Part shown: piece by piece, positions 1 through 64,000 of the stretch | How positions within the stretch are numbered: the first letter of the stretch is position 1 | Layout: every line of letters begins with the position of its first letter | From: Chlamydiales bacterium | GTDB lineage: Bacteria; Chlamydiota; Chlamydiia; Chlamydiales; JBDQID01 | Length of the DNA: 64,000 nt | Assembly (NCBI GenBank): GCA_047611865.1 | Contig: JBLFWS010000001.1 | Span: forward strand, 12,408-76,407 | Direction: 5' to 3' | The notes under the pieces: generated by a model | Databases searched by the model: none | Seen by the model: the letters and a program-made list of their open reading frames with translations, nothing else | What the model was told of the DNA's origin: nothing | Translations under genes and position numbers: made by a program

Positions 1-1746
1 TTCATGATAATTCTTTGATCCAGGTACAAACTGAATTTCATCACCCAGAGCACATAGCTGTCTGTAAACGCTGTATACCCTCTCTTTAGATTCAATACTA
101 AAACCCGTTTCATCTACTTCGACTACAGCCAGTTTTTTTTCCAGAAAAAGATCTTCGTTCTCCGTCAAGCTTCGAATTTGTTTTTGTAATTTCCCCAGTC
201 GAGCGAGTTCTGTAAAATTCTCTGAAATAATTGGAAGCATCGTTTTTTCTCCAATGCCAATCAGTCCATATTGAAAACCCACCTTCATAGCTAATCGAGG
301 AAGAACAAATGTGACAGAAGGATCGCAACAATATTCCAAGTCTTCCAATTTAAAAAACTTCTTGGTCAGACATATATATGCCGCCTGCCGCATTAACACA
401 ATAAACTCATAATGACTACCAGAAGCCCCACTTTCGTAAACTTTTGTATAGGTTAATACATCAGCCCAACTGCCAGCCAAAGCTCTTTCAAAGAGTATCC
501 AATTCCTATCAAAATCCTCTATTGTCAACGCTATATCATCGTTCTTCTCATCAGAAGAGACTGACCCTCTCAATATTCCTCTTTCTTGCTGACTTAATTG
601 ATCACGCAAACACTCCAAGCTTGAGCACAAACTTTCCGCGGACCGCCACCGCTTTCCAATATTTGAAGAATTGGCTACTTTTTCATTGATCCCCTGAGTA
701 ATCGCAAGGGCTTTACGCCAGACAATCTCCGGATATTTTTTTTCTAAAACTTCTACTGCTTCATTTATTTCGCCCAAATTTCTTAAGATCCCGGCCAGAT
801 CACTTACGCTTTCAAATTCTACTAACCCATTTTCTTTAGCCAACAAACCCAAAGAGTTAAGAAATCCTATCCGCGCTCTTTTGTCCAAATCCCCCTTGTG
901 AAACAAAGGAGTAAGCTCTTCAACCCTATGATTTTGTATACATCTCTGAAGATAAAGCTCCTCATATTCTCTCAACCTACTGTCAAACTCCTGAATCCTC
1001 AAGCTCATCTCATTTTTGATAAAGAGAAGCTGCTCTCCTCCATTAACAATATTTTCTTGTTTTTGGATCAGGATGTAACGTAAGTCCTCGAAGCTCGCTG
1101 TAAGCTGACTAGCTTTTTCGTCTACAGGATTGTTAATAAAAGATTGATCGGAAAAATTGGCTACATGGAGAATCCTGTTTAAAGAGGTTGCTTCTGCCAA
1201 TAAGCTCTCTGAATATCCTCGCTCTTGAAACAACTTCACTGCTTCCGAATTCCCCAATTTTTTCAAATCTCGAATCTCCATTTGCTCTCTCAAAACAATC
1301 TTCTCTTCTAAAATCAGTTTTTCTAAAGCCAATAGAAATTCCAGCCTCTCACTTTGTTTCGATAAACTCGCTAGAAATAACGGCGCAAATCGCTGCTCCC
1401 TCCGTTTCCGAAAATAATTCCGAAGCAAGCTGCTACAACACCACGCTCCCGAAGGTGAAGATCTAACAACACTCCCGGTAAAAATATCTCTATTAGAGAT
1501 GGGAAGAATTGAAGCACTCGAATGATATCCCGACGCAGGCTTCCTACGCTTACAACAAAAAACCCTAGAGAAGCATTGACTACACTTCATATAAACCGAC
1601 TCGTCTAAGGGAACTCTTGAGCTAGCCTCTTCTGCTAAAAGGGGAGGGGTAGTTTCGTCAACACTGGATTCTTCGTATAACAATTGCGCAAACCCAGTAT
1701 TTTGGCTCATTCCTCTTAGACCTACGGTAGAATTAGCAAATGACAT
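1..1746 (-). CDS. Hypothetical protein, N-terminal 582 codons only (ORF runs off the left edge)
   Basis: Checked by hand: no tta/cta/tca triplet in register 1,4,7... from nt 1 to 1749, and an ATG at 1746-1744. The ORF track misses it because no stop lies in the window. It has a Cys-rich basic N-terminus (KCSQCFSRVFCCKRRK) and a Leu/Glu-rich helical middle. No family recognised. Confidence 0.6.
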   Translation of the reverse strand, partial: MSFANSTVGLRGMSQNTGFAQLLYEESSVDETTPPLLAEEASSRVPLDESVYMKCSQCFSRVFCCKRRKPASGYHSSASILPISNRDIFTGSVVRSSPSGAWCCSSLLRNYFRKRREQRFAPLFLASLSKQSERLEFLLALEKLILEEKIVLREQMEIRDLKKLGNSEAVKLFQERGYSESLLAEATSLNRILHVANFSDQSFINNPVDEKASQLTASFEDLRYILIQKQENIVNGGEQLLFIKNEMSLRIQEFDSRLREYEELYLQRCIQNHRVEELTPLFHKGDLDKRARIGFLNSLGLLAKENGLVEFESVSDLAGILRNLGEINEAVEVLEKKYPEIVWRKALAITQGINEKVANSSNIGKRWRSAESLCSSLECLRDQLSQQERGILRGSVSSDEKNDDIALTIEDFDRNWILFERALAGSWADVLTYTKVYESGASGSHYEFIVLMRQAAYICLTKKFFKLEDLEYCCDPSVTFVLPRLAMKVGFQYGLIGIGEKTMLPIISENFTELARLGKLQKQIRSLTENEDLFLEKKLAVVEVDETGFSIESKERVYSVYRQLCALGDEIQFVPGSKNYHE

Positions 1747-1946
1747 CCCTCAAACTCCAAATGTAATGAAAAATAACCCAAAAATATGTTCCATAATAGT
1801 TATATTTGTCAATATAGCGGCGATTCAACTAAGCTTTTTAAACTAGGGTACAACCTTATTATCCGCATCAATCCACTATTACTTTTTTGCGTACACCTAC
1901 TAATATATTTCATTTATTAAATAGCTGTCGCTTTTGGCTACTTATT

Positions 1947-2156
1947 GGCGTTGTTGCATAAAACATGCGTCTACAAGAGGCTTATGATTAACATTTTACC
2001 ACCGAGATCACAGAGGGCACAGAGAAAATAAAAAATCACAGATCAGTTGATAGCATATTCTGAGAGACTTTATATATTTTTCTATCTCTCTGTGTTCTCG
2101 GTGCTTTCGGTGGTTAAATAAATGATCGTAAACGTATTAAGTTATGCAACAACGCC
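1947..2156. mobile_element. MITE-like element, family A, copy 1 (210 bp)
   Basis: Terminal inverted repeats GGCGTTGTTGCATAA (1947-1961) and TTATGCAACAACGCC (2142-2156). The interior is a long imperfect palindrome (ACCACCGAG..CACAGAG / CTCTGTG..CGGTGGT). Flanking 9-mers are CTACTTATT and CTACCTATT (8/9). It is about 90 percent identical by eye to the reverse complement of copy 3 at 25768-25977. Confidence 0.75.
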
Positions 2157-2276
2157 CTACCTATTTCGAAATAAGTTCAAAAATTGGGATTCTAACAAAG
2201 AGATTTTTTGCTCGATACAGAGTAACAATTAAAACCGACTTGGACAAGTTTACGGAATTGAGCGCAAATTCAGGCG

Positions 2277-2310
2277 AAAAAAGATCAATTCAAAAACTAA
2301 TTTTTGAATT
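2277..2310 (-). terminator. Candidate intrinsic terminator downstream of nqrA
   Basis: Perfect 10-bp stem AATTCAAAAA/TTTTTGAATT with a 4-nt loop (2287-2310). On the minus strand it is followed by GATC and T6 (2282-2277). The stem is AT-only, so it is weak. Confidence 0.3.
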
Positions 2311-2388
2311 TGTTTAGGTATACTATGATAACTTAGTGATTTATACAGACTTATGAAATTGGTCGAGTATCCACCAAGTTTTGAAGTG

Positions 2389-2414
2389 GTCTCCCTCAAT
2401 ATACCGAGGGAGAC
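2389..2414. other. Perfect 9-bp GC-rich hairpin (GTCTCCCTC-N8-GAGGGAGAC)
   Basis: Seen directly about 95 nt downstream of the nqrA stop. There is no adjacent U-tract on either strand, so it may be an RNA-stability or terminator-like structure. Confidence 0.3.
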
Positions 2415-2507
2415 ACTACTAAAAACCCTCTGGACACCTTAATCCTTTTGTAAAACCCTACACACTCAAAGCACAGCTTTACATCAAGATCGGCCCTCCA
2501 CGGGGTT

Positions 2508-3872
2508 TTAATGAATTATCTCTTTTGCATAGTCTTTTAAAGCCGTCTTCACAATATCTGACATTTCAACTTTGCAGGGGCAGACGAAGGTTGGTAAAGC
2601 AAAATCTTCACTATCCACCTCAAGTATCCCCAATTCTTCTGCCAAGTCGAAATCGTTTGCTAAAATAGCTTTCACAAGGTGCATAGTTGAAATTTGCAAA
2701 GGCATCACCTTGTCATAGATTCTACCATCTATAAAAGCTCTTTCTTCACCATGCTGATTTGTAGTGAAATCATACTCTTTACTATTGCTATTCAGGAAAC
2801 CAGATAGATAGGTCCTCGAAGCAGAGAACTTTCCTAATCCCAAACGGAAAAAATGAAGAAATTCTCTTTGATTATTTTCCAAAATCGAACAAAAAGTATT
2901 GTGCTGATAGCCCAAGGAACCTTCAACCTCTACTTTATCTCCCGTCAAAAGGTTTCCCGATACGTGGCGAAGAATCCCCTGGGTATTCCGAGATTCAATC
3001 AGTTTTTCCACAGGGTACCCCGCCCGTGCTCTATAGTATCCACGCATTTCAGGGAGTATCCCTGTCCCAGCAACACTAATTACCCGATCTATATGCACCC
3101 TTCCTGTTGTCAGAAGAACACCTATACAAACAACATCATAAGCTGTCACAGTCCAAACGACTTCATTGTTTTTTTCAATCGGGTCAATATGATGAATATG
3201 TACGGAATGATTTGCTACAGGATGAGGACCTTCTGCTGTATGTTTCTCAACATTTGCAGCATTAGTAAAGGCTTCACAGCTTGTCCCCTTTCGATAAACC
3301 AGGTGAACTGCCCCAGTCGTAAGCTTCGAAAGAGCAAGCAAGCCCGCTTGAAATTCTTTTTCATAACCTTTAATCTGCAGTTCAGCAGAAGGAGCAAAGG
3401 GTGCAGACTCTAATGCTTTAACAAAGATTCTGCTGGGGGTATGATGAGGATTTGCAAGGATGCTACATGGACGCATACGAATATTTGCAAATATGCCTCC
3501 TTGCAATAATTTTGCGATAATACCCTCTCTGTCTGCAGTCTGGATATTTATGCCACCGAGTTCTTCATATTCTTCTTTCTTTTCAAGTTCTATTACAACT
3601 TCCAGAACACGTCGCTTTAAACCTCGCCTTGTTTCTTTAATCAACCCACTCCCTGGCGAAACAAACATTCTTTCAGGCACTGCCTTATCTTGCGCAATGG
3701 GTTGCCCTATGCGAACAGTGTCTCCTCGCTTAGCTAGCATCCGAAATTTCGTATCATCAAAAGAGCTCAGGTTTAAAGAAACCCAAGGGGGTTTATCCAG
3801 AGGACATACTTCACCACTTGGCTTGCCCTTTATAGGAATATCAAGTCCATTTTTTATTTTTATGTGTGCCAT
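2508..3872 (-). CDS. nqrA: Na+-translocating NADH:quinone oxidoreductase subunit A
   Basis: Full-length similarity pattern to NqrA. The N-terminus MAHIKIKNGLDIPIKGKP matches the typical NqrA start. I prefer the ATG at 3872 over the track's TTG at 3884. No nqrB-F follows. Confidence 0.9.
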   Translation of the reverse strand: MAHIKIKNGLDIPIKGKPSGEVCPLDKPPWVSLNLSSFDDTKFRMLAKRGDTVRIGQPIAQDKAVPERMFVSPGSGLIKETRRGLKRRVLEVVIELEKKEEYEELGGINIQTADREGIIAKLLQGGIFANIRMRPCSILANPHHTPSRIFVKALESAPFAPSAELQIKGYEKEFQAGLLALSKLTTGAVHLVYRKGTSCEAFTNAANVEKHTAEGPHPVANHSVHIHHIDPIEKNNEVVWTVTAYDVVCIGVLLTTGRVHIDRVISVAGTGILPEMRGYYRARAGYPVEKLIESRNTQGILRHVSGNLLTGDKVEVEGSLGYQHNTFCSILENNQREFLHFFRLGLGKFSASRTYLSGFLNSNSKEYDFTTNQHGEERAFIDGRIYDKVMPLQISTMHLVKAILANDFDLAEELGILEVDSEDFALPTFVCPCKVEMSDIVKTALKDYAKEIIH

Positions 3873-3981
3873 AGCTCCCCTCAAAAATTAAACACCTAGC
3901 CAAGGTTCGTTTTCAAAAATTCGATAAAACTTTCCGACTTACGTTAATAAATAAAAGAGTTTTTAAGCAAGCCCCCAATCC

Positions 3982-5163
3982 CTAGCTTACAGCTTGAGTT
4001 ACCGCTTTGATCCGATCAATAATTACGGGTAATTCTTCAATAAGTTGTTTTGCCCTACAATCCCAAGTATACTCACGCATAACTTTTTCACGACCCTGCT
4101 CTACAAAATGTCTTCTTCGCTCATCATTTCCTACGAATTCATTAACTGTCCCATTAATCTTGTCACTATCCCAGTGTTGATATATCAACACTCCTTCCGC
4201 TTCCTGAAATTGACTACTGTTAAAAAGAGTGTCATCGGTAACCACTGCCGCTCCTGCAGCCAGACCGTAAAAAAGCCTCTCGTGTGAACCGTATTTAAAA
4301 AAAGGAACACTGCTAAGTAATACTTTACTCTCTCTCATAATTTCCATAGTCTTTTCAAAAGGAACAGAATCATGGATTGTCACGTTCTTCTGACCCTCAA
4401 GATAGTACTCCCAACCTCTTGCCCCTATGGTTCTTCCAAAGACATGGACCGGGGCATCTTTTATAGACTTTATCATATCAGCACGCCCCTTACCCTTAAT
4501 GTAGCGTTCTACTTCTCGGCAAAGCTGGGTTACTTCTACCTCATCGGGAGTAATTTTAGCGCTTTCTAGTTCTTTTAGAAGGGTCAGAAAATAAGGGCTT
4601 CTATCATCGGAAAAAACCTTGTCTACGGTTGTACGAATCACCTCAATCACTTGAGGAGAATATGCCTCCTCCCACTTGGAATTTATCTCCTCATAATCAA
4701 TACAAGTCCCCAACATCGTGACATCATATTTTTTCTCACTTTCTTCCCCTCGCTGAAAATCTGCTTCTACACCATGTGGAAAGAAAAAGGCGTTCTCAAA
4801 GCCTCCGGACTTTAGGAATTCACTGAAAAACATTTCTACACAAGTGATAATAGAGTAAGGGCTCTGCAAAAGGTAGAGGGTCTCCAAAGAAGCATCCACC
4901 AAGAGATTAACATGGGGTGTTTTTAGATGATCGCAGAACAGACGTCCATCATGAAGTGGTAAAATCGGGTTAAATGTACATGTGCAATCAGGCTTTTCTT
5001 TTTTTACAATTTCCATTACTGAAAATACATCTTGCTCTTCGAAATCAAAGATTTCACATTGTACTCCGTTATTTACCATAGCCTTACACAACTGATTAGT
5101 AAAATGCTGTGTCGCCCCATACTGTCCATCAGGCATAAAAAAAATCATCTTTTTCAACGTCAT
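3982..5163 (-). CDS. CgeB-like (Glyco_trans_1_2-type) glycosyltransferase
   Basis: The C-terminal block (RLFYGLAAGAAVVTDD...VLIYQHWD...REKVMREYTWDCRAKQLIEE) resembles the C-terminal domain of the four 810-aa paralogs and of CgeB/DUF3880-type GT1 proteins. Confidence 0.55.
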   Translation of the reverse strand: MTLKKMIFFMPDGQYGATQHFTNQLCKAMVNNGVQCEIFDFEEQDVFSVMEIVKKEKPDCTCTFNPILPLHDGRLFCDHLKTPHVNLLVDASLETLYLLQSPYSIITCVEMFFSEFLKSGGFENAFFFPHGVEADFQRGEESEKKYDVTMLGTCIDYEEINSKWEEAYSPQVIEVIRTTVDKVFSDDRSPYFLTLLKELESAKITPDEVEVTQLCREVERYIKGKGRADMIKSIKDAPVHVFGRTIGARGWEYYLEGQKNVTIHDSVPFEKTMEIMRESKVLLSSVPFFKYGSHERLFYGLAAGAAVVTDDTLFNSSQFQEAEGVLIYQHWDSDKINGTVNEFVGNDERRRHFVEQGREKVMREYTWDCRAKQLIEELPVIIDRIKAVTQAVS

Positions 5164-5258
5164 TAGCTATTCCCCATTTTTAACTCTAATCTGAAATTTC
5201 ACCCGTAGTTTTAGTACACGACCCAAACCATTTTTCCCCAATTATTACTATTATTGAT

Positions 5259-5521
5259 GGCGTTGTTGCATAAATAAACACTGAGCCACTGAGATCCGTG
5301 AGAAAAAATGAGAAAATTGAGGAACATTTTATACGATTAGCCGTCGGAGTCCATGCTTCAACAATTTTACGTTAAAATTTATCAACAAGCCTCTACCTCC
5401 ACCTACATGACAAATTTAGGAAAGCCACAAAGCGAAAAAATAGCTGCATGATCATCTCACTATCTCATACCCTTCTCACTAATCTCAGTGGCTCCGTGGT
5501 GATGAATTGCGCAACAAAGCC
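5259..5521. mobile_element. MITE-like element, family A variant, copy 2 (263 bp)
   Basis: Left TIR GGCGTTGTTGCATAA (5259-5273) and right TIR TTGCGCAACAAAGCC (5507-5521). Subterminal IRs are CTGAGCCACTGAGAT and ATCTCAGTGGCTCCG. A perfect 9-bp direct duplication ATTATTGAT flanks it at 5250-5258 and 5522-5530. Confidence 0.8.
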
Positions 5522-5692
5522 ATTATTGATATAGGTTTCAAAAATCAACTTTTACAGGAAATGGCTTTTTTTTGTGACAACTCTATTTCACAATCACGAA
5601 GAATTCTGTACTAAAGCCCTTGCAGGGAAATTTAAGCACAAGTTAAAAACTAAAAATTAACTATATTTACCCCCTAACAATTTTTATACTCA

Positions 5693-6706
5693 ATGCAAGC
5701 TACTTCACCTTTTCTACTGAAATCAATCCACCGTATTGAATCCTTTGTCGCAAATGACGCCATTATAAAAGCAGACCTCCTTTCCCTTCCCATTCGCCGA
5801 GCAGTAAACTGCATTAACAGAGCTAAAACAGAAGGAAGTGAAGAAGACCGAGAGCTTCTAACAAGCCGAGAAATTTATGAGTTATTTCTTCAATTTAATG
5901 AAAAAAGCCAGCTCTCCGGTCGTCAAATAAATACCATCCCCTCCCCAAGCCAGCCTGGTATCACCCAATGGCTTTGGCAAAAAAAGGAAAGCCTCTATCA
6001 ATTACTTTCAACCGCCTATAACGAAGTTTATAGCCTTTCTCTACTCTCAATAAGGTATCCCAGAGCATTATTCAACTCTGGCCCAGCTCTCCCCATGGGT
6101 GAAAATAAAAGAAAACAAGCAATTCTCCTTGTACATGGCTACCTACACAACAAGTCAGGATGGTCATTCATAAAATCTGAGCTGCAAAAATCAGGATTTG
6201 GCCCCATTTATACTATTAACCTCACACCCTTACATGGCTCCATTGAAAATTTTTCTGAGCAACTTGCTGAAAAGGTCCTAAGCATTCAGGAAGAAATCGA
6301 AAATAAATCCCTAGTCCTTATTGGACACTCGATGGGAGGCCTAGTCTGTGCCTACTATGCGGAAAACATCGCCAGAGAAAAGCAAGTCTCCCACATAATC
6401 ACCATTGGCTCACCTCTCAGAGGTACCAAATTAGCTGCTTTAGGGATTGGCCACTGCACAAAACAGATGAGATATGGTTCAAAATTCACACAAAAACTGA
6501 ATAGACAAATTATAAACAATGAATCCATCAAATATTTTCATATAGCCAGTAAAACCGATAAAATTATTTATCCTTATCTTTCTTCACTTACCAACAGGCA
6601 TCTTGACAGACAGCTATTGCTCAATGGTCATGGACACACCTCCCTAATAACCTGTGCCCCAGAGGTCCCAGAAAACATCATTGGATGGCTCAGCTCGGAC
6701 AATTGA
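5693..6706 (+). CDS. Alpha/beta-hydrolase (lipase/esterase-like)
   Basis: Nucleophile elbow GHSMGG, an upstream LVHGY oxyanion-type motif, and the size and layout of PGAP1/lipase class 2-like hydrolases. Confidence 0.7.
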   Translation: MQATSPFLLKSIHRIESFVANDAIIKADLLSLPIRRAVNCINRAKTEGSEEDRELLTSREIYELFLQFNEKSQLSGRQINTIPSPSQPGITQWLWQKKESLYQLLSTAYNEVYSLSLLSIRYPRALFNSGPALPMGENKRKQAILLVHGYLHNKSGWSFIKSELQKSGFGPIYTINLTPLHGSIENFSEQLAEKVLSIQEEIENKSLVLIGHSMGGLVCAYYAENIAREKQVSHIITIGSPLRGTKLAALGIGHCTKQMRYGSKFTQKLNRQIINNESIKYFHIASKTDKIIYPYLSSLTNRHLDRQLLLNGHGHTSLITCAPEVPENIIGWLSSDN

Positions 6707-6973
6707 GCCTTGCGATACTTGCCAATTTTATTTTAAAAATATCCGAGCCTTTATTTCCCTTGAAACATAAACTTGAAATTCAATTTAAAAAAAGCTTATG
6801 GCTAGAGTTTTCACAGTAGTCTTTTAATTGTACTTTAATAATGAAGCTGATATTCTTTCTAGCCAGTACTGGAGGAGAGAGTGGTCAAAAACCTTTAGCA
6901 TTATGCCTTAAAAGTTTTTGGCCCTGAATTCTGAAAATTATGTGGAAAAAACGTCAAAAGATTAAGGTATCAG

Positions 6974-9142
6974 ATGGGCTATTTGCAAGAGTTTAAGACA
7001 AGGATTACCAATGTTGACTCCACTGGAGTACTTCAACTCTGGGAAGAATATTGCGCCGGTGATCAGGTAGATGCCGTTGAACTATGTGAAATTCTCCGAT
7101 CCATTAAGGACACACCTCTTGCCAGAAATTTCGGCCAGCACGCAGAGGCTGCTATTAGACTATGGGAATTGGAAGAAGATGATGTTCTTTCCCATAGCAT
7201 TATTCGCTCCATACTTGATGTGCAGAACACCAATACCGAAGAATTCGCCCAAATCGCTTATGACGTCATCAAAGAAAAGTATAGTCATCACGATTTCTTC
7301 AACGAAAAAATCCGACTCATCGGGCTACGTAGCAAAGAAGAATTTCAGGGTGCCATAACCAATTACGAACTCCTTACCCACCTAGCTAAAGGAAAACATG
7401 TTTTCCATAATGCTGGATGGGGCACTGGTGAGATCATCGAAATCTCTCTCGTCCGCGAAGAACTTGTACTAGAGTTTGAACTAGTACTTGGCCGCCGAGA
7501 CATCACTTTTGCCAACGCTTTTAAAAACCTCATTCCTCTTCCTGACGACCACTTTCTCTCTCGTAGGTTTGGAGATGCTGATAATCTGGAACGCGAATCC
7601 AGAGATAACCCTGTATCCATCATTCGAATGTTACTACGCGACCTAGGACCTAAATCTGCCGCTGAAATTAAAGATGAGCTTTTCGAGCTTGTTATCCCAG
7701 CAGAAGATTGGACCAAATGGTGGCAATCGGCTAGAGCACGCATCAAAAAAGACACAATGATTGCTACGCCAAGTAATATAAAAAAACCTTTCCATCTACG
7801 TGAAGAAGAGCTTTCCCACGAGGAACGTTTCCAGAAGACCCTTCAAGACAAGAGTTCTCCAAGTGAAGTCATTCAGACTATGTATCAATTTACTCGTGAT
7901 TTCCCCGAAACCCTTAAGAATGCCGAGTTTAAGCTCTCTTTGAAGGAAAAGCTCCTTTCCCTTCTTTCTGATCACAGCCTCAGCACTTCTCTCCTCTTCC
8001 AAATACATATATTTCTTGAAAACAACTTCACTATCTCTCTGGAAGAGAAGTCCGAAAGTCTTCCCGAATTTGTTCAAAAGCTGGAAAACCTCGAAGCTGT
8101 TATTGATGGCATAGAAATTATCGCTTTCAAAAAACGCGCACTCGTAGCTATCCGCGAGTACCGAGAAGATTGGTCAGAAATCTTTCTTTCTACCCTTCTT
8201 AACATTCAACAGAGCGTCTTACGTGACTACCTTCTCAAGGAACTTCATCAGGGAGATACCAAGATCCGAGTTCATGAAAAGCTCACGCACTTAGTAGAAT
8301 CTCCTACTTTGTACCCAGAAGCTTACGTATGGTATTTCCAAAAAGTTATTGCTGGCAAAGATGATTCCCTCCCTTACTTTAAAAAGGATGGTCAGTGCCG
8401 ACTTTTCGAATCATTCCTCATCCTTTACCACTATCTTGAACAAGCCCCCGAAACTCGTGACCTCGTTAAGAAGATGTACGCAACCTTGTCAGGAGATCGA
8501 TACGCCTGTGTAAGGAACATCCTTCAAGACAGCAATATTGAGTATGTTCAAGAAATCCTTCTTCTGGTTACAAAGTGCCAAACTCTTAGTTCTCACGATA
8601 TCAAAATCCTACATTCTCTTGCCGAGGTAGTACACCCATCCCTTTCTACCAAAAAGCGAGAAGAAAAGGCTGATCTCGATGCAAACGTTATTTGGACTAC
8701 TCCTGAAGGCTACGACAAAATCAAAAGCCGCATCCATCACATCGGAACAATCGAAACAGTCGAAAACGCGAAGGAAATTGAAGCTGCCCGTGCTCTTGGT
8801 GACCTAAGAGAAAATTCTGAATACAAATTCGCTCTTGAAAAACGATCCCGCTTACAAGGTGAGCTGAAGCTTCTTTCTGACCAGGTTAATAAGGCAAGGA
8901 TTCTTACCAAAGAAGATATTCAAGCCCAAAAAGCCGGTGTCGGAACGATCGTAGATATCGAAACTCCACAAGGTGATGCTAAATCTTACACCATTCTTGG
9001 CCCTTGGGATGCCGATCCTGAAAAAGGAGTGTTATCCTTCCAATCTAAGTTAGCTCAGACTATGTCGGGTGTTGAAGTTGGGGAATCTTTCTCTTTCCAG
9101 GGAGAAGAATACTTTGTCAAGAGCCTTAAGAGCTACTTGTAA
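6974..9142 (+). CDS. greA: Transcript cleavage factor GreA, long chlamydial-type form (722 aa)
   Basis: The C-terminal ~150 aa form a canonical GreA coiled-coil plus globular domain (ARALGDLRENSEYKFALE...GVGTIV...ILGPWDADP). The ~560-aa N-terminal extension is as known in Chlamydiae. Confidence 0.85.
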   Translation: MGYLQEFKTRITNVDSTGVLQLWEEYCAGDQVDAVELCEILRSIKDTPLARNFGQHAEAAIRLWELEEDDVLSHSIIRSILDVQNTNTEEFAQIAYDVIKEKYSHHDFFNEKIRLIGLRSKEEFQGAITNYELLTHLAKGKHVFHNAGWGTGEIIEISLVREELVLEFELVLGRRDITFANAFKNLIPLPDDHFLSRRFGDADNLERESRDNPVSIIRMLLRDLGPKSAAEIKDELFELVIPAEDWTKWWQSARARIKKDTMIATPSNIKKPFHLREEELSHEERFQKTLQDKSSPSEVIQTMYQFTRDFPETLKNAEFKLSLKEKLLSLLSDHSLSTSLLFQIHIFLENNFTISLEEKSESLPEFVQKLENLEAVIDGIEIIAFKKRALVAIREYREDWSEIFLSTLLNIQQSVLRDYLLKELHQGDTKIRVHEKLTHLVESPTLYPEAYVWYFQKVIAGKDDSLPYFKKDGQCRLFESFLILYHYLEQAPETRDLVKKMYATLSGDRYACVRNILQDSNIEYVQEILLLVTKCQTLSSHDIKILHSLAEVVHPSLSTKKREEKADLDANVIWTTPEGYDKIKSRIHHIGTIETVENAKEIEAARALGDLRENSEYKFALEKRSRLQGELKLLSDQVNKARILTKEDIQAQKAGVGTIVDIETPQGDAKSYTILGPWDADPEKGVLSFQSKLAQTMSGVEVGESFSFQGEEYFVKSLKSYL

Positions 9143-9190
9143 CATTGATTAACCCGATTAAAGAACGCTGTAAATGAGGTAAGGATTTCT

Positions 9191-9790
9191 ATGGAACTTG
9201 TACTAGCCACAAGCAACCTCCACAAGGTTCGCGAGTTCCGTGAAATGCTCGATCCAATTAAAAACTTGGATATCCTTTCCCTCATTGATTTCCCTGATTA
9301 CGAGCCTCCTGAGGAAACAGGCAAGACCTTTGAAGACAATGCTCTCATAAAGGCTATGCATGCTTGTCAGGAGTTTAATAAATGCGTTATCGCTGATGAC
9401 TCCGGACTTGTCGTCCCATCTCTTGGGAATGAACCCGGAGTTTATTCCGCACGCTATGCCGGGGAAAACTGCTCTGATTCAGACAACCGCAATAAACTAT
9501 TAAAAGCTCTTGATGGAAAAGAAGGTGCCGAAAGAATGGCATACTTCGAATGCTGTATTGTCATGGTCCAGCCGGACAAACAAGCAAAGAGTGTCAGTGC
9601 GATCTGCGAAGGCTCTATTATTTCTAAAGAGCAAGGGGGGAATGGTTTTGGCTATGATCCCCTTTTCCTAAAGGACGGATATACCAAAACTTTTGCTGAA
9701 CTTACAGAAGCAACTAAAAACCGAATCTCTCATCGTAGAAAGGCGTTTGACAAGTTCTTATTACTTCTTGAGCCTCTCTTAAAAAATTGA
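9191..9790 (+). CDS. rdgB: dITP/XTP pyrophosphatase (RdgB/HAM1 family)
   Basis: MELVLATSNLHKVREF..., DDSGL..., FGYDPLF..., SHRRKA: the standard HAM1 motifs. Confidence 0.85.
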   Translation: MELVLATSNLHKVREFREMLDPIKNLDILSLIDFPDYEPPEETGKTFEDNALIKAMHACQEFNKCVIADDSGLVVPSLGNEPGVYSARYAGENCSDSDNRNKLLKALDGKEGAERMAYFECCIVMVQPDKQAKSVSAICEGSIISKEQGGNGFGYDPLFLKDGYTKTFAELTEATKNRISHRRKAFDKFLLLLEPLLKN

Positions 9791-9803
9791 TCCACATAGG
9801 TTC

Positions 9804-10406
9804 ATGCATTACTTTATTGATGGTTACAACCTTCTTTTACGCTTTTCAACAGATGACCATTCCTTTCAAAGTGATCGTGAACAATTCATTTCTGATCTTA
9901 ATGAAACAGCTAAGTTTCTCAACCTAGATATAACTATCGTCTTTGATGCAGCTTACACGACAAACGATCTTAGCCGCTCACACTTTGATAGTGTAGAATT
10001 GATTTTTACCGGAGAGAGTGAAACTGCCGATGATTATATCCTCGACGCCCTCCAGCTCCTGGACAACCCTCGTAAGGAACTTGTTGTTACTTCAGACAAA
10101 GGCCTTGCCAGAAGATGTCGAAGCTTAGGAGCCCATACCCAAAGTGTTCATGACTTTATCAACTGGATCAGTAATCGAAATCAGAAAAAGTCTTCCAAAA
10201 AACAAAACCAAAGCAAACAAAAACATCTTCCTCCTTCTTCTCAGAAAATAAACAAAACTCAAAAGCCCTTAAACGACGAGCCCCTCCTAAGGTCTGTAGA
10301 GTTTCTCCCTCCTGTGAAGGATGGCGCAGCCTACACAGAGCGCTTTCAATACTACCTTGAAATTTTCGAAAAGAGATTCCGAGACAATACACAGGAAGAC
10401 AAATAG
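9804..10406 (+). CDS. YacP-like NYN/PIN-type RNA-binding nuclease domain protein
   Basis: The N-terminus MHYFIDGYNLL and the TADDYI...VVTSD pattern are typical of the NYN_YacP family. The C-terminus is Lys/Gln-rich. Confidence 0.7.
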   Translation: MHYFIDGYNLLLRFSTDDHSFQSDREQFISDLNETAKFLNLDITIVFDAAYTTNDLSRSHFDSVELIFTGESETADDYILDALQLLDNPRKELVVTSDKGLARRCRSLGAHTQSVHDFINWISNRNQKKSSKKQNQSKQKHLPPSSQKINKTQKPLNDEPLLRSVEFLPPVKDGAAYTERFQYYLEIFEKRFRDNTQEDK

Positions 10407-10412
10407 GCAGCT

Positions 10413-12842
10413 CTAATCTTCACTCTGCAGCGAAGAGCGGAACTTCCTAATAAATTCAGTACAGAGTCTTTCATATGAAAAACGCTCTTGAACAAGCTTT
10501 TTGAGGTTACGTCCTATTTCTTCCCTCAGCTCTGGTCTTTCCAGGTAAAACTGACATTTCTCTAAAAGCTCGCTTGGGGAAGAAAAATAGTCAAAGTGCT
10601 CCCCTGGAATAAATTCTTTTGCCATTTTACACCAAGCCAGTTCTTCCGGGACATGGAATACCAGAAAAAATGCCTCACACATTCCTCCCTCCAATATCCG
10701 TGGGTGATGTTCTGACCAAGGGTTTATTGATAAATTAATTTTGTTTTTAAGAAAACGCGACTGGTATTCTTCTCGGGTTTCTGCATGCCCCAAGCAGTGT
10801 TGTTTCAAATGGGAGAAACCCTCCCAGTTCTTCCCGGTAACACCCAGTGTATACTTCTCATGATGGAGCAGGTCTATATAATAATAACTAAGCTGAGTGT
10901 GGTAAAAGGAGAGTAGAGATTCCTGTTGCACCCTTTTTTTTCCCCAAGAAAGAACTTCCTCAACAGCTATTGCCCCTTGTCCCCTGACAGTATAAAAAAT
11001 CTTGTTTTCAAAAAAATCTGCTACAGGCTTTTCTTTCTCTTCGTCAAACCCTGGAAAATCCCTAAGATGCTTGTCTTTATCCATGGTTTTAACAAAACCA
11101 ATATCTATTGATTTCTCTTCCGCTATACCTTTCAAGTCAATTACAGCATTCGTGGTTGGGATATGGTCACAGAGTAATTGCGAGGGCTTTGCTCCAGCAT
11201 TGCAATATTGCTGTATAAACTCCTCGACCCAGAAGAAAATAATATCATGTCTGTTTATAGGTGTTCTTGTAAGAAGCTCAACACACTCAAAATGAGGAGT
11301 AAGATCCTGTATGGAATAAATAGTTGGAAGATCTTTTCCAAAGTCAATTTCACCATCATATTTTAATGTATTTGGACTTCTAATAAACAAATCTGGCTTA
11401 TAACGGTCTACGTCTATAATGGAGGCATACTCCAAATCAATTGAACCACCATGGCAAGGATCATGCACAAACACTTCACATCCCAGACTCTTGAAACTCT
11501 CAGCACAGCCATCTGTGTAGCGCTTTACAGCAACAGAATCACAAGCTCTCTCAAGATATACTCGTGGTAATTCTCCTTGAGCGATACTCTTCAAACGATT
11601 TTGAAATACATCACCCTTGTAATATTCTTTTATCGACTCCCTACCTTTCGAAAATATTTGTAGGTAGTCAATCACTCCCTGAAAAACGACTGCTGATACC
11701 TCTCTTGCTAAGGCACTCTTTTTATCACTCGTCACCACAGTCTTACACAAGTTTAGAGGAGACCTTGGATTTTCAAATTCTTTCTCCAAAAGACTCTTCC
11801 ATTCATCCACATACCAAATCTTTATAAGGCCTTCTTTGATCGCCTCTTGACACTCACTAATAGCAAGAAAATCCCTCACCAGATCGGGAAAAGAAAATAT
11901 TATCAATATGCTATTTTTTTGAACTCTTTGCCTTTGAAAAAACTGAACAAGATATTCTTTTCCAGGAACAATATCAACAAACACCATAATGGGTAGATGG
12001 CTTTCATCAAGCGCCCCATCGTATAAATATTTCTCTCGACTCTCTGAGTCAGAACTCAGCAATGCATTCTGGCCACATTTACTTAGATAACTTATGTTTT
12101 TCAAGCCTCCCCTTAAGTTCTCATAGTAATTTACCGCTGTCTTAATTCTGCTGTACTTCACAACATTGGGAAGCTTTTTCTCTGGATTTTTCTTCAAGGC
12201 ACAATTAGACAAACTCTCTACAAAAGTAGGCGTATGAACTTCTGACCCCATAAATTCTAATATATCCGGAAGCCGTGCTGGGATATCTTCATACTCAACC
12301 TGGAAATATTTATGGGCGTGAAGTTGTAATTTAGTGAAAAACTGATCGTTCTTATACAAAGCCCCCAGTACGTCTGTACATTGTCTGGAAGACAACTTAA
12401 TTTCTTCACTTCTTGAATTATCCCGACTATCTCGAATTTTTTGAAGAATCGGAGGAAGTTTTCTCTTCTCATCCCTTTCTATTACATGCCCTTGATTCTG
12501 GATAATGGACTTCAGAATATCCCGATAGTTCCTGTGCACATGGATAAGAAGAATGCTCGGATCGATAATATTTTTTAAATTCGAGTAATCTTCATCAGAA
12601 TAGACCTGAGGATCTAACAACATTTTCGACCCAACGATTGAACCTTTCGAATACGTCCCTTTTAAATATTCCGAAAGAGCAAAAGTGCCCTTATCCATTT
12701 TTACGCGGAAACACTCCTCATCGCTTCTTGACATCCATCTAAGCTCTTCATCACACACAATACCTTCGCTACCTGCAAGAATTGATTGCAGCCATGTAGC
12801 TCCACAACGAACATTTCCTACTACAAGAAATTTAGTAATCAC
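10413..12842 (-). CDS. Sulfotransferase-like / CgeB-like glycosyltransferase fusion protein, paralog 1 (809 aa)
   Basis: N-terminal VGNVRCGATWLQ (PAPS 5'-phosphosulfate-loop-like) and IHVHRNYRDILKS (3'-phosphate RxxxDxxxS-like). C-terminal NKINLSINPW..HPRILEGG..FFLV..HFDYF..ERFSYERLC (Glyco_trans_1_2/CgeB-like). Confidence 0.6.
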   Translation of the reverse strand: MITKFLVVGNVRCGATWLQSILAGSEGIVCDEELRWMSRSDEECFRVKMDKGTFALSEYLKGTYSKGSIVGSKMLLDPQVYSDEDYSNLKNIIDPSILLIHVHRNYRDILKSIIQNQGHVIERDEKRKLPPILQKIRDSRDNSRSEEIKLSSRQCTDVLGALYKNDQFFTKLQLHAHKYFQVEYEDIPARLPDILEFMGSEVHTPTFVESLSNCALKKNPEKKLPNVVKYSRIKTAVNYYENLRGGLKNISYLSKCGQNALLSSDSESREKYLYDGALDESHLPIMVFVDIVPGKEYLVQFFQRQRVQKNSILIIFSFPDLVRDFLAISECQEAIKEGLIKIWYVDEWKSLLEKEFENPRSPLNLCKTVVTSDKKSALAREVSAVVFQGVIDYLQIFSKGRESIKEYYKGDVFQNRLKSIAQGELPRVYLERACDSVAVKRYTDGCAESFKSLGCEVFVHDPCHGGSIDLEYASIIDVDRYKPDLFIRSPNTLKYDGEIDFGKDLPTIYSIQDLTPHFECVELLTRTPINRHDIIFFWVEEFIQQYCNAGAKPSQLLCDHIPTTNAVIDLKGIAEEKSIDIGFVKTMDKDKHLRDFPGFDEEKEKPVADFFENKIFYTVRGQGAIAVEEVLSWGKKRVQQESLLSFYHTQLSYYYIDLLHHEKYTLGVTGKNWEGFSHLKQHCLGHAETREEYQSRFLKNKINLSINPWSEHHPRILEGGMCEAFFLVFHVPEELAWCKMAKEFIPGEHFDYFSSPSELLEKCQFYLERPELREEIGRNLKKLVQERFSYERLCTEFIRKFRSSLQSED

Positions 12843-15277
12843 GACTCATTTCCTTTTTCTATCGATGATCTAAAACGTATCAAAAACTCCGAACATAGCT
12901 TTGTATAGGAAAAATGTTCTTGAACCAATTTTCTAAGATTTTGGCCTATCTGTTTACGTAATTTTTCATTATCCAAATAATAACAACATTTTTCTTTTAA
13001 CTCCTCCGGCGTAGAGAAATAATCGAAATGTGTTCCTGGAATCATTTCATCAGGCATTCTACAAGAGGTGAGCTCTTCCGGAACTTTGAATACAAGAAAG
13101 AATGCACCACAAACCCCTCCTTCAAAAACCCTTGGATGAAACCGATCCCAAGGGTTTATAGACAAATTAATCTTATTGCTTAAGAAACGCATTTGATAGT
13201 CTTCCCTACTTTCTGCGTGCCCCAAACAATATCTTTTTAACCCTGGGATGAGGTCCCAATTGGCCCCTGACAAACCTAATTCAAAGCCTTCTTTCCTAAG
13301 AAACTCAATATATTTCAAACTAAATTTGCTATGATAATAAGAAAGAAGAGTCTCTTCCTGAATTCTGTCCAGTCCCCATGCTGCTACCCGCATGGGGTCA
13401 ATGGCCCCTTCAGTTTCAACTGTGTCCAAAATTTTCTCTTCTAAACGATCAGCTTGTTTTCTCTCCTCATCTGTTTCCGCCTCAAAAAGATCTCTTACAT
13501 GCCTATATGGGAATAGGGTTTTAACATATGCCACTTCAACATTTTCATTAGCTTTAAAAAGTTCAACGTCAAACTTTGCCTCCTCTGCCGGAATAAAACC
13601 CTTAAGCAGTTGTGACTCTTTTGCACCTGCATCAATGTATATCTTATGAAAGTCTGGGAGCAGGAAAAACAAGATGTCGTGCTTAGAAAGAGGTGATTTC
13701 TCTAAATACCTGGCGCAATCGAGATGTGGTCCTCGATCTTGAAGAGAATATAGAGAGGGCACTCCTTGATAAAATACCATGTCTTGATATCCCTTAACAA
13801 TATTCGGGCTACGAACTATCAAGTCTGGCTTAAAGCTCGCCACCTCTATTTCAGAAGAGAACACTAAATCGATTGCCCCTCCGGAACAAGGCTTATGAAC
13901 AAATACCTCATGACCGAGCTTCCTAAAAGACTCTGCACAATTATCTGTAAAACGTTTTACAGCTATTGATGTACAGGCCCTCTCAAAATACAATCTGAGT
14001 TTCTCTCCTTTCTGAATATTTTTCAGCCGCTTTTGAAAAGCCGTACTTTGATAATACTCTTCGATAATTTTTCGCGCTGCTGAATGACGTTTTACAAAAT
14101 TTTCCCGTCCCTGAAGCAAAGCCGCACGAATATAACTCTCTAAAGGATGATTTCTCTGCACTACGATATTATTGCAGCATGGGAGGGGAGAACGGAGGTT
14201 TTCCAACTCTTGAATAAATTTCTTATCCCATTCTGATATATGCCAAAGCTTAATATTCCCCTGAGAGATAAGCTTTTTGTAACTACTATGGAGTAATATC
14301 TCCTTCACAACTGATATATTAGAGAATATTATGACAATACTTACCGGGTCCTTCCCGAGGACATCTTCTTTAAAAAATTTCTCTAAAAACTCATGACTCG
14401 GAAGAATATCGACAAAAACACTTACGGGGAAGTGGTTGTTTCCTAAAGGTTGTTGGTAAACTTTAACTTCTGAGTTGAAAATTTCTGTATCCCCTAGAGA
14501 ACTCCTTGCCTCCTCGCTAATATAATTTATATTCAAAAGAAAGGTTCGAAGGCCTTCGTATGCCCTTAGAAAATTCTGTGTCTTTGAATACTTCAATACA
14601 CTCGGTTCTTTCATTTTAGGTAGTTTTTTCAGCTCACTAGCTGCAATTAGCTTCGGCGCCTGCGTTGCATAGGTTTCGACCCCTATAAATTTAAGTATAT
14701 TTGGCAATTGCTCCTGAATCTCTTCATATTCTATAGCTAAATACTTACTCCTGTCCTTTTGAATCAAAGAAATCCTGTTGTCATTCTGATACAATGCTGC
14801 AGTGATCGCTTCACACTCTTTTACAGAAAACTTTTGCTCCCTCTTAGGAGAGTCCTTTTGCAATTCTAAAATCCCCTGCAAAACATTGGAGGGTTGAGCA
14901 GGAAGATGCTTGGAAATCCTGTATCCCTGATTCTGTATTATAGATTTCAGTATATCTTTGTAATTCCTCTGTATATGTACAATACGTGTATCTGAATCCA
15001 CTGACCCCAAGAATTTTGACAAATCTTCATCGTCATACCTTTGGGGATCAAGAAGAAGTTTGGAGCCTACAATCTCTGCGAATGCTTCCTTTGTGCCTAG
15101 GTATTCAGAAACGTCAAAAGACCCCTGTTCTATATGTACTCGATGTTTTGAAGAGGAAGCACTAGATCGCCATCTCAATTCTTCACCGCAAGAAATTTGA
15201 TCACTTTTGGAAAGCAGGCTTTGTAACCAAGTAGCTCCACAGCGAACGTTGCCCACTATCAGAAATTTAACTTTCAC
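12839..15277 (-). CDS. Sulfotransferase-like / CgeB-like glycosyltransferase fusion protein, paralog 2 (812 aa)
   Basis: Same conserved blocks as paralog 1 (VGNVRCGATWLQ; IHIQRNYKDILKS; NKINLSINPW; RVFEGG; HFDYF). It overlaps paralog 1 by 4 nt. Confidence 0.6.
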   Translation of the reverse strand: MKVKFLIVGNVRCGATWLQSLLSKSDQISCGEELRWRSSASSSKHRVHIEQGSFDVSEYLGTKEAFAEIVGSKLLLDPQRYDDEDLSKFLGSVDSDTRIVHIQRNYKDILKSIIQNQGYRISKHLPAQPSNVLQGILELQKDSPKREQKFSVKECEAITAALYQNDNRISLIQKDRSKYLAIEYEEIQEQLPNILKFIGVETYATQAPKLIAASELKKLPKMKEPSVLKYSKTQNFLRAYEGLRTFLLNINYISEEARSSLGDTEIFNSEVKVYQQPLGNNHFPVSVFVDILPSHEFLEKFFKEDVLGKDPVSIVIIFSNISVVKEILLHSSYKKLISQGNIKLWHISEWDKKFIQELENLRSPLPCCNNIVVQRNHPLESYIRAALLQGRENFVKRHSAARKIIEEYYQSTAFQKRLKNIQKGEKLRLYFERACTSIAVKRFTDNCAESFRKLGHEVFVHKPCSGGAIDLVFSSEIEVASFKPDLIVRSPNIVKGYQDMVFYQGVPSLYSLQDRGPHLDCARYLEKSPLSKHDILFFLLPDFHKIYIDAGAKESQLLKGFIPAEEAKFDVELFKANENVEVAYVKTLFPYRHVRDLFEAETDEERKQADRLEEKILDTVETEGAIDPMRVAAWGLDRIQEETLLSYYHSKFSLKYIEFLRKEGFELGLSGANWDLIPGLKRYCLGHAESREDYQMRFLSNKINLSINPWDRFHPRVFEGGVCGAFFLVFKVPEELTSCRMPDEMIPGTHFDYFSTPEELKEKCCYYLDNEKLRKQIGQNLRKLVQEHFSYTKLCSEFLIRFRSSIEKGNES

Positions 15278-17711
15278 AATAGCTTCCTTTCTCGATCAAT
15301 GTTTTAAAACGATTCAAAAACTCAGAGCATAATCTTTTATAAGAAAACCTCTTTTTAACTAATTCTCTTAAATTGTTTCCTATTTTACTCCTCAGATCCG
15401 GCCTTGCTAAGTAATATCTGCTTTTTTCCAGCAATTCTTCTGAAGAAGAAAAGTAGTCAAAATGCTCTCCTGAAACAAGTTCTTCGGCCATCCTTGAATC
15501 CACAACTTCATCAGCAACCTTATAGACCAAAAAGAATGCGCCACAACTCCCCCCCTCTAAAATACGTAAATGGTGTTCGCTCCATGGGTTAATAGAAAGG
15601 TTAATTTTATTACGAAGAAACCTTTGGTGATATTCTTCTCTATTCTCTGAATGCCCTAAACTATATTTCTTAAGACTGGGAATCTTGTCCCAATTCTTTC
15701 CTGTTAAACCCAAGCTATACTTTTCTCTGTTGAGTAATTTTATAAAGTATGCACTAAGTTGCCTGTGATAATAAGAAAGCAGCTTCTCTTGCTCCTCCCG
15801 ATCTCTCCCCCATGACATAACTTCTGAGCGAAGTGTTCCTTTGGCTGAACGCACTCGCTGTAAAATCAATTCCTCAAGCTCTTTCACCTCTGATATATCT
15901 TTTTCATCCTTGCACACAATAATTTCAGTAAGCGATAAACTTGCACCCATTGTTTTTACATAACCGATATCAAACATCTCATCTTCACTAGGCACGGAAA
16001 TTTCTTTTTTCGGCATCCTTGTAGGCAAATAGTCACAAATCATCTGTAATTCGGGTACTCCTGAAACTAAATACGCTTCTTTAAAACCTGGTAAGAGAAA
16101 ATAAAGCAGGTCATGCTTATTCAAAGGCTCTTGTGCCAAATTGTGAGCTGCGTCGAAATGAGGACCTACATCCTGAATTGAGTAAAGAGTGGGTACCTGA
16201 CTAGAAGAGTTTATTGCCCGAAAACCTTTCGTAAAGTTAGGACTTCTGACAAATAAGTCTGGCTTCTCTCGGGACAACTCCAATTCCGTAGCATACATAT
16301 AATCCACCATTCCATAAGAGCAGGGCTCATGCACATAAACCTCGCAGCCCATCTCTTTAAAACACCCTGCACAATAGTCTGTAAAACGCTTAACTGAAAC
16401 TGAGACACAAGTTCTCTCAAGATATATCTTCGGTTTTGTTCCCTTTTGTATTGCATCCAGTCTACTTTGAAATTCCGCACTCTGATAGTAAGCTTCAATA
16501 CCCCTTCTGGATTCTTCTAATTCATTTAAGTAAGCTACTCGCGTCTGATAGATAGTTGTCCGCACTTTATCGGCAAACGGATGTCCTCCCTGCGCAATTA
16601 CTGTATTACAACTGTGTAGGGGAGAACGTAAATTAGATATCTCTCCTTCAAGATTTTCTTCCCATTCCAAAGAATACCAAAGCTTAAGCGTCCCCTTTTC
16701 GATAAAGCGACAGAACCTGTCATCTAAAAGAATCCCTTTAACGACAGCCATAAAAGAAAAAATCACCAGAATATTTAAAGGATACTTCTCTTTTTCCTGT
16801 TGTTCAATAAAACCTTCAAGATACTTTATTGATGGAGAAGTATCCACAAAGACGATTATAGGACCGTGACTCTCTAAGAGAGGAGCATCATATACCGGCA
16901 CTTCTGTCTTGTCATTATGAGTTCGCAAAAGCCCCGCACAAGCTACTTCGCTAAGATAATTCATATTCTTCAACAATAGACGCATTTCTTCATAAGACTG
17001 AAGAAGTTTACGCGTTTTGCTATATCGCAAAATATTTGGAACTTCCTTAGAGGGGAGCTTATTCAATCCACACTTCATCTGAAGGAAATAGAATGGAGGG
17101 GGCGAATATCCCAAGCCAATAAACTTAACTATGTCAGCAAACTTCTTGGAAATTTCACTATAATCTACTTGAAAATAGCGTTGTTTATCTTTTTGTAATC
17201 CAGATAAAAATCGATCATTTGCAAATAAAGCTGATATAATTTCCTCGCACTCCCTCGAAGAAAGTTTTTTCTCCAAGTTCTTATGAATTGCCAAGGTCTC
17301 TGCAATACCCTTTAAGACATTGCTAATTTCTTCACCAGGTCTTGCACTAACGGAATAACCCTGATTTTGTATTATCGATTTTAAGATCTCTTCATAAGGG
17401 CGCTGTATGTGAATTATATTCATACCTGATTCCATAGCTTCCGAGAAAAGCTTCAATTCTCCATCGAAATATTTTCGAGGATCCATTAATAGCTTCGACC
17501 CAACGATTTCAGCTTCACCTGTCTCCTTTTCAAGATATTTAGAAAGATTGAACTCCCCGTCATCTATGCATATCTGATAGCTCAAGGAAGCCACAGAAGA
17601 TGCCCACCTAAGCTCATCATCGCACCGAACTTCCCTCAAAGTATTAAGCATCGCCTGTAGCCAAGTTGCTCCACAACGAATATTGCCTACTATAAGAAAC
17701 TTTTTACTCAC
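15267..17711 (-). CDS. Sulfotransferase-like / CgeB-like glycosyltransferase fusion protein, paralog 3 (814 aa)
   Basis: Same blocks (VGNIRCGATWLQ; IHIQRPYEEILKS; NKINLSINPW; RILEGG; HFDYF). It overlaps paralog 2 by 11 nt. Confidence 0.6.
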   Translation of the reverse strand: MSKKFLIVGNIRCGATWLQAMLNTLREVRCDDELRWASSVASLSYQICIDDGEFNLSKYLEKETGEAEIVGSKLLMDPRKYFDGELKLFSEAMESGMNIIHIQRPYEEILKSIIQNQGYSVSARPGEEISNVLKGIAETLAIHKNLEKKLSSRECEEIISALFANDRFLSGLQKDKQRYFQVDYSEISKKFADIVKFIGLGYSPPPFYFLQMKCGLNKLPSKEVPNILRYSKTRKLLQSYEEMRLLLKNMNYLSEVACAGLLRTHNDKTEVPVYDAPLLESHGPIIVFVDTSPSIKYLEGFIEQQEKEKYPLNILVIFSFMAVVKGILLDDRFCRFIEKGTLKLWYSLEWEENLEGEISNLRSPLHSCNTVIAQGGHPFADKVRTTIYQTRVAYLNELEESRRGIEAYYQSAEFQSRLDAIQKGTKPKIYLERTCVSVSVKRFTDYCAGCFKEMGCEVYVHEPCSYGMVDYMYATELELSREKPDLFVRSPNFTKGFRAINSSSQVPTLYSIQDVGPHFDAAHNLAQEPLNKHDLLYFLLPGFKEAYLVSGVPELQMICDYLPTRMPKKEISVPSEDEMFDIGYVKTMGASLSLTEIIVCKDEKDISEVKELEELILQRVRSAKGTLRSEVMSWGRDREEQEKLLSYYHRQLSAYFIKLLNREKYSLGLTGKNWDKIPSLKKYSLGHSENREEYHQRFLRNKINLSINPWSEHHLRILEGGSCGAFFLVYKVADEVVDSRMAEELVSGEHFDYFSSSEELLEKSRYYLARPDLRSKIGNNLRELVKKRFSYKRLCSEFLNRFKTLIEKGSYCES

Positions 17712-20142
17712 ACAACTCTCCCAAGTCTATTGATGATCTAAAACGGGCAAGAAATTCCGAACAAAGCCTCTTATAAGAAAACCTTTCTTGAACTACAGCT
17801 CTTAGGTTATTTCCTATCTTTTCCCTTAAGTCGGGTCTGGAAAGATAGTATTTGCACTTATCCACAAGTTCTTCAGGAGAAGCAAAAAAATCAAAATGCT
17901 TTCCAGGCTTCAAGTCTTTTGAAATATTGCACCAGGATATCTTTTCAGGAACTCTGTAAACCAAGAAAAATGCTCCACAGATCCCCCCCTCCAATATTCG
18001 AGGGTGGTGTTGGGCAAAGGGGTTTATCGATAAATTAATCTTGTTGTTCAAGAAACGCAATTGATAGCTTTCCCTACTCTCAACATGCCCCAAAGTAAAC
18101 TTTTTGAGAGCAGGGAATTGCTCCCAATTTCTCCCAGTAAGTCCTAATTCAAAACCCTCTGTCTGTAAATGCTCCATATACATCAAGCTCATACATGAGT
18201 GGTAATAGGAGTGAAGAGATTCTTTTTGCTTTCTCGTTTTCCCCCATGACATCACTTCCAATAAGTCTATAGCTCCCTTTTGACGAACCATTAAGGCAAT
18301 TTTTTTCTCCAACTGCTCAGCCAACAGCTTGTCTTCTTCAGTTCTACAGTCGAAGATTTCTTTAAGGCACAGTCTTTCTGGCATCGTTTTGACGTATCCG
18401 ACATCAATCCGAGCTTCAGCCGCATACTCATCCAAGTCGAACGACGACATTTCTGTTGGGATATAGTCACAAATCAGTTGAGAGCTTAAAGCTCCCGCAC
18501 TCAGATAAACTTCTTTAAATCTTGGCAAAATAAAAAAAAGTAAGTCTTTTTTTCTTAGAGGGAAGTGTCTCAAAAATTGTGTGCAATCCAAATGAGGCTG
18601 TGTATCTTGCATAGAATATAAAATTGGGACCTCTGTAGAATTAAGGCCAATATTTTCATAACCCTCTATTATATTTGGACTCCTAACAACAAGGTCTGGA
18701 AGGAATGCTTCCATTTCCAACTCCATAGCATATGTATAATCTATACATCCGCCTTTACACGGATCATGGATAAATACTTCACAGCCTATCTCCCGAAAGC
18801 TCTTTGCACAATGATTCGAAAAGCGCTTTATCGCTATAGAAGAACAGGCTCTTTCAATATAAATTCTTGGAGAAGCTCCTTTCTTTATTTGATTCAAACG
18901 CTCTTTAAATTCTCTACTCAAATAATAACGATTGAAAAATCCTCTAGACTTTTCCACCCTCAAAATATAGCTGCTACATGCCCTACTCAAAAGCTTCTGA
19001 ATTCTTTTTGCAACGGGGTGCCCCTCAATAGAAATTATACTTTCACAATGCTGAAAAGGTGAGCGTATATTTACAAGTTCTTTTCCCAACTGCTCTTCCC
19101 AATCCATGATATGCCAAATCTTAAGAGATCCCTCTTTTAGAAGATGAACATATCTACTGTCAAAGAGGATCTCCCTCACAACTTCTACAGCAGAAAATAT
19201 TATCAAAAGTGTTCTGGGATCTTTTCCAATAGTCCTTTGAAAAAAAAATTCCTCCAAAAAGTCTGACCCAGGAGTAAGATCCACAAAAACCGTTATAGGA
19301 TAACAGCTTTTATCTACAGCTTGATTATAAACCAGTGCTGATCTCTCTAATAGCTCGCTTTGGAAAATCTTTTGACAAACTGTCTCACTAAGGTAGCTAG
19401 TGTTTTTAAGTAAAATCCTCAAACTCTCATATAGTTTTAGAACTGATTGTACTTTGCTATACTTTAATACATTTGGAATCCTTTTCTCAGGAAGCTTTCT
19501 GAAATCCGAATTCATTTTGATAGTAGTCACAGCCACATTGGAAACATGCAAACCCAGAAAACTCACCAAGTCATAAAGTCTTTCAGATATCTCTTCATAT
19601 TCAACCTGGATGTAACACTCATCTCTCTCCTGGAAGCGATGGAAAAAACGATCATTCGCATACAATGCTTTCACGACCTCCCCACATTTCCCAGCAGGCA
19701 TTACAACTTCACCCTGCGTCTGCTGCATTTGGGCATCTCTGATCCCCCGACTGAAGCAAGAAGCTCCTTCTGATAACGTGATTGAATAACCCTGATTTTG
19801 AATGATTGACCTGAGTATCTCTTTATAGGGTCTTTGGATGTGTATTATACGTACATCTTCTTCTACAGATTTATATATCTCTGCAAAATCATCCTCTTCA
19901 TAAGCTTGAGGATCCAAAAGGAGCTTAGCACCCACTACATCTGCGTCTATTCGAGACTTTTCAAAATAACGATATAAACTAGAATCCCCATTCTTTATAT
20001 TTTCACGATAAGCAAATTTAGGAGAATCCGAAAGCCATCGAAGTTCTAATGCACATTCAACACCGGGAACTCTCCCCAGTATTTCCTGTAACCAAGTTGC
20101 TCCACAACGCACATTCGAAACTATGAGAAACTTTGTATCCAA
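17704..20142 (-). CDS. Sulfotransferase-like / CgeB-like glycosyltransferase fusion protein, paralog 4 (812 aa)
   Basis: Same blocks (VSNVRCGATWLQ; IHIQRPYKEILRS; NKINLSINPF; RILEGG; HFDFF). TTG start at 20142 with AGGAG 9 nt upstream. It overlaps paralog 3 by 8 nt. Confidence 0.6.
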   Translation of the reverse strand: MDTKFLIVSNVRCGATWLQEILGRVPGVECALELRWLSDSPKFAYRENIKNGDSSLYRYFEKSRIDADVVGAKLLLDPQAYEEDDFAEIYKSVEEDVRIIHIQRPYKEILRSIIQNQGYSITLSEGASCFSRGIRDAQMQQTQGEVVMPAGKCGEVVKALYANDRFFHRFQERDECYIQVEYEEISERLYDLVSFLGLHVSNVAVTTIKMNSDFRKLPEKRIPNVLKYSKVQSVLKLYESLRILLKNTSYLSETVCQKIFQSELLERSALVYNQAVDKSCYPITVFVDLTPGSDFLEEFFFQRTIGKDPRTLLIIFSAVEVVREILFDSRYVHLLKEGSLKIWHIMDWEEQLGKELVNIRSPFQHCESIISIEGHPVAKRIQKLLSRACSSYILRVEKSRGFFNRYYLSREFKERLNQIKKGASPRIYIERACSSIAIKRFSNHCAKSFREIGCEVFIHDPCKGGCIDYTYAMELEMEAFLPDLVVRSPNIIEGYENIGLNSTEVPILYSMQDTQPHLDCTQFLRHFPLRKKDLLFFILPRFKEVYLSAGALSSQLICDYIPTEMSSFDLDEYAAEARIDVGYVKTMPERLCLKEIFDCRTEEDKLLAEQLEKKIALMVRQKGAIDLLEVMSWGKTRKQKESLHSYYHSCMSLMYMEHLQTEGFELGLTGRNWEQFPALKKFTLGHVESRESYQLRFLNNKINLSINPFAQHHPRILEGGICGAFFLVYRVPEKISWCNISKDLKPGKHFDFFASPEELVDKCKYYLSRPDLREKIGNNLRAVVQERFSYKRLCSEFLARFRSSIDLGELCE

Positions 20143-20243
20143 TTGCGATATCTCCTATATCGTAGACTATCGCTCGGATGATGACAGATCCCCTTCTACA
20201 GGGTCAATTTATTTTTTCAAGAAACCTGGAGATAGAATTTAAA

Positions 20244-21308
20244 TTAACACATTTTGAGCATACATCTACCTGTAACTTCACCGGCTTTCATTTGACGAAT
20301 AGCAAGATTGATATCGTTGAAATCAAAATGGTGAGTAATTAAGCCATCCAGTTGTAATTTCCCGGCATTAACAAGATTTATATAACGAGGTATGTCTTTT
20401 TCTGGTTTTGCCTCTCCACCATGTGATCCAGAGAGTATTTTCCCAAAATGTACTGGAAGTGTGTAAAGAGAAGCTTTCTGACCATGCTTTGGTACTCCCA
20501 CAAGAATTGTACGACCTTGAGGTTTTGTCAACTCATATGCCATTTCAATCAAGTCCACATTACCTGTATTTTCTACTATAACATCCGCCCCATCAGAACC
20601 GAGGATATTCATTATTTCCTTTTTGACATCGGTATTTTTGGCGTTCAATGTGTGTGTAGCTCCAAAACTTCTAGCTAATTCAAGTTTCTTATCATACAGA
20701 TCCACCGCAATAATTGGATGAGCTGAAACCATAGAGGCCCCTTGAATAACATTAAGACCGACACCTCCAGCCCCTAATGCAACAATGGATTCTCCGATTT
20801 TAACTTGCGCATCATTCGTAATAACTCCCAAGCCTGTTAACACTGCACAACCCAACAGAGCTGCATGTTGAGAGTCAAAATCCTTAGGTATAGAAGTAAG
20901 TCGATTTTCAGATATTACAGCGTACTCATTAAAAGAAGTGATGGCACCAGCATTTAAACATCTCCCCTTCCATTTATACTTAGGCATCTGCGCATCAATC
21001 CCACTGCCTTTCTTCCAGTGTAAGACTACATGATCTCCCTTCATAACGGTTTGAACTCCAGGACCAATTTCAAGTACCTCTCCAGAACCTTCGTGCCCAA
21101 GAAGGTGAGGTAAGTATTTATCTTCTCCTTTTGCTCCGTCTATTTCCCCAATCTGCGATCCACAAATACTGCTATAAAGAACTTTGACCAATACTTGCCC
21201 ATAAGTTAATGTCGAAGGTAACTGAATAGTATCAACTACAAGATCCTGATGTAATTCTGCCAAAATAGCAGCTTTCATCTCTTTGATGATAATTTGCTTA
21301 TTTGACAT
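20244..21308 (-). CDS. Zn-dependent alcohol dehydrogenase (MDR family)
   Basis: GHEGSGEV catalytic-zinc motif and the GAGGVGLNVIQGA Rossmann loop. Confidence 0.8.
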   Translation of the reverse strand: MSNKQIIIKEMKAAILAELHQDLVVDTIQLPSTLTYGQVLVKVLYSSICGSQIGEIDGAKGEDKYLPHLLGHEGSGEVLEIGPGVQTVMKGDHVVLHWKKGSGIDAQMPKYKWKGRCLNAGAITSFNEYAVISENRLTSIPKDFDSQHAALLGCAVLTGLGVITNDAQVKIGESIVALGAGGVGLNVIQGASMVSAHPIIAVDLYDKKLELARSFGATHTLNAKNTDVKKEIMNILGSDGADVIVENTGNVDLIEMAYELTKPQGRTILVGVPKHGQKASLYTLPVHFGKILSGSHGGEAKPEKDIPRYINLVNAGKLQLDGLITHHFDFNDINLAIRQMKAGEVTGRCMLKMC

Positions 21309-22368
21309 AACTGTCCTTACCTAGAATATTCAGATCGCTCTGAATGGCGTTAAAAAGAAGCCGGGACTTTGCTAACTGCTCCCTTTTCCGAACCTTATCA
21401 GCCACTTTCCCTTGTGCAAAACGACGGCGGGATTCTCCTTCTGGGAGAAAATCATTTAGTACAATAGTGCACCACTTAAGCCTGTAAACAGGAAGTAAAA
21501 GCCTGGCTCTTTGAAGAAGCTTTTCTTTTGTATCAGGAAAGCAGTCTGCTATTGCAGTAGAGAACTTTTTATAATACTTTTCCGACACTGGAACACTTAC
21601 TTGACAGAAAAAATCACAAATCGTCTTTGCTGGGTCATCCCATCCCGCATATTCAAAATCAAAAAACTTTATCTCGTCATCTGCGGTTAAAAGAGCATTA
21701 TGAAATCCAAAGTCCGAAGGCGAAAGGCACCATTCTGAAGTCTCCAATTTCCGGTCTAAGTCTATTTCACAAACCCCCGCAGCTTTTTGTACCCTTTGCT
21801 TAATGACCTCCCATAAATTAGGAATCTCCTTTCGCAAGTGAATAGATACCTCTGATTTCGAGTCACGCTCGTCCACACTTTGTAACCTTTCCACACGCTT
21901 ATCTACACAATGAAAATGCTCATTCATAGTAAAACATGCCTCTGCTGCCCTAGAGAGATGTTGCCCATTTTGAAAAACTCCACCAAAGTTGAGATCTTTA
22001 AAAAACTTTATGGCTTCATCAATTGCATAATCATTTACTTGTTCTTCCTTAAAAGGACGACCATCCACAAACTCGTATATACAAATATCTCGCTTAGTAT
22101 CTTGATCGATCGGTCGAGGAATACTCCGTATTCCTCGATCCCAAGCAAATTGAGCAAAAGAAAACTCTGAGAATTGCCGGTTTCGAGAATCACTCGCATG
22201 TTTATAGAAGCGTTTGATAATTACATTATCTTCCTTACCCTCTACTTTAAACAGCTTGTTATTTTTCCCTCCATCGATACCAATCAATCGATATTCATCC
22301 GATTGTGACCAACCTGCTCTCACAAGAAGGTCATCTACATCTTTCTGAAATGAGTTATGCTTTTTCAT
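21298..22368 (-). CDS. APH/choline-kinase-fold phosphotransferase
   Basis: SDFGFHN (DxxxxN catalytic loop) followed by FFDFEYAGWDDPAKTICDF. I prefer the ATG at 22368, which forms an ATGA overlap with the upstream HAD gene stop, over the track start at 22410. Confidence 0.65.
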   Translation of the reverse strand: MKKHNSFQKDVDDLLVRAGWSQSDEYRLIGIDGGKNNKLFKVEGKEDNVIIKRFYKHASDSRNRQFSEFSFAQFAWDRGIRSIPRPIDQDTKRDICIYEFVDGRPFKEEQVNDYAIDEAIKFFKDLNFGGVFQNGQHLSRAAEACFTMNEHFHCVDKRVERLQSVDERDSKSEVSIHLRKEIPNLWEVIKQRVQKAAGVCEIDLDRKLETSEWCLSPSDFGFHNALLTADDEIKFFDFEYAGWDDPAKTICDFFCQVSVPVSEKYYKKFSTAIADCFPDTKEKLLQRARLLLPVYRLKWCTIVLNDFLPEGESRRRFAQGKVADKVRKREQLAKSRLLFNAIQSDLNILGKDSYVK

Positions 22369-22982
22369 GTTTTTAATAGCCGAAAGAGGCTCTCCTGAAT
22401 GTCTTGCCACGACGATAGTCGCTGGAACCTTTCGTCAGTAACCCTGGGATCTCCTGGGACAAAATTAATACGTTCCACGCCCTCTGGAAAACTCGGGTCA
22501 CCTAAAAACTCGGGAAGATCGTCTATAAAATGAGTGCATTGTAAAGTCTTAATACGCTCTATTTTTTTTTCTTTCGTAAGTTCAAAATATACTTTATTTT
22601 GGGTAAGGCCAATACCTTTTGGATCATAAAATCCTTGTACTCCTAACCATTCTTCCGCTGCCTGATGAAGGTCATATTGTTTACCTAGATAAGGACGCTG
22701 GGTCCTGTGACTGACAATATATACCTCTATATCTCTGTTGTGGCATTCTCGGAAAAAATTTACAACCCCAGGAAAAGGCTTAGCTTCAACCATCCTTTTA
22801 CCATAAATATATCCTTGCATCTCTGTCCAAGTATCTTCTTTATTTCTTTCTCTTAAGAAATCTCGGACCTCTGATTTACAAGCTGGAAATGATGGTGGAA
22901 TTAGGTTTTGCTCCAATGCCACTGTGTGAAAAAGTTGATCGTAGCAGACAATCGTATTGTCGAAGTCGACACCAATTAACAT
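22365..22982 (-). CDS. HAD-superfamily hydrolase (phosphatase-like)
   Basis: N-terminal motif I IGVDFDNTI (DxDxT) and the size of a small capless HAD phosphatase. Confidence 0.6.
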   Translation of the reverse strand: MLIGVDFDNTIVCYDQLFHTVALEQNLIPPSFPACKSEVRDFLRERNKEDTWTEMQGYIYGKRMVEAKPFPGVVNFFRECHNRDIEVYIVSHRTQRPYLGKQYDLHQAAEEWLGVQGFYDPKGIGLTQNKVYFELTKEKKIERIKTLQCTHFIDDLPEFLGDPSFPEGVERINFVPGDPRVTDERFQRLSSWQDIQESLFRLLKT

Positions 22983-23926
22983 GGTATGTGTTTCCTTGCG
23001 TTATCAATCTGATACAGGTTAAGTATTTTCTGTAAAATATCTTCAACAGAAAGAGAAAAGTACTTCCTGGCATAATTTTGTCCTCCCGCATGGTGACAAA
23101 ATTCATCCCTTGTTCCCAGCCGGAGTAACCTCGCTTTTCTTACTGGTTGATCTACAAGCCATTCCGCTACTGCAGAACCAAAGCCTCCGATGAGACTATG
23201 TTCTTCTAGAGTCACAACCAGAGGGTATTGTTCAAAAACTTCCGTTAGAATCTCAATGTCAAGCGGCTTTACAGTGTGGCAACTTAAGACCCTCGTAGAA
23301 ATCCCTCCCGCAGCCAGCCTATCTCCTACTTCGGCTGCTAAAGGTAAAATATTTCCTGTTGCTAGAAGACAGACGTCATCCCCCTCACGAATACTTATCG
23401 CCTTTCCTAAAGTAAACTCTACATTCTGCTTATGAATAAGAGGCTCCCCTTTTTTCCCCAAGCGAATGTACACCGGCCCCTTTAACTTCAAAGCTTCTCT
23501 AAGAGAATGACGAACCTCTATTGCATCCCCAGGACAAATCACTGTCATATTTGGCAAAGCCCGCATTAGAGCAATATCTTCACAGGAATGATGTGTGGCT
23601 CCAAGCCCTGCATAAGACAATCCAGCTCCAACTCCAACAATGACTGCTGGCAAGTTATGATAACACAGATCTACACGAATCTGCTCAAGACAGCGAGTCG
23701 TAGCAAATGGCGTTATCGTATAGGTTATGGGGTGTAAGCCAGAAAGAGCCATTCCTGCAGCGACACCTGTCATATTAGCTTCCGCAACTCCACAGTTGTA
23801 GAAGCGATTGGGGAATTTTTTTTTGTAGTCATCAAAAAGTCTGTTACCAATATCTCCAGACAATAAAACGACCTTATCATTTTCTGAAGCAATTGCAGTA
23901 AGCTCTGAGGCAAATGAATTTCTCAT
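22976..23926 (-). CDS. Transketolase, C-terminal (pyrimidine-binding) subunit
   Basis: Typical split-transketolase B-subunit sequence (GVAEANMTGVAAGMA..., EDIALMRALPNM...). Confidence 0.85.
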   Translation of the reverse strand: MRNSFASELTAIASENDKVVLLSGDIGNRLFDDYKKKFPNRFYNCGVAEANMTGVAAGMALSGLHPITYTITPFATTRCLEQIRVDLCYHNLPAVIVGVGAGLSYAGLGATHHSCEDIALMRALPNMTVICPGDAIEVRHSLREALKLKGPVYIRLGKKGEPLIHKQNVEFTLGKAISIREGDDVCLLATGNILPLAAEVGDRLAAGGISTRVLSCHTVKPLDIEILTEVFEQYPLVVTLEEHSLIGGFGSAVAEWLVDQPVRKARLLRLGTRDEFCHHAGGQNYARKYFSLSVEDILQKILNLYQIDNARKHIPC

Positions 23927-23928
23927 AT

Positions 23929-24771
23929 TTACACCAATCCCAGCTCTTTACGAGCAGCAATAATTTCATCCTCATTCGGAATACGATAGTGCCAATTATT
24001 ATCGTCCTCCATAAAAGATACCCCTTTGCCTTTGATCGTGTGAGCTATTATAGCTGTCGGCTTCCCTTTCTCTATCGCATGAGGGTTTACAGCCTTAAGG
24101 ATCTCTTCTATGCTATGCCCATCAACTTCCCTGGTACTCCAGCCAAATGCTTCCCATTTGTCCTTTAGAGGGTCCAATGCTAAAGTAGCATTACTACGAC
24201 CCGTTGCTTGCCATTTATTGTAGTCGACGATTGCAGTAATATTATCAAGATTATGTGCAGGAGCCATCATTGCAGCCTCCCAACTAGAGCCTTCGTTGCA
24301 CTCACCATCGCTCATCACAACAAATACTTTAGTTTTTCTATTAAGAATTTTTGCAGCCATCGCTTTGCCGACACCAATAGACAATCCATGACCTAAGGAA
24401 CCTGTTGCGGCCTCTATTCCTGGAACACAATAAGGCCCAGGATGCTCTGCAAGGGAACTTCCTGGTTTATTATACGTTGCGAGTATTTCTTCTGAAAAAA
24501 AGCCCCTTTCGCAAAGTGTCACGTATAATGCCAACGCTGCATGACCTTTGCTAAGGATGAGTCTGTCACGTTCAGGGGAATTTGGCTTCTTGGGGTCAAT
24601 CTGAAGAACCCTCCAATACAAAGCTACAAGGATATCAATACATGATAACGAAGAACCCAGGTGGGGTGTTTTTGCCAAATGAGACATCTCAATCGTCTTA
24701 TACCTTACCTGTCTACAGATCTGATCAAGTTCCTTAATTCTTTCCTCTTTCATTGGTACCAAGCCCCACAT
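23929..24771 (-). CDS. Transketolase, N-terminal (TPP-binding) subunit
   Basis: HLGSSLS, GSLGHGLSIGVG and the MSDGECNEGSSWEA TPP motif. An alternative start is Met7 at 24753. Confidence 0.85.
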   Translation of the reverse strand: MWGLVPMKEERIKELDQICRQVRYKTIEMSHLAKTPHLGSSLSCIDILVALYWRVLQIDPKKPNSPERDRLILSKGHAALALYVTLCERGFFSEEILATYNKPGSSLAEHPGPYCVPGIEAATGSLGHGLSIGVGKAMAAKILNRKTKVFVVMSDGECNEGSSWEAAMMAPAHNLDNITAIVDYNKWQATGRSNATLALDPLKDKWEAFGWSTREVDGHSIEEILKAVNPHAIEKGKPTAIIAHTIKGKGVSFMEDDNNWHYRIPNEDEIIAARKELGLV

Positions 24772-24786
24772 TTTCCCACATAGAAG

Positions 24787-24953
24787 TAGGTCGTGTATTA
24801 AAATTACGAAACACTGCTTTTGGAGCCTTTATCCACACTTTTGAATCGCACCCAACTCACCTACTTGTCTAAGTATGGAGAGTTGTGAGCGATCCAAAAT
24901 TATAAAAAAATGCCCTCAAAATCAGACATTCCCTAATTTTAATACACGACCTA
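24787..24953. mobile_element. Palindromic MITE-like element, family B (about 167 bp)
   Basis: 20-bp perfect TIRs TAGGTCGTGTATTAAAATTA / TAATTTTAATACACGACCTA. An internal second inverted repeat is TTTTGAATCGCACCCAACTC / GAGTTGTGAGCGATCCAAAA. Single copy in the window, and no clear TSD. Confidence 0.5.
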
Positions 24954-25020
24954 GACCTTACATGCTATTGTCTAAATAGTTTTTTTTCAAGTCGGGGCTC
25001 TAGTTTTAAAATATCTAGAA

Positions 25021-25752
25021 TCACTCTGCGATAAACCATCCGTAGTCTCCGGTATAACCCACTACTCCAAAAAGCTTTTCCCAATCATCAACATGTAATG
25101 CTGTTTCGGCTGTTAGCACCCACTTTCTCAGGTTTTCTTTCTCTTGATCATTTCTCCAAGCATCAACTGTAATATAACTTTTTCCACGTGAAACGCGTTG
25201 AATTTCCTTCAAAGCATCCTTCAAAGGCTCAAGGTGCAGGTTATGAATTGTGGTCAAAGAAAGTACTAAATCAAAGCTATTATCCGCATACGGTAGTTTT
25301 TCTGCGCTGCACACTTCTAAGTGAGGCTTGACAGTTTCCATTGAACAATCAATGGCATATCGACTTACATCTATTCCTCTTACCGTACTTTTAGGCATAC
25401 ATTGTTTGAAGTCATGAAGAAGAAATCCTTTTGCACAACCGATATCGAGTATAGCCGCATCCTCGCTCAAGCCGTAATGCTCCTTCATCCGTTCAACCAC
25501 CTGCACCCATCTGCCGTCGTAATGATAGCCTCCATAGCCATACAGACGGTCCCCATCAAAGAATTCTTTTCCGTATTGTTTTGCAACTTTGATGACCTCA
25601 TCCGTTTTTTCTCTTGCTCTTTTGTCATAGTCACGTTTTACAGCTGCTTGTTTATCAGCAAAATTTAATTCAGCCATCATCTCCTCATAATTTAATTTAG
25701 TATAGTCAACTATAAAAGCAGGTAAGATCGAACAAAGCTTCGATTTCTCCAC
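25021..25752 (-). CDS. Class I SAM-dependent methyltransferase
   Basis: ILDIGCAKGFLL (motif I), FDLVLSLTTIHNL (motif II/III). GTG start at 25752. Confidence 0.8.
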   Translation of the reverse strand: MEKSKLCSILPAFIVDYTKLNYEEMMAELNFADKQAAVKRDYDKRAREKTDEVIKVAKQYGKEFFDGDRLYGYGGYHYDGRWVQVVERMKEHYGLSEDAAILDIGCAKGFLLHDFKQCMPKSTVRGIDVSRYAIDCSMETVKPHLEVCSAEKLPYADNSFDLVLSLTTIHNLHLEPLKDALKEIQRVSRGKSYITVDAWRNDQEKENLRKWVLTAETALHVDDWEKLFGVVGYTGDYGWFIAE

Positions 25753-25767
25753 TGAAAGACCAGAATC

Positions 25768-25977
25768 GGCGTTGTTGCATAACTTAATACGTTTACAATC
25801 ATTTATTTAACCACCGAGAGCACAGAGAGATAGAAAAATGCATAAAGTCTCTCAGAATATGCTATCAACTCATCTGTGATTTTTTATTCTCTCTGTGCCC
25901 TCTGTGCCCTCTGTGGTATCGGTGGTAAAATGTTAATCATAAGCCTCTTGTATACGAATGTTTTATGCAACAACACC
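25768..25977. mobile_element. MITE-like element, family A, copy 3 (210 bp)
   Basis: TIRs GGCGTTGTTGCATAA (25768-25782) and TTATGCAACAACACC (25963-25977). Flanking 9-mers are ACCAGAATC and ACTAGAATC (8/9). It is the reverse-oriented near-copy of 1947-2156 and lies between two genes of the glycan operon. Confidence 0.8.
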
Positions 25978-25984
25978 ACTAGAA

Positions 25985-26902
25985 TCAATAAACTTTTTTA
26001 TCTAATAGCGAAGAGCAGAATTCTATTAGCATGCGCTCAATGCCTGGAGTCGATTTTTCCCCTAGGGCTCCAAGCATTTTTATGTTGCACAAGTTCAGCT
26101 TCTTTTCCCTTGGAATAGGCTGGCTATCAATACTCCCCTTTTTAACAAGTGAGCTATCATAGCCAAAAATTTCCGCTACTTTCAAAGCAAATTGATACTT
26201 CGTGAGAATCTCGGATCCTACAACGTGATAGATTCCACCTGCATTCTTTTCTATAAGAGCCAAAACAATCCTTACGAGTTCTTTTACGTATAGAGGAGCA
26301 AATACAACATCGGCAAATGCCGAATATTCCCTTCCCTGCTGTAAACTCTCAGCAATATTTTCAGCAAAACTCTTTTTCTGACTAAACAGATATTTACCAA
26401 ATGTATTAAAGCGTACAATCAAAGCGTCAGGGAGCATTCCGCTACAGCATTGCTCCCCTTTTAATTTTGTTCTTCCATACTGATTCAATGGAAAAGGCTC
26501 TTCTTTTTCAAGATAGTCTCCTCTTTTCCCATCAAATACGGCATCTGTTGAAAGATAGACCATTTTAGCCTGACACTCTTTTGCCAAATCTACTAAATTA
26601 CGAGTTCCCTGAACATTCACTTTGTATGAAAGCTCTGGTTTGCTTTCACAAAAAGCAATGTTCGCAATCGCAGCACAGTGAATAATTAGTTTTGGCTCAA
26701 GAGTACTTAAGCTAAGTATCGCCTCTCGATCTGTAATATCAACTTGCTTTACAATACAGTTTTGAAAACGACAAGGATGTGAATTATATAGTCCATAAAG
26801 ACCCGTTCTTCCTTGATTTTCCAAGGCATGAACAAGATGAGCGCCAACCAATCCACTTGCACCCGTTACAATAATATTTCCCTGAAAACTATCTCTTTCC
26901 AC
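25985..26902 (-). CDS. RmlD-like NDP-4-keto-6-deoxy-sugar reductase (SDR)
   Basis: VTGASGLVGAHLV Rossmann loop and YGRTKLKGE (the RmlD-type YxxxK block). Confidence 0.7.
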   Translation of the reverse strand: MERDSFQGNIIVTGASGLVGAHLVHALENQGRTGLYGLYNSHPCRFQNCIVKQVDITDREAILSLSTLEPKLIIHCAAIANIAFCESKPELSYKVNVQGTRNLVDLAKECQAKMVYLSTDAVFDGKRGDYLEKEEPFPLNQYGRTKLKGEQCCSGMLPDALIVRFNTFGKYLFSQKKSFAENIAESLQQGREYSAFADVVFAPLYVKELVRIVLALIEKNAGGIYHVVGSEILTKYQFALKVAEIFGYDSSLVKKGSIDSQPIPREKKLNLCNIKMLGALGEKSTPGIERMLIEFCSSLLDKKVY

Positions 26903-27557
26903 AAGCTAAAACCATTATGTAATGACACATTGGGTGAAAACCCGTGTGAACAACTTCATCATTCATTCCGAAGACAAATGCATTTTTAAAGTATTTCAAC
27001 AACAAGCTTTGCAACCGTTCTGCATCATATAGATTAATATGACCTCTTTTGCTCATTTCTGACGCATATTCCTGAGCTGTAATATTAGGCGTCCCTATCA
27101 GACAAAAACCGTCATCGTCGAGGTGGTCAACCATTGTTTGAACGAACATATCTTCTTCTTCTCTAGGAACATGTTCAATTACATCAAGGTTCACTACAGC
27201 GTCGAATTTTCCTAAATTCATATCAAAAATATCACCATGGTGAAAGTTTAGATCGTATTTAGTTTTATTCTCGAGGTGCTCCTTCGCATAAGCAATTTGC
27301 TTCTCATCAAAATCAACACCTACAATTGAGTGTCCTTCTTCGGCTAGAATCAGAGCTCCTATTCCTTCTCCACATCCCATCTCCAATACTCTCGCCTTTT
27401 TTTTCGACTGAAGCATTTTAGATACAAATTTATAACGAGAAAAAACAAAGACCAAATGCCGAGGAGTTTCTAAAGCTTGATAGGCAAAACATGGTCCCAG
27501 CTCTAATTTTGGATCTCCAATATAGTCCACAACACTATCCCAATGCTTGTCACTCAT
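26889..27557 (-). CDS. Class I SAM-dependent methyltransferase
   Basis: VLEMGCGEGIGALILA (motif I), VGVDFD, FDAVVNLDVIEHV. Confidence 0.8.
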   Translation of the reverse strand: MSDKHWDSVVDYIGDPKLELGPCFAYQALETPRHLVFVFSRYKFVSKMLQSKKKARVLEMGCGEGIGALILAEEGHSIVGVDFDEKQIAYAKEHLENKTKYDLNFHHGDIFDMNLGKFDAVVNLDVIEHVPREEEDMFVQTMVDHLDDDGFCLIGTPNITAQEYASEMSKRGHINLYDAERLQSLLLKYFKNAFVFGMNDEVVHTGFHPMCHYIMVLACGKR

Positions 27558-27569
27558 AATTTGTCTCCT

Positions 27570-28568
27570 CTAAGGCTTATGAATATATTCTAAGGGCTGC
27601 CTTTGAATTGATTTCCAATTTTTTTCAACCCAGCCAACCATCTCACCAACACCTTCCTCAATTCCAATCTTGGGCTTCCATCCAAGCTCCTGCCGAGCTT
27701 TAGAAGAATCAATCACATAAGCAGCATCTTGCCCTAGTCTTTCTTTTACAATACGCGTAGACGAGTTGAAATCATATCTCATTGCGGAACAAATGTGTTT
27801 AACAAGCTCATTCACTTTAATTCCTTGATCGGGAGATAAGTGGTAGATTTCTCCTACTCTTCCATTCTCCATTATGGCTAATTCTCCAATAGAAACATCA
27901 CGAATATGAATATAAGACTTTATAGCCTCTCCTCCTCCATGCAGCTCTATTTTCCGATCCGATTTCAAATATATCGCTGATCGTGGAATAATCTTAAATA
28001 GTTGTTGACGAACACCATAAACATTCGTAGCTCTCACAAAAGTCACAGGGAAATCAAAGTTTTTATAGTATGTTAAAAGAGAAAGGTCACCTCCAGCCTT
28101 TGATGCTGCATAGGGAGTACTAGGATTTAATGGTGCCTCTTCCTTAACGTTACCTGAGCAAGCCCCGTAGACTTCTGGTGAAGATATATGTACATACTTC
28201 TTTAAGTAGCTTTTACCTTTAAGCATATGAGTAAGCTTCGTTACAGCTACAACATTTGTTTGATACCAATGCTCTGGGTGCTCCCAACTTGGGGCAACCT
28301 CACTCTGCGCTGCAAAATTTACTATATATTCAGGTTCAAACTCATCCAAAAGACTAGATAATTTATCTATCTCATGATTTAAATCTATCTGATGATACCG
28401 AAAGTCTTCGGAAGAACTAAGGCTTTCTGCCAGAAAAAGCTTATTTTTCATTGCAGATCGACTAACACCCAATACATTAAATCTTTCTTCCTTCAACAAA
28501 AGGTCTATAAAATCGATAGCAGAAAAACTATTACTTCCAATTACACAAACTCTATTTTTCCCTGTCAT
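27570..28568 (-). CDS. NDP-sugar 4,6-dehydratase-like extended SDR (RmlB/GMD-like)
   Basis: SSPEVYG...PSTPYAASKAGGDLSLLTY...RATNVYG pattern of 4,6-dehydratases. Confidence 0.7.
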   Translation of the reverse strand: MTGKNRVCVIGSNSFSAIDFIDLLLKEERFNVLGVSRSAMKNKLFLAESLSSSEDFRYHQIDLNHEIDKLSSLLDEFEPEYIVNFAAQSEVAPSWEHPEHWYQTNVVAVTKLTHMLKGKSYLKKYVHISSPEVYGACSGNVKEEAPLNPSTPYAASKAGGDLSLLTYYKNFDFPVTFVRATNVYGVRQQLFKIIPRSAIYLKSDRKIELHGGGEAIKSYIHIRDVSIGELAIMENGRVGEIYHLSPDQGIKVNELVKHICSAMRYDFNSSTRIVKERLGQDAAYVIDSSKARQELGWKPKIGIEEGVGEMVGWVEKNWKSIQRQPLEYIHKP

Positions 28569-28604
28569 ATCACGACCTTAATAATTTCAAAGTTACAAAA
28601 ACCT

Positions 28605-29600
28605 TTAAAGATTTAATTCCTGCATTGTTTTTATATTATAGTATTTTTTGTCCTCAAAAGCCTTCGGAACCCTTCCTTGATTGAATGCCTTAAGGAGTGA
28701 TTCTATAGCATCACCGATACTGTATCTTGGACAAAACCCCAATTCTTCTTTAATTTTTGCGGATGAAATATGATAAGAACGCAAATCGTCAGTAGGGGTC
28801 GTCTCCGTAAGCACATCATCACCTACACGACTTTGAACCATTTCTGCAATTTCTTTTATCGAATGGTTTTCATACCCCGCATTATAAACCTTGCCGTCAA
28901 TCAAACTTGAAGGAAGCTCAAGAGTCCTAACATAGAGGTCCGACATATCTTCAACATGAATGTTAGGACGAAGTTGCTCGCCACCAAAAACCTTAATTTT
29001 CCGCTTATTTACAGCATGATTTGTCAAAATATTCACTGTAAGATCCAGCCTCAACCTCGGAGCATACCCACACACTGTTGCTGGCCTAATGATTAGTGTC
29101 GAGAACCCCGTTGTCTTTTTCTCCAATAAGACATCTTCACACATAGCCTTATACTTCGAATAATCCGTCAAAGGTTGCAAAGAGAGTTCTTCGGTAACAT
29201 TGAGTTCTGATTTGATGCCATACACACTCGAAGAAGAAGCGTAAATAAAACGCGAGACACCGCTTTCTTTTGATATATCCACTAATGGACCAAAAGCGTC
29301 ATAATTGATAGCACGTCCCAATTCTGGATTCAATTCAAAGCTTGGGTCGTTGGAAATACAGGCTAGATGGATTACCGCCTCACAACCCGGAAGTATATTC
29401 TGAAGCAAACCTTGATCTCGAATATCCCCATTTATTAATTCAAGTCTTTCATGACCCTTTACCTGATCAAGGGCTTCCACTCCAAAGAAAAAGAGATCTA
29501 AAACTTTGACTCGATACCCTTTATCCAAAAGTTTCGGAATCAATGCAGAACCTACATATCCCGCACCTCCCGTAACCAAAACTGATTTAATTGTATCCAT
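28605..29600 (-). CDS. NAD-dependent NDP-sugar epimerase/dehydratase (extended SDR)
   Basis: VTGGAGYVGSALIPKLL Rossmann loop and the YSKYKAMCE catalytic YxxxK. Confidence 0.7.
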   Translation of the reverse strand: MDTIKSVLVTGGAGYVGSALIPKLLDKGYRVKVLDLFFFGVEALDQVKGHERLELINGDIRDQGLLQNILPGCEAVIHLACISNDPSFELNPELGRAINYDAFGPLVDISKESGVSRFIYASSSSVYGIKSELNVTEELSLQPLTDYSKYKAMCEDVLLEKKTTGFSTLIIRPATVCGYAPRLRLDLTVNILTNHAVNKRKIKVFGGEQLRPNIHVEDMSDLYVRTLELPSSLIDGKVYNAGYENHSIKEIAEMVQSRVGDDVLTETTPTDDLRSYHISSAKIKEELGFCPRYSIGDAIESLLKAFNQGRVPKAFEDKKYYNIKTMQELNL

Positions 29601-29629
29601 TTCACAGGCCCTTCAAGCTACGTTTACCT

Positions 29630-30226
29630 CTATTTCACGGCAAGACGATCTGTTAAATAATGACAAAAGACAGAATGCGACAATTCCACCATCCCATATG
29701 ATGAAGATGGCATATAGAAATTTAACTCGCCGATCTGACGGAGGACATTATCAGGAGAAAATCCTGAAAAAGTAATTACTTTCATTCCTTTCTCATTGGC
29801 CATCTCAACTGCTTTTATTATATTTTCAGACTGGCCCGAGCTACTAACCGCTATAAGTAAGTCCCCTTTTGTCCCATGAAGAGATATTTGCCAGGCAAAA
29901 GCCACATCATAGCCTTCATCATTCGTCAAGGCTGTTAAAAGGCTTTGCTCTGTGCAAACCATGGCTGGAATTTCATCACATTTACATAGATCATTACTCA
30001 CGTGAGCTACGAGAGCTGAGCTTCCCCCGTTCCCAACCAAAATAACCTTTTTTCCTTTAGATTTTACATGTCGTAACATTACGACCGCTCTATCACTTGC
30101 TTGGTCTATTGGAAGCTCAACATCCATATCATCAGTTGCAATGCATGATTCCAGAACATCTAACAAGTTCCTGCCATAGATCTTTACTTTTTTCTCTTTT
30201 TTCGTCGCCGCACTAACCATGTTCAC
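29630..30226 (-). CDS. gmhA: SIS-domain sedoheptulose-7-phosphate isomerase-like protein
   Basis: VGNGGSSALVAHVSNDL, TALTNDEGYD, AVSSSGQSENIIKA and GMKVITFSG match the GmhA block order. Confidence 0.7.
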   Translation of the reverse strand: MNMVSAATKKEKKVKIYGRNLLDVLESCIATDDMDVELPIDQASDRAVVMLRHVKSKGKKVILVGNGGSSALVAHVSNDLCKCDEIPAMVCTEQSLLTALTNDEGYDVAFAWQISLHGTKGDLLIAVSSSGQSENIIKAVEMANEKGMKVITFSGFSPDNVLRQIGELNFYMPSSSYGMVELSHSVFCHYLTDRLAVK

Positions 30227-30232
30227 CTACAA

Positions 30233-31789
30233 TTACTTTAGACAATGTTCAAGGGATCTCAGTAAAGCATCTCTATTAACTGAAGACTTATTTCCTACCG
30301 TTTGCACAGCTTGGAAACCCACAGCGTTTCCAATCAACCCCACAACTTGAAGGGGAATGTTTTGCTGCGAGCAAAGCGAGGCTACAGCCAATACGGAATC
30401 ACCCGCCCCTACTCTATCAACAGTTTTACCCATAAATGCAGGAACTTCAACAAAGCCTTCCTTCGGACCGTAGCAGATTACGCCCTCCACTCCTCTTGTC
30501 ACGATGATTTTAGATCCCCCTAGCTTTTCTGAGACTTCTCTAATAATATCTTTTAATGGCCGCCTCTTACTTCGGACATCGATGCGTATTTCATTTTCAG
30601 AAATACTCACGAAATCTGCTCGTGGATACTTGGAGATCGTATTAAATGCCTGATTCCCAGCATTAACCTGTGTATTTACCGCTAGGAACTTAGCTTTCTC
30701 AGCTAGAAGATTGACAGCTTCCGGACTCATCATCCCATGTCCATAGTCTGTTACAATAACAACATCGTAATCCGCAACTATCTCATCCAATTTGCTACAC
30801 AAGGCACTAGAATCATCCGGACTTCCCTCATCATTATCCATCATGTAAACTTCAAAAAGTTTTTGAAGAGGGTAGCTTTCTAAAAACCGTCGTTTTACAA
30901 TCGTTGTTTTACCTTTCGCCATTTTAAGAAAATGTGAAGTTACTTTTGGATCTAGTCTTTCACCGATAAAATCTTCATAGGACTTCTCTGATCCAAGGAA
31001 AGTCACGACATCTACATGTTGAGAAAAACCTGCAACGTGGTTTGCTACAGCAAGAACCCCTCCAATAAAAGTTTCTTTTCTTTCGTAGCAAGCTGCCAAA
31101 ATGGGATCTTTTCCAGGCTTGCCCATTGTTCGACAAAAGTGATAATCATCAATAATCGCATCACCAACCAAAAGAACTTTCAAGGATTTCAATTTCTCAA
31201 TATAATTTTCTATGCCTTGGTAAGTATAACTTTTCGCAAATTCTTTAATAAATGCACTCATTTCAGAAGAGAAAATTGGCAGGTATTTGTTGATCAAACT
31301 AGAAGAGGAAAAGGTAATTTCTTCGGTATAGAAAATTTCCCCACCAACAGATTCAACAGCCTCCTTCTCCAGAACAATTCCGCCTGTTTTATCTTGTGTA
31401 GCCTCTTTATAGTCCCTCCCCTTTGCATAAAAATCAGGCTGAAGCAACTTGATTGTTTCCACAGCATTTGGCCATTGATTAATAGAAACATAATCAACAA
31501 ATCCTAACGCTGCCATAGCTTCGGCACGAAGATTCTCTTCGAATGCTGGACGATTAGGCCCTTTATTGACGTAACAATCAGGAGTTAACGTAACAACAAG
31601 AATATCTCCTGGCTGTTTTGCTTTTTTTAGATGCCGGATATGCCCCACATGCAATAGGTCAAAAACACCATGACAAAGAACGATCTTTTTCCCCTCTTTT
31701 TTAAGGGAAAAAAGAATATCCTTCAGCTCAGTAAGCTGCTTTATACCCCCTGCCGAATCCATGCTTTCATTTGACACCAAATTATCCAT
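30233..31789 (-). CDS. Bifunctional nucleotidyltransferase / PfkB sugar kinase (HldE-like, reversed domain order)
   Basis: The N-terminus carries CHGVFDLLHVGHIRHL (HxGH cytidylyl/adenylyltransferase motif) and FSSSSLI. The C-terminus carries the PfkB kinase motifs VLLVGDAIIDDY and DRVGAGDS. Confidence 0.7.
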   Translation of the reverse strand: MDNLVSNESMDSAGGIKQLTELKDILFSLKKEGKKIVLCHGVFDLLHVGHIRHLKKAKQPGDILVVTLTPDCYVNKGPNRPAFEENLRAEAMAALGFVDYVSINQWPNAVETIKLLQPDFYAKGRDYKEATQDKTGGIVLEKEAVESVGGEIFYTEEITFSSSSLINKYLPIFSSEMSAFIKEFAKSYTYQGIENYIEKLKSLKVLLVGDAIIDDYHFCRTMGKPGKDPILAACYERKETFIGGVLAVANHVAGFSQHVDVVTFLGSEKSYEDFIGERLDPKVTSHFLKMAKGKTTIVKRRFLESYPLQKLFEVYMMDNDEGSPDDSSALCSKLDEIVADYDVVIVTDYGHGMMSPEAVNLLAEKAKFLAVNTQVNAGNQAFNTISKYPRADFVSISENEIRIDVRSKRRPLKDIIREVSEKLGGSKIIVTRGVEGVICYGPKEGFVEVPAFMGKTVDRVGAGDSVLAVASLCSQQNIPLQVVGLIGNAVGFQAVQTVGNKSSVNRDALLRSLEHCLK

Positions 31790-31927
31790 ACCTTAAATCC
31801 TTGAATTCTCTGGCGATGGGTATAAGATAGTTCTCTTCTTGATTATGAATAAACCATTTTTTAATAATAGTCCGCAAGTTTTATTCTCAAGTTTTCTTTA
31901 TTGTCCACCTTGCTAAGAGAATCATTT

Positions 31928-32923
31928 CTACTCAAGAAAAGCAAACCAATCTTTAGTCGCTGCAGATATTCCCTTTTCGTCCCAAACGGGAGCTGTTTTC
32001 CACTGCTCTATCCTTTCAAGCATTTCCTGTACTCCTATCTCAAAAGAAACTGAGGGATTCCAGGCTAATGTTTTTTGTATCTTTTTGATGTCCGCAAAAG
32101 TACTGTCAGGCTCCCCTGGGCGTTTAGGAATATGCACAACATCTCCCCCAAGAAGAGAAACAAGGTGGTTGATAGAATAAGTCCCTCCTGACCCTACATT
32201 TAAAGCTTCTCCAACGACATCAGATTCTGCTGCTCTAACAAAAGCCCTAACCACATCATCTACATAAGTAAAATCACGAGTTTGCTGACCGTCTCCAACA
32301 ACAGTTAGTGGTTTATTTGCGAGCTTCTGAGCAAGAAATACCCCAAAGACAGCCCCGTAGGTCCCCGAGGTCCTCGAACGTGGTCCGAAAACATTAAAAA
32401 GTCTCAGTGAAACAACTGGAAGTTTATATATCTTATGCCAATGAAAAGCATATTGCTCTCCTATATACTTAGTAAAAGCGTAAGGATACATAGGTTGAAT
32501 CGCGGCTGTTTCTGAAGTTGGAAAAGATTCAGGAATTCCGTAACAAGAAGAGGAAGCCGTATAAACAAATCGCTTTACCTTTGCTTGCCTGGAAGCCTCC
32601 AAAACCGCCACTGTACCATCAACATTTGCCTTATGATAATCTAAAGGCATCTGAATCGAAGGTACGATGTCCGCCAAGGCCGCTAAGTGAAAAACATAGT
32701 CTATACCAACGAAGTAATCTTTAATGCCCATTAAATCACTAACATCTACCTGATGAAACTGAAGGTTTTCTGATAACTGGGGAAGGTTTTCTCTCTTTCC
32801 TGTTGCAAGATTATCTAAAACAGTAACATTCGCTTCTTGTTTCAATAAACTTTCAACGAGATGACTCCCTATGAAACCCGCCCCACCAGTAACCAATACT
32901 CTCTTTCCACGCAAATCTTTCAT
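31928..32923 (-). CDS. NAD-dependent NDP-sugar epimerase/decarboxylase-like extended SDR
   Basis: VTGGAGFIGSHLVESLL and YAFTKYIGEQY (YxxxK). UXS/WbpP-like layout. First gene of the glycan locus. Confidence 0.75.
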   Translation of the reverse strand: MKDLRGKRVLVTGGAGFIGSHLVESLLKQEANVTVLDNLATGKRENLPQLSENLQFHQVDVSDLMGIKDYFVGIDYVFHLAALADIVPSIQMPLDYHKANVDGTVAVLEASRQAKVKRFVYTASSSCYGIPESFPTSETAAIQPMYPYAFTKYIGEQYAFHWHKIYKLPVVSLRLFNVFGPRSRTSGTYGAVFGVFLAQKLANKPLTVVGDGQQTRDFTYVDDVVRAFVRAAESDVVGEALNVGSGGTYSINHLVSLLGGDVVHIPKRPGEPDSTFADIKKIQKTLAWNPSVSFEIGVQEMLERIEQWKTAPVWDEKGISAATKDWFAFLE

Positions 32924-33226
32924 GTCATCATTCCAGTAAAAGCCAAAGGCTTAAATTAAACTTTTTTGTATATTCCGTACAGCTCCTTTCTTGCTTCAGT
33001 CCCCGAATTCTTAGTTTAATTAGCGAAATTTACGGATATTAACCCATTACAAACCTAGTACATAAACAACTAATAATTAATAGCTTTACTTCAAACAGGC
33101 ATTGTTTTATATATAGAATATTTACAACGTGCTATAGTCACTTCACTCCCGACTCCTATCACAATGCTGATAAGAAAAACTTAAAGTACTCATTACCAAT
33201 TAACTACTTAAAAAAAGTGTTTTTTT

Positions 33227-34981
33227 ATGGATAGAATCTTAGCAAAACGTTTCTGCTCTTTTACCTACCTAAATATCACCCAATTTCTAGGAGCCTTAAA
33301 CGATACCTTCTTCAAATTTTTGATCGCTTTCTTTTTGATAAATCTCCAAGGGTCTGAGTACAGCGCCACGATTATGTCTTATACCGGCGCAGCAATCGTT
33401 CTCCCCTTCCTAATTTTCTCTGCTACAGCCGGAAAACTTGCTGATTGCTTCAGCAAAAGAAACATCATCGTTTACAGCAAAATTATGGAAGTTATTGTCA
33501 TGTCTCTAGGGACTCTTTCTTTTGCTATCAAGTCACCAGTAGGATGCTACACAACACTTTTCCTCATGGGACTTCAAAGCACGATTTTCAGCCCCTCTAA
33601 ATATGGAATTGTCCCAGAACTTGTAAGCTCCGACAGAATTACCAAAGCCAATGGGATACTTACAGCCTTTTCTATTGTCGCTGTTATTTCTGGTGGTTTT
33701 CTTGCCTCTGCTATTACAGACCTATCTGGAAAACACTTTGTCCTTTCATCATGTCTCTGTACAAGCTTTGCAGTAATCGGCCTCCTCTCTAGCCTCTATA
33801 TCGAAGCAACTCCTGCTGCCGGAGAAAGGAAAAAAGCCACTCCATTTTTTATCTACGAAATCTACCAAACTTTTGTAATTGCCAGACAACAAAACCGCCT
33901 CTTCGTTGCGCTTCTTGGATGTTCCTTTTTTCTATTTGTCGGAGCTTTCATACAAATGAATATCATCACCTTTGGTATTGAATCTCTTGGTCTTAGCGAA
34001 GTGCAAGGCGGCTACCTCTTCTTACTCACAGCATTAGGAATAGGTACTGGCTCCATCCTTGCGGGAAAGCTTTCTGGAACTCATGTTGAACTAGGACTCG
34101 TCCCTATCGGGGGGCTTGGTATCGCTATCACCTTTTTGCTACTTCACAGCTACAGTGATAACTTAAACGCCGTTATTCCTTTACTCATATTACTAGGTTT
34201 ATTTGGTGGAATCTTCGAAGTCCCACTCGAATCCTATATACAAGCAGCAAGCCCAGAAAAATACCGGGGACAGATGATTGCTGCTGCAAACTCCCTTGGT
34301 TTCCTATGTGTCTTTGGTGCCTCTGGATTTATTTACGCAAACACGAATATTCTTGGGCTACAGGCCAGCCAAGCCTTCGCCTTTATGGGAATCATTACAC
34401 TCGTTTGCTCATTCGCCTTTATGATAGCTACCCTAGATTATTTTGTACGTTTCCTCGCCTTTGCTGTTACACGCCTTTGCTTTCGGGTAACGATATCCAA
34501 TGAAGATGAATCTACCGATAACTCTCCCTCTATTATCCTCTGCAACCGCCCGTCTTCATGGATAGACACCCTTCTATTGACAGCTATACAAAAACCTCCC
34601 CTCAGGTTTCTAATTGAAAGCTCTAATTATGACAAAAAGGCTCTTACTTTTTTATGCCGCATTATGCGAATCATTCTTATTCCCGCCACACACTCTCCTG
34701 AGCAAAAGCAGCGCATTTATACAGAAGCCACTACATCTCTTAGCGAGGGATACACCGTATGCCTGTTTACTAAGTCCAAGGACCTCCCCGCAGAAGAAAA
34801 TAACCGATTTGTTGAAGAAATTCAGAATACCTTTACTAAAGCTGGACACACAATTATTCCTGTAAGAATCAATGAAAAGCCCGCTCAACCTCCAGCCGGA
34901 AAGATGACAAGTCTTTTAAAAGAATTCCCCTGGCACGTCACAATTGGTATTGGATCTGACGAAGAACCTAAGGAAAGTTAA
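33227..34981 (+). CDS. MFS transporter (LplT-like) fused to an acyltransferase-like C-terminal domain
   Basis: About 12 predicted TM helices over ~410 aa. A ~170-aa PlsC-fold-like tail follows, with degenerate motifs (CNRPSSWID in place of NHxxxxD; LFTKSKD in place of FPEGTR; IIPVRI retained). Confidence 0.6.
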   Translation: MDRILAKRFCSFTYLNITQFLGALNDTFFKFLIAFFLINLQGSEYSATIMSYTGAAIVLPFLIFSATAGKLADCFSKRNIIVYSKIMEVIVMSLGTLSFAIKSPVGCYTTLFLMGLQSTIFSPSKYGIVPELVSSDRITKANGILTAFSIVAVISGGFLASAITDLSGKHFVLSSCLCTSFAVIGLLSSLYIEATPAAGERKKATPFFIYEIYQTFVIARQQNRLFVALLGCSFFLFVGAFIQMNIITFGIESLGLSEVQGGYLFLLTALGIGTGSILAGKLSGTHVELGLVPIGGLGIAITFLLLHSYSDNLNAVIPLLILLGLFGGIFEVPLESYIQAASPEKYRGQMIAAANSLGFLCVFGASGFIYANTNILGLQASQAFAFMGIITLVCSFAFMIATLDYFVRFLAFAVTRLCFRVTISNEDESTDNSPSIILCNRPSSWIDTLLLTAIQKPPLRFLIESSNYDKKALTFLCRIMRIILIPATHSPEQKQRIYTEATTSLSEGYTVCLFTKSKDLPAEENNRFVEEIQNTFTKAGHTIIPVRINEKPAQPPAGKMTSLLKEFPWHVTIGIGSDEEPKES

Positions 34982-34990
34982 AAACTTTCA

Positions 34991-43800: not shown

Positions 43801-44926
43801 CCTGAACTCCTGACAAAAGGCTTATTCGAAAAGCAAGAGCTCGCTGCTCCCCTTCACCAAGAGAAATGTCTTGCAATTCCTCACTCATCATCTCAAGAGT
43901 TCTACGGGAGCCTATGTTTTCCAATGAATCTTTTATCTCCAACAAGGCAAATAGCGCCTTTTGGTCGTTAGCAACCCCTTGCCCTATAGCTTCAGCTTGT
44001 TTTTCCTTACGTGTTGTCACAGCTTCAACTGTTGTATACGCCTGTTGAAGCTCTTCTCCACCTGATTGGTGACACTGCGCACACTTTGCCTGCATCAATC
44101 CGGAAACATAGAGGGGTGTTGTTTGAAAAAGCAGGTGATGTCCCGGCCTGCCATTAAACACTCTGGCCATTGCAGGATCGTTTTCTTCATCATTCTCAGT
44201 GAAAACTATTTTATGCCCCTCTGAAGACTCTTCATAGGTTCCATCATAAACCGGCCCATGGGCCCTTCCGGATGTAATAGATCGCCCATTACCATTGTGA
44301 CAAACAACACAACCAATTTCATCAGAGGAATGATACTCAAAAGGACGCTCTTCTCTACCAATCAGTGGGTGCATAGCAAGAGCTTTGGTCATATCCAGGG
44401 AATGCCCATGCTCTTCAATAGATTTCAAATGACTCAGACGTTCAGCCTCATCCAGGCGCCGCTGAATTTCTTCTTCTTCACCATTTTCTCTAAGCTGTTC
44501 TATAAGCTTTTTATCCGTGAGTGACGCTACCTTAGTATCAAGAAGCTTCCATACGTACTCTTCATTTTCGATTTGTACAGGACGGCCATTCTCTCCGATA
44601 ATCATGTTGCCATTTATATCATAAGCTATTTTTGTAGGAGAAAAATGACTCAACTTTAAAGCTACATGACATGTGGTACAGCGATCTATAGTTTCCGGAC
44701 CTTTGTCTTCCTTGGGGATAACAATCTGTTTAATTCCCAATTTAAAATCAGGGGCCCGTTCACCCGTATGAGTTGAGCGAAATTCCTCAAGATCTACATA
44801 AGTATTTTGATAGATCTTATATTCGGGAAACATCTCATAGTAGACGAAAACCCCAAATAATAATGCCGATACCACTGATAGAGAAATCAGTATTATTTGG
44901 TAAATGTCAGCCCGATCAAAACGCAT
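40823..44926 (-). CDS. Membrane-anchored heptahaem c-type cytochrome (1367 aa)
   Basis: An N-terminal TM helix. CXXCH motifs start at residues 83, 206, 282, 504, 620, 844 and 1049. Segments resemble CcoO (GRDIAPRL...NEWLIGHFRNP...RSIMPVM) and CcoP/class I domains (CMQCHG...GTPMPPWG; CSHCHGKEAAGDGP...GTAMTPWG). A haem-less charged helical tail spans ~1125-1367. Confidence 0.85.
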   Translation of the reverse strand: MRFDRADIYQIILISLSVVSALLFGVFVYYEMFPEYKIYQNTYVDLEEFRSTHTGERAPDFKLGIKQIVIPKEDKGPETIDRCTTCHVALKLSHFSPTKIAYDINGNMIIGENGRPVQIENEEYVWKLLDTKVASLTDKKLIEQLRENGEEEEIQRRLDEAERLSHLKSIEEHGHSLDMTKALAMHPLIGREERPFEYHSSDEIGCVVCHNGNGRSITSGRAHGPVYDGTYEESSEGHKIVFTENDEENDPAMARVFNGRPGHHLLFQTTPLYVSGLMQAKCAQCHQSGGEELQQAYTTVEAVTTRKEKQAEAIGQGVANDQKALFALLEIKDSLENIGSRRTLEMMSEELQDISLGEGEQRALAFRISLLSGVQDYLQKTDKYVDDEAVLNAINGEISKILGSEIYLRKLEAEARALASSPTETLLGFLSRHVSNGKGISGSIFAKMAAMEEAGEVIQLMDRVKAPLETAILDQELVHGLRSDAEDAMGSYFRGQQLYMSTACYACHKIGGLSRGQVGPDLSEIGQMYPWYVKEAIVWPQSNLKTSTMPNFKLDHEEVEDLLAFLMAQRKEDKTTSEVLTQVSLKEWAGGKKRAWEKPLPVSEWNDVEVAMDIYTNEGCASCHRLKGFESNVGYRVEKEEASFKEVFKERQWFYRLFPEDLIGSRIVDMIDQKGQEIDKRIVQNVRESSILEKIEEKTPKILSSFYSPFKYAMRAKNHHYEQLIAKAESSTERSRILEEHEHYKDLVQRVFMMYIQEYGLGRDIAPRLHWSGVYRDNEWLIGHFRNPSAYTARSIMPVMPLDESKFYALTNMLRVLGKQNRDSLREIWDERGFDPAMAYEWHCMQCHGEHFHGKGTVSQWIYPIPKNLRDATFLRNLTRERAVNSITHGVQGTPMPPWGETAAAAELGDSSALLKESEIERIVDWLFQSLPGAHVIKSENDVEKWKYTPEDVLKELYEEKDVLQGETEDKVDDSMSEVLSSGFIPNFLLATKFFKSEEKKIGKAPEVDEVFDVKDAVEGVEEKEFFIKQKYYTEKNISEGGSLFLANCSHCHGKEAAGDGPRSATMEEAKPRMLTNLPWLKTRDDLRLLRSIKYGVPGTAMTPWGDKTNTLQRIQLVMFIRSLSVEKKHREDMVSVLFNAFETTGRAISDTRNIEGKKLNVLQGEYKRALRARQDNYEKSQEGTITLEEAARSYSKELVVMDHLKKRKEVDAILLNLKDEFDDEQKFYSEIGLRFIAKKADEKIITKLFEIIALNKGRYTRLNGDLLMEKDPYRERFMQNKAQEIVRDLDHQVDVNQRKVDRLRGKLPSLERSDELAKVGERLEAMKGMKAVLLSQMRLAAQSRSKQAEIYENYKEKIATFVSDRS

Positions 44927-44941
44927 TATCGTCTCCCACCA

Positions 44942-46267
44942 TTAGTGTCTTGCAAAGTTCTCCGTCCATGGCCAAATCCATCCCCAGTTTGCCCCTCTGA
45001 AGTACGTTCCAATTATTACCAGGATTCCCTGTGTCGTCATAAAAAACGTGTACAAAAATATCGCCATATATCGGCTGCGGTGATACCACACGCCTGATCC
45101 ATAGGGATTTCTATCAAGATAAGGGACTACCATAAGCCCCACAACAATTAACCCTGGTATTCCTACACCACCCCAGAAAGCACTATAAGCAACCATCTCT
45201 TGAAGACCCAGAAAATACCACGGAGCCTTTGAGGGATTGGGGGGTTTTGTTGCGTTCGCCGCCTCTTCCAATGGTGCATCTATAAATGATAAAATCATGA
45301 TCAAAACTACGGTAAACATAAATGCAATTAACTCGGCACGAAGAAGGTGCGGCCAAGTAAATATGTAGTTATATGGTCCCCTATCAACAGTGGGACACGT
45401 CCCTCTAACAAGCTCCATTAAGCCGTAGGTTCTGCGAACCCCCGGCGCAAAAGTCTCCTTAGTATCCGATCTTTGTACAACACGATAGGGTTCTGGTGAA
45501 ACTTTGTCCGGAGGACGCGCCAAGCCACCATCTTTTCTAATACGCCAGAAGTGTACTCCTATTAAAATCCCCGCGGCAAGGGGGAGCACCATCACGTGAA
45601 GTACGTAAAATCGTATGAGTGCATCTTGTCCAACGCTGGTGGACGCAATAAGCATAATACGGTTAATGTTGTGTTCCATTCCGGGTATTCCCGGAGCATA
45701 GCCAGCAATTTCAGATCCTACAGTTACCGCCCAAAATGCCAGCTGATCCCAAGGAAGAAGGTATCCAGTAAAAGACAGCAGGAGGGTAAGCACCATTAGA
45801 ATCACGCCAATTACCCAGTTAAATCTTCTTTCTCCTTTATAGGAACCCATATAGAAGACACGCGACATATGGAGAAAGACGAACAACACCATCATGTGTG
45901 CACCCCAGCGGTGCAAATTACGAAACATCTGAGCGAAAGGCGTCACATCCTGCCAGTCTTTCATAATGTCGTAAGCCCTGTCTTCTGCAGGCACATAATA
46001 AAACATAAGCACCACACCAGTGATCACCAGTGTAATAAACAGGCTCATCGTAATGGAGCCGAGACCCAAAGTCTTGAAAAAATCCGTTGTGCTTTTGTGA
46101 CATTTCACCGGGTGAATATGAAGGAAGAAGTTCTTAAAAACAATTTCTGATCGGTCAACATCATTGTTGGGATAACCATGACGAAAGATGGAACGTACCA
46201 CTAGTTTAGGAAGGTTCTCTAGGTACTCCAACCAGGTCTCTCTCTTTTCCCCTTTAAAAACTGCCAT
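44942..46267 (-). CDS. Cytochrome b (fused b6 + subunit IV-type) of a Rieske/cyt b complex
   Basis: FRNLHRWGAHMMVLFVFLHM and RFYVLHVMVLP...GVHFWRIRK (bis-His haem ligands), plus LPWDQLAFWA (PEWY-region equivalent). Confidence 0.85.
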   Translation of the reverse strand: MAVFKGEKRETWLEYLENLPKLVVRSIFRHGYPNNDVDRSEIVFKNFFLHIHPVKCHKSTTDFFKTLGLGSITMSLFITLVITGVVLMFYYVPAEDRAYDIMKDWQDVTPFAQMFRNLHRWGAHMMVLFVFLHMSRVFYMGSYKGERRFNWVIGVILMVLTLLLSFTGYLLPWDQLAFWAVTVGSEIAGYAPGIPGMEHNINRIMLIASTSVGQDALIRFYVLHVMVLPLAAGILIGVHFWRIRKDGGLARPPDKVSPEPYRVVQRSDTKETFAPGVRRTYGLMELVRGTCPTVDRGPYNYIFTWPHLLRAELIAFMFTVVLIMILSFIDAPLEEAANATKPPNPSKAPWYFLGLQEMVAYSAFWGGVGIPGLIVVGLMVVPYLDRNPYGSGVWYHRSRYMAIFLYTFFMTTQGILVIIGTYFRGANWGWIWPWTENFARH

Positions 46268-46305
46268 GTGCTTACGCTCTCCTCAAAACATCTTCATTGT
46301 GCTGT

Positions 46306-46806
46306 CTAAACATACCATGCAACCTGTGGATCGTGTATTAGTTTTGTTTTATCTGCCAGAAGTTCTCCTGACGCTCCTTTTGAAACATTAAAATATACCA
46401 ATGGGCTAGGAGCAGGCCCTCCCGTATTAAAGCCATTCCGATCATATGTTGATCCGTGACATGGACATTGATATCCTGTTTCTACAGCGTTAACAGTGCA
46501 GCCCAAGTGAGTACAAACTGCCGTTTGAACACGTACTTTTCCAGAAACCACCTCAACAAAACACTTGAACTTCTCCAGAAAAACCTTTCCCTCTGTTGCC
46601 AGAACATCCTCTGGCCTTCCAATTGAAAAAACGCTAGGCGGAATTTTCAGAGCGTTAGGGTAAAGAAAACCCATAAGCGCAACACTCACAGCTCCTCCAA
46701 CACCCATACACACACCCGTTCCCATCAAGGCAAGAAAAGTCCTTCTTGTAATTTTTGGGTCATTGCTCTTAGGATCCACGTTTAATGAATTTCGAAACCT
46801 AGGCAT
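46306..46806 (-). CDS. Rieske [2Fe-2S] protein with Tat signal
   Basis: TRRTFLALMGTG twin-arginine signal, CTHLGC and CPCHGS cluster boxes. I prefer the ATG at 46806 (AAGGAGG 5 nt upstream) over the track ATG at 46821, which sits inside that SD. Confidence 0.85.
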   Translation of the reverse strand: MPRFRNSLNVDPKSNDPKITRRTFLALMGTGVCMGVGGAVSVALMGFLYPNALKIPPSVFSIGRPEDVLATEGKVFLEKFKCFVEVVSGKVRVQTAVCTHLGCTVNAVETGYQCPCHGSTYDRNGFNTGGPAPSPLVYFNVSKGASGELLADKTKLIHDPQVAWYV

Positions 46807-46817
46807 AACACCCTCCT

Positions 46818-46961
46818 TCATTCTCCATTTTGTTCCTCATCACGAAACATCTGGTATTTAACATCTTCCAAATCATCGAACTGCCCTTTTTTCCAAAAAT
46901 AGACAAAGACTCCAGTCGCCGCTAACCCACCAATTAATGTCGCTGCAAGATATACTACCAC
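46818..46961 (-). CDS. Unannotated 47-aa FixQ/CcoQ-like single-TM micro-protein
   Basis: Translated by hand as (V)VVYLAATLIGGLAATGVFVYFWKKGQFDDLEDVKYQMFRDEEQNGE*. GTG start at 46961 with GAAGGGG upstream, and an in-frame TGA at 46976-46974 bounds it. The stop TGA (46820-46818) overlaps the Rieske SD region. It shares FVYxW(K/R)KG..D....KYQM..DEE with the ORF at 37867-38085. Confidence 0.5.
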   Translation of the reverse strand: MVVYLAATLIGGLAATGVFVYFWKKGQFDDLEDVKYQMFRDEEQNGE

Positions 46962-46978
46962 TCCATCGCCCCTTCATA

Positions 46979-48811
46979 CTATCCAATCCACCGAAAAGAG
47001 TAATTCATCGTATCCATTGTAACAGCTTGAGTAGGACATTTTTCGGCACACAACCCACAACGTATACAAAGGTCTTCATCTTTCAACATTGCAGACCCTG
47101 CTGTATTAAGTTCTTCAGCTGTCATTTCAGAAGAATCGAATCCATAGTTATTGTCCACAGCTTTACGCATATTGCCCTCTCCCCAATCCAAGTTCAATTT
47201 CGATAAAGGTATCAACGTAAGACAATTTGTAGGGCAAACATCTACACAACCATTACATTTTATACAAAGAGATCCATCAAATACTGGACTTACATGACAC
47301 TGTAAACAACGACTTGCTTGCTGATGCGCCTCTTCTGCAGTATAAGGATTTTCAACAATATTTAGATTTTTCCGCCTCTCCTCTGCCGGCTGAAGAGAAG
47401 GAAGAGACCATTTTGTACTCAGGTATTCTTTATCTCGCATAGGTGGAATTGTTCTGAACTCTCCAACGAACTCCTGGTAAGGCTTTGTTCCTCTCAAATC
47501 ACTGTCAATAGCCCTTGCAGATTCTTGCCCATGACGTATTGCTGTAATGAACAACGCAGGCCCATATCCGGCATCCCCCCCACAATAAATCCCATTTACA
47601 GATGTTCTACCAGTTCCTCTTTCTACTTTTATAATTCCCCTTTCAAGGGTAAGGTCAGCTTTCTTGTCCCACCCGTCAAAAAGACTCGTATCCATTCCCT
47701 GGCCGATAGCTAAAGCTATGGTATCACAAGGCACAACATACTCTGTTCCTTCAACAAACTCGGGTGAAAAACCCCCTTTATGATTAAAAAGTCGAGAGAT
47801 CTTCTGTACACGCAGCCCAATAATCTTCCCGTCGCTGTCACGTTCCACCGCCTTTGGACCTAGCCTGTTGAGGACCTCAATTCCCTCTTCAAGCGCATCT
47901 TCAATCTCAAATTCATCAGCTGTTTGTTCATCTCGAGATTCCAGGCAAACCAGAGTAACCTTATCAGCTCCATTGCGTATAGAAGACCGCGCCACATCGT
48001 AAGATACGTTACCCCCACCAACAACGACTATATGATTACCTATTCTCCATTTCCCCCCGCCCGTAATCACCTTAAGATACTCTACGCCTCTGATTATGTC
48101 TGCCTGGTCTGTTCCGGGAATGGGTAACTCTCGGGACTTCCATAAACCATTGCCGATAAAAATCGCGTCATACTTTTCCTGCATTTCAGTAATCGTTATA
48201 TCTCGGCCAACTTTCGTATTATAGTGGATATTAGCGCCCAAGTATTCTATCGCATAGCATTCGTTGATGATTACATCATTTTTCAGTCTGTAATTGGGGA
48301 CACCATAGGTTAACATCCCCCCTGGCATACTCATCATTTCATAAATATCGACAGAATATCCCAAGCGAAGAAGGTCGTGTGCTGCCGTTAACGAGGCCAC
48401 TCCCGCCCCTATGCAACCCACCTTCATTCCATTCGGTTTTGGGTTGGTCGTTCCACGTGAGTAGCTAAATTCCAGAGCTTTAATGTGAGCTTCCTTATCC
48501 ACCCCGAACCACTCATCGAGAAAACGTTTTTGTGCACGAATGGTAAGAGTTTTATCTACTCGATCTCTCCGACAGGCTGTTTCACAGGGAGCCCCGCATA
48601 TCCATCCACAGATAGACGCGAAAGGATTAGGCCCTCGAGCAATTTTATAACCCTCCAAAAGGTTACCTGCTTGTAACGCAAGCATATACCCTCGAGCATC
48701 TGTATTAACAGGACATCCGTCGCGACAGTCGATTTGTTTCAGATAATAATCTAGATCTGGAATAACAACGTCATAACTATCTTTATAGATATCAACCAGC
48801 TCTTTTGACAC
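46979..48811 (-). CDS. GltD/SudA-like NAD(P)H-dependent Fe-S flavoprotein with C-terminal 2x[4Fe-4S] ferredoxin domain
   Basis: An N-terminal Cys cluster (CRDGCPVNTD...CGWICGAPCETAC), VGCIGAGVASLTAAHDL (FAD GxGxxG) and a second dinucleotide fold (VVVGGGNVSYD). C-terminal CIKCNGCVDVCP and CIRCGLCAEKCP. Confidence 0.8.
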   Translation of the reverse strand: MSKELVDIYKDSYDVVIPDLDYYLKQIDCRDGCPVNTDARGYMLALQAGNLLEGYKIARGPNPFASICGWICGAPCETACRRDRVDKTLTIRAQKRFLDEWFGVDKEAHIKALEFSYSRGTTNPKPNGMKVGCIGAGVASLTAAHDLLRLGYSVDIYEMMSMPGGMLTYGVPNYRLKNDVIINECYAIEYLGANIHYNTKVGRDITITEMQEKYDAIFIGNGLWKSRELPIPGTDQADIIRGVEYLKVITGGGKWRIGNHIVVVGGGNVSYDVARSSIRNGADKVTLVCLESRDEQTADEFEIEDALEEGIEVLNRLGPKAVERDSDGKIIGLRVQKISRLFNHKGGFSPEFVEGTEYVVPCDTIALAIGQGMDTSLFDGWDKKADLTLERGIIKVERGTGRTSVNGIYCGGDAGYGPALFITAIRHGQESARAIDSDLRGTKPYQEFVGEFRTIPPMRDKEYLSTKWSLPSLQPAEERRKNLNIVENPYTAEEAHQQASRCLQCHVSPVFDGSLCIKCNGCVDVCPTNCLTLIPLSKLNLDWGEGNMRKAVDNNYGFDSSEMTAEELNTAGSAMLKDEDLCIRCGLCAEKCPTQAVTMDTMNYSFRWIG

Positions 48812-49029
48812 AGTAATCCCCTTGACATCATTTTCTTTTCAAAACCCTATCAAATATTTCTGTTTTTTAAAATCGTTTTCCAAAATATTGTTTTTAAAGC
48901 GCCTATCAAACCCCGCCTCTTCGCGACGATCTCGAAAGACAAGCCCTTCCCCTCCTGCCTCGACAGAAACAATTGATAAACATATACTCAAGATTGAGTT
49001 TTTGATTCAATATCATAAGGAATTGTTTT

Positions 49030-50607
49030 ATGCATCTTGTCATAGTCAACACCAGTTCCAAGGGTGGAAAAGAGTTACAAACCGCTCTACTGCAGGAATC
49101 TTACAAAGATGGGAACGATCTAAAAACACGCACCATTGCCAAGCTCATGGAGTGTACGGAAGATGAGATCCATGCTGTACAGATGGCATTCCAACACAAA
49201 GACAAAATGCTTAAACTGAACCTTCCTAAACTACCGTCAAATACACACAGCCCTCAAGTTCTTAAACAAAACACTCCCATTGGGGCCGCATGGGTTGCAA
49301 AATCCGTCGCAGAATACTTAGGTATCGCTGATGCCCTTGGCACAACAAAGCCTGGTAAATTAGCCCTGCTCCAAATTTTGTCTCATGTTGTTGAACCCAC
49401 CCTATACCCCCTTTCCAGGTTTGCTGAACAAACTCATTATTTAATTAACTCTCTTGACCTCCCCATCGACATTGATGCAAAAGACCTTCACAGAGACCTG
49501 ACATGGTTATCGAAAAACAAGTCCAAAATAGAAAAGAGAATATTCAAGTTTCGCACCAAGGGGGTTTCTGACCGCCTTTTCTTTTACAATATCTCCAGCC
49601 CATACCTCTCCACCCGCCTGAACCCTCTTGAAATTTTTGAACGAAACCTAGATCAAAGTCACTTCCCGGGGCTGGGTCTTCTATGTGATCAAGAAGGCTA
49701 CCCCGTATCCATTTGCCTACCTAATCCAGAGAAAAACCAAACAGTGCTTGATAATGCTCTAAAATTAGCCAAAGACTACTCCGTAGATTCTGTTACAGTT
49801 GTACGTCATAACTCCAGCTCTATGGAAAAAGATAACATCCCTCAGGTTGCAAACTATCTTTCACATGTCACCTCTCCCGAAGACATAGCGTTCCTCAAAG
49901 CACACATACTCCTGGATAAAGTTGAAGACCTTAGTCTCACAAAAAGAAACGACCACAAACACTTTCTTATCAAAAGGGACCCAAAGCGCTCGAAAATTCT
50001 TAAAGAAATGCGCGAAGACCAGCTCAAGCATGCTGAACTACTCATCAATAAAGCTAACGAAAAGCTTAAAGAACAACCCACATCTTCAACAACAATTTTA
50101 CAAAGCCTCCAGAGGGCCATCGAAAACATTGGAGGCTCTGAATGGCTTAAGGTACAAGAGTCTGATGTGGGGTTTATCCATGAAGTCAACCAGGAAAAGC
50201 TCAATGAATTTTCCACCTTAGACGGCTGTCAGATTTTGGAATCCAACCTCCCTTTTAGCGGCACTTCACCAGAAATCCTTTTGGATCGCTTTAAAAACCA
50301 AAAACTTATCGAAGAAGCCTTTCGTAACCACAGCCCTGGTTTCCACGACCTCGAGCTTGCCGATAGCCTCTTAGAAAGCACCCTTCGAGGACACTCCTTG
50401 TTGCTAATGCTCGCCTTTCTCATTAACCGCACCCTCGGAAAGGCCTGGTCTCCCTTGGGCGTTACTCCCGAGGAGGGATTAAGGGAGCTTTCTGGTATCT
50501 GTTCAATGAATATCGGAAACAAAACCTACATAACAGAGCCCAACAAAGCCACCCAGCAACTTCTTGAAGCCTTAAACCTTAAACTACCCACTCAGACAGA
50601 CTTATGA
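49030..50607 (+). CDS. IS1634/IS4-superfamily transposase-like protein with substituted catalytic residues (domesticated or decaying)
   Basis: N-terminus ...SKGGKELQTALLQESYKDGNDLKTRTIAKL is like IS1634 Tnp. LFFYNISSPYL sits where YD(V/I)T..YFE is expected (D to N). VTVVRHNSS sits where V.ADRG is expected. IEEAFRNHS...LRGHSLLLMLAFLI is the C-terminal YREK-region pattern. No TIRs seen, and a 4-nt overlap with sfsA. Confidence 0.5.
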   Translation: MHLVIVNTSSKGGKELQTALLQESYKDGNDLKTRTIAKLMECTEDEIHAVQMAFQHKDKMLKLNLPKLPSNTHSPQVLKQNTPIGAAWVAKSVAEYLGIADALGTTKPGKLALLQILSHVVEPTLYPLSRFAEQTHYLINSLDLPIDIDAKDLHRDLTWLSKNKSKIEKRIFKFRTKGVSDRLFFYNISSPYLSTRLNPLEIFERNLDQSHFPGLGLLCDQEGYPVSICLPNPEKNQTVLDNALKLAKDYSVDSVTVVRHNSSSMEKDNIPQVANYLSHVTSPEDIAFLKAHILLDKVEDLSLTKRNDHKHFLIKRDPKRSKILKEMREDQLKHAELLINKANEKLKEQPTSSTTILQSLQRAIENIGGSEWLKVQESDVGFIHEVNQEKLNEFSTLDGCQILESNLPFSGTSPEILLDRFKNQKLIEEAFRNHSPGFHDLELADSLLESTLRGHSLLLMLAFLINRTLGKAWSPLGVTPEEGLRELSGICSMNIGNKTYITEPNKATQQLLEALNLKLPTQTDL

Positions 50608-51305
50608 AATTTACCTCCCCTTTGCTTTCTGCCACAATCATCAAGCGTTATAAGCGTTTTTTAGTAGATGTTGAGCTCGAAGATGGTCGCATCATTACCG
50701 CTCATTGCCCCAATACTGGAAGTATGAAAACATGTATCCTCCCTGGATGGAAGGCTCTTCTCAGCTACCACAGCAACCCCAAAAGAAAGCTATCCCACAC
50801 CTTGGAGCTAATCCATAATTCAGAGTGTTGGATCTGCGTTAATACCCATCAAGCTAACAAGATTGTTCACGAGGCTATACTCAACGGTGATATCCCCGAG
50901 CTCTCTCATTATAAAACTATTCGCCCAGAGGTCAAATACTCCCAAAACAGCCGTATCGACTTCCTTTTAGAAAGCCCCAATAAAAAGCCCTGCTTCGTTG
51001 AAGTGAAAGCTGTGACCCTTCTCGGTGAAAACGAAACCATCCTATTTCCCGACTCCGTAACCACTCGAGGCCAAAAACACATCGCCGACCTTGATCAAGA
51101 ACACTCGAAAGGAAACCGGGCCGTACTGCTCTTCCTGATTCAAAGAGGCGACGGCTCCCACTTTGCCCCCGCTTCCGAAATTGACCCTGAATATACCAGG
51201 CTTCTGAAAAACGCTTATTCCTCTGGATTAGAGGTTCTGGCCTACCAAACAAATATAACCCCTGAAGGCATCTGCATTCTGAAAAAAATTCCCTTTAATA
51301 TTTAA
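50604..51305 (+). CDS. sfsA: Sugar fermentation stimulation protein A homolog (SfsA nuclease-fold)
   Basis: IIKRYKRFLVDVELEDGRIITAHCPNTGSM and the later FVEVKAVTL blocks are the SfsA signature. Confidence 0.85.
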   Translation: MKFTSPLLSATIIKRYKRFLVDVELEDGRIITAHCPNTGSMKTCILPGWKALLSYHSNPKRKLSHTLELIHNSECWICVNTHQANKIVHEAILNGDIPELSHYKTIRPEVKYSQNSRIDFLLESPNKKPCFVEVKAVTLLGENETILFPDSVTTRGQKHIADLDQEHSKGNRAVLLFLIQRGDGSHFAPASEIDPEYTRLLKNAYSSGLEVLAYQTNITPEGICILKKIPFNI

Positions 51306-51324
51306 TCCTTAGGCAGTACTCATC

Positions 51325-51921
51325 ATGACTCTCGAAGATCAAAACCACAGCCGCCCCTTTGTTAACCTCATAAACGAGTTCGGGATGCTTTCTCGCCTCC
51401 CCCGCTCAGGGTTCTCTTTTCTCGGAACCGGGAAACAGTCTGTTGCCGAGCATAGTTTTGGCGTAATCTCAATTGCTTTTGTTCTGGCTCACTGTTGTGA
51501 AGAGACTGTTGACGAATTGCGACTGCTCCAACTCTGTCTTTTACACGATCTTCCCGAATCCCGAATTGGTGACCATAACTATGTCCAGAAAGAATACCTC
51601 TCCACCAATGACAGCAAAGTCTTTAAAGATATCAAAGAAGCCTCTCCATTAGGAGGGTTTATTGTAGGGGCTGTTGAAGAGTTTGAAGAGCTCAAAACTC
51701 TTGAAGCCCTGCTTGCGAGAGACGCTGACCACCTAGAGCTCCTGATCACCTTAAAAAAGGAAATCGACACAGGAAACCCGCGCGCTGCTGATTGGTTTGA
51801 TCTTGGTGAAAAAAGACTTCATACCCTTGTGGCCAAAAGACTTGCTCAGGGAATTAGAATTACCCCTTTCGATGAATGGTGGCTAAAAGGCGTGATCAAA
51901 AAACAACCTGAAAGTCCTTAA
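51325..51921 (+). CDS. HD-domain phosphohydrolase (YfbR-like 5'-nucleotidase family)
   Basis: SVAEHSFGV...LLHDLPESRIGD (H...HD...D metal motif). Confidence 0.7.
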   Translation: MTLEDQNHSRPFVNLINEFGMLSRLPRSGFSFLGTGKQSVAEHSFGVISIAFVLAHCCEETVDELRLLQLCLLHDLPESRIGDHNYVQKEYLSTNDSKVFKDIKEASPLGGFIVGAVEEFEELKTLEALLARDADHLELLITLKKEIDTGNPRAADWFDLGEKRLHTLVAKRLAQGIRITPFDEWWLKGVIKKQPESP

Positions 51922-52249
51922 ACGAGGCCTTTGACCTATAATGCTTAACTTCGACATTTTCCACCTCACCATGCCTTTGTGCCTTAAGGTTTTCAAGCAG
52001 CTGATCCAAACGCTCCCTACTGCCTTGCGCAAAAATTTCCACTGTCCCATCCGCTAGGTTTTTCACGGTACCGCTTAATCCAAGCTTTGTCGCATGTTGA
52101 AGTGTTGTAGCCCTAAAGCCTACCCCCTGAACATATCCATGCACAATTGCGTGCATCTCTGAAATCTCTTCAGCCACAGCCCCTCCCGTTGCAAAAAGTA
52201 AACACACCGAACTTAATACAGAGATTGTTTCTTTCCCTATTAAATTCAT
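51896..52249 (-). CDS. Acylphosphatase (possibly with signal peptide)
   Basis: VHGYVQGVGFRATT is the acylphosphatase signature. The first 31 aa are hydrophobic, so the start may instead be Met32 at 52156. Confidence 0.7.
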   Translation of the reverse strand: MNLIGKETISVLSSVCLLFATGGAVAEEISEMHAIVHGYVQGVGFRATTLQHATKLGLSGTVKNLADGTVEIFAQGSRERLDQLLENLKAQRHGEVENVEVKHYRSKASFKDFQVVF

Positions 52250-52341
52250 TATTTCTTTAGGATGCTATTCTTTTTTGAAATTATTCTTTGAAAACCAACA
52301 GGATGTCCAATCAGGAGCGCCCCCTATCTTGCTATCATCGG

Positions 52342-53328
52342 CTATTGCTCGCCAGGCCAAAACTCTTCAATAATCTTGTAAACTTCAGCCCTTGTTTCGA
52401 CCTTCGTTATCGCCCTGCGAAAATCTCTAGCTCTTTTGTCTTTTTTGAAATACCAACAGCCAAGCCTTCGGACATCAGTAACAGCCTTTTTTTCACTATA
52501 ATACTGAAGTGAGTGTTCAAAGTGCTCAACAAGAGCGTCGCGATATGCCGTTTCAGGGCGAATAAGCTCTTCCATCCCACTAAGTCTGCGATAGACATCT
52601 TCTGCTATCCACGGCTGCCCCAACGTTCCCCTGGAAACCAATATCCCATCACAGTTCGTATGCTCAAAAATTCGTTCAGCTGCCTCTGCATCGAAAATAT
52701 CTCCATTCCCGATCACCTTGATGTTTTTCGCAACCTGCTTACATGCTTTTATATGGTCCCAGTTTGCATTCCCTTTATAAGCCTGAGCCCTCGTCCGACC
52801 GTGTATTGTAATCATTTTAGCTCCAGCCTCTTCTGCCACACGAGTGATCTCTTCTGCGTTAATGTGGCCATCATCCCAGCCCGCTCGAATCTTTACTGTT
52901 ACTGGAATTTTTACCGCAGCCACCATATTAGCTAAAACTTCCCCAATAAGCTGGGGCGTCTTTAGCATCCCCGATCCACCGCCATCTTTTGTTACTTTAT
53001 CTACGGGACAGCCACAGTTAAGGTCCACAACATCGAAGCCCAGGTCCTCTATAATTTTGGCTGCCTGACCCGCAATTTCTGGTTTACTCCCAACTATTTG
53101 CCCCCCAATAGGATGCATACCCGATTCATAGTCGAGGAGGTGAAAGGTTGTCGCATCACTACGAACCAACGCGTCCATTTTCACCATTTCGCAAAAAACC
53201 AACCCCGGGTTGTAGCGAGAAGACATTCTGCGAAAAGGCAAATCTGAACACCCCGCAAGGGGCGCGTAAAAGACGTTACTTGGAAGCTCCAGGTCGCCCA
53301 ATAGAAATGGTGTTTTCAAGTGACTCAT
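52342..53328 (-). CDS. tRNA-dihydrouridine synthase
   Basis: APLAGCSDLPFRRM, DLNCGCP and ITIHGRTR are Dus family motifs. Confidence 0.85.
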   Translation of the reverse strand: MSHLKTPFLLGDLELPSNVFYAPLAGCSDLPFRRMSSRYNPGLVFCEMVKMDALVRSDATTFHLLDYESGMHPIGGQIVGSKPEIAGQAAKIIEDLGFDVVDLNCGCPVDKVTKDGGGSGMLKTPQLIGEVLANMVAAVKIPVTVKIRAGWDDGHINAEEITRVAEEAGAKMITIHGRTRAQAYKGNANWDHIKACKQVAKNIKVIGNGDIFDAEAAERIFEHTNCDGILVSRGTLGQPWIAEDVYRRLSGMEELIRPETAYRDALVEHFEHSLQYYSEKKAVTDVRRLGCWYFKKDKRARDFRRAITKVETRAEVYKIIEEFWPGEQ

Positions 53329-53579
53329 AGCTGGAAAAGCGCCATGACAATATATTCGAGAATATTCAGGGAAAACAGCGCGACGATCGGGCTTAGGTCA
53401 AACATGCCGAGGGGCGGGATCACCTGTCGAAAGAAATTTAAGTAGGGATCCGTGTACTCGTGTACATAAAGCATAAAGCGGTACTGGTTGATCTCTGGAA
53501 CCCATGAAGCCAGGATTCTAACAAAAAGCATCAGCGTAAACATAGAAAATAAAAGATGAATAAGATAAGGGAGAGACAT
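53325..53579 (-). CDS. yggT: YggT-family small membrane protein
   Basis: FVRILASWVP...PYLNFFRQVIPPLGMFDLSPIVALF is the YggT pattern. 4-nt overlap with the dus gene. Confidence 0.75.
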   Translation of the reverse strand: MSLPYLIHLLFSMFTLMLFVRILASWVPEINQYRFMLYVHEYTDPYLNFFRQVIPPLGMFDLSPIVALFSLNILEYIVMALFQL

Positions 53580-53934
53580 TCTAACTACTTCTTAAGATAT
53601 AATTGTTCCTAAAAAACACACAGCCGAAATTGTAAATATCGCAGCATAAACTAACATAATACTTTCTTCTGGAACATATTGATCTGATTTCACAACCTTA
53701 ACCTCACATTCCCTAAATGACTATAATCTAACATACCACTTCCTTTATTATTTGTCACCAAACACAATTAAAATTATTTATATCATACCTTTAAGTCAAA
53801 TACAGCTCTTGCTCATTAATAACATTAGTTTGTTTGATAGAGTAACTAGATTAACCCTTAAAGTGAGTAATTTGTTGAAATTAATACTCAATTAAGATAA
53901 TATTTTAAATTTAACAAAAATTCAAGGCCTGTCC

Positions 53935-55560
53935 GTGGATTATAGAATCTCTGCAGAAAACACCTTGGGTGCCGACATTTACGCTGGAAACGTTAAAACA
54001 GCCCTCCTTTCCTGGAAAAACGGTGCCCCAAAGATAGAAAGCCTACAAGAGTTTCAACAAAATAGCCGTATTTACAATAATGATGATCTCGGCAGCCCCC
54101 CCCTTTTCTCCCAAAATGACTGCGAAGACCCCCTTATAATCACCGCCATTCCCAGTAGATCCGTTCTCGTGCGCCCTCTAAACCTCCAATTAACAGATAG
54201 TAAGGACGTTGACAGCGTCTTGAGGTTTCAGGCCGAGCCGCTGCTACCTTATCCTATAGAAAGTGCCGTTATTGACCACATGGTCCTTAACAGCAACGGC
54301 AACTCTATTTCCCTCACAATTTTCGCTGTTCAAAACGAAGAAATGGGTCGACACGTCGACCATGCCCACTCTTTGGGATTTGACTCTGAAGCCGTATCCA
54401 GCACCCCTGCTGCACTAGCCTCTCTATCCGAATACTTTGCCCCTGGAGAAAACCCTCGTTTTGTCATCCACATGGAAGGAGACTACTCCCTTTGCGCTTT
54501 TGTCACAAAAGGCAAGGTCCTGGCCTCTCACCACCTATCAATCGGACACGACCACTTTATTGACGCTCTAGTAAAAGACAATGACTTATCTCCCGAAAGC
54601 GCCCATGGGCAGCTTGATGGGATTCTTAATAGTCCGGAATTTAACAGTGAAACACAGCCTGGCCTTTATGCCATCAACAGGCAGTTCAATCAAGAGCTGA
54701 CTAAAATCATTAAAGCCCTCAGCCTCCCCGTGGCGCTACCCCCTGAAAAGGAAGCCCTTGTCACCGGAAAGCTCACCCCCGCCCTCTTATCGCAAAGCGA
54801 GCTGCCCCCCCTGTCCCTTCCCGAAAAATACAAAAACTTTGCAATTGCAATAGGCTTGGCGTTAGGGCACCTTCCCAATAACGAAAATCTCTTAAATTTT
54901 CGCCAAGAGAGCTTCGCCTACCAAAACCCTTGGAAGAGGGTAAAGAGAACCCTCGTCACCTTCGGCTTTCTTTGCCTGCTTCTTACCGGGGTCGCTTTTG
55001 TCTTTAGCCAGATGCTCCTTGGGCAACACAAAGTTCAAATAAGCAAAAAATACCTTAGCTCCCTGTCGGCAGTGGGGCAAACATACGAATCCGCGGAAAA
55101 ACAAATTCCCAATGGCTCTTCCCTAAAGGTCCCCGAAACCCTCAGAGGCAACGCCCTCTCTAAGAGATTAAAGTTCCTTGAAAAAATGGTCCGCAACCCC
55201 TCTGAAACCTTTCATTTACAGCCCGATACCCCCAGGGTCTGCGACTTTCTTTTTTGGTTAAACAGCCACCCCCTCATAAGCAGCTCTCTAAAAGACGACC
55301 CCAATTCTTTTCACTTAGATCAACTACACTACGTCATGGTCTCGTACCCCCAAGAAAGCAGACCCAGTAGCCCTTACCTTCTAAAGATCGAACTAGACTT
55401 CAGAACAAATTCTTCCCAGTTTGCCCGAAAGTTCCGAGAATCTCTAATGGAACCCAGTTCTTTTGTTGACTCTCACCGGGATATTTCCTGGAAAGCCGGT
55501 GACGGCAAATACCAGGCTATATTTTTCATCAAGAACCAAGAGAGAGGGGCCCAATCATGA
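53935..55560 (+). CDS. PilM-like actin-fold domain + TM + periplasmic domain (GspL / PilM-PilN-fusion-like)
   Basis: LGADIYAGNVKTALL and AIPSRSVLVRPLNLQL...VLRFQAEPLLPYPIESAVIDHMVL match the PilM/GspL cytoplasmic-domain pattern. A single TM sits at ~residues 345-365. GTG start. Confidence 0.45.
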   Translation: MDYRISAENTLGADIYAGNVKTALLSWKNGAPKIESLQEFQQNSRIYNNDDLGSPPLFSQNDCEDPLIITAIPSRSVLVRPLNLQLTDSKDVDSVLRFQAEPLLPYPIESAVIDHMVLNSNGNSISLTIFAVQNEEMGRHVDHAHSLGFDSEAVSSTPAALASLSEYFAPGENPRFVIHMEGDYSLCAFVTKGKVLASHHLSIGHDHFIDALVKDNDLSPESAHGQLDGILNSPEFNSETQPGLYAINRQFNQELTKIIKALSLPVALPPEKEALVTGKLTPALLSQSELPPLSLPEKYKNFAIAIGLALGHLPNNENLLNFRQESFAYQNPWKRVKRTLVTFGFLCLLLTGVAFVFSQMLLGQHKVQISKKYLSSLSAVGQTYESAEKQIPNGSSLKVPETLRGNALSKRLKFLEKMVRNPSETFHLQPDTPRVCDFLFWLNSHPLISSSLKDDPNSFHLDQLHYVMVSYPQESRPSSPYLLKIELDFRTNSSQFARKFRESLMEPSSFVDSHRDISWKAGDGKYQAIFFIKNQERGAQS

Positions 55561-56177
55561 ACTCTATCCCCCAAAATCGTTTACTGGCCTACTTGTTTGC
55601 CCTTGGACTCATTCCTTTATTGGTGGTTTTCTACATACACCTTTCCGAAAGCTCTGAGCTCTACAAACTCGAACAAAGAATAGATGCCATTCAGCTCACA
55701 CTGCATCTTGATGATGGAAAACACTCCCGAAATGCTGCCACACGACTCCAGCACGAAAATTCAGACCCCCTCTTTATAGACTCTGAATTAGAAAGTTTGT
55801 CTTTTCTGGGTGATGAAATTAAAAACCTTAAGGCTATCACCCAAGACCCCTCATTTCCCGACACTCCTGCGATCAAAAAGCGCCTCGACTTCTTAGCTGG
55901 ACCCAATAATCGCCTTGTCTTCACTGAAGATCTTATACAGTCCTCTCCACACAGCAAGGAAACCCTTGAGGTCATGAGGCACCCGGTAGAGGTTGATATT
56001 GACGACCTCTATAAAATTCTTGCAACTGTTGAAAACGTAAGCATAGGTCCTTATAGTCCACAACCCAATAGCCCTCAGCTTATTATCACAGATTTTAAAC
56101 TAGAGCGAAAAAAATATCCCAACAAAAATGAAGTTTTCGTTTTAAATATAAAGTTACTCAAAAGAGAGTTTTTATAA
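55557..56177 (+). CDS. Bitopic membrane protein (PilO/GspM-like topology), function unknown
   Basis: N-terminal TM (LLAYLFALGLIPLLVVFYI) followed by a ~170-aa soluble domain. 4-nt overlap with the upstream PilM-like gene. The assignment rests on topology and context only. Confidence 0.3.
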   Translation: MNSIPQNRLLAYLFALGLIPLLVVFYIHLSESSELYKLEQRIDAIQLTLHLDDGKHSRNAATRLQHENSDPLFIDSELESLSFLGDEIKNLKAITQDPSFPDTPAIKKRLDFLAGPNNRLVFTEDLIQSSPHSKETLEVMRHPVEVDIDDLYKILATVENVSIGPYSPQPNSPQLIITDFKLERKKYPNKNEVFVLNIKLLKREFL

Positions 56178-56180
56178 GCC

Positions 56181-57464
56181 ATGCACAGCAAAACCCTTTC
56201 TATCCTCAGGTCTTCCTTTTTCTTTTGTCTATGCGCTTTTTCAGCCCCTGGCTGTTCTTCCCCCCGGCGGGTCGGACCCGGAAATATGTCAAGCATCCAC
56301 ATCATAGATCGAAACGGCCTCACTGAAACCGTAAACTCCGGAGAGCGCCTCAAGCAATATGAAAACAAAAACTTTCTGCAACCCCAACCGTTTCAAAAAA
56401 TCACCCGCTCCTTTGGCCGCGATTCCGGCGGAAATATCCCCTCACGAATCACAAGCTACCACCCCAACGGACAACTCAAGCAATATCTTGAGGCATTAAA
56501 TTCCCGAGCCAACGGTGTTTACCGGGAGTGGTACTCAAGCGGAATAATCAAGCTAGAGGTTTCCGTCATTGGCGGCGTTGCTGATCTCAATACCGCTGCA
56601 GAAGAAAGCTGGCTTTTCGATGGACAGAGTAGCGCTTGGGATGAAGGCGGCAACTTAACTGCCACAATCAACTACCTAAAAGGGGCCCTTCATGGCAGCT
56701 CTTTGTACTATCATCCCAATGGTCGATTATGGAAAACCATCCCCTATGAAAATAACAAAATTAATGGCAGCTTGTTCACATATCTTGAAGACGGATCCCC
56801 TTTATTGAAGAGTGAGTATCAAAACGGCGTTAGACATGGTGTAACCCAGCGCTTTTGGAACGACGGGCAGCTTTCGGCAGAGGAGTTGCACAACAAGGGC
56901 TTTCTTTATCAAGCCAAGTACTTCAGCAGCTCTGGGAACCTCATCGCTGAAATAAATGACGGTGATGGACACAGGGTTACCTTCGGAAAAAGTCAGCCAT
57001 ATGAAGTACAAGAATTTCACAAAGGCTCCCCCGAAGGATCCGTCGAAGTGTTTAATGAAGACAGCGACATTTCACGGGTTTACCATCTTAAAGACAGCCT
57101 TAAACATGGCGAAGACACCGAATACCACGAGGGCTCTAGCGTCCCCAAAATGACTATTAATTGGCACGCGGGCCTTATACAGGGCATTGCCAAGACCTGG
57201 TATAAGAGCGGCGCCCTTGAAAGCCGAAGAGAGATCAACTCGAACAAAAAAAACGGTCTTTCCACTGCATGGTACATCAACGGATCCGTCATGCTTATTG
57301 AGATGTACGAAAACGATAAGCTTGTAAAAGGTGAGTACTTCAAAAAAGATGAGAGCTCTCCAATATCTCGCGTTGTTGACGGAAGTGGCACTGCGACCCT
57401 CTACGATTCCGGAGGAAGCTTCATACGGCAAATTGCTTATCATGAGGGAAGGCCCTCTGCATGA
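56181..57464 (+). CDS. MORN/YwqK-type repeat lipoprotein
   Basis: Signal peptide ending in lipobox-like FSAPGC. More than 8 repeats of the Y..NG.L....Y.NG..(H/N)G type (e.g. YHPNGQLKQY, YYHPNGRLWKTIPYENNKINGS). Confidence 0.65.
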   Translation: MHSKTLSILRSSFFFCLCAFSAPGCSSPRRVGPGNMSSIHIIDRNGLTETVNSGERLKQYENKNFLQPQPFQKITRSFGRDSGGNIPSRITSYHPNGQLKQYLEALNSRANGVYREWYSSGIIKLEVSVIGGVADLNTAAEESWLFDGQSSAWDEGGNLTATINYLKGALHGSSLYYHPNGRLWKTIPYENNKINGSLFTYLEDGSPLLKSEYQNGVRHGVTQRFWNDGQLSAEELHNKGFLYQAKYFSSSGNLIAEINDGDGHRVTFGKSQPYEVQEFHKGSPEGSVEVFNEDSDISRVYHLKDSLKHGEDTEYHEGSSVPKMTINWHAGLIQGIAKTWYKSGALESRREINSNKKNGLSTAWYINGSVMLIEMYENDKLVKGEYFKKDESSPISRVVDGSGTATLYDSGGSFIRQIAYHEGRPSA

Positions 57465-58021
57465 CCCCCGCCCCATCAGTCACAAACCAAAAAGCCTCTA
57501 TCCGAGAAGTTTTGAGGTCAATCCGAGAAAACATTTCACCCCTCGAAAGAGAAAGGGCTGCCCTTCATCTATTTGAAGCTCTAAGGCGCATAACAAACAA
57601 ATACTCCCTTGTTTTGTCCTATGCCAGCTTTTCCTCCGAAATAGACACCTGGCCCCTTAACTACCACCTCGCCACCAAAGAACGACTTCTCCTCCCCCAG
57701 CTCCAGGGTGACAAGATACGGATTTTTAAAGTTACGGATATCGACAATCAATTAAAAACATCCCCGTATGGTATTATGGAGCCAATTCCCGAGCTCTGTG
57801 CCGAAGTCTCCCTCTCCACGATTCCCTTTGCCATCATTCCCGGACTTGGCTTTGATTCCCAAAATAATCGTCTCGGCTACGGAAAAGGCTGTTATGACCG
57901 CATCCTTTGCAAGATGCCCGCCTGCCTCACCTGTGGCACAGGCTTTACTCAACAACTTGTAGGCTCTCTACTCCCCACTACAAAAAAAGACATTCCCTTA
58001 AAAGGCTGCCGTCTTTTCTAA
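57461..58021 (+). CDS. 5-formyltetrahydrofolate cyclo-ligase
   Basis: PGLGFDSQNNRLGYGKGCYDR is the family signature. 4-nt overlap with the upstream gene. Confidence 0.8.
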   Translation: MTPAPSVTNQKASIREVLRSIRENISPLERERAALHLFEALRRITNKYSLVLSYASFSSEIDTWPLNYHLATKERLLLPQLQGDKIRIFKVTDIDNQLKTSPYGIMEPIPELCAEVSLSTIPFAIIPGLGFDSQNNRLGYGKGCYDRILCKMPACLTCGTGFTQQLVGSLLPTTKKDIPLKGCRLF

Positions 58022-58140
58022 ATAACTTAATATAGCAGTACTAATTTGTACTATTACTCCCCTGACATTCCCCTTGACGACAACGCATAAAAGCGTAAAT
58101 ATCATGCTTTTTTCAACTGTACTTATAAAGGAGTAGTCGG

Positions 58141-59217
58141 ATGTCCAGCAAGGAAAATTCCTCTAGGAAACAAGCTCTAGATGCTGCAGTAGCTCTTATC
58201 AAAAAGCAATTCGGCGAAGGTGCCATAATGTCCATGGGCGCAGGTGCCGCCACTCAACACGTCGAGGTTATCAAAACAGGGGCCATTTCCCTGGACATCG
58301 CCTTGGGAATTGGCGGTGTTCCACGTGGTCGCGTCGTAGAAATTTACGGTCCTGAATCATCTGGAAAATCCACCCTCGCAACTCACATTGTTGCCAGTGC
58401 GCAAAAAAATGGAGGCCTTGCCGCCTACATCGATGCAGAACATGCGTTGGATGCAAAATATGCCGCTCAAATTGGCGTCAACCTTGATGATCTATTGATT
58501 TCACAACCCGATTGTGGAGAGGAAGCTTTAAATATCGCTGAAATGCTCGCGCGTTCCAATGCGGTTGACGTTATTGTAATCGACTCTGTTGCAGCACTCG
58601 TTCCCAAAAATGAGCTCGAAGGCGAAATAGGCGATACTCACATGGGCTTGCAGGCTCGCATGATGTCACAGGCTCTTAGAAAGCTTACTGCCACACTGGC
58701 CAAATCCAAAACCTGTGCTGTTTTCATCAACCAGATTCGTGAAAAAATTGGTGTCGTATTTGGCAACCCTGAAACCACAACCGGCGGAAGAGCTTTAAAA
58801 TTCTACTCTTCAGTTCGCCTGGATATTCGCCGAATCGGCAGCATCAAGGGAGCTGAAAACCGTGATGTCGGGAACCGCGTAAAAGTAAAAGTCGCTAAAA
58901 ATAAAATGGCCGCTCCTTTTCAAATAGCTGAATTTGACATCATGTTTGGAGAGGGCATTTCCCACACCGGATCCATCATTGATGTAGGAGTAGAACAAAA
59001 CATCATCGACAAAAAGGGCGCTTGGTTTAGCTACAAAACAACTCGCCTGGGGCAGGGAAGGGAAGCGGTAAAAGAAGAGCTAAAGAAAAACCCTGCTCTT
59101 TTCGCTCAAATCGAAGCTGATATTCTGGAAAAGTTCCCTCTCCTTTCTTCAAAGAAAGAAAAGGCCCCAGAAAAAGAACGCATCAAAGAACTCAACAAAG
59201 TGCTTGCCGGCGTATAA
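58141..59217 (+). CDS. recA: Recombinase RecA
   Basis: [11 protein letters not shown] Walker [11 protein letters not shown] and the L1/L2 loop blocks. AAGGAG lies 7 nt upstream of the ATG. Confidence 0.95.
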
Positions 59218-59228
59218 AAAAACATTCC

Positions 59229-59265
59229 GCACCGGGTCGAAACGAAGATCGTCGCGGCCCGGTGC
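59229..59265. terminator. Candidate bidirectional terminator hairpin between convergent recA and polyprenyl synthase genes
   Basis: 8-bp GC-rich stem GCACCGGG/CCCGGTGC with a 21-nt loop. There is an A-run upstream but no clean U-tract downstream. Confidence 0.35.
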
Positions 59266-59284
59266 CTGTCTCAAGAATCGAGCA

Positions 59285-60184
59285 CTAGACCTGTTTTGCC
59301 TCATGCTCTTCTGCGGCTTTAGAAAGCCCGGAGACAAGTTCCTGAAACCCCCCCTCGAGTAGACCCAGTCCACTCAGGCTCTCCTTAAGAAAAGAAAGCT
59401 CCTCCTGAAGCACCTTTAAAGCTTTTTCAAAGCCAGCAACTACAACAAAATTTGTTTTACAGCCTCGGCTAGTGTCCTGCTCAACATCTCCAAAATCGTC
59501 TGCTATTTGAAATGCCATACCGAAATGCCACGCAGCCCTTTTAACCTCCTCGATTCGATCAATGCGTCCGCCCCCAAAAAGCCATCCAAGAACAAAGGAT
59601 AATTCAAAAAGAGCAACCGTTTTGGCTCGTATGACCCGCCGTAATGTCTCAAGGGTCTGATCTGGCGGATAGATGTCTAGAAACTGCCCTCCGGTAGCCC
59701 CCGCAATACCTGTATTGTAGGTCACGTTTTCCAAAGCGCGCATACAGATCTCATCACCCGAACCAGACAAAAAGTTATCGGGATTGTCACTTCGGGCGTG
59801 GGCATTTTTATAAATACATCGATATCCAGCTGAAATTAAGGCGTAGCTGGCCAATAGAGCCACTGCCTCGCCATATACCTTGTGGAGAGAGGGCTTACCC
59901 CTCCTCATGTCGTCGTTGTCCATACAGGGCAAATCATCGGCTATTAAAGAAGCCGTATGAAAATATTCTGCTGCAAGAGCGACATTTGTAACATCTGTTT
60001 TTTGATCTAAGGCCTTTGCCACCATAAAAACAATAATAGGTCTCAGTCGCTTACCTCCATTGAGGAGTGCATACTCGCAAGCATCGCGAAGCTTGCTTTT
60101 CTCTCCAATTTGAGGAATGCTTTCAGCAATAGCCTTTTCGGCATACTCTAAAAAGTCTGCGAGCTGTGTATTTTGAAGTGTCAT
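59285..60184 (-). CDS. Short-chain polyprenyl diphosphate synthase (FPP/GGPP synthase family)
   Basis: First Asp-rich motif LIADDLPCMDNDDMRRG and second FQIADDFGD. Confidence 0.85.
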   Translation of the reverse strand: MTLQNTQLADFLEYAEKAIAESIPQIGEKSKLRDACEYALLNGGKRLRPIIVFMVAKALDQKTDVTNVALAAEYFHTASLIADDLPCMDNDDMRRGKPSLHKVYGEAVALLASYALISAGYRCIYKNAHARSDNPDNFLSGSGDEICMRALENVTYNTGIAGATGGQFLDIYPPDQTLETLRRVIRAKTVALFELSFVLGWLFGGGRIDRIEEVKRAAWHFGMAFQIADDFGDVEQDTSRGCKTNFVVVAGFEKALKVLQEELSFLKESLSGLGLLEGGFQELVSGLSKAAEEHEAKQV

Positions 60185-60357
60185 GTTTTATAACCGTGTA
60201 ATGTAGTTAAAAGCGACCCTGCCCTTAAAGAAAATGAAAATAAGGCTGTCGATATGATAGCCCATATCAAAATGAGGGAGCGTTAGACAATTCTGTCTAG
60301 TTAACAGAAAGAAGATTAACAAAAAAAGAACACAAACGTCAAGTTCTCATAATCAAA

Positions 60358-64000: not shown

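What the first reader, a model, noticed from the sequence alone, without database searches (positions are those of the whole stretch)
20244..32923. Heptose-type nucleotide-sugar modification pathway on one strand, directly feeding the paralog array
**What is seen.** Thirteen same-strand genes with short gaps or overlaps run from 32923 down to 20244 and continue into the four paralogs. The whole unit spans 22.5 kb and 17 genes.

**Gene content.**
- gmhA-like SIS isomerase.
- HldE-like kinase/nucleotidyltransferase.
- A 4,6-dehydratase-like SDR, an RmlD-like 4-reductase and two further extended SDRs.
- Two class I SAM methyltransferases.
- A split transketolase.
- A HAD phosphatase, an APH/choline-kinase-fold kinase and a Zn-ADH.

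**Established knowledge.** GmhA plus HldE make NDP-heptose from sedoheptulose-7-P. Dehydratase/reductase/epimerase sets then generate 6-deoxy-heptoses, as in capsule heptose pathways.

**Inference.** The locus builds a methylated deoxy-heptose (or similar) donor. The kinase, HAD and ADH trio may also supply a phosphorylated or alcohol substituent. No flippase, polymerase or ABC exporter lies in the window, so export and attachment are unexplained. The divergently transcribed MFS fusion at 33227 is the only adjacent transporter.
Basis: partly seen in the sequence, partly recalled or inferred. Interest (0 to 1): 0.7.

Follow-up and report, generated by a model that had tools for sequence, protein, structure and literature searches.

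The report
Conserved heptose-sugar gene cluster, odd transketolase
These 13 genes are a chlamydial copy of a gene set found in more than 15 bacterial phyla that very probably makes a modified, nucleotide-activated seven-carbon sugar, using a rearranged activating enzyme and an atypical transketolase whose job and product are still unknown.

Summary
Three corrections apply. The "HldE-like" enzyme has the reverse domain order (nucleotidyltransferase first, PfkB kinase second). The split transketolase lacks two canonical substrate-binding residues. The HAD is not the GmhB equivalent.

The set is not an ad hoc island. Nearly the same genes co-occur on one strand in more than 100 loci from over 15 phyla. 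A canonical GmhB phosphatase sits next to the kinase/SIS genes in 13 of these loci, which supports a heptose pathway.

The transketolase, HAD, APH kinase, Zn-ADH and MT2 form one tight module. In other lineages a pyruvate-dehydrogenase-E1-like pair plus aminotransferases takes its place. Both variants follow an SDR whose best solved relative I recall as the heptose C4-dehydrogenase Cj1427.

My inference: NDP-heptose is oxidised at C4, receives a C2 unit from the ThDP enzyme, then is reduced and methylated. The product is unknown.

Linkage to the sulfotransferase-like/glycosyltransferase-like paralogs recurs in a second chlamydial genome, and probably a third. I rate it a new variant of a known kind, of moderate interest.

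The parts
31928..32923 (-). SDR1: extended SDR of the GalE / WbpP / UDP-GlcA 4-epimerase type, first gene of the cluster
   Evidence: Pfam Epimerase 2.8e-62. Best PDB relatives are UDP-hexose 4-epimerases. The HldD model scores only 121 bits against a 274.6 cut-off. GGAGFIG and YxxxK motifs are conserved. A homologue lies in 63 of 80 homologous loci, mostly next to the NTase-PfkB gene, at up to 70% identity.
30233..31789 (-). NTase-PfkB fusion: a 'reverse HldE' with cytidylyltransferase-like domain at residues 29-168 and PfkB sugar kinase at 197-506
   Evidence: NCBIfam rfaE_dom_II matches residues 29-168 and rfaE_dom_I matches 197-506, both below cut-off. PDB relatives are HldA 4e84 for the kinase and ECT/TagD for the NTase. 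HxGH and GAGD motifs are conserved. More than 6000 homologues share this order.
29630..30226 (-). GmhA-like SIS isomerase
   Evidence: Best NCBIfam and PDB matches are phosphoheptose isomerases (84 bits against a 276 cut-off; 5lu7/2x3y at 3e-20). The SxSGxS phosphate loop is kept. The metal/catalytic positions read H, D (Glu in GmhA), E (Gln in GmhA), H across the family.
28605..29600 (-). SDR2: extended SDR, candidate NDP-heptose C4-dehydrogenase
   Evidence: Best solved relative is 6vo6/6vo8 at 7.8e-43, well ahead of the next hit at 4e-28. I recall this entry as C. jejuni Cj1427. The Cj1427 reaction is described in PMC10680097. A homologue lies in 62 of 80 loci, usually just before the ThDP enzyme genes.
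27570..28568 (-). SDR3: RmlB-like (4,6-dehydratase-like) SDR with atypical motifs
   Evidence: TIGR01181 scores 199 bits against a 365 cut-off. The family-wide glycine motif is G-S-N-S-F-S-G/A, and it has S-(S/T)-P-E-V-Y-G where I recall T-D-E in RmlB.
26889..27557 (-). MT1: class I SAM methyltransferase (UbiG-like scores)
   Evidence: Pfam Methyltransf_23/25/11. Present in 16 of 80 loci, in several next to the RmlD-like gene.
25985..26902 (-). RmlD-like SDR, a putative 4-ketoreductase
   Evidence: RmlD_sub_bind 1.2e-51; TIGR01214 scores 174.5 bits against a 224 cut-off. It is the least conserved member: 15 of 80 loci at about 27% identity.
25021..25752 (-). MT2: class I SAM methyltransferase, part of the transketolase module (true start probably near 25680)
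   Evidence: Pfam Methyltransf_11/25. Relatives are 218 aa. It co-occurs with the HAD-like gene in 25 of 25 long loci.
23929..24771 (-). Transketolase-like N-terminal (ThDP-binding) subunit
   Evidence: Transketolase_N 3.2e-42. The (G/S)DG...N ThDP/metal motif is visible in the sequence.
22976..23926 (-). Transketolase-like C-terminal (pyrimidine-binding) subunit with a non-canonical acceptor site
   Evidence: Best PDB hit is the C. hydrogenoformans split transketolase 6yaj at 8e-62. The canonical H..GEDG.SHQ is G..AGLG.THH here. All 33 cluster-linked homologues likewise lack the His (E. coli H461) and the Asp (E. coli D469). R358, S385 and R520 equivalents are kept (specificity residues in PMC7661550).
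22365..22982 (-). Capped HAD-superfamily phosphatase-like protein, not GmhB-type
   Evidence: No Pfam or PDB sequence hit. Invariant positions are D6, D8, T10, S91, K140, D154, D155. The AF2 model has pLDDT 94.7, and the Foldseek top hits are 5'(3')-deoxyribonucleotidase-like and other capped HAD phosphatases. It co-occurs with canonical GmhB in the same clusters.
21298..22410 (-). APH/choline-kinase-fold kinase, consistently paired with the HAD-like gene
   Evidence: Pfam Choline_kinase 34 bits and APH 32.5 bits. APH matches 22 of 24 family members. The catalytic D..HN and DFEY motifs are invariant. It accompanies the HAD-like gene in 25 of 25 long loci, directly downstream.
20244..21308 (-). 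Zn-dependent medium-chain alcohol dehydrogenase (class III-like)
   Evidence: ADH_N plus ADH_zinc_N. Best NCBIfam scores are to class III, mycothiol-dependent and NDMA-dependent ADHs, all below cut-off. Present in 22 of 25 HAD-seeded loci.
10413..20142 (-). Four tandem paralogs (809-814 aa, 44-46% identical): N-terminal sulfotransferase-like domain plus a C-terminal Glyco_trans_1_2 module; putative consumers of the sugar
   Evidence: Pfam and alignment. The top 13 Foldseek hits for residues 1-250 are PAPS sulfotransferases, best E 5.6e-4, from a model of only pLDDT 64.6. The family is rare: 47 representatives at E<1e-30 among 1.8 billion. Homologues lie 2.5 kb downstream of the same module in L085, and beside NYN-Ham1-GreA in L169.
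33227..34981 (+). Neighbour, not part of the pathway: MFS-acyltransferase fusion (LplT/Aas-like)
   Evidence: NF006386 acyl-ACP-phospholipid O-acyltransferase 1.9e-119; LplT 2.6e-34. Syntenic in L088 and a tblastn-only trace with no called gene in L087. Absent from the 80 non-chlamydial loci.

Best explanation
The 13 genes are a chlamydial copy of a widespread, uncharacterised gene cluster that makes a tailored nucleotide-activated heptose.

**Early steps (supported by homology and context).**
- The GmhA-like SIS protein isomerises sedoheptulose-7-P to a heptose-7-P.
- The PfkB domain of the reverse-order fusion phosphorylates C1.
- A 7-phosphatase removes the handle. It is canonical GmhB in other phyla; none is encoded in this window.
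- The N-terminal nucleotidyltransferase domain then makes NDP-heptose.

**Tailoring (inferred).**
- SDR2 oxidises C4.
- The transketolase-like ThDP enzyme has lost the residues that read the acceptor's 2-hydroxyl and one phosphate contact. It attaches a two-carbon ketol unit to the keto or aldehyde sugar intermediate.
- In other lineages a pyruvate-dehydrogenase-E1-like pair at the same position would add an acetyl unit.
- The Zn-ADH and RmlD-like SDR reduce the new carbonyls, and MT1 and MT2 methylate.
- The APH kinase and capped HAD phosphatase add and remove a transient phosphate somewhere in this module. The step is unknown.

**Use.** The product is most likely used by the glycosyltransferase-like part of the four downstream paralogs. 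Their sulfotransferase-like domain may add sulfate.
For: **Conserved unit.**
- In 80 loci seeded with the NTase-PfkB protein, from Chloroflexota, Acidobacteriota, Verrucomicrobiota, Planctomycetota, Nitrospirota, Desulfobacterota, Elusimicrobiota, Omnitrophota and others, homologues of the window genes lie on one strand. Counts: SDR1 63, SDR2 62, SDR3 47, TktN/C 46/45, SIS 43, MT2 41, ADH 37, HAD 36, APH 35.
- L010 and L015 have all 13 genes in another order.
- In 25 long loci seeded independently with the HAD: APH 25, MT2 25, Tkt 23, ADH 22, SDR2 20, NTase-PfkB 16.

**Heptose assignment.**
- Best family and PDB matches are to GmhA, HldA/HldE halves and 6vo6.
- Canonical GmhB lies within 13 homologous loci, next to NTase-PfkB or SIS in those inspected. 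The L010 copy scores 183 bits against a 178 cut-off.

**ThDP enzyme as a tailoring step.**
- All cluster-linked TktC lack the H461 and D469 equivalents that the active split transketolase 6YAJ and human TKT keep.
- Transketolase and E1alpha/beta modules were close to mutually exclusive in the ORF-based count: 1 of 44 loci carried both. Both lie downstream of the core genes.
- Where NTase-PfkB is missing, sugar C-methyltransferases and SDR dehydratases, which are NDP-keto-sugar enzymes, lie directly upstream of the transketolase.
- Precedent: the ThDP enzymes YerE and AviB1/B2 add C2 units to NDP-4-keto sugars, followed by a reductase (PMC9306805, PMC4753412).

**HAD is not GmhB.** It has a capped fold and co-occurs with GmhB.

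**Paralog linkage.** Same arrangement in L085. L169 and L087 come from one sample.
Against: - No enzyme of this cluster, in any organism, has been characterised. The product is unknown, and no literature on the cluster was found.
- Transketolases are not known to use ketone or nucleotide-sugar acceptors.
- Three of the four acceptor and phosphate-contact residues compared (R358, S385, R520 equivalents) are kept. The substrate could therefore be a free sugar phosphate, and the module could act before activation.
- All family scores are below curated cut-offs.
- The identification of 6vo6 as Cj1427 is from memory. That enzyme uses GDP-alpha-heptose, whereas HldE-type enzymes make the beta anomer.
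- No 7-phosphatase of the GmhB type is present in the window or in L085, L087 or L088.
- The paralog link rests on adjacency in two or three related genomes only. The GT-like part of the model is of low confidence.
Confidence: 0.5

Rival explanations
1. The cluster makes a methylated 6-deoxy-heptose by 4,6-dehydration and 4-reduction. The split transketolase only boosts sedoheptulose-7-P supply. The HAD is the GmhB-type 7-phosphatase. The kinase and ADH provide a separate substituent.
For: - SDR3 is RmlB-like and the RmlD-like SDR is present.
- No GmhB gene is in the window, so the HAD could fill that step here.
- The transketolase keeps the ThDP motif and the R358, S385 and R520 equivalents.
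Against: - Every cluster-linked TktC lacks the H461 and D469 equivalents.
- Free-living hosts would not need an extra housekeeping transketolase, yet the gene is tightly linked to HAD, APH, ADH and MT2.
- The HAD co-occurs with canonical GmhB in the same clusters and has a capped, nucleotidase-like fold.
- SDR3 has SPE in place of the dehydratase TDE motif and is missing from many loci.
Confidence: 0.2
2. Two products. The SDR1, NTase-PfkB, SIS, SDR2, SDR3 and RmlD genes make an NDP-heptose. The transketolase, ADH, APH, HAD and MT2 module separately builds a small methylated or phosphorylated alcohol or ketol, which is attached to the glycan as a substituent.
For: - The module moves as a block relative to the core.
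- In some loci it occurs with no NTase-PfkB within 7-10 kb.
- The APH fold includes choline and ethanolamine kinases.
- The NTase domain resembles ethanolamine-phosphate and glycerol-phosphate cytidylyltransferases.
Against: - A kinase paired with a phosphatase argues for a transient phosphate, not a phospho-substituent.
- No dedicated phosphotransferase is conserved with the module.
- The module is embedded among NDP-keto-sugar enzymes.
- It alternates with an E1-like pair plus aminotransferases, which is typical of branched-sugar pathways.
Confidence: 0.2
3. Front-end role. The APH kinase, Zn-ADH and transketolase-like enzyme build an unusual phosphorylated ketose, such as a modified heptulose or an octulose, from a smaller alcohol or aldose. 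The SIS protein and NTase-PfkB then isomerise and activate it. The HAD removes the phosphate handle. The sugar would not be an ordinary manno-heptose.
For: - Three of the four acceptor and phosphate-contact residues compared are kept in the transketolase C subunit.
- A kinase and a phosphatase bracketing the pathway mirror the HldE/GmhB logic.
- The SIS family has systematic changes at catalytic positions (Glu to Asp, Gln to Glu).
- From my own knowledge, the lincomycin octose pathway uses an analogous scheme.
Against: - Clusters of the E1 type, and Waddlia, have NTase-PfkB without the module.
- GmhB co-occurs with the HAD, so the core does not depend on the module.
Confidence: 0.1

Closest known systems
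ADP-L-glycero-beta-D-manno-heptose pathway (GmhA, HldE, GmhB, HldD) of Gram-negative LPS core synthesis
   Same: - A SIS isomerase closest to GmhA.
- A PfkB kinase and a cytidylyltransferase-fold NTase closest to the two HldE domains and fused in one protein.
- An SDR directly upstream, where an HldD-like epimerase could sit.
- Canonical GmhB inside homologous clusters of other phyla.
   Different: - The domain order of the fusion is reversed.
- All scores are far below equivalog cut-offs.
- The SIS catalytic Glu and Gln are replaced by Asp and Glu.
- SDR1 resembles GalE/WbpP more than HldD.
- No GmhB is present in this window.
- Nine further tailoring genes follow.
Campylobacter jejuni capsule GDP-heptose modification pathways (Cj1427 C4-dehydrogenase, C3/C5 epimerases, C4 reductases; PMC10680097)
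   Same: - An SDR whose best solved relative I recall as Cj1427, which makes the 4-keto-heptose nucleotide from which all variants derive.
- SDR-type reductases follow.
   Different: - No HddA (GHMP kinase) or HddC activation genes.
- No cupin epimerases.
- No GMD-type dehydratase.
- A ThDP enzyme, kinase, phosphatase, Zn-ADH and methyltransferases are present instead.
ThDP-dependent branched-chain sugar pathways (YerE/YerF for yersiniose; AviB1/AviB2 and Pau11/Pau12 for C4-acetyl branches)
   Same: An enzyme that generates a 4-keto nucleotide sugar is followed by a ThDP-dependent C-C bond-forming enzyme and a ketoreductase. In the sister clusters the ThDP enzyme is an E1alpha/beta-like pair, as I recall AviB1/B2 to be.
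   Different: - Here the ThDP enzyme is of the transketolase family. It would transfer a dihydroxyethyl rather than a hydroxyethyl/acetyl unit.
- No transketolase is known to act on a nucleotide sugar or a ketone.
- The sugar is a heptose, not a 3,6-dideoxyhexose.
- This resemblance is to a mechanism, not a tested membership.
Split-gene transketolase of Carboxydothermus hydrogenoformans (PDB 6YAJ/6YAK; PMC7661550)
   Same: Two-subunit architecture, 8e-62 match for the C subunit, ThDP/metal motif, and R358, S385 and R520 equivalents kept.
   Different: His (E. coli H461) is Gly and Asp (E. coli D469) is Leu in the window protein, and no cluster-linked homologue keeps them. The gene is embedded in a sugar-tailoring operon rather than in central metabolism.

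Membership tests
HldE (bifunctional heptose-7-P kinase / heptose-1-P adenylyltransferase) | N-terminal PfkB kinase followed by C-terminal cytidylyltransferase-fold domain; reaches NCBIfam NF008454 cut-off (521 bits) | tested here: not met
   The order is NTase (29-168) then PfkB (197-506), with 143 bits for NF008454. The same reversed order is seen in all full-length homologues checked.
HldE (bifunctional heptose-7-P kinase / heptose-1-P adenylyltransferase) | Catalytic motifs of both domains: HxGH and (I/F)S(S/T)(S/T) in the NTase; GAGD anion hole in the PfkB kinase | tested here: met
   CHGVFDLLHVGH, TFSSSSLI and DRVGAGDS are conserved across 69 family members.
HldE (bifunctional heptose-7-P kinase / heptose-1-P adenylyltransferase) | Acts on D-glycero-D-manno-heptose phosphates; uses ATP for nucleotidyl transfer | not testable with these tools
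   Only context is available: GmhB and the GmhA-like gene lie adjacent in 13 loci. The identity of the nucleotide is unknown.
GmhA (sedoheptulose-7-P isomerase) | SIS fold with SxSGxS phosphate loop and catalytic/metal residues His, Glu, Gln, His; equivalog score | tested here: inconclusive
   Best hits are GmhA models and structures, but at 84.5 bits against a 276 cut-off. DiaA is next at 63 bits. The phosphate loop is kept. Glu is replaced by Asp and Gln by Glu across the family.
GmhB (heptose-1,7-bisphosphate 7-phosphatase) | Capless HAD-IIIA phosphatase with the FLDRDG motif | tested here: not met
   The window HAD-like protein has a cap of about 80 aa and a nucleotidase-like fold. There is no tblastn hit for GmhB anywhere in the window. 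True GmhB co-occurs with the HAD-like gene in other loci.
Canonical transketolase (EC 2.2.1.1) | ThDP/metal-binding (G/S)DG...N motif and cofactor-activating Glu | tested here: met
   SDGECNEG...DYN in TktN and CGVAEANM in TktC. The alignment to 6YAJ scores 8e-62.
Canonical transketolase (EC 2.2.1.1) | Acceptor-site residues (E. coli numbering) R358, S385, H461, D469, R520 | tested here: not met
   R358, S385 and R520 equivalents are present. H461 is Gly and D469 is Leu in the window protein, and all 33 cluster-linked homologues lack both. 6YAJ and human TKT keep them (residue roles and my own knowledge).
Cj1427-type NDP-heptose C4-dehydrogenase | [quoted passage not shown] | tested here: inconclusive
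   The best PDB hit is 6vo6/6vo8 at 7.8e-43, and the next is at 4e-28. Identification of that entry as Cj1427 is from memory. Activity cannot be tested here.
NDP-hexose/heptose 4,6-dehydratase (RmlB/GMD/DmhA) | GxxGxxG NAD site; catalytic Thr-Asp-Glu (RmlB) or Ser-Glu (GMD) plus YxxxK | tested here: inconclusive
   SDR3 scores 199 bits against 365 for TIGR01181. Its motifs are GSNSFS(G/A) and S(S/T)PEVYG, so the Asp is lost and the Glu kept. YxxxK is present.
HAD-superfamily phosphatase | Motifs I-IV (DxDxT, S/T, K, DD) on a Rossmannoid fold | tested here: met
   Invariant D6, D8, T10, S91, K140, D154, D155. The model has pLDDT 94.7, with 68 PDB matches at E<=0.001; the 50 best listed are nearly all HAD-superfamily proteins.
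PAPS-dependent sulfotransferase (N-terminal domain of the paralogs) | Sulfotransferase fold with 5'-PSB (xRSGTT/PKSGTT) and 3'-PB motifs | tested here: inconclusive
   Pfam Sulfotransfer_1 hits are weak (3.5e-7 to 3.7e-4) in three of four paralogs. A VRCGATW motif is present. The Foldseek top 13 hits are sulfotransferases, but the best E is 5.6e-4 from a model of pLDDT 64.6.

The most novel reading that the evidence does not exclude
A transketolase-family ThDP enzyme forms a C-C bond on a heptose intermediate at the nucleotide-sugar stage. The result would be a C-branched or chain-extended (C9) methylated sugar, made by a pathway present in more than 15 phyla and never described. In one chlamydial clade the product would go to a very rare family of sulfotransferase-glycosyltransferase fusion proteins. 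That would imply a sulfated heptose-containing glycoconjugate in a phylum that, to my knowledge, is not known for complex glycans.
Probability: 0.25. Interest if true: 0.8.

Novelty: new variant of a known kind. Interest (0 to 1): 0.55.

Why it matters
**If the core inference is right.** A large, cross-phylum gene cluster (thousands of homologues) would encode an unrecognised route to a tailored heptose. It has three enzymological oddities:
- a permuted HldE;
- a transketolase subfamily with a rebuilt acceptor site;
- an obligatory kinase/phosphatase pair of new families.

**What it would enable.**
- It gives a concrete, testable entry point into unknown cell-surface or flagellar glycans of poorly studied phyla such as Chloroflexota, Acidobacteriota, Verrucomicrobiota, Planctomycetota and Nitrospirota.
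- It could extend ThDP biocatalysis to nucleotide sugars.

**For Chlamydiae.** It points to an accessory glycoconjugate, possibly sulfated, with no export machinery nearby. That raises the question of what is being glycosylated.

**If the ordinary reading is right.** It is simply another methylated deoxy-heptose locus.

Tried and rejected
**Literature.** Searches for the gene combination found nothing describing this cluster. The terms covered transketolase with phosphoheptose isomerase or heptose, O-antigen, chlamydial heptose and "split transketolase". The two Cj1427 structure and function papers are not held, so the identity of 6vo6 could not be verified.

**Sequence searches that gave little.**
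- Single-sequence and profile searches of the HAD-like protein against PDB found nothing.
- The same searches for the APH-like kinase gave only a weak match to corramycin phosphotransferase.

**Operon signals.** Promoter and terminator scans are at background level and say nothing about operon structure. Rfam found no RNA element between 9 and 38 kb.

**The two intergenic gaps around MT2.** I tested whether they are remnants of the TylF and PhyH genes present in L088. No similarity was found.

**The 393-aa Glyco_trans_1_2 protein at 3982-5163.** I tested whether it is a fragment-like paralog of the 810-aa proteins. There is no significant similarity.

**Ideas rejected.**
- The MFS fusion as exporter: it is LplT/Aas-like and syntenic housekeeping.
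- The HAD as GmhB.
- The transketolase as a plain sedoheptulose-7-P supplier: judged less likely, not excluded.

**Idea not pursued.** The APH kinase might make a 3'-phospho-NDP-sugar read by the sulfotransferase-like domain. The module is conserved in phyla that lack the paralogs.

**Technical caveat.** My ORF-clustering counts miss some genes that tblastn finds, so the tblastn tables are the ones to trust.

Full report
**1. What is in the sequence.**

Thirteen ORFs lie on the minus strand between 32923 and 20244. Most junctions are overlaps or gaps of 2-138 bp. Two gaps of about 230-250 bp flank the second methyltransferase. After 101 bp the four 809-814-aa paralogs follow (20142 to 10413).

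Pfam and NCBIfam give the following, in transcription order:
- SDR1, a GalE/WbpP-like extended SDR.
- A fusion of a cytidylyltransferase-fold domain (residues 29-168) and a PfkB kinase (197-506).
- A SIS protein closest to GmhA.
- SDR2.
- SDR3, RmlB-like.
- MT1.
- An RmlD-like SDR.
- MT2.
- Transketolase N and C halves.
- A 205-aa protein with no Pfam hit.
- An APH/choline-kinase-like kinase.
- A Zn-dependent alcohol dehydrogenase.

None of these reaches an NCBIfam equivalog cut-off. The divergent MFS fusion at 33227 is an LplT/Aas-type lysophospholipid transporter-acyltransferase. No flippase, polymerase or ABC exporter is seen among the window ORFs of 150 aa or more that were scanned.

The window comes from a 110-kb metagenome contig. 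Sources label its proteins "Chlamydiales bacterium".

**2. Corrections to the gene list.**

The "HldE-like" protein has the reverse domain order of HldE. The rfaE domain II model matches the N-terminus and the domain I model matches the C-terminus. Both sets of catalytic motifs are intact.

The 205-aa protein is a HAD-superfamily member. Motifs DxDxT, S/T, K and DD are invariant in 21 homologues.

The transketolase C subunit aligns at 8e-62 with the active split transketolase of Carboxydothermus hydrogenoformans. Where that enzyme and human transketolase read H..GEDG.SHQ, the window protein reads G..AGLG.THH. It and all 33 cluster-linked homologues thus lack the equivalents of E. coli His461 and Asp469. 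Equivalents of R358, S385 and R520 remain. R358, S385, D469 and R520 are the positions known to set acceptor specificity (PMC7661550). The role of His461 is from my own knowledge.

SDR3 has a family-wide unusual glycine motif (GSNSFSG/A). It also has SPE where, by my recollection, RmlB has TDE.

**3. The set is a conserved unit found far beyond Chlamydiae.**

The NTase-PfkB fusion has more than 6000 homologues with the same architecture, about 55% identical across phyla.

In 80 loci from one-genome-per-species contigs, homologues of the window genes lie on the same strand around it. Counts are SDR1 63, SDR2 62, SDR3 47, TktN/C 46/45, SIS 43, MT2 41, Zn-ADH 37, HAD 36, APH 35, MT1 16 and RmlD-like 15. 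Many of these contigs are truncated.

The hosts are labelled Chloroflexota, Acidobacteriota, Verrucomicrobiota, Planctomycetota, Nitrospirota, Desulfobacterota, Elusimicrobiota, Omnitrophota and others. Some MAG labels look unreliable.

Two Dehalococcoidia loci (L010, L015) have all 13 genes in a different order. The paralogs and the MFS gene are absent from all 80 loci.

A second, independent seed gave the same picture. Among 25 long metagenome loci found with the HAD-like protein, APH is present in 25, MT2 in 25, transketolase in 23, Zn-ADH in 22, SDR2 in 20 and NTase-PfkB in 16.

Identities to other phyla are as high as those to the closest chlamydial relatives. SDR1 reaches 70% and TktC 64-67% across phyla, against 60-70% for the chlamydial relatives. 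This points to strong constraint and lateral spread of the cluster.

**4. Evidence that the early steps make a nucleotide-activated heptose.**

- The SIS protein matches GmhA models and structures best. Its phosphate loop is intact, and it has conservative changes at the catalytic and metal positions.
- The kinase half matches only heptose kinases in the PDB (HldA). Its best family model is rfaE domain I.
- Thirteen homologous loci carry a canonical GmhB phosphatase, placed beside the NTase-PfkB or SIS gene in those inspected. The L010 copy passes the equivalog cut-off at 183 against 178 bits.
- SDR2's best solved relative by a wide margin is 6vo6/6vo8 (7.8e-43). I recall this entry as C. jejuni Cj1427. 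[quoted passage not shown] I could not verify the PDB code in a held paper.
- In a Waddlia MAG the fusion stands alone among housekeeping genes. It therefore appears to work without the rest of the cluster.

That is not met: they are nearest the heptose families, though as distinct sister groups. No formal tree was made.

**5. The transketolase, HAD, APH kinase, Zn-ADH and MT2 form one module, and the HAD is not GmhB.**

The HAD and APH genes lie side by side in every long locus examined. Several clusters carry both a true GmhB and the HAD-like gene (L005, L010, L013, L020, L021). The HAD fold is capped, whereas GmhB is to my knowledge capless. No GmhB gene is found in the window or in the related chlamydial contigs. 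The 7-phosphatase step here is therefore unassigned.

In other lineages the transketolase module is replaced. A pair resembling pyruvate dehydrogenase E1 alpha and beta takes its place, with one or two DegT aminotransferases and sometimes a radical SAM/SPASM protein. In the ORF-based count only one of 44 long loci showed both types, and the E1 type never had the HAD or APH genes.

Both kinds of ThDP enzyme lie downstream of the core genes, often directly after SDR2. Where no NTase-PfkB is nearby, the genes directly upstream of the transketolase are sugar C-methyltransferases, SDR dehydratases and glycosyltransferases. These are enzymes that act on NDP-keto sugars.

**6. Proposed mechanism, with the status of each step.**

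Supported by homology and context:
- Sedoheptulose-7-P is isomerised by SIS.
- The PfkB domain phosphorylates C1.
- A 7-phosphatase acts.
- The NTase domain makes NDP-heptose.

Supported by best-hit homology only:
- SDR2 makes the 4-keto sugar.

Inferred from gene order, the altered acceptor site, the alternation with E1-like pairs and precedent:
- The transketolase-like enzyme transfers a two-carbon ketol unit onto the sugar intermediate.
- The Zn-ADH and/or the RmlD-like SDR then reduce it, and MT1 and MT2 methylate it.
- The precedent is that the ThDP enzymes YerE and AviB1/AviB2 add C2 units to NDP-4-keto sugars and are followed by reductases (PMC9306805; PMC4753412).

Unknown:
- The step served by the APH kinase and HAD phosphatase. 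A transient phosphate is the simplest reading.
- The role of SDR1, which could be a 4- or 6-epimerase.
- Whether SDR3 dehydrates.
- The nucleotide and the final structure.

The main weakness is that no transketolase is known to use a ketone or a nucleotide sugar. Three of the four acceptor and phosphate-contact residues compared are also kept. A role on free sugar phosphates before activation therefore remains possible.

**7. Link to the paralogs.**

The paralogs combine three regions:
- an N-terminal domain of about 250 aa with sulfotransferase-like sequence motifs and fold;
- a middle region;
- a C-terminal Glyco_trans_1_2 module.

The evidence is weak Pfam hits, a VRCGATW motif, and 13 sulfotransferases at the top of the Foldseek list. 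The best of those has E 5.6e-4, and the model has only pLDDT 64.6.

The family is very rare. A word-based search found 6 proteins. A full HMM scan of 1.8 billion representatives found 47 at E<1e-30, of which about half a dozen are full length.

In a second chlamydial contig (L085), two homologues lie 2.5 kb downstream of MT2-TktN-TktC-HAD-APH-ADH. They are followed by the same NYN, Ham1 and long-GreA genes as in the window.

In a third sample, the cluster contig (L087) ends in the APH gene. A separate contig (L169) begins inside a paralog and runs into NYN-Ham1-GreA.

Two relatives (L087, L088) keep the window's exact order over the 12 genes their contigs reach. L088 adds a TylF-type O-methyltransferase and a PhyH-type dioxygenase.

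The linkage is thus conserved within this chlamydial clade. That supports, but does not prove, that the paralogs use the sugar. Outside the clade the cluster is followed by unrelated glycosyltransferases.

**8. Comparison with known systems and verdict.**

The locus works like an ADP-heptose pathway joined to a branched-sugar tailoring pathway. It is not a member of the HldE, GmhB or canonical transketolase families as they are defined. Domain order, cap structure and acceptor residues were each tested and not met.

I found no description of this cluster in the held literature.

I rate it a new variant of a known kind. The early chemistry is ordinary. The ThDP step, the permuted activating enzyme, the kinase/phosphatase pair and the wide distribution are not.

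Interest is moderate (0.55) because the key step is inferred and the product is unknown.

Noticed in passing
window 3982-5163 (-): A stand-alone 393-aa Glyco_trans_1_2 protein. A 392-aa counterpart sits at the syntenic position in L085 (16818-17996). It shares only the Pfam family with the 810-aa paralogs and has no significant pairwise similarity to them.
   Followed up: partly
window 34991-36748 (-): A 585-aa protein with C-terminal ankyrin repeats and a weak Peptidase_C58 (YopT-like cysteine protease) match at residues 147-296. It looks like a candidate secreted effector next to the cluster.
   Followed up: no
window 24772-25020 and 25753-25984: Two unusually long intergenic gaps flank MT2. 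Relative L088 has TylF-type O-methyltransferase and PhyH-type dioxygenase genes between MT2 and TktN. No remnant of either was detected in the window gaps, and no Rfam hit.
   Followed up: yes
L025, L028, L040, L044, L006, L011, L033 (loci from other phyla): A sister cluster type. The same NTase-PfkB and SDR2 core is followed by a pyruvate-dehydrogenase-E1alpha/beta-like pair, usually with one or two DegT aminotransferases, and in some (L025, L028) a radical SAM/SPASM protein. The transketolase module is mostly absent (L011 also carries a divergent pair).
   Followed up: partly
L048 1-9000 (Nitrospirales MAG): The homologous cluster is preceded by FliW, an NTP_transferase, a TylC3-like sugar C-methyltransferase, a NUDIX protein and a GHMP kinase. 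This hints at a flagellin-glycosylation locus with a second activation route.
   Followed up: no
L009 9986-11509 (Waddlia MAG): The reverse-order NTase-PfkB gene stands alone between ThrRS, ParA and UPF0137 on one side and TatC on the other, with none of the other cluster genes. In some Chlamydiae it may therefore be the general heptose-activating enzyme.
   Followed up: partly
L087 about 1900-3300: Upstream of SDR1, the LplT/Aas-like MFS-acyltransferase gene seen in the window and L088 is matched only by a tblastn hit (63% identity). Only small ORFs of 49-79 aa are called there, so it may be a pseudogene.
   Followed up: no
window 38099-46267 (-): A block of respiratory genes in a chlamydial MAG: cbb3-type oxidase subunits (COX1, FixO), a 1367-aa multihaem cytochrome c protein and a cytochrome b. 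NqrA lies at 2508-3884.
   Followed up: no
window 27570-28568 (-) and homologues: The RmlB-like SDR3 family carries a conserved non-standard dinucleotide-binding motif, G-S-N-S-F-S-G/A, instead of GxxGxxG.
   Followed up: partly
L170 4105-6516 (NCBI GCA_024449895.1 contig): A full-length (803 aa) member of the rare paralog family sits beside UPF0242 and PIN-domain genes, with no cluster genes in the 4 kb upstream. I did not identify what kind of genome the assembly is.
   Followed up: no

Follow-up and report, generated by a model that had tools for sequence, protein, structure and literature searches.

A CcoS/FixS-family micro-protein gene 5' of the Rieske gene and its diverged paralogue in a bc-cbb3 superoperon of a Chlamydiales bacterium

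The chlamydial DNA analysed here, a stretch of 64,000 nucleotides (the window), harbours on its reverse strand a respiratory operon in which the genes of a cytochrome bc complex continue into ccoN and ccoO of a cbb3-type (C-family) haem-copper oxidase (Table 1). The flavoprotein stop (46979) and the Rieske gene (46821) are separated by a gap of 157 nt, which contains a very short ORF (m1). This raises the question whether m1 is a gene at all, to which protein family its product and that of a second small ORF behind ccoO (m2) belong, and which part of the respiratory chain the two may serve.

Table 1 Features of the respiratory operon in the window
Feature	Position	Strand	Basis or remark
98-aa protein, one TM helix, 3' of m2	37578..37874	-	FixP_N-like family resemblance
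m2, diverged CcoS paralogue directly 3' of ccoO	37867..38085	-	BLASTP, hhalign, synteny, public calls
CcoO-like mono-haem subunit, 427 aa	38099..39382	-	FixO domain, residues 268-370 only
CcoN-like catalytic subunit, divergent C-family haem-copper oxidase	39379..40812	-	Pfam COX1, TIGR00780
Multi-haem cytochrome c, 1367 aa, CcoP-like and cytochrome c domains	40823..44926	-	Domain matches
Cytochrome b, fused b6 and subunit IV type	44942..46267	-	Domain matches
Rieske iron-sulfur subunit	46306..46821	-	Start 46821 or 46806
m1 stop/Rieske start junction	46812..46821	-	Sequence and two gene callers
m1, 47-aa CcoS/FixS-family micro-protein gene	46818..46961	-	ORF and translation, Pfam, hhalign, dN/dS, AF2, public calls
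AAGGGG Shine-Dalgarno-like site	46969..46974	-	7 nt 5' of m1 GTG, read directly
NAD(P)-binding flavoprotein, 610 aa, 4Fe-4S domains, first gene of the chlamydial operon	46979..48811	-	Domain matches

Coding status of m1

Read on the reverse strand, m1 extends from a GTG (46961-46959) to a TGA (46820-46818) and encodes the product (M/V)VVYLAATLIGGLAATGVFVYFWKKGQFDDLEDVKYQMFRDEEQNGE. The start codon is preceded by a Shine-Dalgarno-like site (Table 1) and by an in-frame TGA at 46976-46974, and the GTG is retained in the closest relative (locus L081). At its 3' end, the TGA of m1 overlaps the ATG of the longest Rieske ORF (46821; ATGA) as well as an AAGGAGG site (46818-46812) serving an alternative Rieske ATG at 46806; the gene callers are split on the Rieske start, one favouring 46821 and the other 46806. 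In Acidobacteriota, the overlap between m1 and the Rieske gene amounts to 17-32 nt. A consensus scan for promoters and terminators around m1 detected promoter-like sites less often than in shuffled sequence, and none convincing at the gap.

Two independent gene callers predict m1, and a protein identical over all 47 residues is present in NCBI under the name 'nitrogen fixation-related uncharacterized protein [Chlamydiales bacterium]'. Gene calls for it exist in two Logan assemblies and on contig JBNMMU010000001.1 of assembly GCA_051270155.1, in every case together with a precomputed Pfam FixS match. An earlier reading of this DNA by eye and translation (the sequence-only reading) had reported the coordinates, the GTG, the upstream stop, the translation and the length of the gap, all of which proved exact on re-reading; the overlap of the m1 stop with the ribosome-binding region of the Rieske gene, also part of that reading, is accounted for by the AAGGAGG site. 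Its attribute 'unannotated' applies solely to the gene track and size cut-off that it used, given the public calls of the identical protein.

Comparison of m1 with its counterpart in L081 (85 % amino-acid identity) revealed 10 synonymous and 7 non-synonymous differences (dN/dS 0.13). Across 14 chlamydial loci, the 15 codons of the tail motif contain 4, 4 and 15 variable sites at codon positions 1, 2 and 3, respectively; the same count for m2 gives 10, 7 and 13 of 14 variable. The conservation and purifying selection that the sequence-only reading had proposed to look for are therefore evident, with m1 orthologues occurring in three phyla, and the frameshifts or stops that it had named as contrary evidence are absent from all 34 recovered orthologues.

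A TM helix spanning approximately residues 2-25 and a cytoplasmic tail, KKGQFDDLEDVKYQMFRDEE, are predicted for the product of m1. The AF2 model, built from alignment A4, comprises two helices (residues 2-25 and 27-46) with a mean pLDDT of 86. Most of the conserved positions lie in the tail (F28, E32, K35, Y36 and F39), the helix being variable. The sole indication of topology is provided by the KK/RK directly after the helix, which according to the positive-inside rule would place the tail in the cytoplasm. Sequence search against the PDB returned only chance matches to hydrophobic stretches.

The shortness of m1 and the overlap of its stop with the Rieske start region could also be taken to indicate a chance ORF, a regulatory leader or spacer coupling translation to that of the Rieske gene, or an RNA element within the gap. 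Such an explanation is hardly credible, since it is opposed by the protein-level conservation in three phyla, the prevalence of third-position variation, the dN/dS of 0.13 and the significant Pfam match of m1 (see below), while Rfam provided no credible match for the gap around m1 (best 15.4 bits versus a gathering score of 45, E = 0.29). Thus, m1 is a genuine and conserved gene for a single-helix membrane micro-protein.

Family assignment of m1 and m2

With 27.1 bits (E = 3.5e-6), the m1 protein exceeds the gathering cut-off of Pfam FixS (PF03597; 23.1 bits), and this family is matched by 31 of the 34 m1 orthologues (E <= 0.01; best E = 6.9e-12). On the NCBIfam CcoS equivalog (TIGR00847), m1 attains 15.6 bits and remains below the cut-off of 28.35; it is therefore a member of the family, not certified as functionally equivalent. 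Profile-profile comparison (hhalign) of the m1 orthologues (A1) with an alignment of 22 named alphaproteobacterial CcoS proteins (A3) gave a probability of 97.9 % (E = 4.2e-13, 48 columns), and that of the m2 orthologues (A2) with the same set 93.5 % (E = 2.2e-7, 35 columns). The corresponding values against S. meliloti FixQ are 2.3 % (E = 0.02) for m1 and 8.3 % (E = 0.004) for m2; CcoS (A3) itself yields 1.1 % (E = 0.05) against FixQ. The reference proteins FixS, FixQ, FixN and FixP were translated from the DNA of S. meliloti pSymA, where motifs and the order of the ORFs identified them, and a tblastn search of m1 against plasmids produced a single marginal match. The family motif GQ(F/Y)(D/E)D-x-(E/D) is found in the tail of m1 (KKGQFDDLED) and in S. 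meliloti FixS (GQYEDLDG), and in the alignment of the m1 and CcoS profiles GQFDD falls on GQYED. Based on these profile comparisons and the coinciding motif, m1 and m2 are relatives of CcoS/FixS and not of CcoQ/FixQ.

The sequence-only reading had recognized in both ORFs the form of FixQ/CcoQ and had recommended an HMM search with that family. Size and single-helix layout are indeed alike, m2 appears to reside in the ccoQ slot (see below), and one m2 orthologue reaches 22.8 bits on Pfam FixQ (PF05545), under the cut-off of 29. However, FixQ is matched neither by m1 (E <= 1) nor by m2 (E <= 10) of the window, whereas m1 passes FixS; sub-threshold FixQ matches are confined to 1 of the 34 m1 and 1 of the 21 m2 orthologues, and in the profile comparisons FixQ falls far behind CcoS. 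Family membership of both ORFs in FixQ/CcoQ is ruled out by Pfam and profile comparison, and their being subunits of this type is correspondingly very improbable.

The proposed paralogy of m1 with the small ORF behind ccoO withstood closer inspection: the two proteins share 18 of 34 residues in a single BLASTP comparison (53 %, E = 3e-12), the profiles A1 and A2 align with 98 % (E = 2.9e-13), and jackhmmer over all six-frame ORFs of the window retrieved exactly two copies, m1 and m2. The conserved core of m2 (51 aa) begins at ATG 38022 and the publicly annotated form (72 aa) at ATG 38085, with the stop at 37867; public and Logan records call it with 72-74 aa. HMM cross-scores support reciprocal-best orthology of m1 across phyla and identify m2 as the more diverged copy. 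The latter has no match to TIGR00847, and in the window scores 12.6 bits on Pfam FixS (below the cut-off of 23.1); 5 of 21 m2 orthologues match FixS (E <= 0.1), one of them above the cut-off. The GQFDD motif of m1 has degenerated to GRLDMD in m2 (RKGRLDMDEE). Orthology of the m2 copies of Chlamydiota and Acidobacteriota is weakly indicated, mainly by synteny, the HMM cross-scores being weak.

In both of these phyla m2 is located 3' of ccoO, and in the window it lies between ccoO and the gene for a 98-aa protein, which the public records likewise call. The family of the latter (~100 aa, motif EYxxGxI...P.FLK) is kept in 21 chlamydial and acidobacterial loci; the member in locus L034 is encoded at 15351-15650. 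Pfam FixP_N is matched by 3 of the 21 members (best E = 5.8e-6), no Pfam match was obtained for the window copy, and the hhalign comparison of the family with the N-terminus of S. meliloti FixP is weak (38 %, E = 3e-4). By its sequence, the 98-aa protein looks like a free-standing, haem-less N-terminal anchor of CcoP. If this weak FixP_N assignment is accepted, the order ccoN-ccoO-m2-(ccoP N-terminus only) would mirror ccoNOQP with m2 in the ccoQ slot, m1 being encoded elsewhere. The likening to CcoQ may hold in part, namely for the operon position of m2, but not for its sequence family. The operons of Kiritimatiellota contain ccoNO and m1 alone, with no m2. In this phylum (locus L048, 15090-16331), ccoO is instead followed by an ORF of 56 aa that bears no relation to m2 and has its TM helix at the C-terminus; behind it lies the gene for a CcoG-like, cysteine-rich membrane protein.

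Operon context across phyla

A total of 80 loci, fetched by cytochrome b similarity, was mapped with the operon proteins of the window. In Planctomycetota, Verrucomicrobiota and many others, the bc operons are devoid of the oxidase, whereas in Chlamydiota, Acidobacteriota and Kiritimatiellota they continue into ccoN-ccoO. All 27 evaluable bc loci with ccoN have an m1 gene directly 5' of the Rieske gene, compared with none of the 35 lacking ccoN (exception L004, see below); these counts are not phylogenetically independent and cover three phyla and two gene orders. The connection of the micro-ORF to the oxidase, as envisaged by the sequence-only reading, is borne out by this distribution. The sole locus with m1 kept and no ccoN/ccoO within 10 kb is L004 (5862-14393), which belongs to a chlamydial MAG and is rearranged. 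It retains the flavoprotein, m1, Rieske, cytochrome b and a shortened cytochrome c (1103 aa), and an intervening opposite-strand ORF of 423 aa separates m1 from the flavoprotein gene.

A profile search with m1 retrieved no fewer than 2455 protein clusters, and the top-scoring of these are mostly named 'hypothetical protein'. In the reverse test, all three m1-like proteins on long contigs (3/3) were found at the head of the order m1-Rieske-cytochrome b-cytochrome c-COX1-FixO-small-small-flavoprotein. In the operon of Acidobacteriota, m1 is the first gene and the flavoprotein gene is at the far end. The acidobacterial loci L087 (8590-18204) and L088 (8516-18195) are flanked by a gene for an Rrf2-family regulator (5') and a DsbD_2 (CcdA-like) gene (3'), the latter followed in L087 by a FixG/CcoG-like gene; biogenesis genes are thus part of the same cluster. 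On a Blastocatellales-type contig (L086, 14542-16246), genes for a FAD-dependent monooxygenase-like protein and a DUF7670 protein are located between COX1 (ccoN) and FixO (ccoO). On contig JBNMMU010000001.1, no genes for a Cu-ATPase, CcoG or CcoH are present within 10 kb.

In the window, CcoN scores 264.7 bits over its full length on TIGR00780 (ccoN), below the cut-off of 583; the motifs of the haem and CuB ligands (RPxH, YxHNxVG, YxWxGxHH and GHxH) are kept in the alignment with S. meliloti FixN. Among the NCBIfam models, cytochrome b best matches those of ExtP/ExtQ from operons for selenite/tellurite reduction, with scores of 244 and 72 bits that fall short of the cut-offs. The CcoO-like protein has 427 aa versus 189 aa in its acidobacterial counterparts from the same operon, and a stretch of ~250 residues inserted after its N-terminal anchor is without family match. 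Likewise, the cytochrome c, with 1367 aa, is longer than its acidobacterial counterparts (about 410-615 aa), and includes a long charged stretch near the C-terminus without family match. Just 3' of the respiratory operon, a 585-aa ORF (34991-36748, reverse strand) displays ankyrin-repeat-like repeats in its C-terminal part; ankyrin-repeat ORFs are typical of amoeba-associated Chlamydiae.

Operons in which complex III genes stand beside those of a cbb3-type (C-family) oxidase have been described for Acidobacteria as complex III/IV 'superoperons' and proposed to form supercomplexes (PMC8407424); Terriglobus roseus KBS 63 and Acidobacterium capsulatum 161 are among the carriers named there. The arrangement in the window is of this kind; different from the acidobacterial one, the chlamydial version starts with the flavoprotein gene, and its genes for CcoO and cytochrome c are enlarged. 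Neither ccoS or fixS nor the small ORFs are mentioned in the text and those supplements of PMC8407424 that were searched, and a literature search for CcoS in bc operons, CcoS paralogues and chlamydial bc-cbb3 clusters retrieved no description of these ORFs. Hence, m1 represents a known family and a gene already called publicly, in a context that is conserved but little described.

Possible functions of m1 and m2

For Rhodobacter capsulatus, CcoS is described as a protein of 52 aa with an experimentally known N-out/C-in orientation, an indispensable cytosolic C-terminal part and a key residue D33 (PMC12648545, citing Rauch et al. 2025). In PMC12648545 and PMC8267372, CcoS is reported to contact CcoN, CcoP and the Cu chaperone SenC, and to be needed for the haem b-CuB centre in CcoN, the complex assembling in the absence of CcoS but remaining inactive. 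The CcoS/FixS proteins of R. capsulatus, Bradyrhizobium and Sinorhizobium (PF03597, TIGR00847) resemble m1 in (i) their length of ~50 aa with one N-terminal TM helix, (ii) an acidic cytoplasmic tail with the motif G-Q-(F/Y)-(D/E)-D-x-(D/E), and (iii) the strict genomic association with ccoN/ccoO. On the model of the R. capsulatus protein, m1 may be envisaged as a single-pass inner-membrane protein with an N-terminal TM helix and a short acidic cytoplasmic helix, which would act in the biogenesis of the cbb3-type (C-family) oxidase of the same operon and help to insert the haem b3-CuB centre into CcoN. Both m1 and its presumed client CcoN would be produced from one transcript, with translation of m1 being coupled to that of Rieske. 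As an older, more diverged duplicate located in the apparent ccoQ slot of the operon, m2 may by now provide further help in assembly or stabilise the oxidase as a CcoQ-like subunit. Because size, layout, conserved acidic tail and exclusive association with ccoNO match CcoS, the role of m1 as a CcoS-type helper is best supported, and on this analogy m1 is probably, if by no means certainly, a translated cofactor-insertion factor for CcoN with m2 as its diverged duplicate.

In several respects m1 differs from canonical CcoS. It stays below the equivalog cut-off, and its subfamily has an invariant signature of its own (K-Y-Q-x-F). The position aligned with D33, which is invariant in alphaproteobacteria, is occupied by D in Chlamydiota and by N, S or D in Acidobacteriota. 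While canonical ccoS is found with ccoI in ccoGHIS, m1 is encoded directly 5' of the Rieske gene in the bc-cbb3 superoperon; clustering as ccoGHIS is not universal, the genes being scattered in C. jejuni (PMC8267372). Chlamydiota and Acidobacteriota moreover possess two paralogues, and the client oxidase is without a normal CcoP. Locus L004, in which m1 persists with no ccoNO inside 10 kb, likewise speaks against the helper role. A plain assembly-factor model predicts neither the fixed position in front of the Rieske gene nor the tight coupling to it, the two copies, the KYQxF signature or the variability at D33. These five misfits make it conceivable, though not likely, that the micro-proteins act structurally or as tethers within a bc-cbb3 supercomplex.

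One may accordingly speculate that one or both micro-proteins stay permanently in an obligate bc-cbb3 supercomplex as subunits or tethers, contributing interface helices derived from CcoS; tethering peptides were also considered in the sequence-only reading. This would agree with the invariable location of m1 immediately 5' of, and translationally coupled to, the Rieske gene, with its restriction to operons in which bc and ccoNO genes are fused, and with the apparent placement of m2 in the structural CcoQ slot, between ccoO and the gene resembling the CcoP N-terminus. In an oxidase without normal CcoP, extra helices could replace lost contacts, and supercomplexes have been proposed for the acidobacterial superoperons (PMC8407424). 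Precedents for extra bound helices are CcoM of Pseudomonas stutzeri and CcoH, small single-TM proteins reported as partners of cbb3 oxidases or of a bc1-cbb3 supercomplex obtained by engineering (PMC4742706, PMC7876108). In contrast to m1, CcoM and CcoH are encoded elsewhere and are not CcoS-like, the likeness drawn here being one of description only. Similarly, CcoQ/FixQ (PF05545) is a structural subunit that resembles m1 and m2 in size and single helix, and m2 apparently also in operon position, but is unrelated to both in sequence, and m1 is not in the ccoQ position. Against tethers or subunits speaks that the TM segment, i.e. the part which would have to pack against partners, is least conserved, conservation residing in the cytoplasmic tail as in CcoS, and that the homologue CcoS is described in PMC12648545 as an assembly factor and not as an oxidase subunit. 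Recruitment of a CcoS-derived pair into the fused bc-cbb3 module of Chlamydiota, Acidobacteriota and Kiritimatiellota, with m1 as a subunit coupling or tethering bc to the oxidase and m2 replacing CcoQ, is on balance unlikely; if true, it would mean that an assembly factor gave rise to structural components of such a supercomplex.

Still less probable, indeed rather remote, is a division of duties in which m1 serves the bc half, e.g. in the maturation of haem b or of the Rieske cluster, and m2 the oxidase half. The neighbourhood of m1 to Rieske and cytochrome b and that of m2 to ccoNO would fit such a division, and the sequence-only reading had assigned one copy to the bc half. However, none of the 35 homologous bc operons without ccoNO contains an m1-like ORF, and the bc complex therefore does not need m1; Kiritimatiellota combine ccoNO with m1 in the absence of m2; and it is m1, not m2, that is closer to functional CcoS. 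The assignment of a copy to the bc half is hence not sustained.

Taken together, the label of m1 changes from CcoQ-like to CcoS-like, and nothing known of CcoS is overturned. In at least three phyla, bc operons joined to a C-family oxidase are marked by a distinct KYQxF subfamily of CcoS, and many of these operons also contain a decayed second copy in the apparent ccoQ slot. m1 can thus serve as a simple genomic marker for bc-cbb3 superoperons. As a pair, m1 and m2 are candidates to be followed in supercomplex purification, and likewise in work on the way in which cofactors reach cbb3 oxidases without CcoP, CcoQ or CcoI neighbours.

Follow-up and report, generated by a model that had tools for sequence, protein, structure and literature searches.

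A GltD-type flavoprotein encoded with Rieske, cytochrome b and cbb3 oxidase genes in a Chlamydiales bacterium: a candidate NAD(H)-binding subunit of an anammox-type complex

In a Chlamydiales bacterium, a gene for a protein resembling the small subunit of glutamate synthase (GltD) lies close to genes for a Rieske protein, a cytochrome b and a terminal oxidase, which raises the question of what this flavoprotein is wired to and in which direction its electrons flow. We examined it within a window of 64 kb, i.e., the whole stretch of DNA that was analysed. The initial annotation had suggested that the protein couples NAD(P)H directly to the complex or, alternatively, that it accepts low-potential electrons from quinol oxidation. 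Both ideas, as well as the gene linkage, are already in the literature for anammox bacteria and for cytochrome b subfamily G (PMC12954380; available text of PMC5600118, section 9), and the type of complex is itself known (Kartal 2013; Dibrova 2013/2017; Hauser 2025, PMC12954380). The reading that we prefer, and to which we give an even chance of being right, is that the flavoprotein is the cytoplasmic NAD(H)-binding FAD/FeS subunit of an anammox-type Rieske/cytochrome b complex and that it is fed by NADH. As judged from the sequence, the novel features of the window are a fused cytochrome b devoid of the haem-cn motif, a Leu-Glu pair in the NAD(P) fold, and a cbb3 oxidase joined to the complex in the operon.

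Domain anatomy and cofactor of the flavoprotein

The gene occupies positions 46979..48811 on the minus strand, on which all other features described here also lie. It starts with GTG and encodes a 610-residue FAD/NAD(H)-binding iron–sulfur protein of the GltD/NfnB/StnC type; an ORF scan returned exactly the coordinates first assigned to it. A plus-strand reading of the same interval was rejected because stops occur throughout its translation. A public copy with 100% identity (P0001) exists in a Chlamydiales MAG. Across chlamydial families, the flavoprotein is about 75% identical.

Pfam searches, in which the matches of the flavoprotein exceed the gathering scores, bore out the N-terminal cysteine clusters and the two dinucleotide-binding folds noticed in the initial annotation: a Fer4_20 domain (residues 26–102, 48506..48736, E = 1.3e-14) precedes the FAD- and NAD(P)-binding Rossmann domains (Pyr_redox_2, residues 131–428, 47528..48421, E = 3e-22). 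They equally recovered the C-terminal 2x[4Fe-4S] ferredoxin domain (residues 509–597, 47021..47287), in which both of the motifs originally quoted, CIKCNGCVDVCP (C516–C526) and CIRCGLCAEKCP (C582–C592), gave a Fer4 match and are separated by an insert of about 55 residues. Among 64 flavoprotein homologues, the eight cysteines of the ferredoxin domain are all invariant, and the GxGxxG motifs at residues 135–137 and 265–267 are conserved. The Fer4_20 region holds six of the eight ligands of two GltD-type [4Fe-4S] clusters (Cys29, 33, 68, 72, 76, and 80), of which Cys33, 72, 76, and 80 are invariant and Cys29 and 68 at least 90% conserved in the same homologues. Cys502 and Cys505 are supplied by a segment that a permuted-sequence alignment located at residues 475–505 (...EEAHQQASRCLQC; 47297..47389), and that is homologous to the N-terminal helix and CxxC motif of GltD/NfnB while being placed here after the FAD/NAD domains. 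Indeed, when residues 475–505 are joined to residues 25–130, they align contiguously to residues 14–138 of T. maritima NfnB (E = 3e-18) and also to residues 21–129 of GltD, and R501, C502, and C505 are invariant among the 64 homologues. Compared with GltD, the N-terminal cluster domain has undergone a circular permutation, and StnC and NfnA share this permutation, with the same helix and CxxC segment after the FAD domain. In total, 16 cluster cysteines are conserved or invariant (C502/505/29/33, C68/72/76/80, C516–526, and C582–592), and the four FeS-cluster motifs, whose occupancy is predicted, could form a chain between FAD and a membrane partner.

The AF2 model of the protein is confident (pLDDT 94.2, pTM 0.91), and its best Foldseek matches are 9bov_A, 8oh5_C, and 9n5u_A (TM-scores on target 0.77–0.80). 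The top matches in both sequence and fold are NfnA/StnC of the NfnABC/StnABC transhydrogenases (9bov, 8oh5, 9n5u) and NfnB/NfnI-L (4ylf, 5jca), all of which share with it two [4Fe-4S] clusters flanking FAD. These enzymes, however, bind NADPH (YRR), carry extra formate-dehydrogenase-like or other domains, and work with soluble NuoE/F-like or NfnA partners, whereas there is no such partner here and the ferredoxin domain would point to a membrane cytochrome b; flavin bifurcation is not implied. The Fer4_20 and Pyr_redox_2 core is also that of GltD/SudA (matches to TIGR01316/01317/01318; structures 6s6s and 2vdc), from which the flavoprotein differs by its permuted topology, its added ferredoxin domain, the replacement of Arg-Arg, and the absence of a GltB/SudB partner.

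Public annotations call the protein formate dehydrogenase beta, NADPH-Fe(3+) oxidoreductase beta, sulfide dehydrogenase alpha, or glutamate synthase small chain, names that are mutually inconsistent homology transfers. NCBIfam equivalogs, including TIGR01316/01317/01318, all score far under their curated cut-offs, and NF009410 (PRK12771, "NAD(P)-binding protein") reaches 400 bits, under a curated cut-off of 516, in a full-length match (residues 24–600 vs. 45–563 of 566). Taken at face value, the public names would support a different explanation, in which the protein is a soluble NAD(P)H:ferredoxin/acceptor oxidoreductase (Nfn/SudA/GltD-like or "formate dehydrogenase beta") that is merely cotranscribed with the respiratory genes, for instance for cofactor maturation, or whose partner is encoded elsewhere. 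The absence of any membrane segment would suit such an enzyme: the protein has no TM segment, no signal peptide, and no hydrophobic segment, and because it lacks the first two we predict it to be cytoplasmic. The conflict among the annotations weakens this explanation, as does the lack of a suitable partner, since no GltB-, NfnA-, SudB-, FdhA-, or PyrD-like gene was found within the 64-kb window. In particular, the remark in the initial annotation that no GltB-like partner is adjacent extends to the larger ORFs of the window, since every ORF of at least 180 aa was either scanned with Pfam or is far too small to be GltB.

The cofactor had originally been left as NAD(P)H. An NAD(P)-binding fold is present, as was then proposed, but NADPH was downgraded as the cofactor, given Glu291. 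The alignment places the sequence C-L-E-S (residues 289–292, 47936..47947) where beta-2 of the NAD(P) fold ends, so that Glu291 sits where NADPH-binding relatives carry Arg-Arg. YRR stands at this position in the anammox subunit as well as in NfnB, NfnI-L, StnC, and NfnA, whereas 82 of 83 non-anammox family members, that of the window included, have Leu-Glu, and the member from locus L017 has Gly-Glu. Because Leu-Glu replaces the NADPH-type Arg-Arg, NADH is by this rule of thumb more likely than NADPH to be the cofactor.

Operon layout and conserved gene linkage

The flavoprotein gene is followed in tight order by genes for a CcoS-like peptide, the Rieske protein, a fused cytochrome b, a seven-haem cytochrome c, CcoN, and CcoO. 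Because the gaps or overlaps between them range from −4 to 38 nt, the genes from the flavoprotein to CcoO very likely form a single operon, and this spacing, together with the presence of CcoN and CcoO downstream, agrees with the earlier view of the flavoprotein gene as the first of a bc-oxidase operon. The Rieske and cytochrome b genes, described as its neighbours, do lie downstream on the same strand, but a 47-aa ORF (46818..46961) separates the flavoprotein from the Rieske gene. It encodes a single-TM peptide of the CcoS/FixS family of cbb3 maturation proteins (PF03597, 27.1 bits for a gathering score of 23.1); a gene is called at the matching position in the related loci L001 and L003, and tblastn found matches in all chlamydial loci and in L004, L006, L007, L010, and L015. 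A maturation gene adjoining that of the flavoprotein is one more point in favour of a soluble, merely cotranscribed enzyme. Two small membrane-protein ORFs (37578..38133) close the operon; the one that comes first is similar to the CcoS-like peptide, Pfam gives no match for either, and comparable small genes lie 3′ of ccoO in L001, L002, and L003. These ORFs could be CcoQ- or CcoS-like. A scan for promoters and terminators gave no more matches than in shuffled sequence, and a literature search returned nothing specific on this operon in chlamydiae.

Co-occurrence with Rieske and cytochrome b genes across genomes had been proposed as a check on the role of the flavoprotein, for which a lack of conserved linkage would have been damaging. 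By a scan of genome contigs with alignment A1, we surveyed the neighbourhood of the orthologue in 80 species genomes from about 12 phyla, using the window's own operon proteins as the only queries in the 80 related loci. Rieske and cytochrome b genes are same-strand neighbours of the orthologue in 74 of these genomes, in phyla that include Acidobacteriota, Ignavibacteriota, Verrucomicrobiota, Planctomycetota, Chloroflexota, Nitrospirota, Zixibacteria, and Calditrichota. Five of the six genomes without linkage are represented by truncated contigs, and the sixth (L017) is a true exception, with no Rieske or cytochrome b gene within 8 kb. This linkage is not due to chance. The module as such was found in at least 284 species genomes from about a dozen phyla, and the flavoprotein gene may be first, last, or placed before cytochrome b–Rieske, depending on the lineage. 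In chlamydiae, the flavoprotein, Rieske, and cytochrome b genes and the multihaem cytochrome gene are kept in all eight loci examined, and CcoN/CcoO in seven, the eighth contig stopping before reaching them; the same operon stands between different flanking genes in three chlamydial genomes, and five further chlamydial loci carry it too. A single operon that includes the cbb3 oxidase occurs in chlamydiae, Ignavibacteriota, and some Acidobacteriota. A linkage that outlasts operon rearrangements over about 12 phyla is hard to reconcile with a soluble enzyme of unrelated function, even though L017 by itself would be in line with one.

Membrane partners and likeness to anammox complexes

In the Rieske [2Fe-2S] protein (46306..46821), a twin-arginine leader (ITRRTFLAL) and a TM anchor accompany the motifs CTHLGC...CPCHGSTY; in the PDB, it is matched best by the two Rieske proteins of the Kuenenia R/b complexes (9rk3_A, E = 4.9e-17; 9rk4_A, E = 8.3e-15), which rank before b6f PetC. 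The fused cytochrome b (441 aa, 44942..46267; Pfam/NCBIfam) consists of a b6-like four-helix part and a subunit IV-like part, preceded by an N-terminal extension of about 50 residues that carries His50 (codon 46118..46120). None of the solved cytochrome b structures aligns to this extension, the earliest alignment starting at residue 56. His50 aligns to His62 of Kustd1481, which has been proposed to bind an extra haem b situated between the monomers on the cytoplasmic side (PMC12954380, section 3.3); this haem is, in the Kuenenia complexes, an AlphaFold3 prediction (PMC12954380). His50 is invariant in 79 of 79 flavoprotein-linked cytochromes b, and such an extra histidine and extension in every linked protein would have little place beside a soluble oxidoreductase. 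The Qo motif APWY, which is family-specific, is found in the window protein and in all 75 of 75 linked cytochromes b. No role was given to Cys56, because it is specific to chlamydiae and unconserved in the family. The CxGG haem-cn motif is absent from the window cytochrome b, which has TLGLG instead, and its cysteine is kept in just 4 of 79 family members; haem cn was rejected for the window protein, where the canonical Cys is Gly68. A split b6/subunit IV with CxGG is described as a variable feature within subfamily G (available text of PMC5600118).

The next gene encodes a membrane-anchored cytochrome c of 1367 aa (40823..44926; Pfam/NCBIfam and motif count) with seven CxxCH motifs and an N-terminal anchor, which is conserved across chlamydial loci. 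Its C-terminal part is weakly CcoP-like (TIGR00782, 44 bits vs. a cut-off of 180), the operon has no separate ccoP, and this single protein seems to replace cytochrome c1, cytochrome cy, and CcoP. The following gene (39379..40812; COX1, E = 8e-78) encodes CcoN, to which catalysis falls in a cbb3-type (C-family) haem-copper oxidase. Its alignment with P. stutzeri CcoN (3mk7_A) spans the entire protein and shows that all six His ligands (to haem b, haem b3, and CuB) are retained, as is the cross-link Tyr of helix 7. The CcoO-like monohaem subunit (38099..39382) has a FixO domain at residues 268–370, one CxxCH at residue 281, an N-terminal TM segment, and an N-terminal insertion of about 260 residues. 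As predicted from these features, the operon terminates in a bona fide O2 reductase. As in the bc1–cbb3 supercomplexes (Rhodobacter capsulatus CIII2CIV, 6xkw), a Rieske/cytochrome b complex would feed cbb3 through membrane-anchored c cytochromes; here, in contrast, all parts belong to one operon and a cytoplasmic NAD(H) flavoprotein is added.

Work by Kartal et al. in 2013 and by de Almeida et al. in 2016 reportedly deals with the Rieske/cytochrome b complexes of Kuenenia stuttgartiensis, and that of Dibrova et al. in 2013 with cytochrome b subfamily G operons containing NAD(P)-binding FeS oxidoreductases. The Kuenenia complexes that bear an NAD(P) oxidoreductase subunit are R/b-2 and R/b-3 (Kustd1480-85 and Kuste4569-74, with subunits Kustd1483 and Kuste4570; PMC12954380). 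We used as reference a Kustd1480-85-type anammox locus (L084), the residue numbering of which agrees with PMC12954380. The flavoprotein is 32% identical to its 566-aa NAD(P) oxidoreductase subunit (288 bits, E = 4e-94, residues 13–605 vs. 3–564), and the window cytochrome b is 50% identical to the anammox cytochrome b6, N-terminal extension included, and 45% to SUIV. This full-length homology upholds the suggestion that the flavoprotein works with Rieske/cytochrome b and not with GltB.

Kuenenia R/b-2/-3 and the window share the permuted GltD module and 2x[4Fe-4S] ferredoxin domain, which together contain four cluster motifs; a flavoprotein gene within an operon that encodes, besides Rieske protein and cytochrome b, a large multihaem cytochrome c; the cytochrome b extension with the His proposed for the extra haem, APWY, and the nearest Rieske structures; and a basic residue facing the proposed extra haem (Lys591 in the flavoprotein, corresponding to Arg550 in Kustd1483). 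They differ in the cofactor motif (YRR there, Glu291 within CLES here), in cytochrome b (split b6 with CxGG and a separate subunit IV there, fused and without CxGG here), in gene order (the flavoprotein is first here), and in the high-potential acceptor, which is a nitrogen oxide there and would be O2 here because the operon runs on into ccoN, ccoO, and a CcoS-like gene. Moreover, Kuenenia is an anaerobic autotroph, whereas the chlamydial host is an aerobic intracellular heterotroph. Homologous Kuenenia subunits have been reported in membrane complexes (available text of PMC5600118, section 9, citing de Almeida 2016), which also counts against the soluble enzyme, an explanation that we regard as improbable. 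From gene order and the anammox complexome cited in PMC5600118, we infer that the flavoprotein is physically associated with the complex, an assignment that would correct the inconsistent names under which it is deposited (formate dehydrogenase beta, glutamate synthase small chain, sulfide dehydrogenase, and others). According to the available text of PMC5600118 (Dibrova et al. 2017), cytochromes b of subfamily G are accompanied "in many other cases" by large Cys-rich oxidoreductases that bind NAD(P), a statement with which our survey of 80 genomes agrees, and the long cytochromes b of clade G′ lie within large conserved operons of unknown function; that text makes no mention of the cbb3 fusion, the NADH-type motif, the invariant His50, or the APWY signature.

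Proposed electron path and its direction

Because the flavoprotein has neither TM segment nor signal peptide, the Rieske protein a Tat leader, and the cytochrome c an anchor, NAD(H) and the c haems would lie on opposite sides of the membrane, which would leave cytochrome b as the only possible connection. Since one operon holds the R/b complex, the seven-haem cytochrome, and cbb3, that operon would specify every step between NAD(H) and O2. Cytochrome b has been argued to be a general membrane anchor for FeS-wired dehydrogenases (available text of PMC5600118). In the scheme that we prefer, the flavoprotein would dock on the cytoplasmic face of the cytochrome b dimer, and electrons would pass from FAD through the four [4Fe-4S] clusters to the extra haem b, at His50 of each monomer, and then to haem bN. 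Electrons from NADH would enter cytochrome b on the cytoplasmic side, where quinone would be reduced, and quinol would be oxidized at Qo, with electrons flowing to the Rieske protein, the seven-haem cytochrome, cbb3, and finally O2. The net result would be a built-in, non-pumping NADH dehydrogenase feeding a bc–cbb3 supercomplex.

The least certain step is the direction. The bacterium, which depends on a host, is an aerobic heterotroph whose NADH comes from the TCA cycle, and because of this lifestyle and of the NADH-type Glu291 we consider NADH input more likely than quinol bifurcation to NAD+. The same architecture could nevertheless run in reverse: quinol would bifurcate at Qo, one electron going through the Rieske protein, the seven-haem cytochrome, and cbb3 to O2, and the other through bP, bN, the extra haem, and the four FeS clusters to FAD and NAD+, so that NADH would be made from quinol-level substrates. 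The only mechanistic study of the anammox homologues favours quinol bifurcation to NAD(P)+ for Kuenenia, drawing on AlphaFold3 models and on Rieske potentials that were measured to exceed +300 mV, and argues that NAD(P)H-to-quinone flow is wasteful where a coupled NADH dehydrogenase exists (PMC12954380). The latter argument applies here too because nqrA is present in the window and Na+-NQR would already serve NADH oxidation. In addition, the window Rieske protein carries both high-potential determinants (CPCHGS and Tyr), the APWY Qo motif is specific to the family, and the haem-cn CxGG is lost in most family members, in which the exit wire could replace the Qn site. As the window cytochrome b has no CxGG, it may lack a Qn quinone-reduction site, and NADH input for quinone reduction would then fail. 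On the other hand, an aerobic host-dependent heterotroph supplied with NADH by the TCA cycle has no obvious need of quinol-made NADH, and the change from NADPH-type YRR, as found in the enzymes of the autotrophic anammox bacteria, to NADH-type Glu in 82 of 83 non-anammox members better fits a catabolic role. Moreover, electron transfer from the outer to the inner side would oppose the membrane potential and would be endergonic if the pool is ubiquinone. We regard quinol bifurcation as possible but rather unlikely in this organism.

The complex could also act as a valve for redox balancing or sensing, equilibrating the low-potential b-haem chain with NAD+/NADH in either direction and limiting semiquinone and ROS at Qo when the quinone pool is over-reduced, without being a main catabolic or anabolic route. 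A reversible FeS/FAD wire would suit both directions, nqrA in the window points to a separate main NADH dehydrogenase, and the cluster is found mostly in aerobes and microaerobes, with high-affinity cbb3 oxidases adjoining it in several lineages; but a four-cluster subunit of 610 aa that stays about 75% identical among chlamydial families suggests a major function under strong selection, and we hold such a valve to be very unlikely. NADH input remains the reading that we prefer. More tentatively, and with considerable doubt as to the whole, it may be carried further to a hard-wired NADH-to-O2 machine, in which flavoprotein, four FeS clusters, extra haem b, cytochrome b with quinone, Rieske protein, seven-haem cytochrome c, and cbb3 would unite an NADH dehydrogenase with complexes III and IV in a single assembly; the anammox members of the family would run the opposite way, to NADPH, the switch being marked by Glu vs. 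Arg-Arg and by the loss of haem cn.

Rieske/cytochrome b complexes that bear an NAD(P) oxidoreductase have mostly been treated in the literature as an anammox curiosity. Quinol-driven NAD(P)+ reduction, if true, would amount to a new way of coupling energy, and anammox bacteria are hard to work with; the aerobic carriers, some of them cultivable, offer systems for testing the mechanism. A chlamydial pangenome paper gives complex IV as cytochrome o/bd only (PMC8242063), and the cbb3-linked operon revises the respiratory chain assumed for environmental chlamydiae.

The flavoprotein gene and its operon

The flavoprotein is encoded on the minus strand at 46979..48811, where an ORF with a GTG start codon specifies 610 residues and coincides exactly with the gene proposed in the initial annotation; the plus-strand reading of the same interval was ruled out, its translation being full of stops. 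A public protein from a Chlamydiales MAG (P0001) is identical over 610 aa and is annotated as "formate dehydrogenase beta subunit". Pfam places Fer4_20 at residues 26–102, Pyr_redox_2 at 131–428, and two 4Fe-4S motifs within 509–597. Both motifs quoted earlier for a C-terminal 2x[4Fe-4S] domain were recovered (C516–C526 and C582–C592), and this domain assignment therefore stands, as does the lack of a GltB-like partner, none having been found among the larger ORFs of the 64-kb window. The top NCBIfam model is PRK12771 ("NAD(P)-binding protein"), which says little about function; it aligns over the full length with 400 bits, below its cut-off of 516, and the GltD, AegA, YgfK, and SudA-like equivalogs all scored far under their cut-offs.

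The operon lies on the minus strand throughout, with intergenic distances ranging from −4 (overlap) to 38 nt. The Rieske and cytochrome b genes, initially described as the neighbors of the flavoprotein gene, are indeed both downstream of it, but an intervening ORF had been overlooked. Located at 46818..46961, it encodes a 47-aa CcoS/FixS-like peptide with a single transmembrane (TM) segment (PF03597, 27.1 bits vs. a gathering score of 23.1), its stop shares 4 nt with the start of the Rieske gene, and its position is kept in the chlamydial loci as well as at several acidobacterial and ignavibacterial ones. The Rieske protein (46306..46821) has a Tat leader and is followed by a fused cytochrome b (44942..46267), made of a b6-like and a subunit IV-like part, and by a 1367-aa cytochrome c (40823..44926) with one TM anchor, seven CxxCH motifs, long haem-free stretches, and a weakly CcoP-like C-terminal domain. 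The operon contains no separate ccoP, and the length of this multihaem cytochrome ranges from 1143 to 1368 aa in L001–L003, the three chlamydial loci for which genes were called. CcoN (39379..40812) keeps every His ligand and the cross-link Tyr of Pseudomonas stutzeri CcoN, and the CcoO-like protein (38099..39382) has an N-terminal insertion of roughly 260 residues that separates its N-terminal TM helix from the FixO haem domain (268–370). Two small membrane ORFs (37578..38133) end the operon, both without a Pfam match; the first (core MHYSMVIAF...KGRLDMDEEPKYQMMKDEE) is similar to the upstream CcoS-like peptide, and the pair may represent CcoQ- or CcoS-type subunits.

Fold, iron–sulfur clusters, and predicted cofactor

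An AlphaFold2 model of the flavoprotein built with 64 homologs is confident (pLDDT 94.2, pTM 0.91). Among solved structures it comes closest to 9bov_A, 8oh5_C, and 9n5u_A, the large NfnA/StnC subunits of bifurcating transhydrogenases (NfnABC/StnABC); NfnI-L, NfnB, Xfn, GltD, and DPD come next. The "RCLxC" motif of GltD/NfnB-type proteins is absent ahead of Cys29 and occurs past the flavin domains as R501-C502-x2-C505, a post-FAD placement of the CxxC segment also seen in StnC and NfnA. When residues 475–505 are joined to 25–130, they align contiguously with Thermotoga maritima NfnB 14–138 (E-value 3e-18) and also with GltD 21–129, which indicates at the sequence level that the core is a circularly permuted GltD module. 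This module supplies eight Cys for two [4Fe-4S] clusters, and the 2x[4Fe-4S] ferredoxin domain, which contains an insert of roughly 55 residues, adds two more, giving four predicted cluster motifs, two GltD-type and two ferredoxin-type. Each of the 16 cluster Cys is either invariant or conserved in at least 90% of the 64 homologs.

In Rossmann folds, an acidic residue at the end of beta-2 favors NAD, and basic residues favor NADP. The flavoprotein reads C-L-E291-S at this position, where all NADPH-binding structural relatives have Y-R-R, and the acidic E291 thus points to NADH as the probable cofactor. The anammox subunit has Arg-Arg where the window protein has Leu-Glu, and Leu-Glu is found in 82 of the 83 non-anammox family members.

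Anammox relatives and conserved gene linkage

The two top PDB matches of the window Rieske protein, ahead of b6f PetC, are 9rk3_A and 9rk4_A, the Rieske proteins of Kuenenia stuttgartiensis complexes bearing an NAD(P) oxidoreductase. By using the 9rk3 sequence, we located the corresponding anammox locus (L084), whose residue numbering agrees with Kustd1480-85 and whose genes encode, in order, the Rieske protein, cytochrome b6, a 566-aa oxidoreductase, subunit IV (SUIV), and a 945-aa multihaem cytochrome. The 566-aa oxidoreductase aligns end to end with the window flavoprotein (32% identity, 288 bits), and the window cytochrome b shares 50% identity with the anammox b6 and 45% with SUIV. In the anammox complex, an extra haem b is predicted at the cytochrome b dimer interface, with His62 of Kustd1481 as its ligand and Arg550 of Kustd1483 facing it (Hauser et al. 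2025, PMC12954380); the window equivalents are cytochrome b His50 and flavoprotein Lys591. A His equivalent to His50 is present in 79/79 flavoprotein-linked cytochromes b, which share an NxFLH N-terminus, and no solved b6/bc1 cytochrome b aligned to the N-terminal extension of the window protein. The Qo motif APWY is likewise invariant (75/75), and the Rieske motif CPCHGS is followed by Tyr in chlamydiae and mostly by Phe elsewhere.

According to Dibrova et al. (2017, PMC5600118), FeS oxidoreductases that bind NAD(P) accompany "subfamily G" cytochromes b "in many other cases", and the long cytochromes b of clade G' belong to large conserved operons of unknown function. Given these statements and the anammox homology, the complex type is already known, though biochemically uncharacterized. 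Our literature search found no paper describing such a complex in chlamydiae, and a chlamydial pangenome study gives complex IV as cytochrome o/bd only (PMC8242063). The window variant differs from the anammox one in that its cytochrome b is a fusion with TLGLG in place of the CxGG haem-cn motif, and in that the operon adds the seven-haem cytochrome, the CcoS-like gene, and cbb3 oxidase genes, which implies that the high-potential sink is O2. Most flavoprotein-linked cytochromes b also lack CxGG, the Cys being retained in the anammox protein and at loci L053, L070, and L075. Separately, residue 56 of the chlamydial cytochromes b is Cys (HPVKCHK), 12 residues ahead of the lost haem-cn Cys position, and Val in all other family members.

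Gene order is identical to that of the window in Parachlamydia UV-7, in one other 1.8-Mb chlamydial genome, and in a Rubidus-like contig: flavoprotein, (CcoS-like), Rieske, cytochrome b, a 1100–1370-aa cytochrome c, CcoN, CcoO, and two small ORFs, with unrelated flanking genes among the three. The operon also occurs in five further chlamydial or Waddliaceae loci. Chlamydial flavoproteins are about 73–92% identical to that of the window and fall into one cluster at the 50% identity level; the next representatives do not exceed 45%, yet have the same length and motifs. A survey of one genome per GTDB species, scanned with an alignment of cluster representatives, found 284 relatives, of which we examined the best 80. 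Acidobacteriota are in the majority among these 80, which also include Ignavibacteriota, Verrucomicrobiota, Planctomycetia, Phycisphaerae, Bacteroidota, Zixibacteria, Nitrospirota, three Chloroflexota orders, Calditrichota, Victivallales, Kryptonia, Eisenbacteria, Abyssobacteria, and Myxococcales. Rieske and cytochrome b genes lie in the same cluster and on the same strand in 74 of the best 80, downstream in 71 cases and upstream in 3. Of the remaining six, five are contigs that end early, and only L017 (Capsulimonadaceae) truly lacks both genes, with none within 8 kb and divergent motifs (FGES, CAKICPM). CcoN and CcoO are likewise clustered in Ignavibacteriota and several Acidobacteriota (L004–L008, L010, and L015), and in a neighbor-joining tree the cbb3-linked groups fall in the same region as the chlamydial clade.

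The order itself varies: cytochrome b precedes Rieske after the flavoprotein in two Chloroflexota loci (L019 and L043), a third (L031) reads flavoprotein–cytochrome b before the contig ends, and the flavoprotein comes last, after Rieske, cytochrome b, cytochrome c, CcoN, and CcoO, in three Acidobacteriota (L007, L010, and L015) or after cytochrome c, CcoN, and CcoO in a fourth (L008), whose contig is cut upstream. Persistence of the linkage despite such changes argues for a functional unit. The conserved linkage on which the initial annotation had staked its proposal is thus present in the chlamydial loci and far beyond, and supports association of the flavoprotein with the Rieske/cytochrome b complex, of which it is very probably the NAD(H) flavoprotein.

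Electron flow and further features of the window

Since no hydrophobic segment or signal peptide was found in the flavoprotein, its predicted NAD(P)/FAD site must be cytoplasmic. The Rieske center and c haems are periplasmic, and cytochrome b is the sole possible connector between the two sides. Domain architecture, cluster ligands, membrane topology, anammox homology, and gene linkage are direct observations; beyond them, the flavoprotein would dock on the cytoplasmic face of the cytochrome b dimer, and electrons might pass between FAD, the four clusters, probably the His50-bound haem, and haem bN. Two directions, both already published for anammox, can be considered. The one we favor, with about even confidence, is that NADH is the donor and that the flavoprotein would serve a bc–cbb3 supercomplex as a built-in, NDH-2-like entry point, because the host is an aerobic heterotroph, because the cofactor motif is NADH-type whereas the autotrophic anammox enzymes are NADPH-type, and because, according to Dibrova et al. 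(2017, PMC5600118), cytochrome b commonly anchors FeS-wired dehydrogenases. A less probable direction is quinol bifurcation to NAD+. The published energetic argument for Kuenenia favors bifurcation to NAD(P)+ and calls NAD(P)H-to-quinone flow wasteful where a coupled NADH dehydrogenase exists (Hauser et al. 2025, PMC12954380). The window organism has such a coupled NADH:quinone oxidoreductase, as indicated by nqrA (Na+-NQR subunit A, 2508-3884, minus strand; it stands alone, with no other nqr genes adjoining), which speaks against NADH input, and the loss of haem cn might mean an exit wire in place of a Qn site. The remaining, smaller weight falls jointly on the flavoprotein not being a subunit or acting as a redox valve. 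The main value of the family is that it is widespread and tied to O2 respiration, and that its aerobic members are tractable systems for studying the proposed mechanism.

Elsewhere in the window, four tandem head-to-tail paralogous ORFs of 809–814 aa (10413-20142, minus strand) adjoin a cluster of sugar-nucleotide, transketolase, and methyltransferase genes (20244-32923); two of the four, 10413-12842 and 17704-20142, were scanned, and both carry a Glyco_trans_1_2 domain at the C terminus. A 722-aa GreA with an N-terminal extension of roughly 570 residues is encoded at 6974-9142 (plus strand), and a 585-aa ankyrin-repeat protein at 34991-36748 (minus strand). GC skew is strongly negative, about −0.2, across 1–56 kb regardless of gene strand and climbs to −0.11 and then +0.03 in the final 8 kb (56000-64000), a shift that may mark an origin or terminus of replication or else a strand switch.
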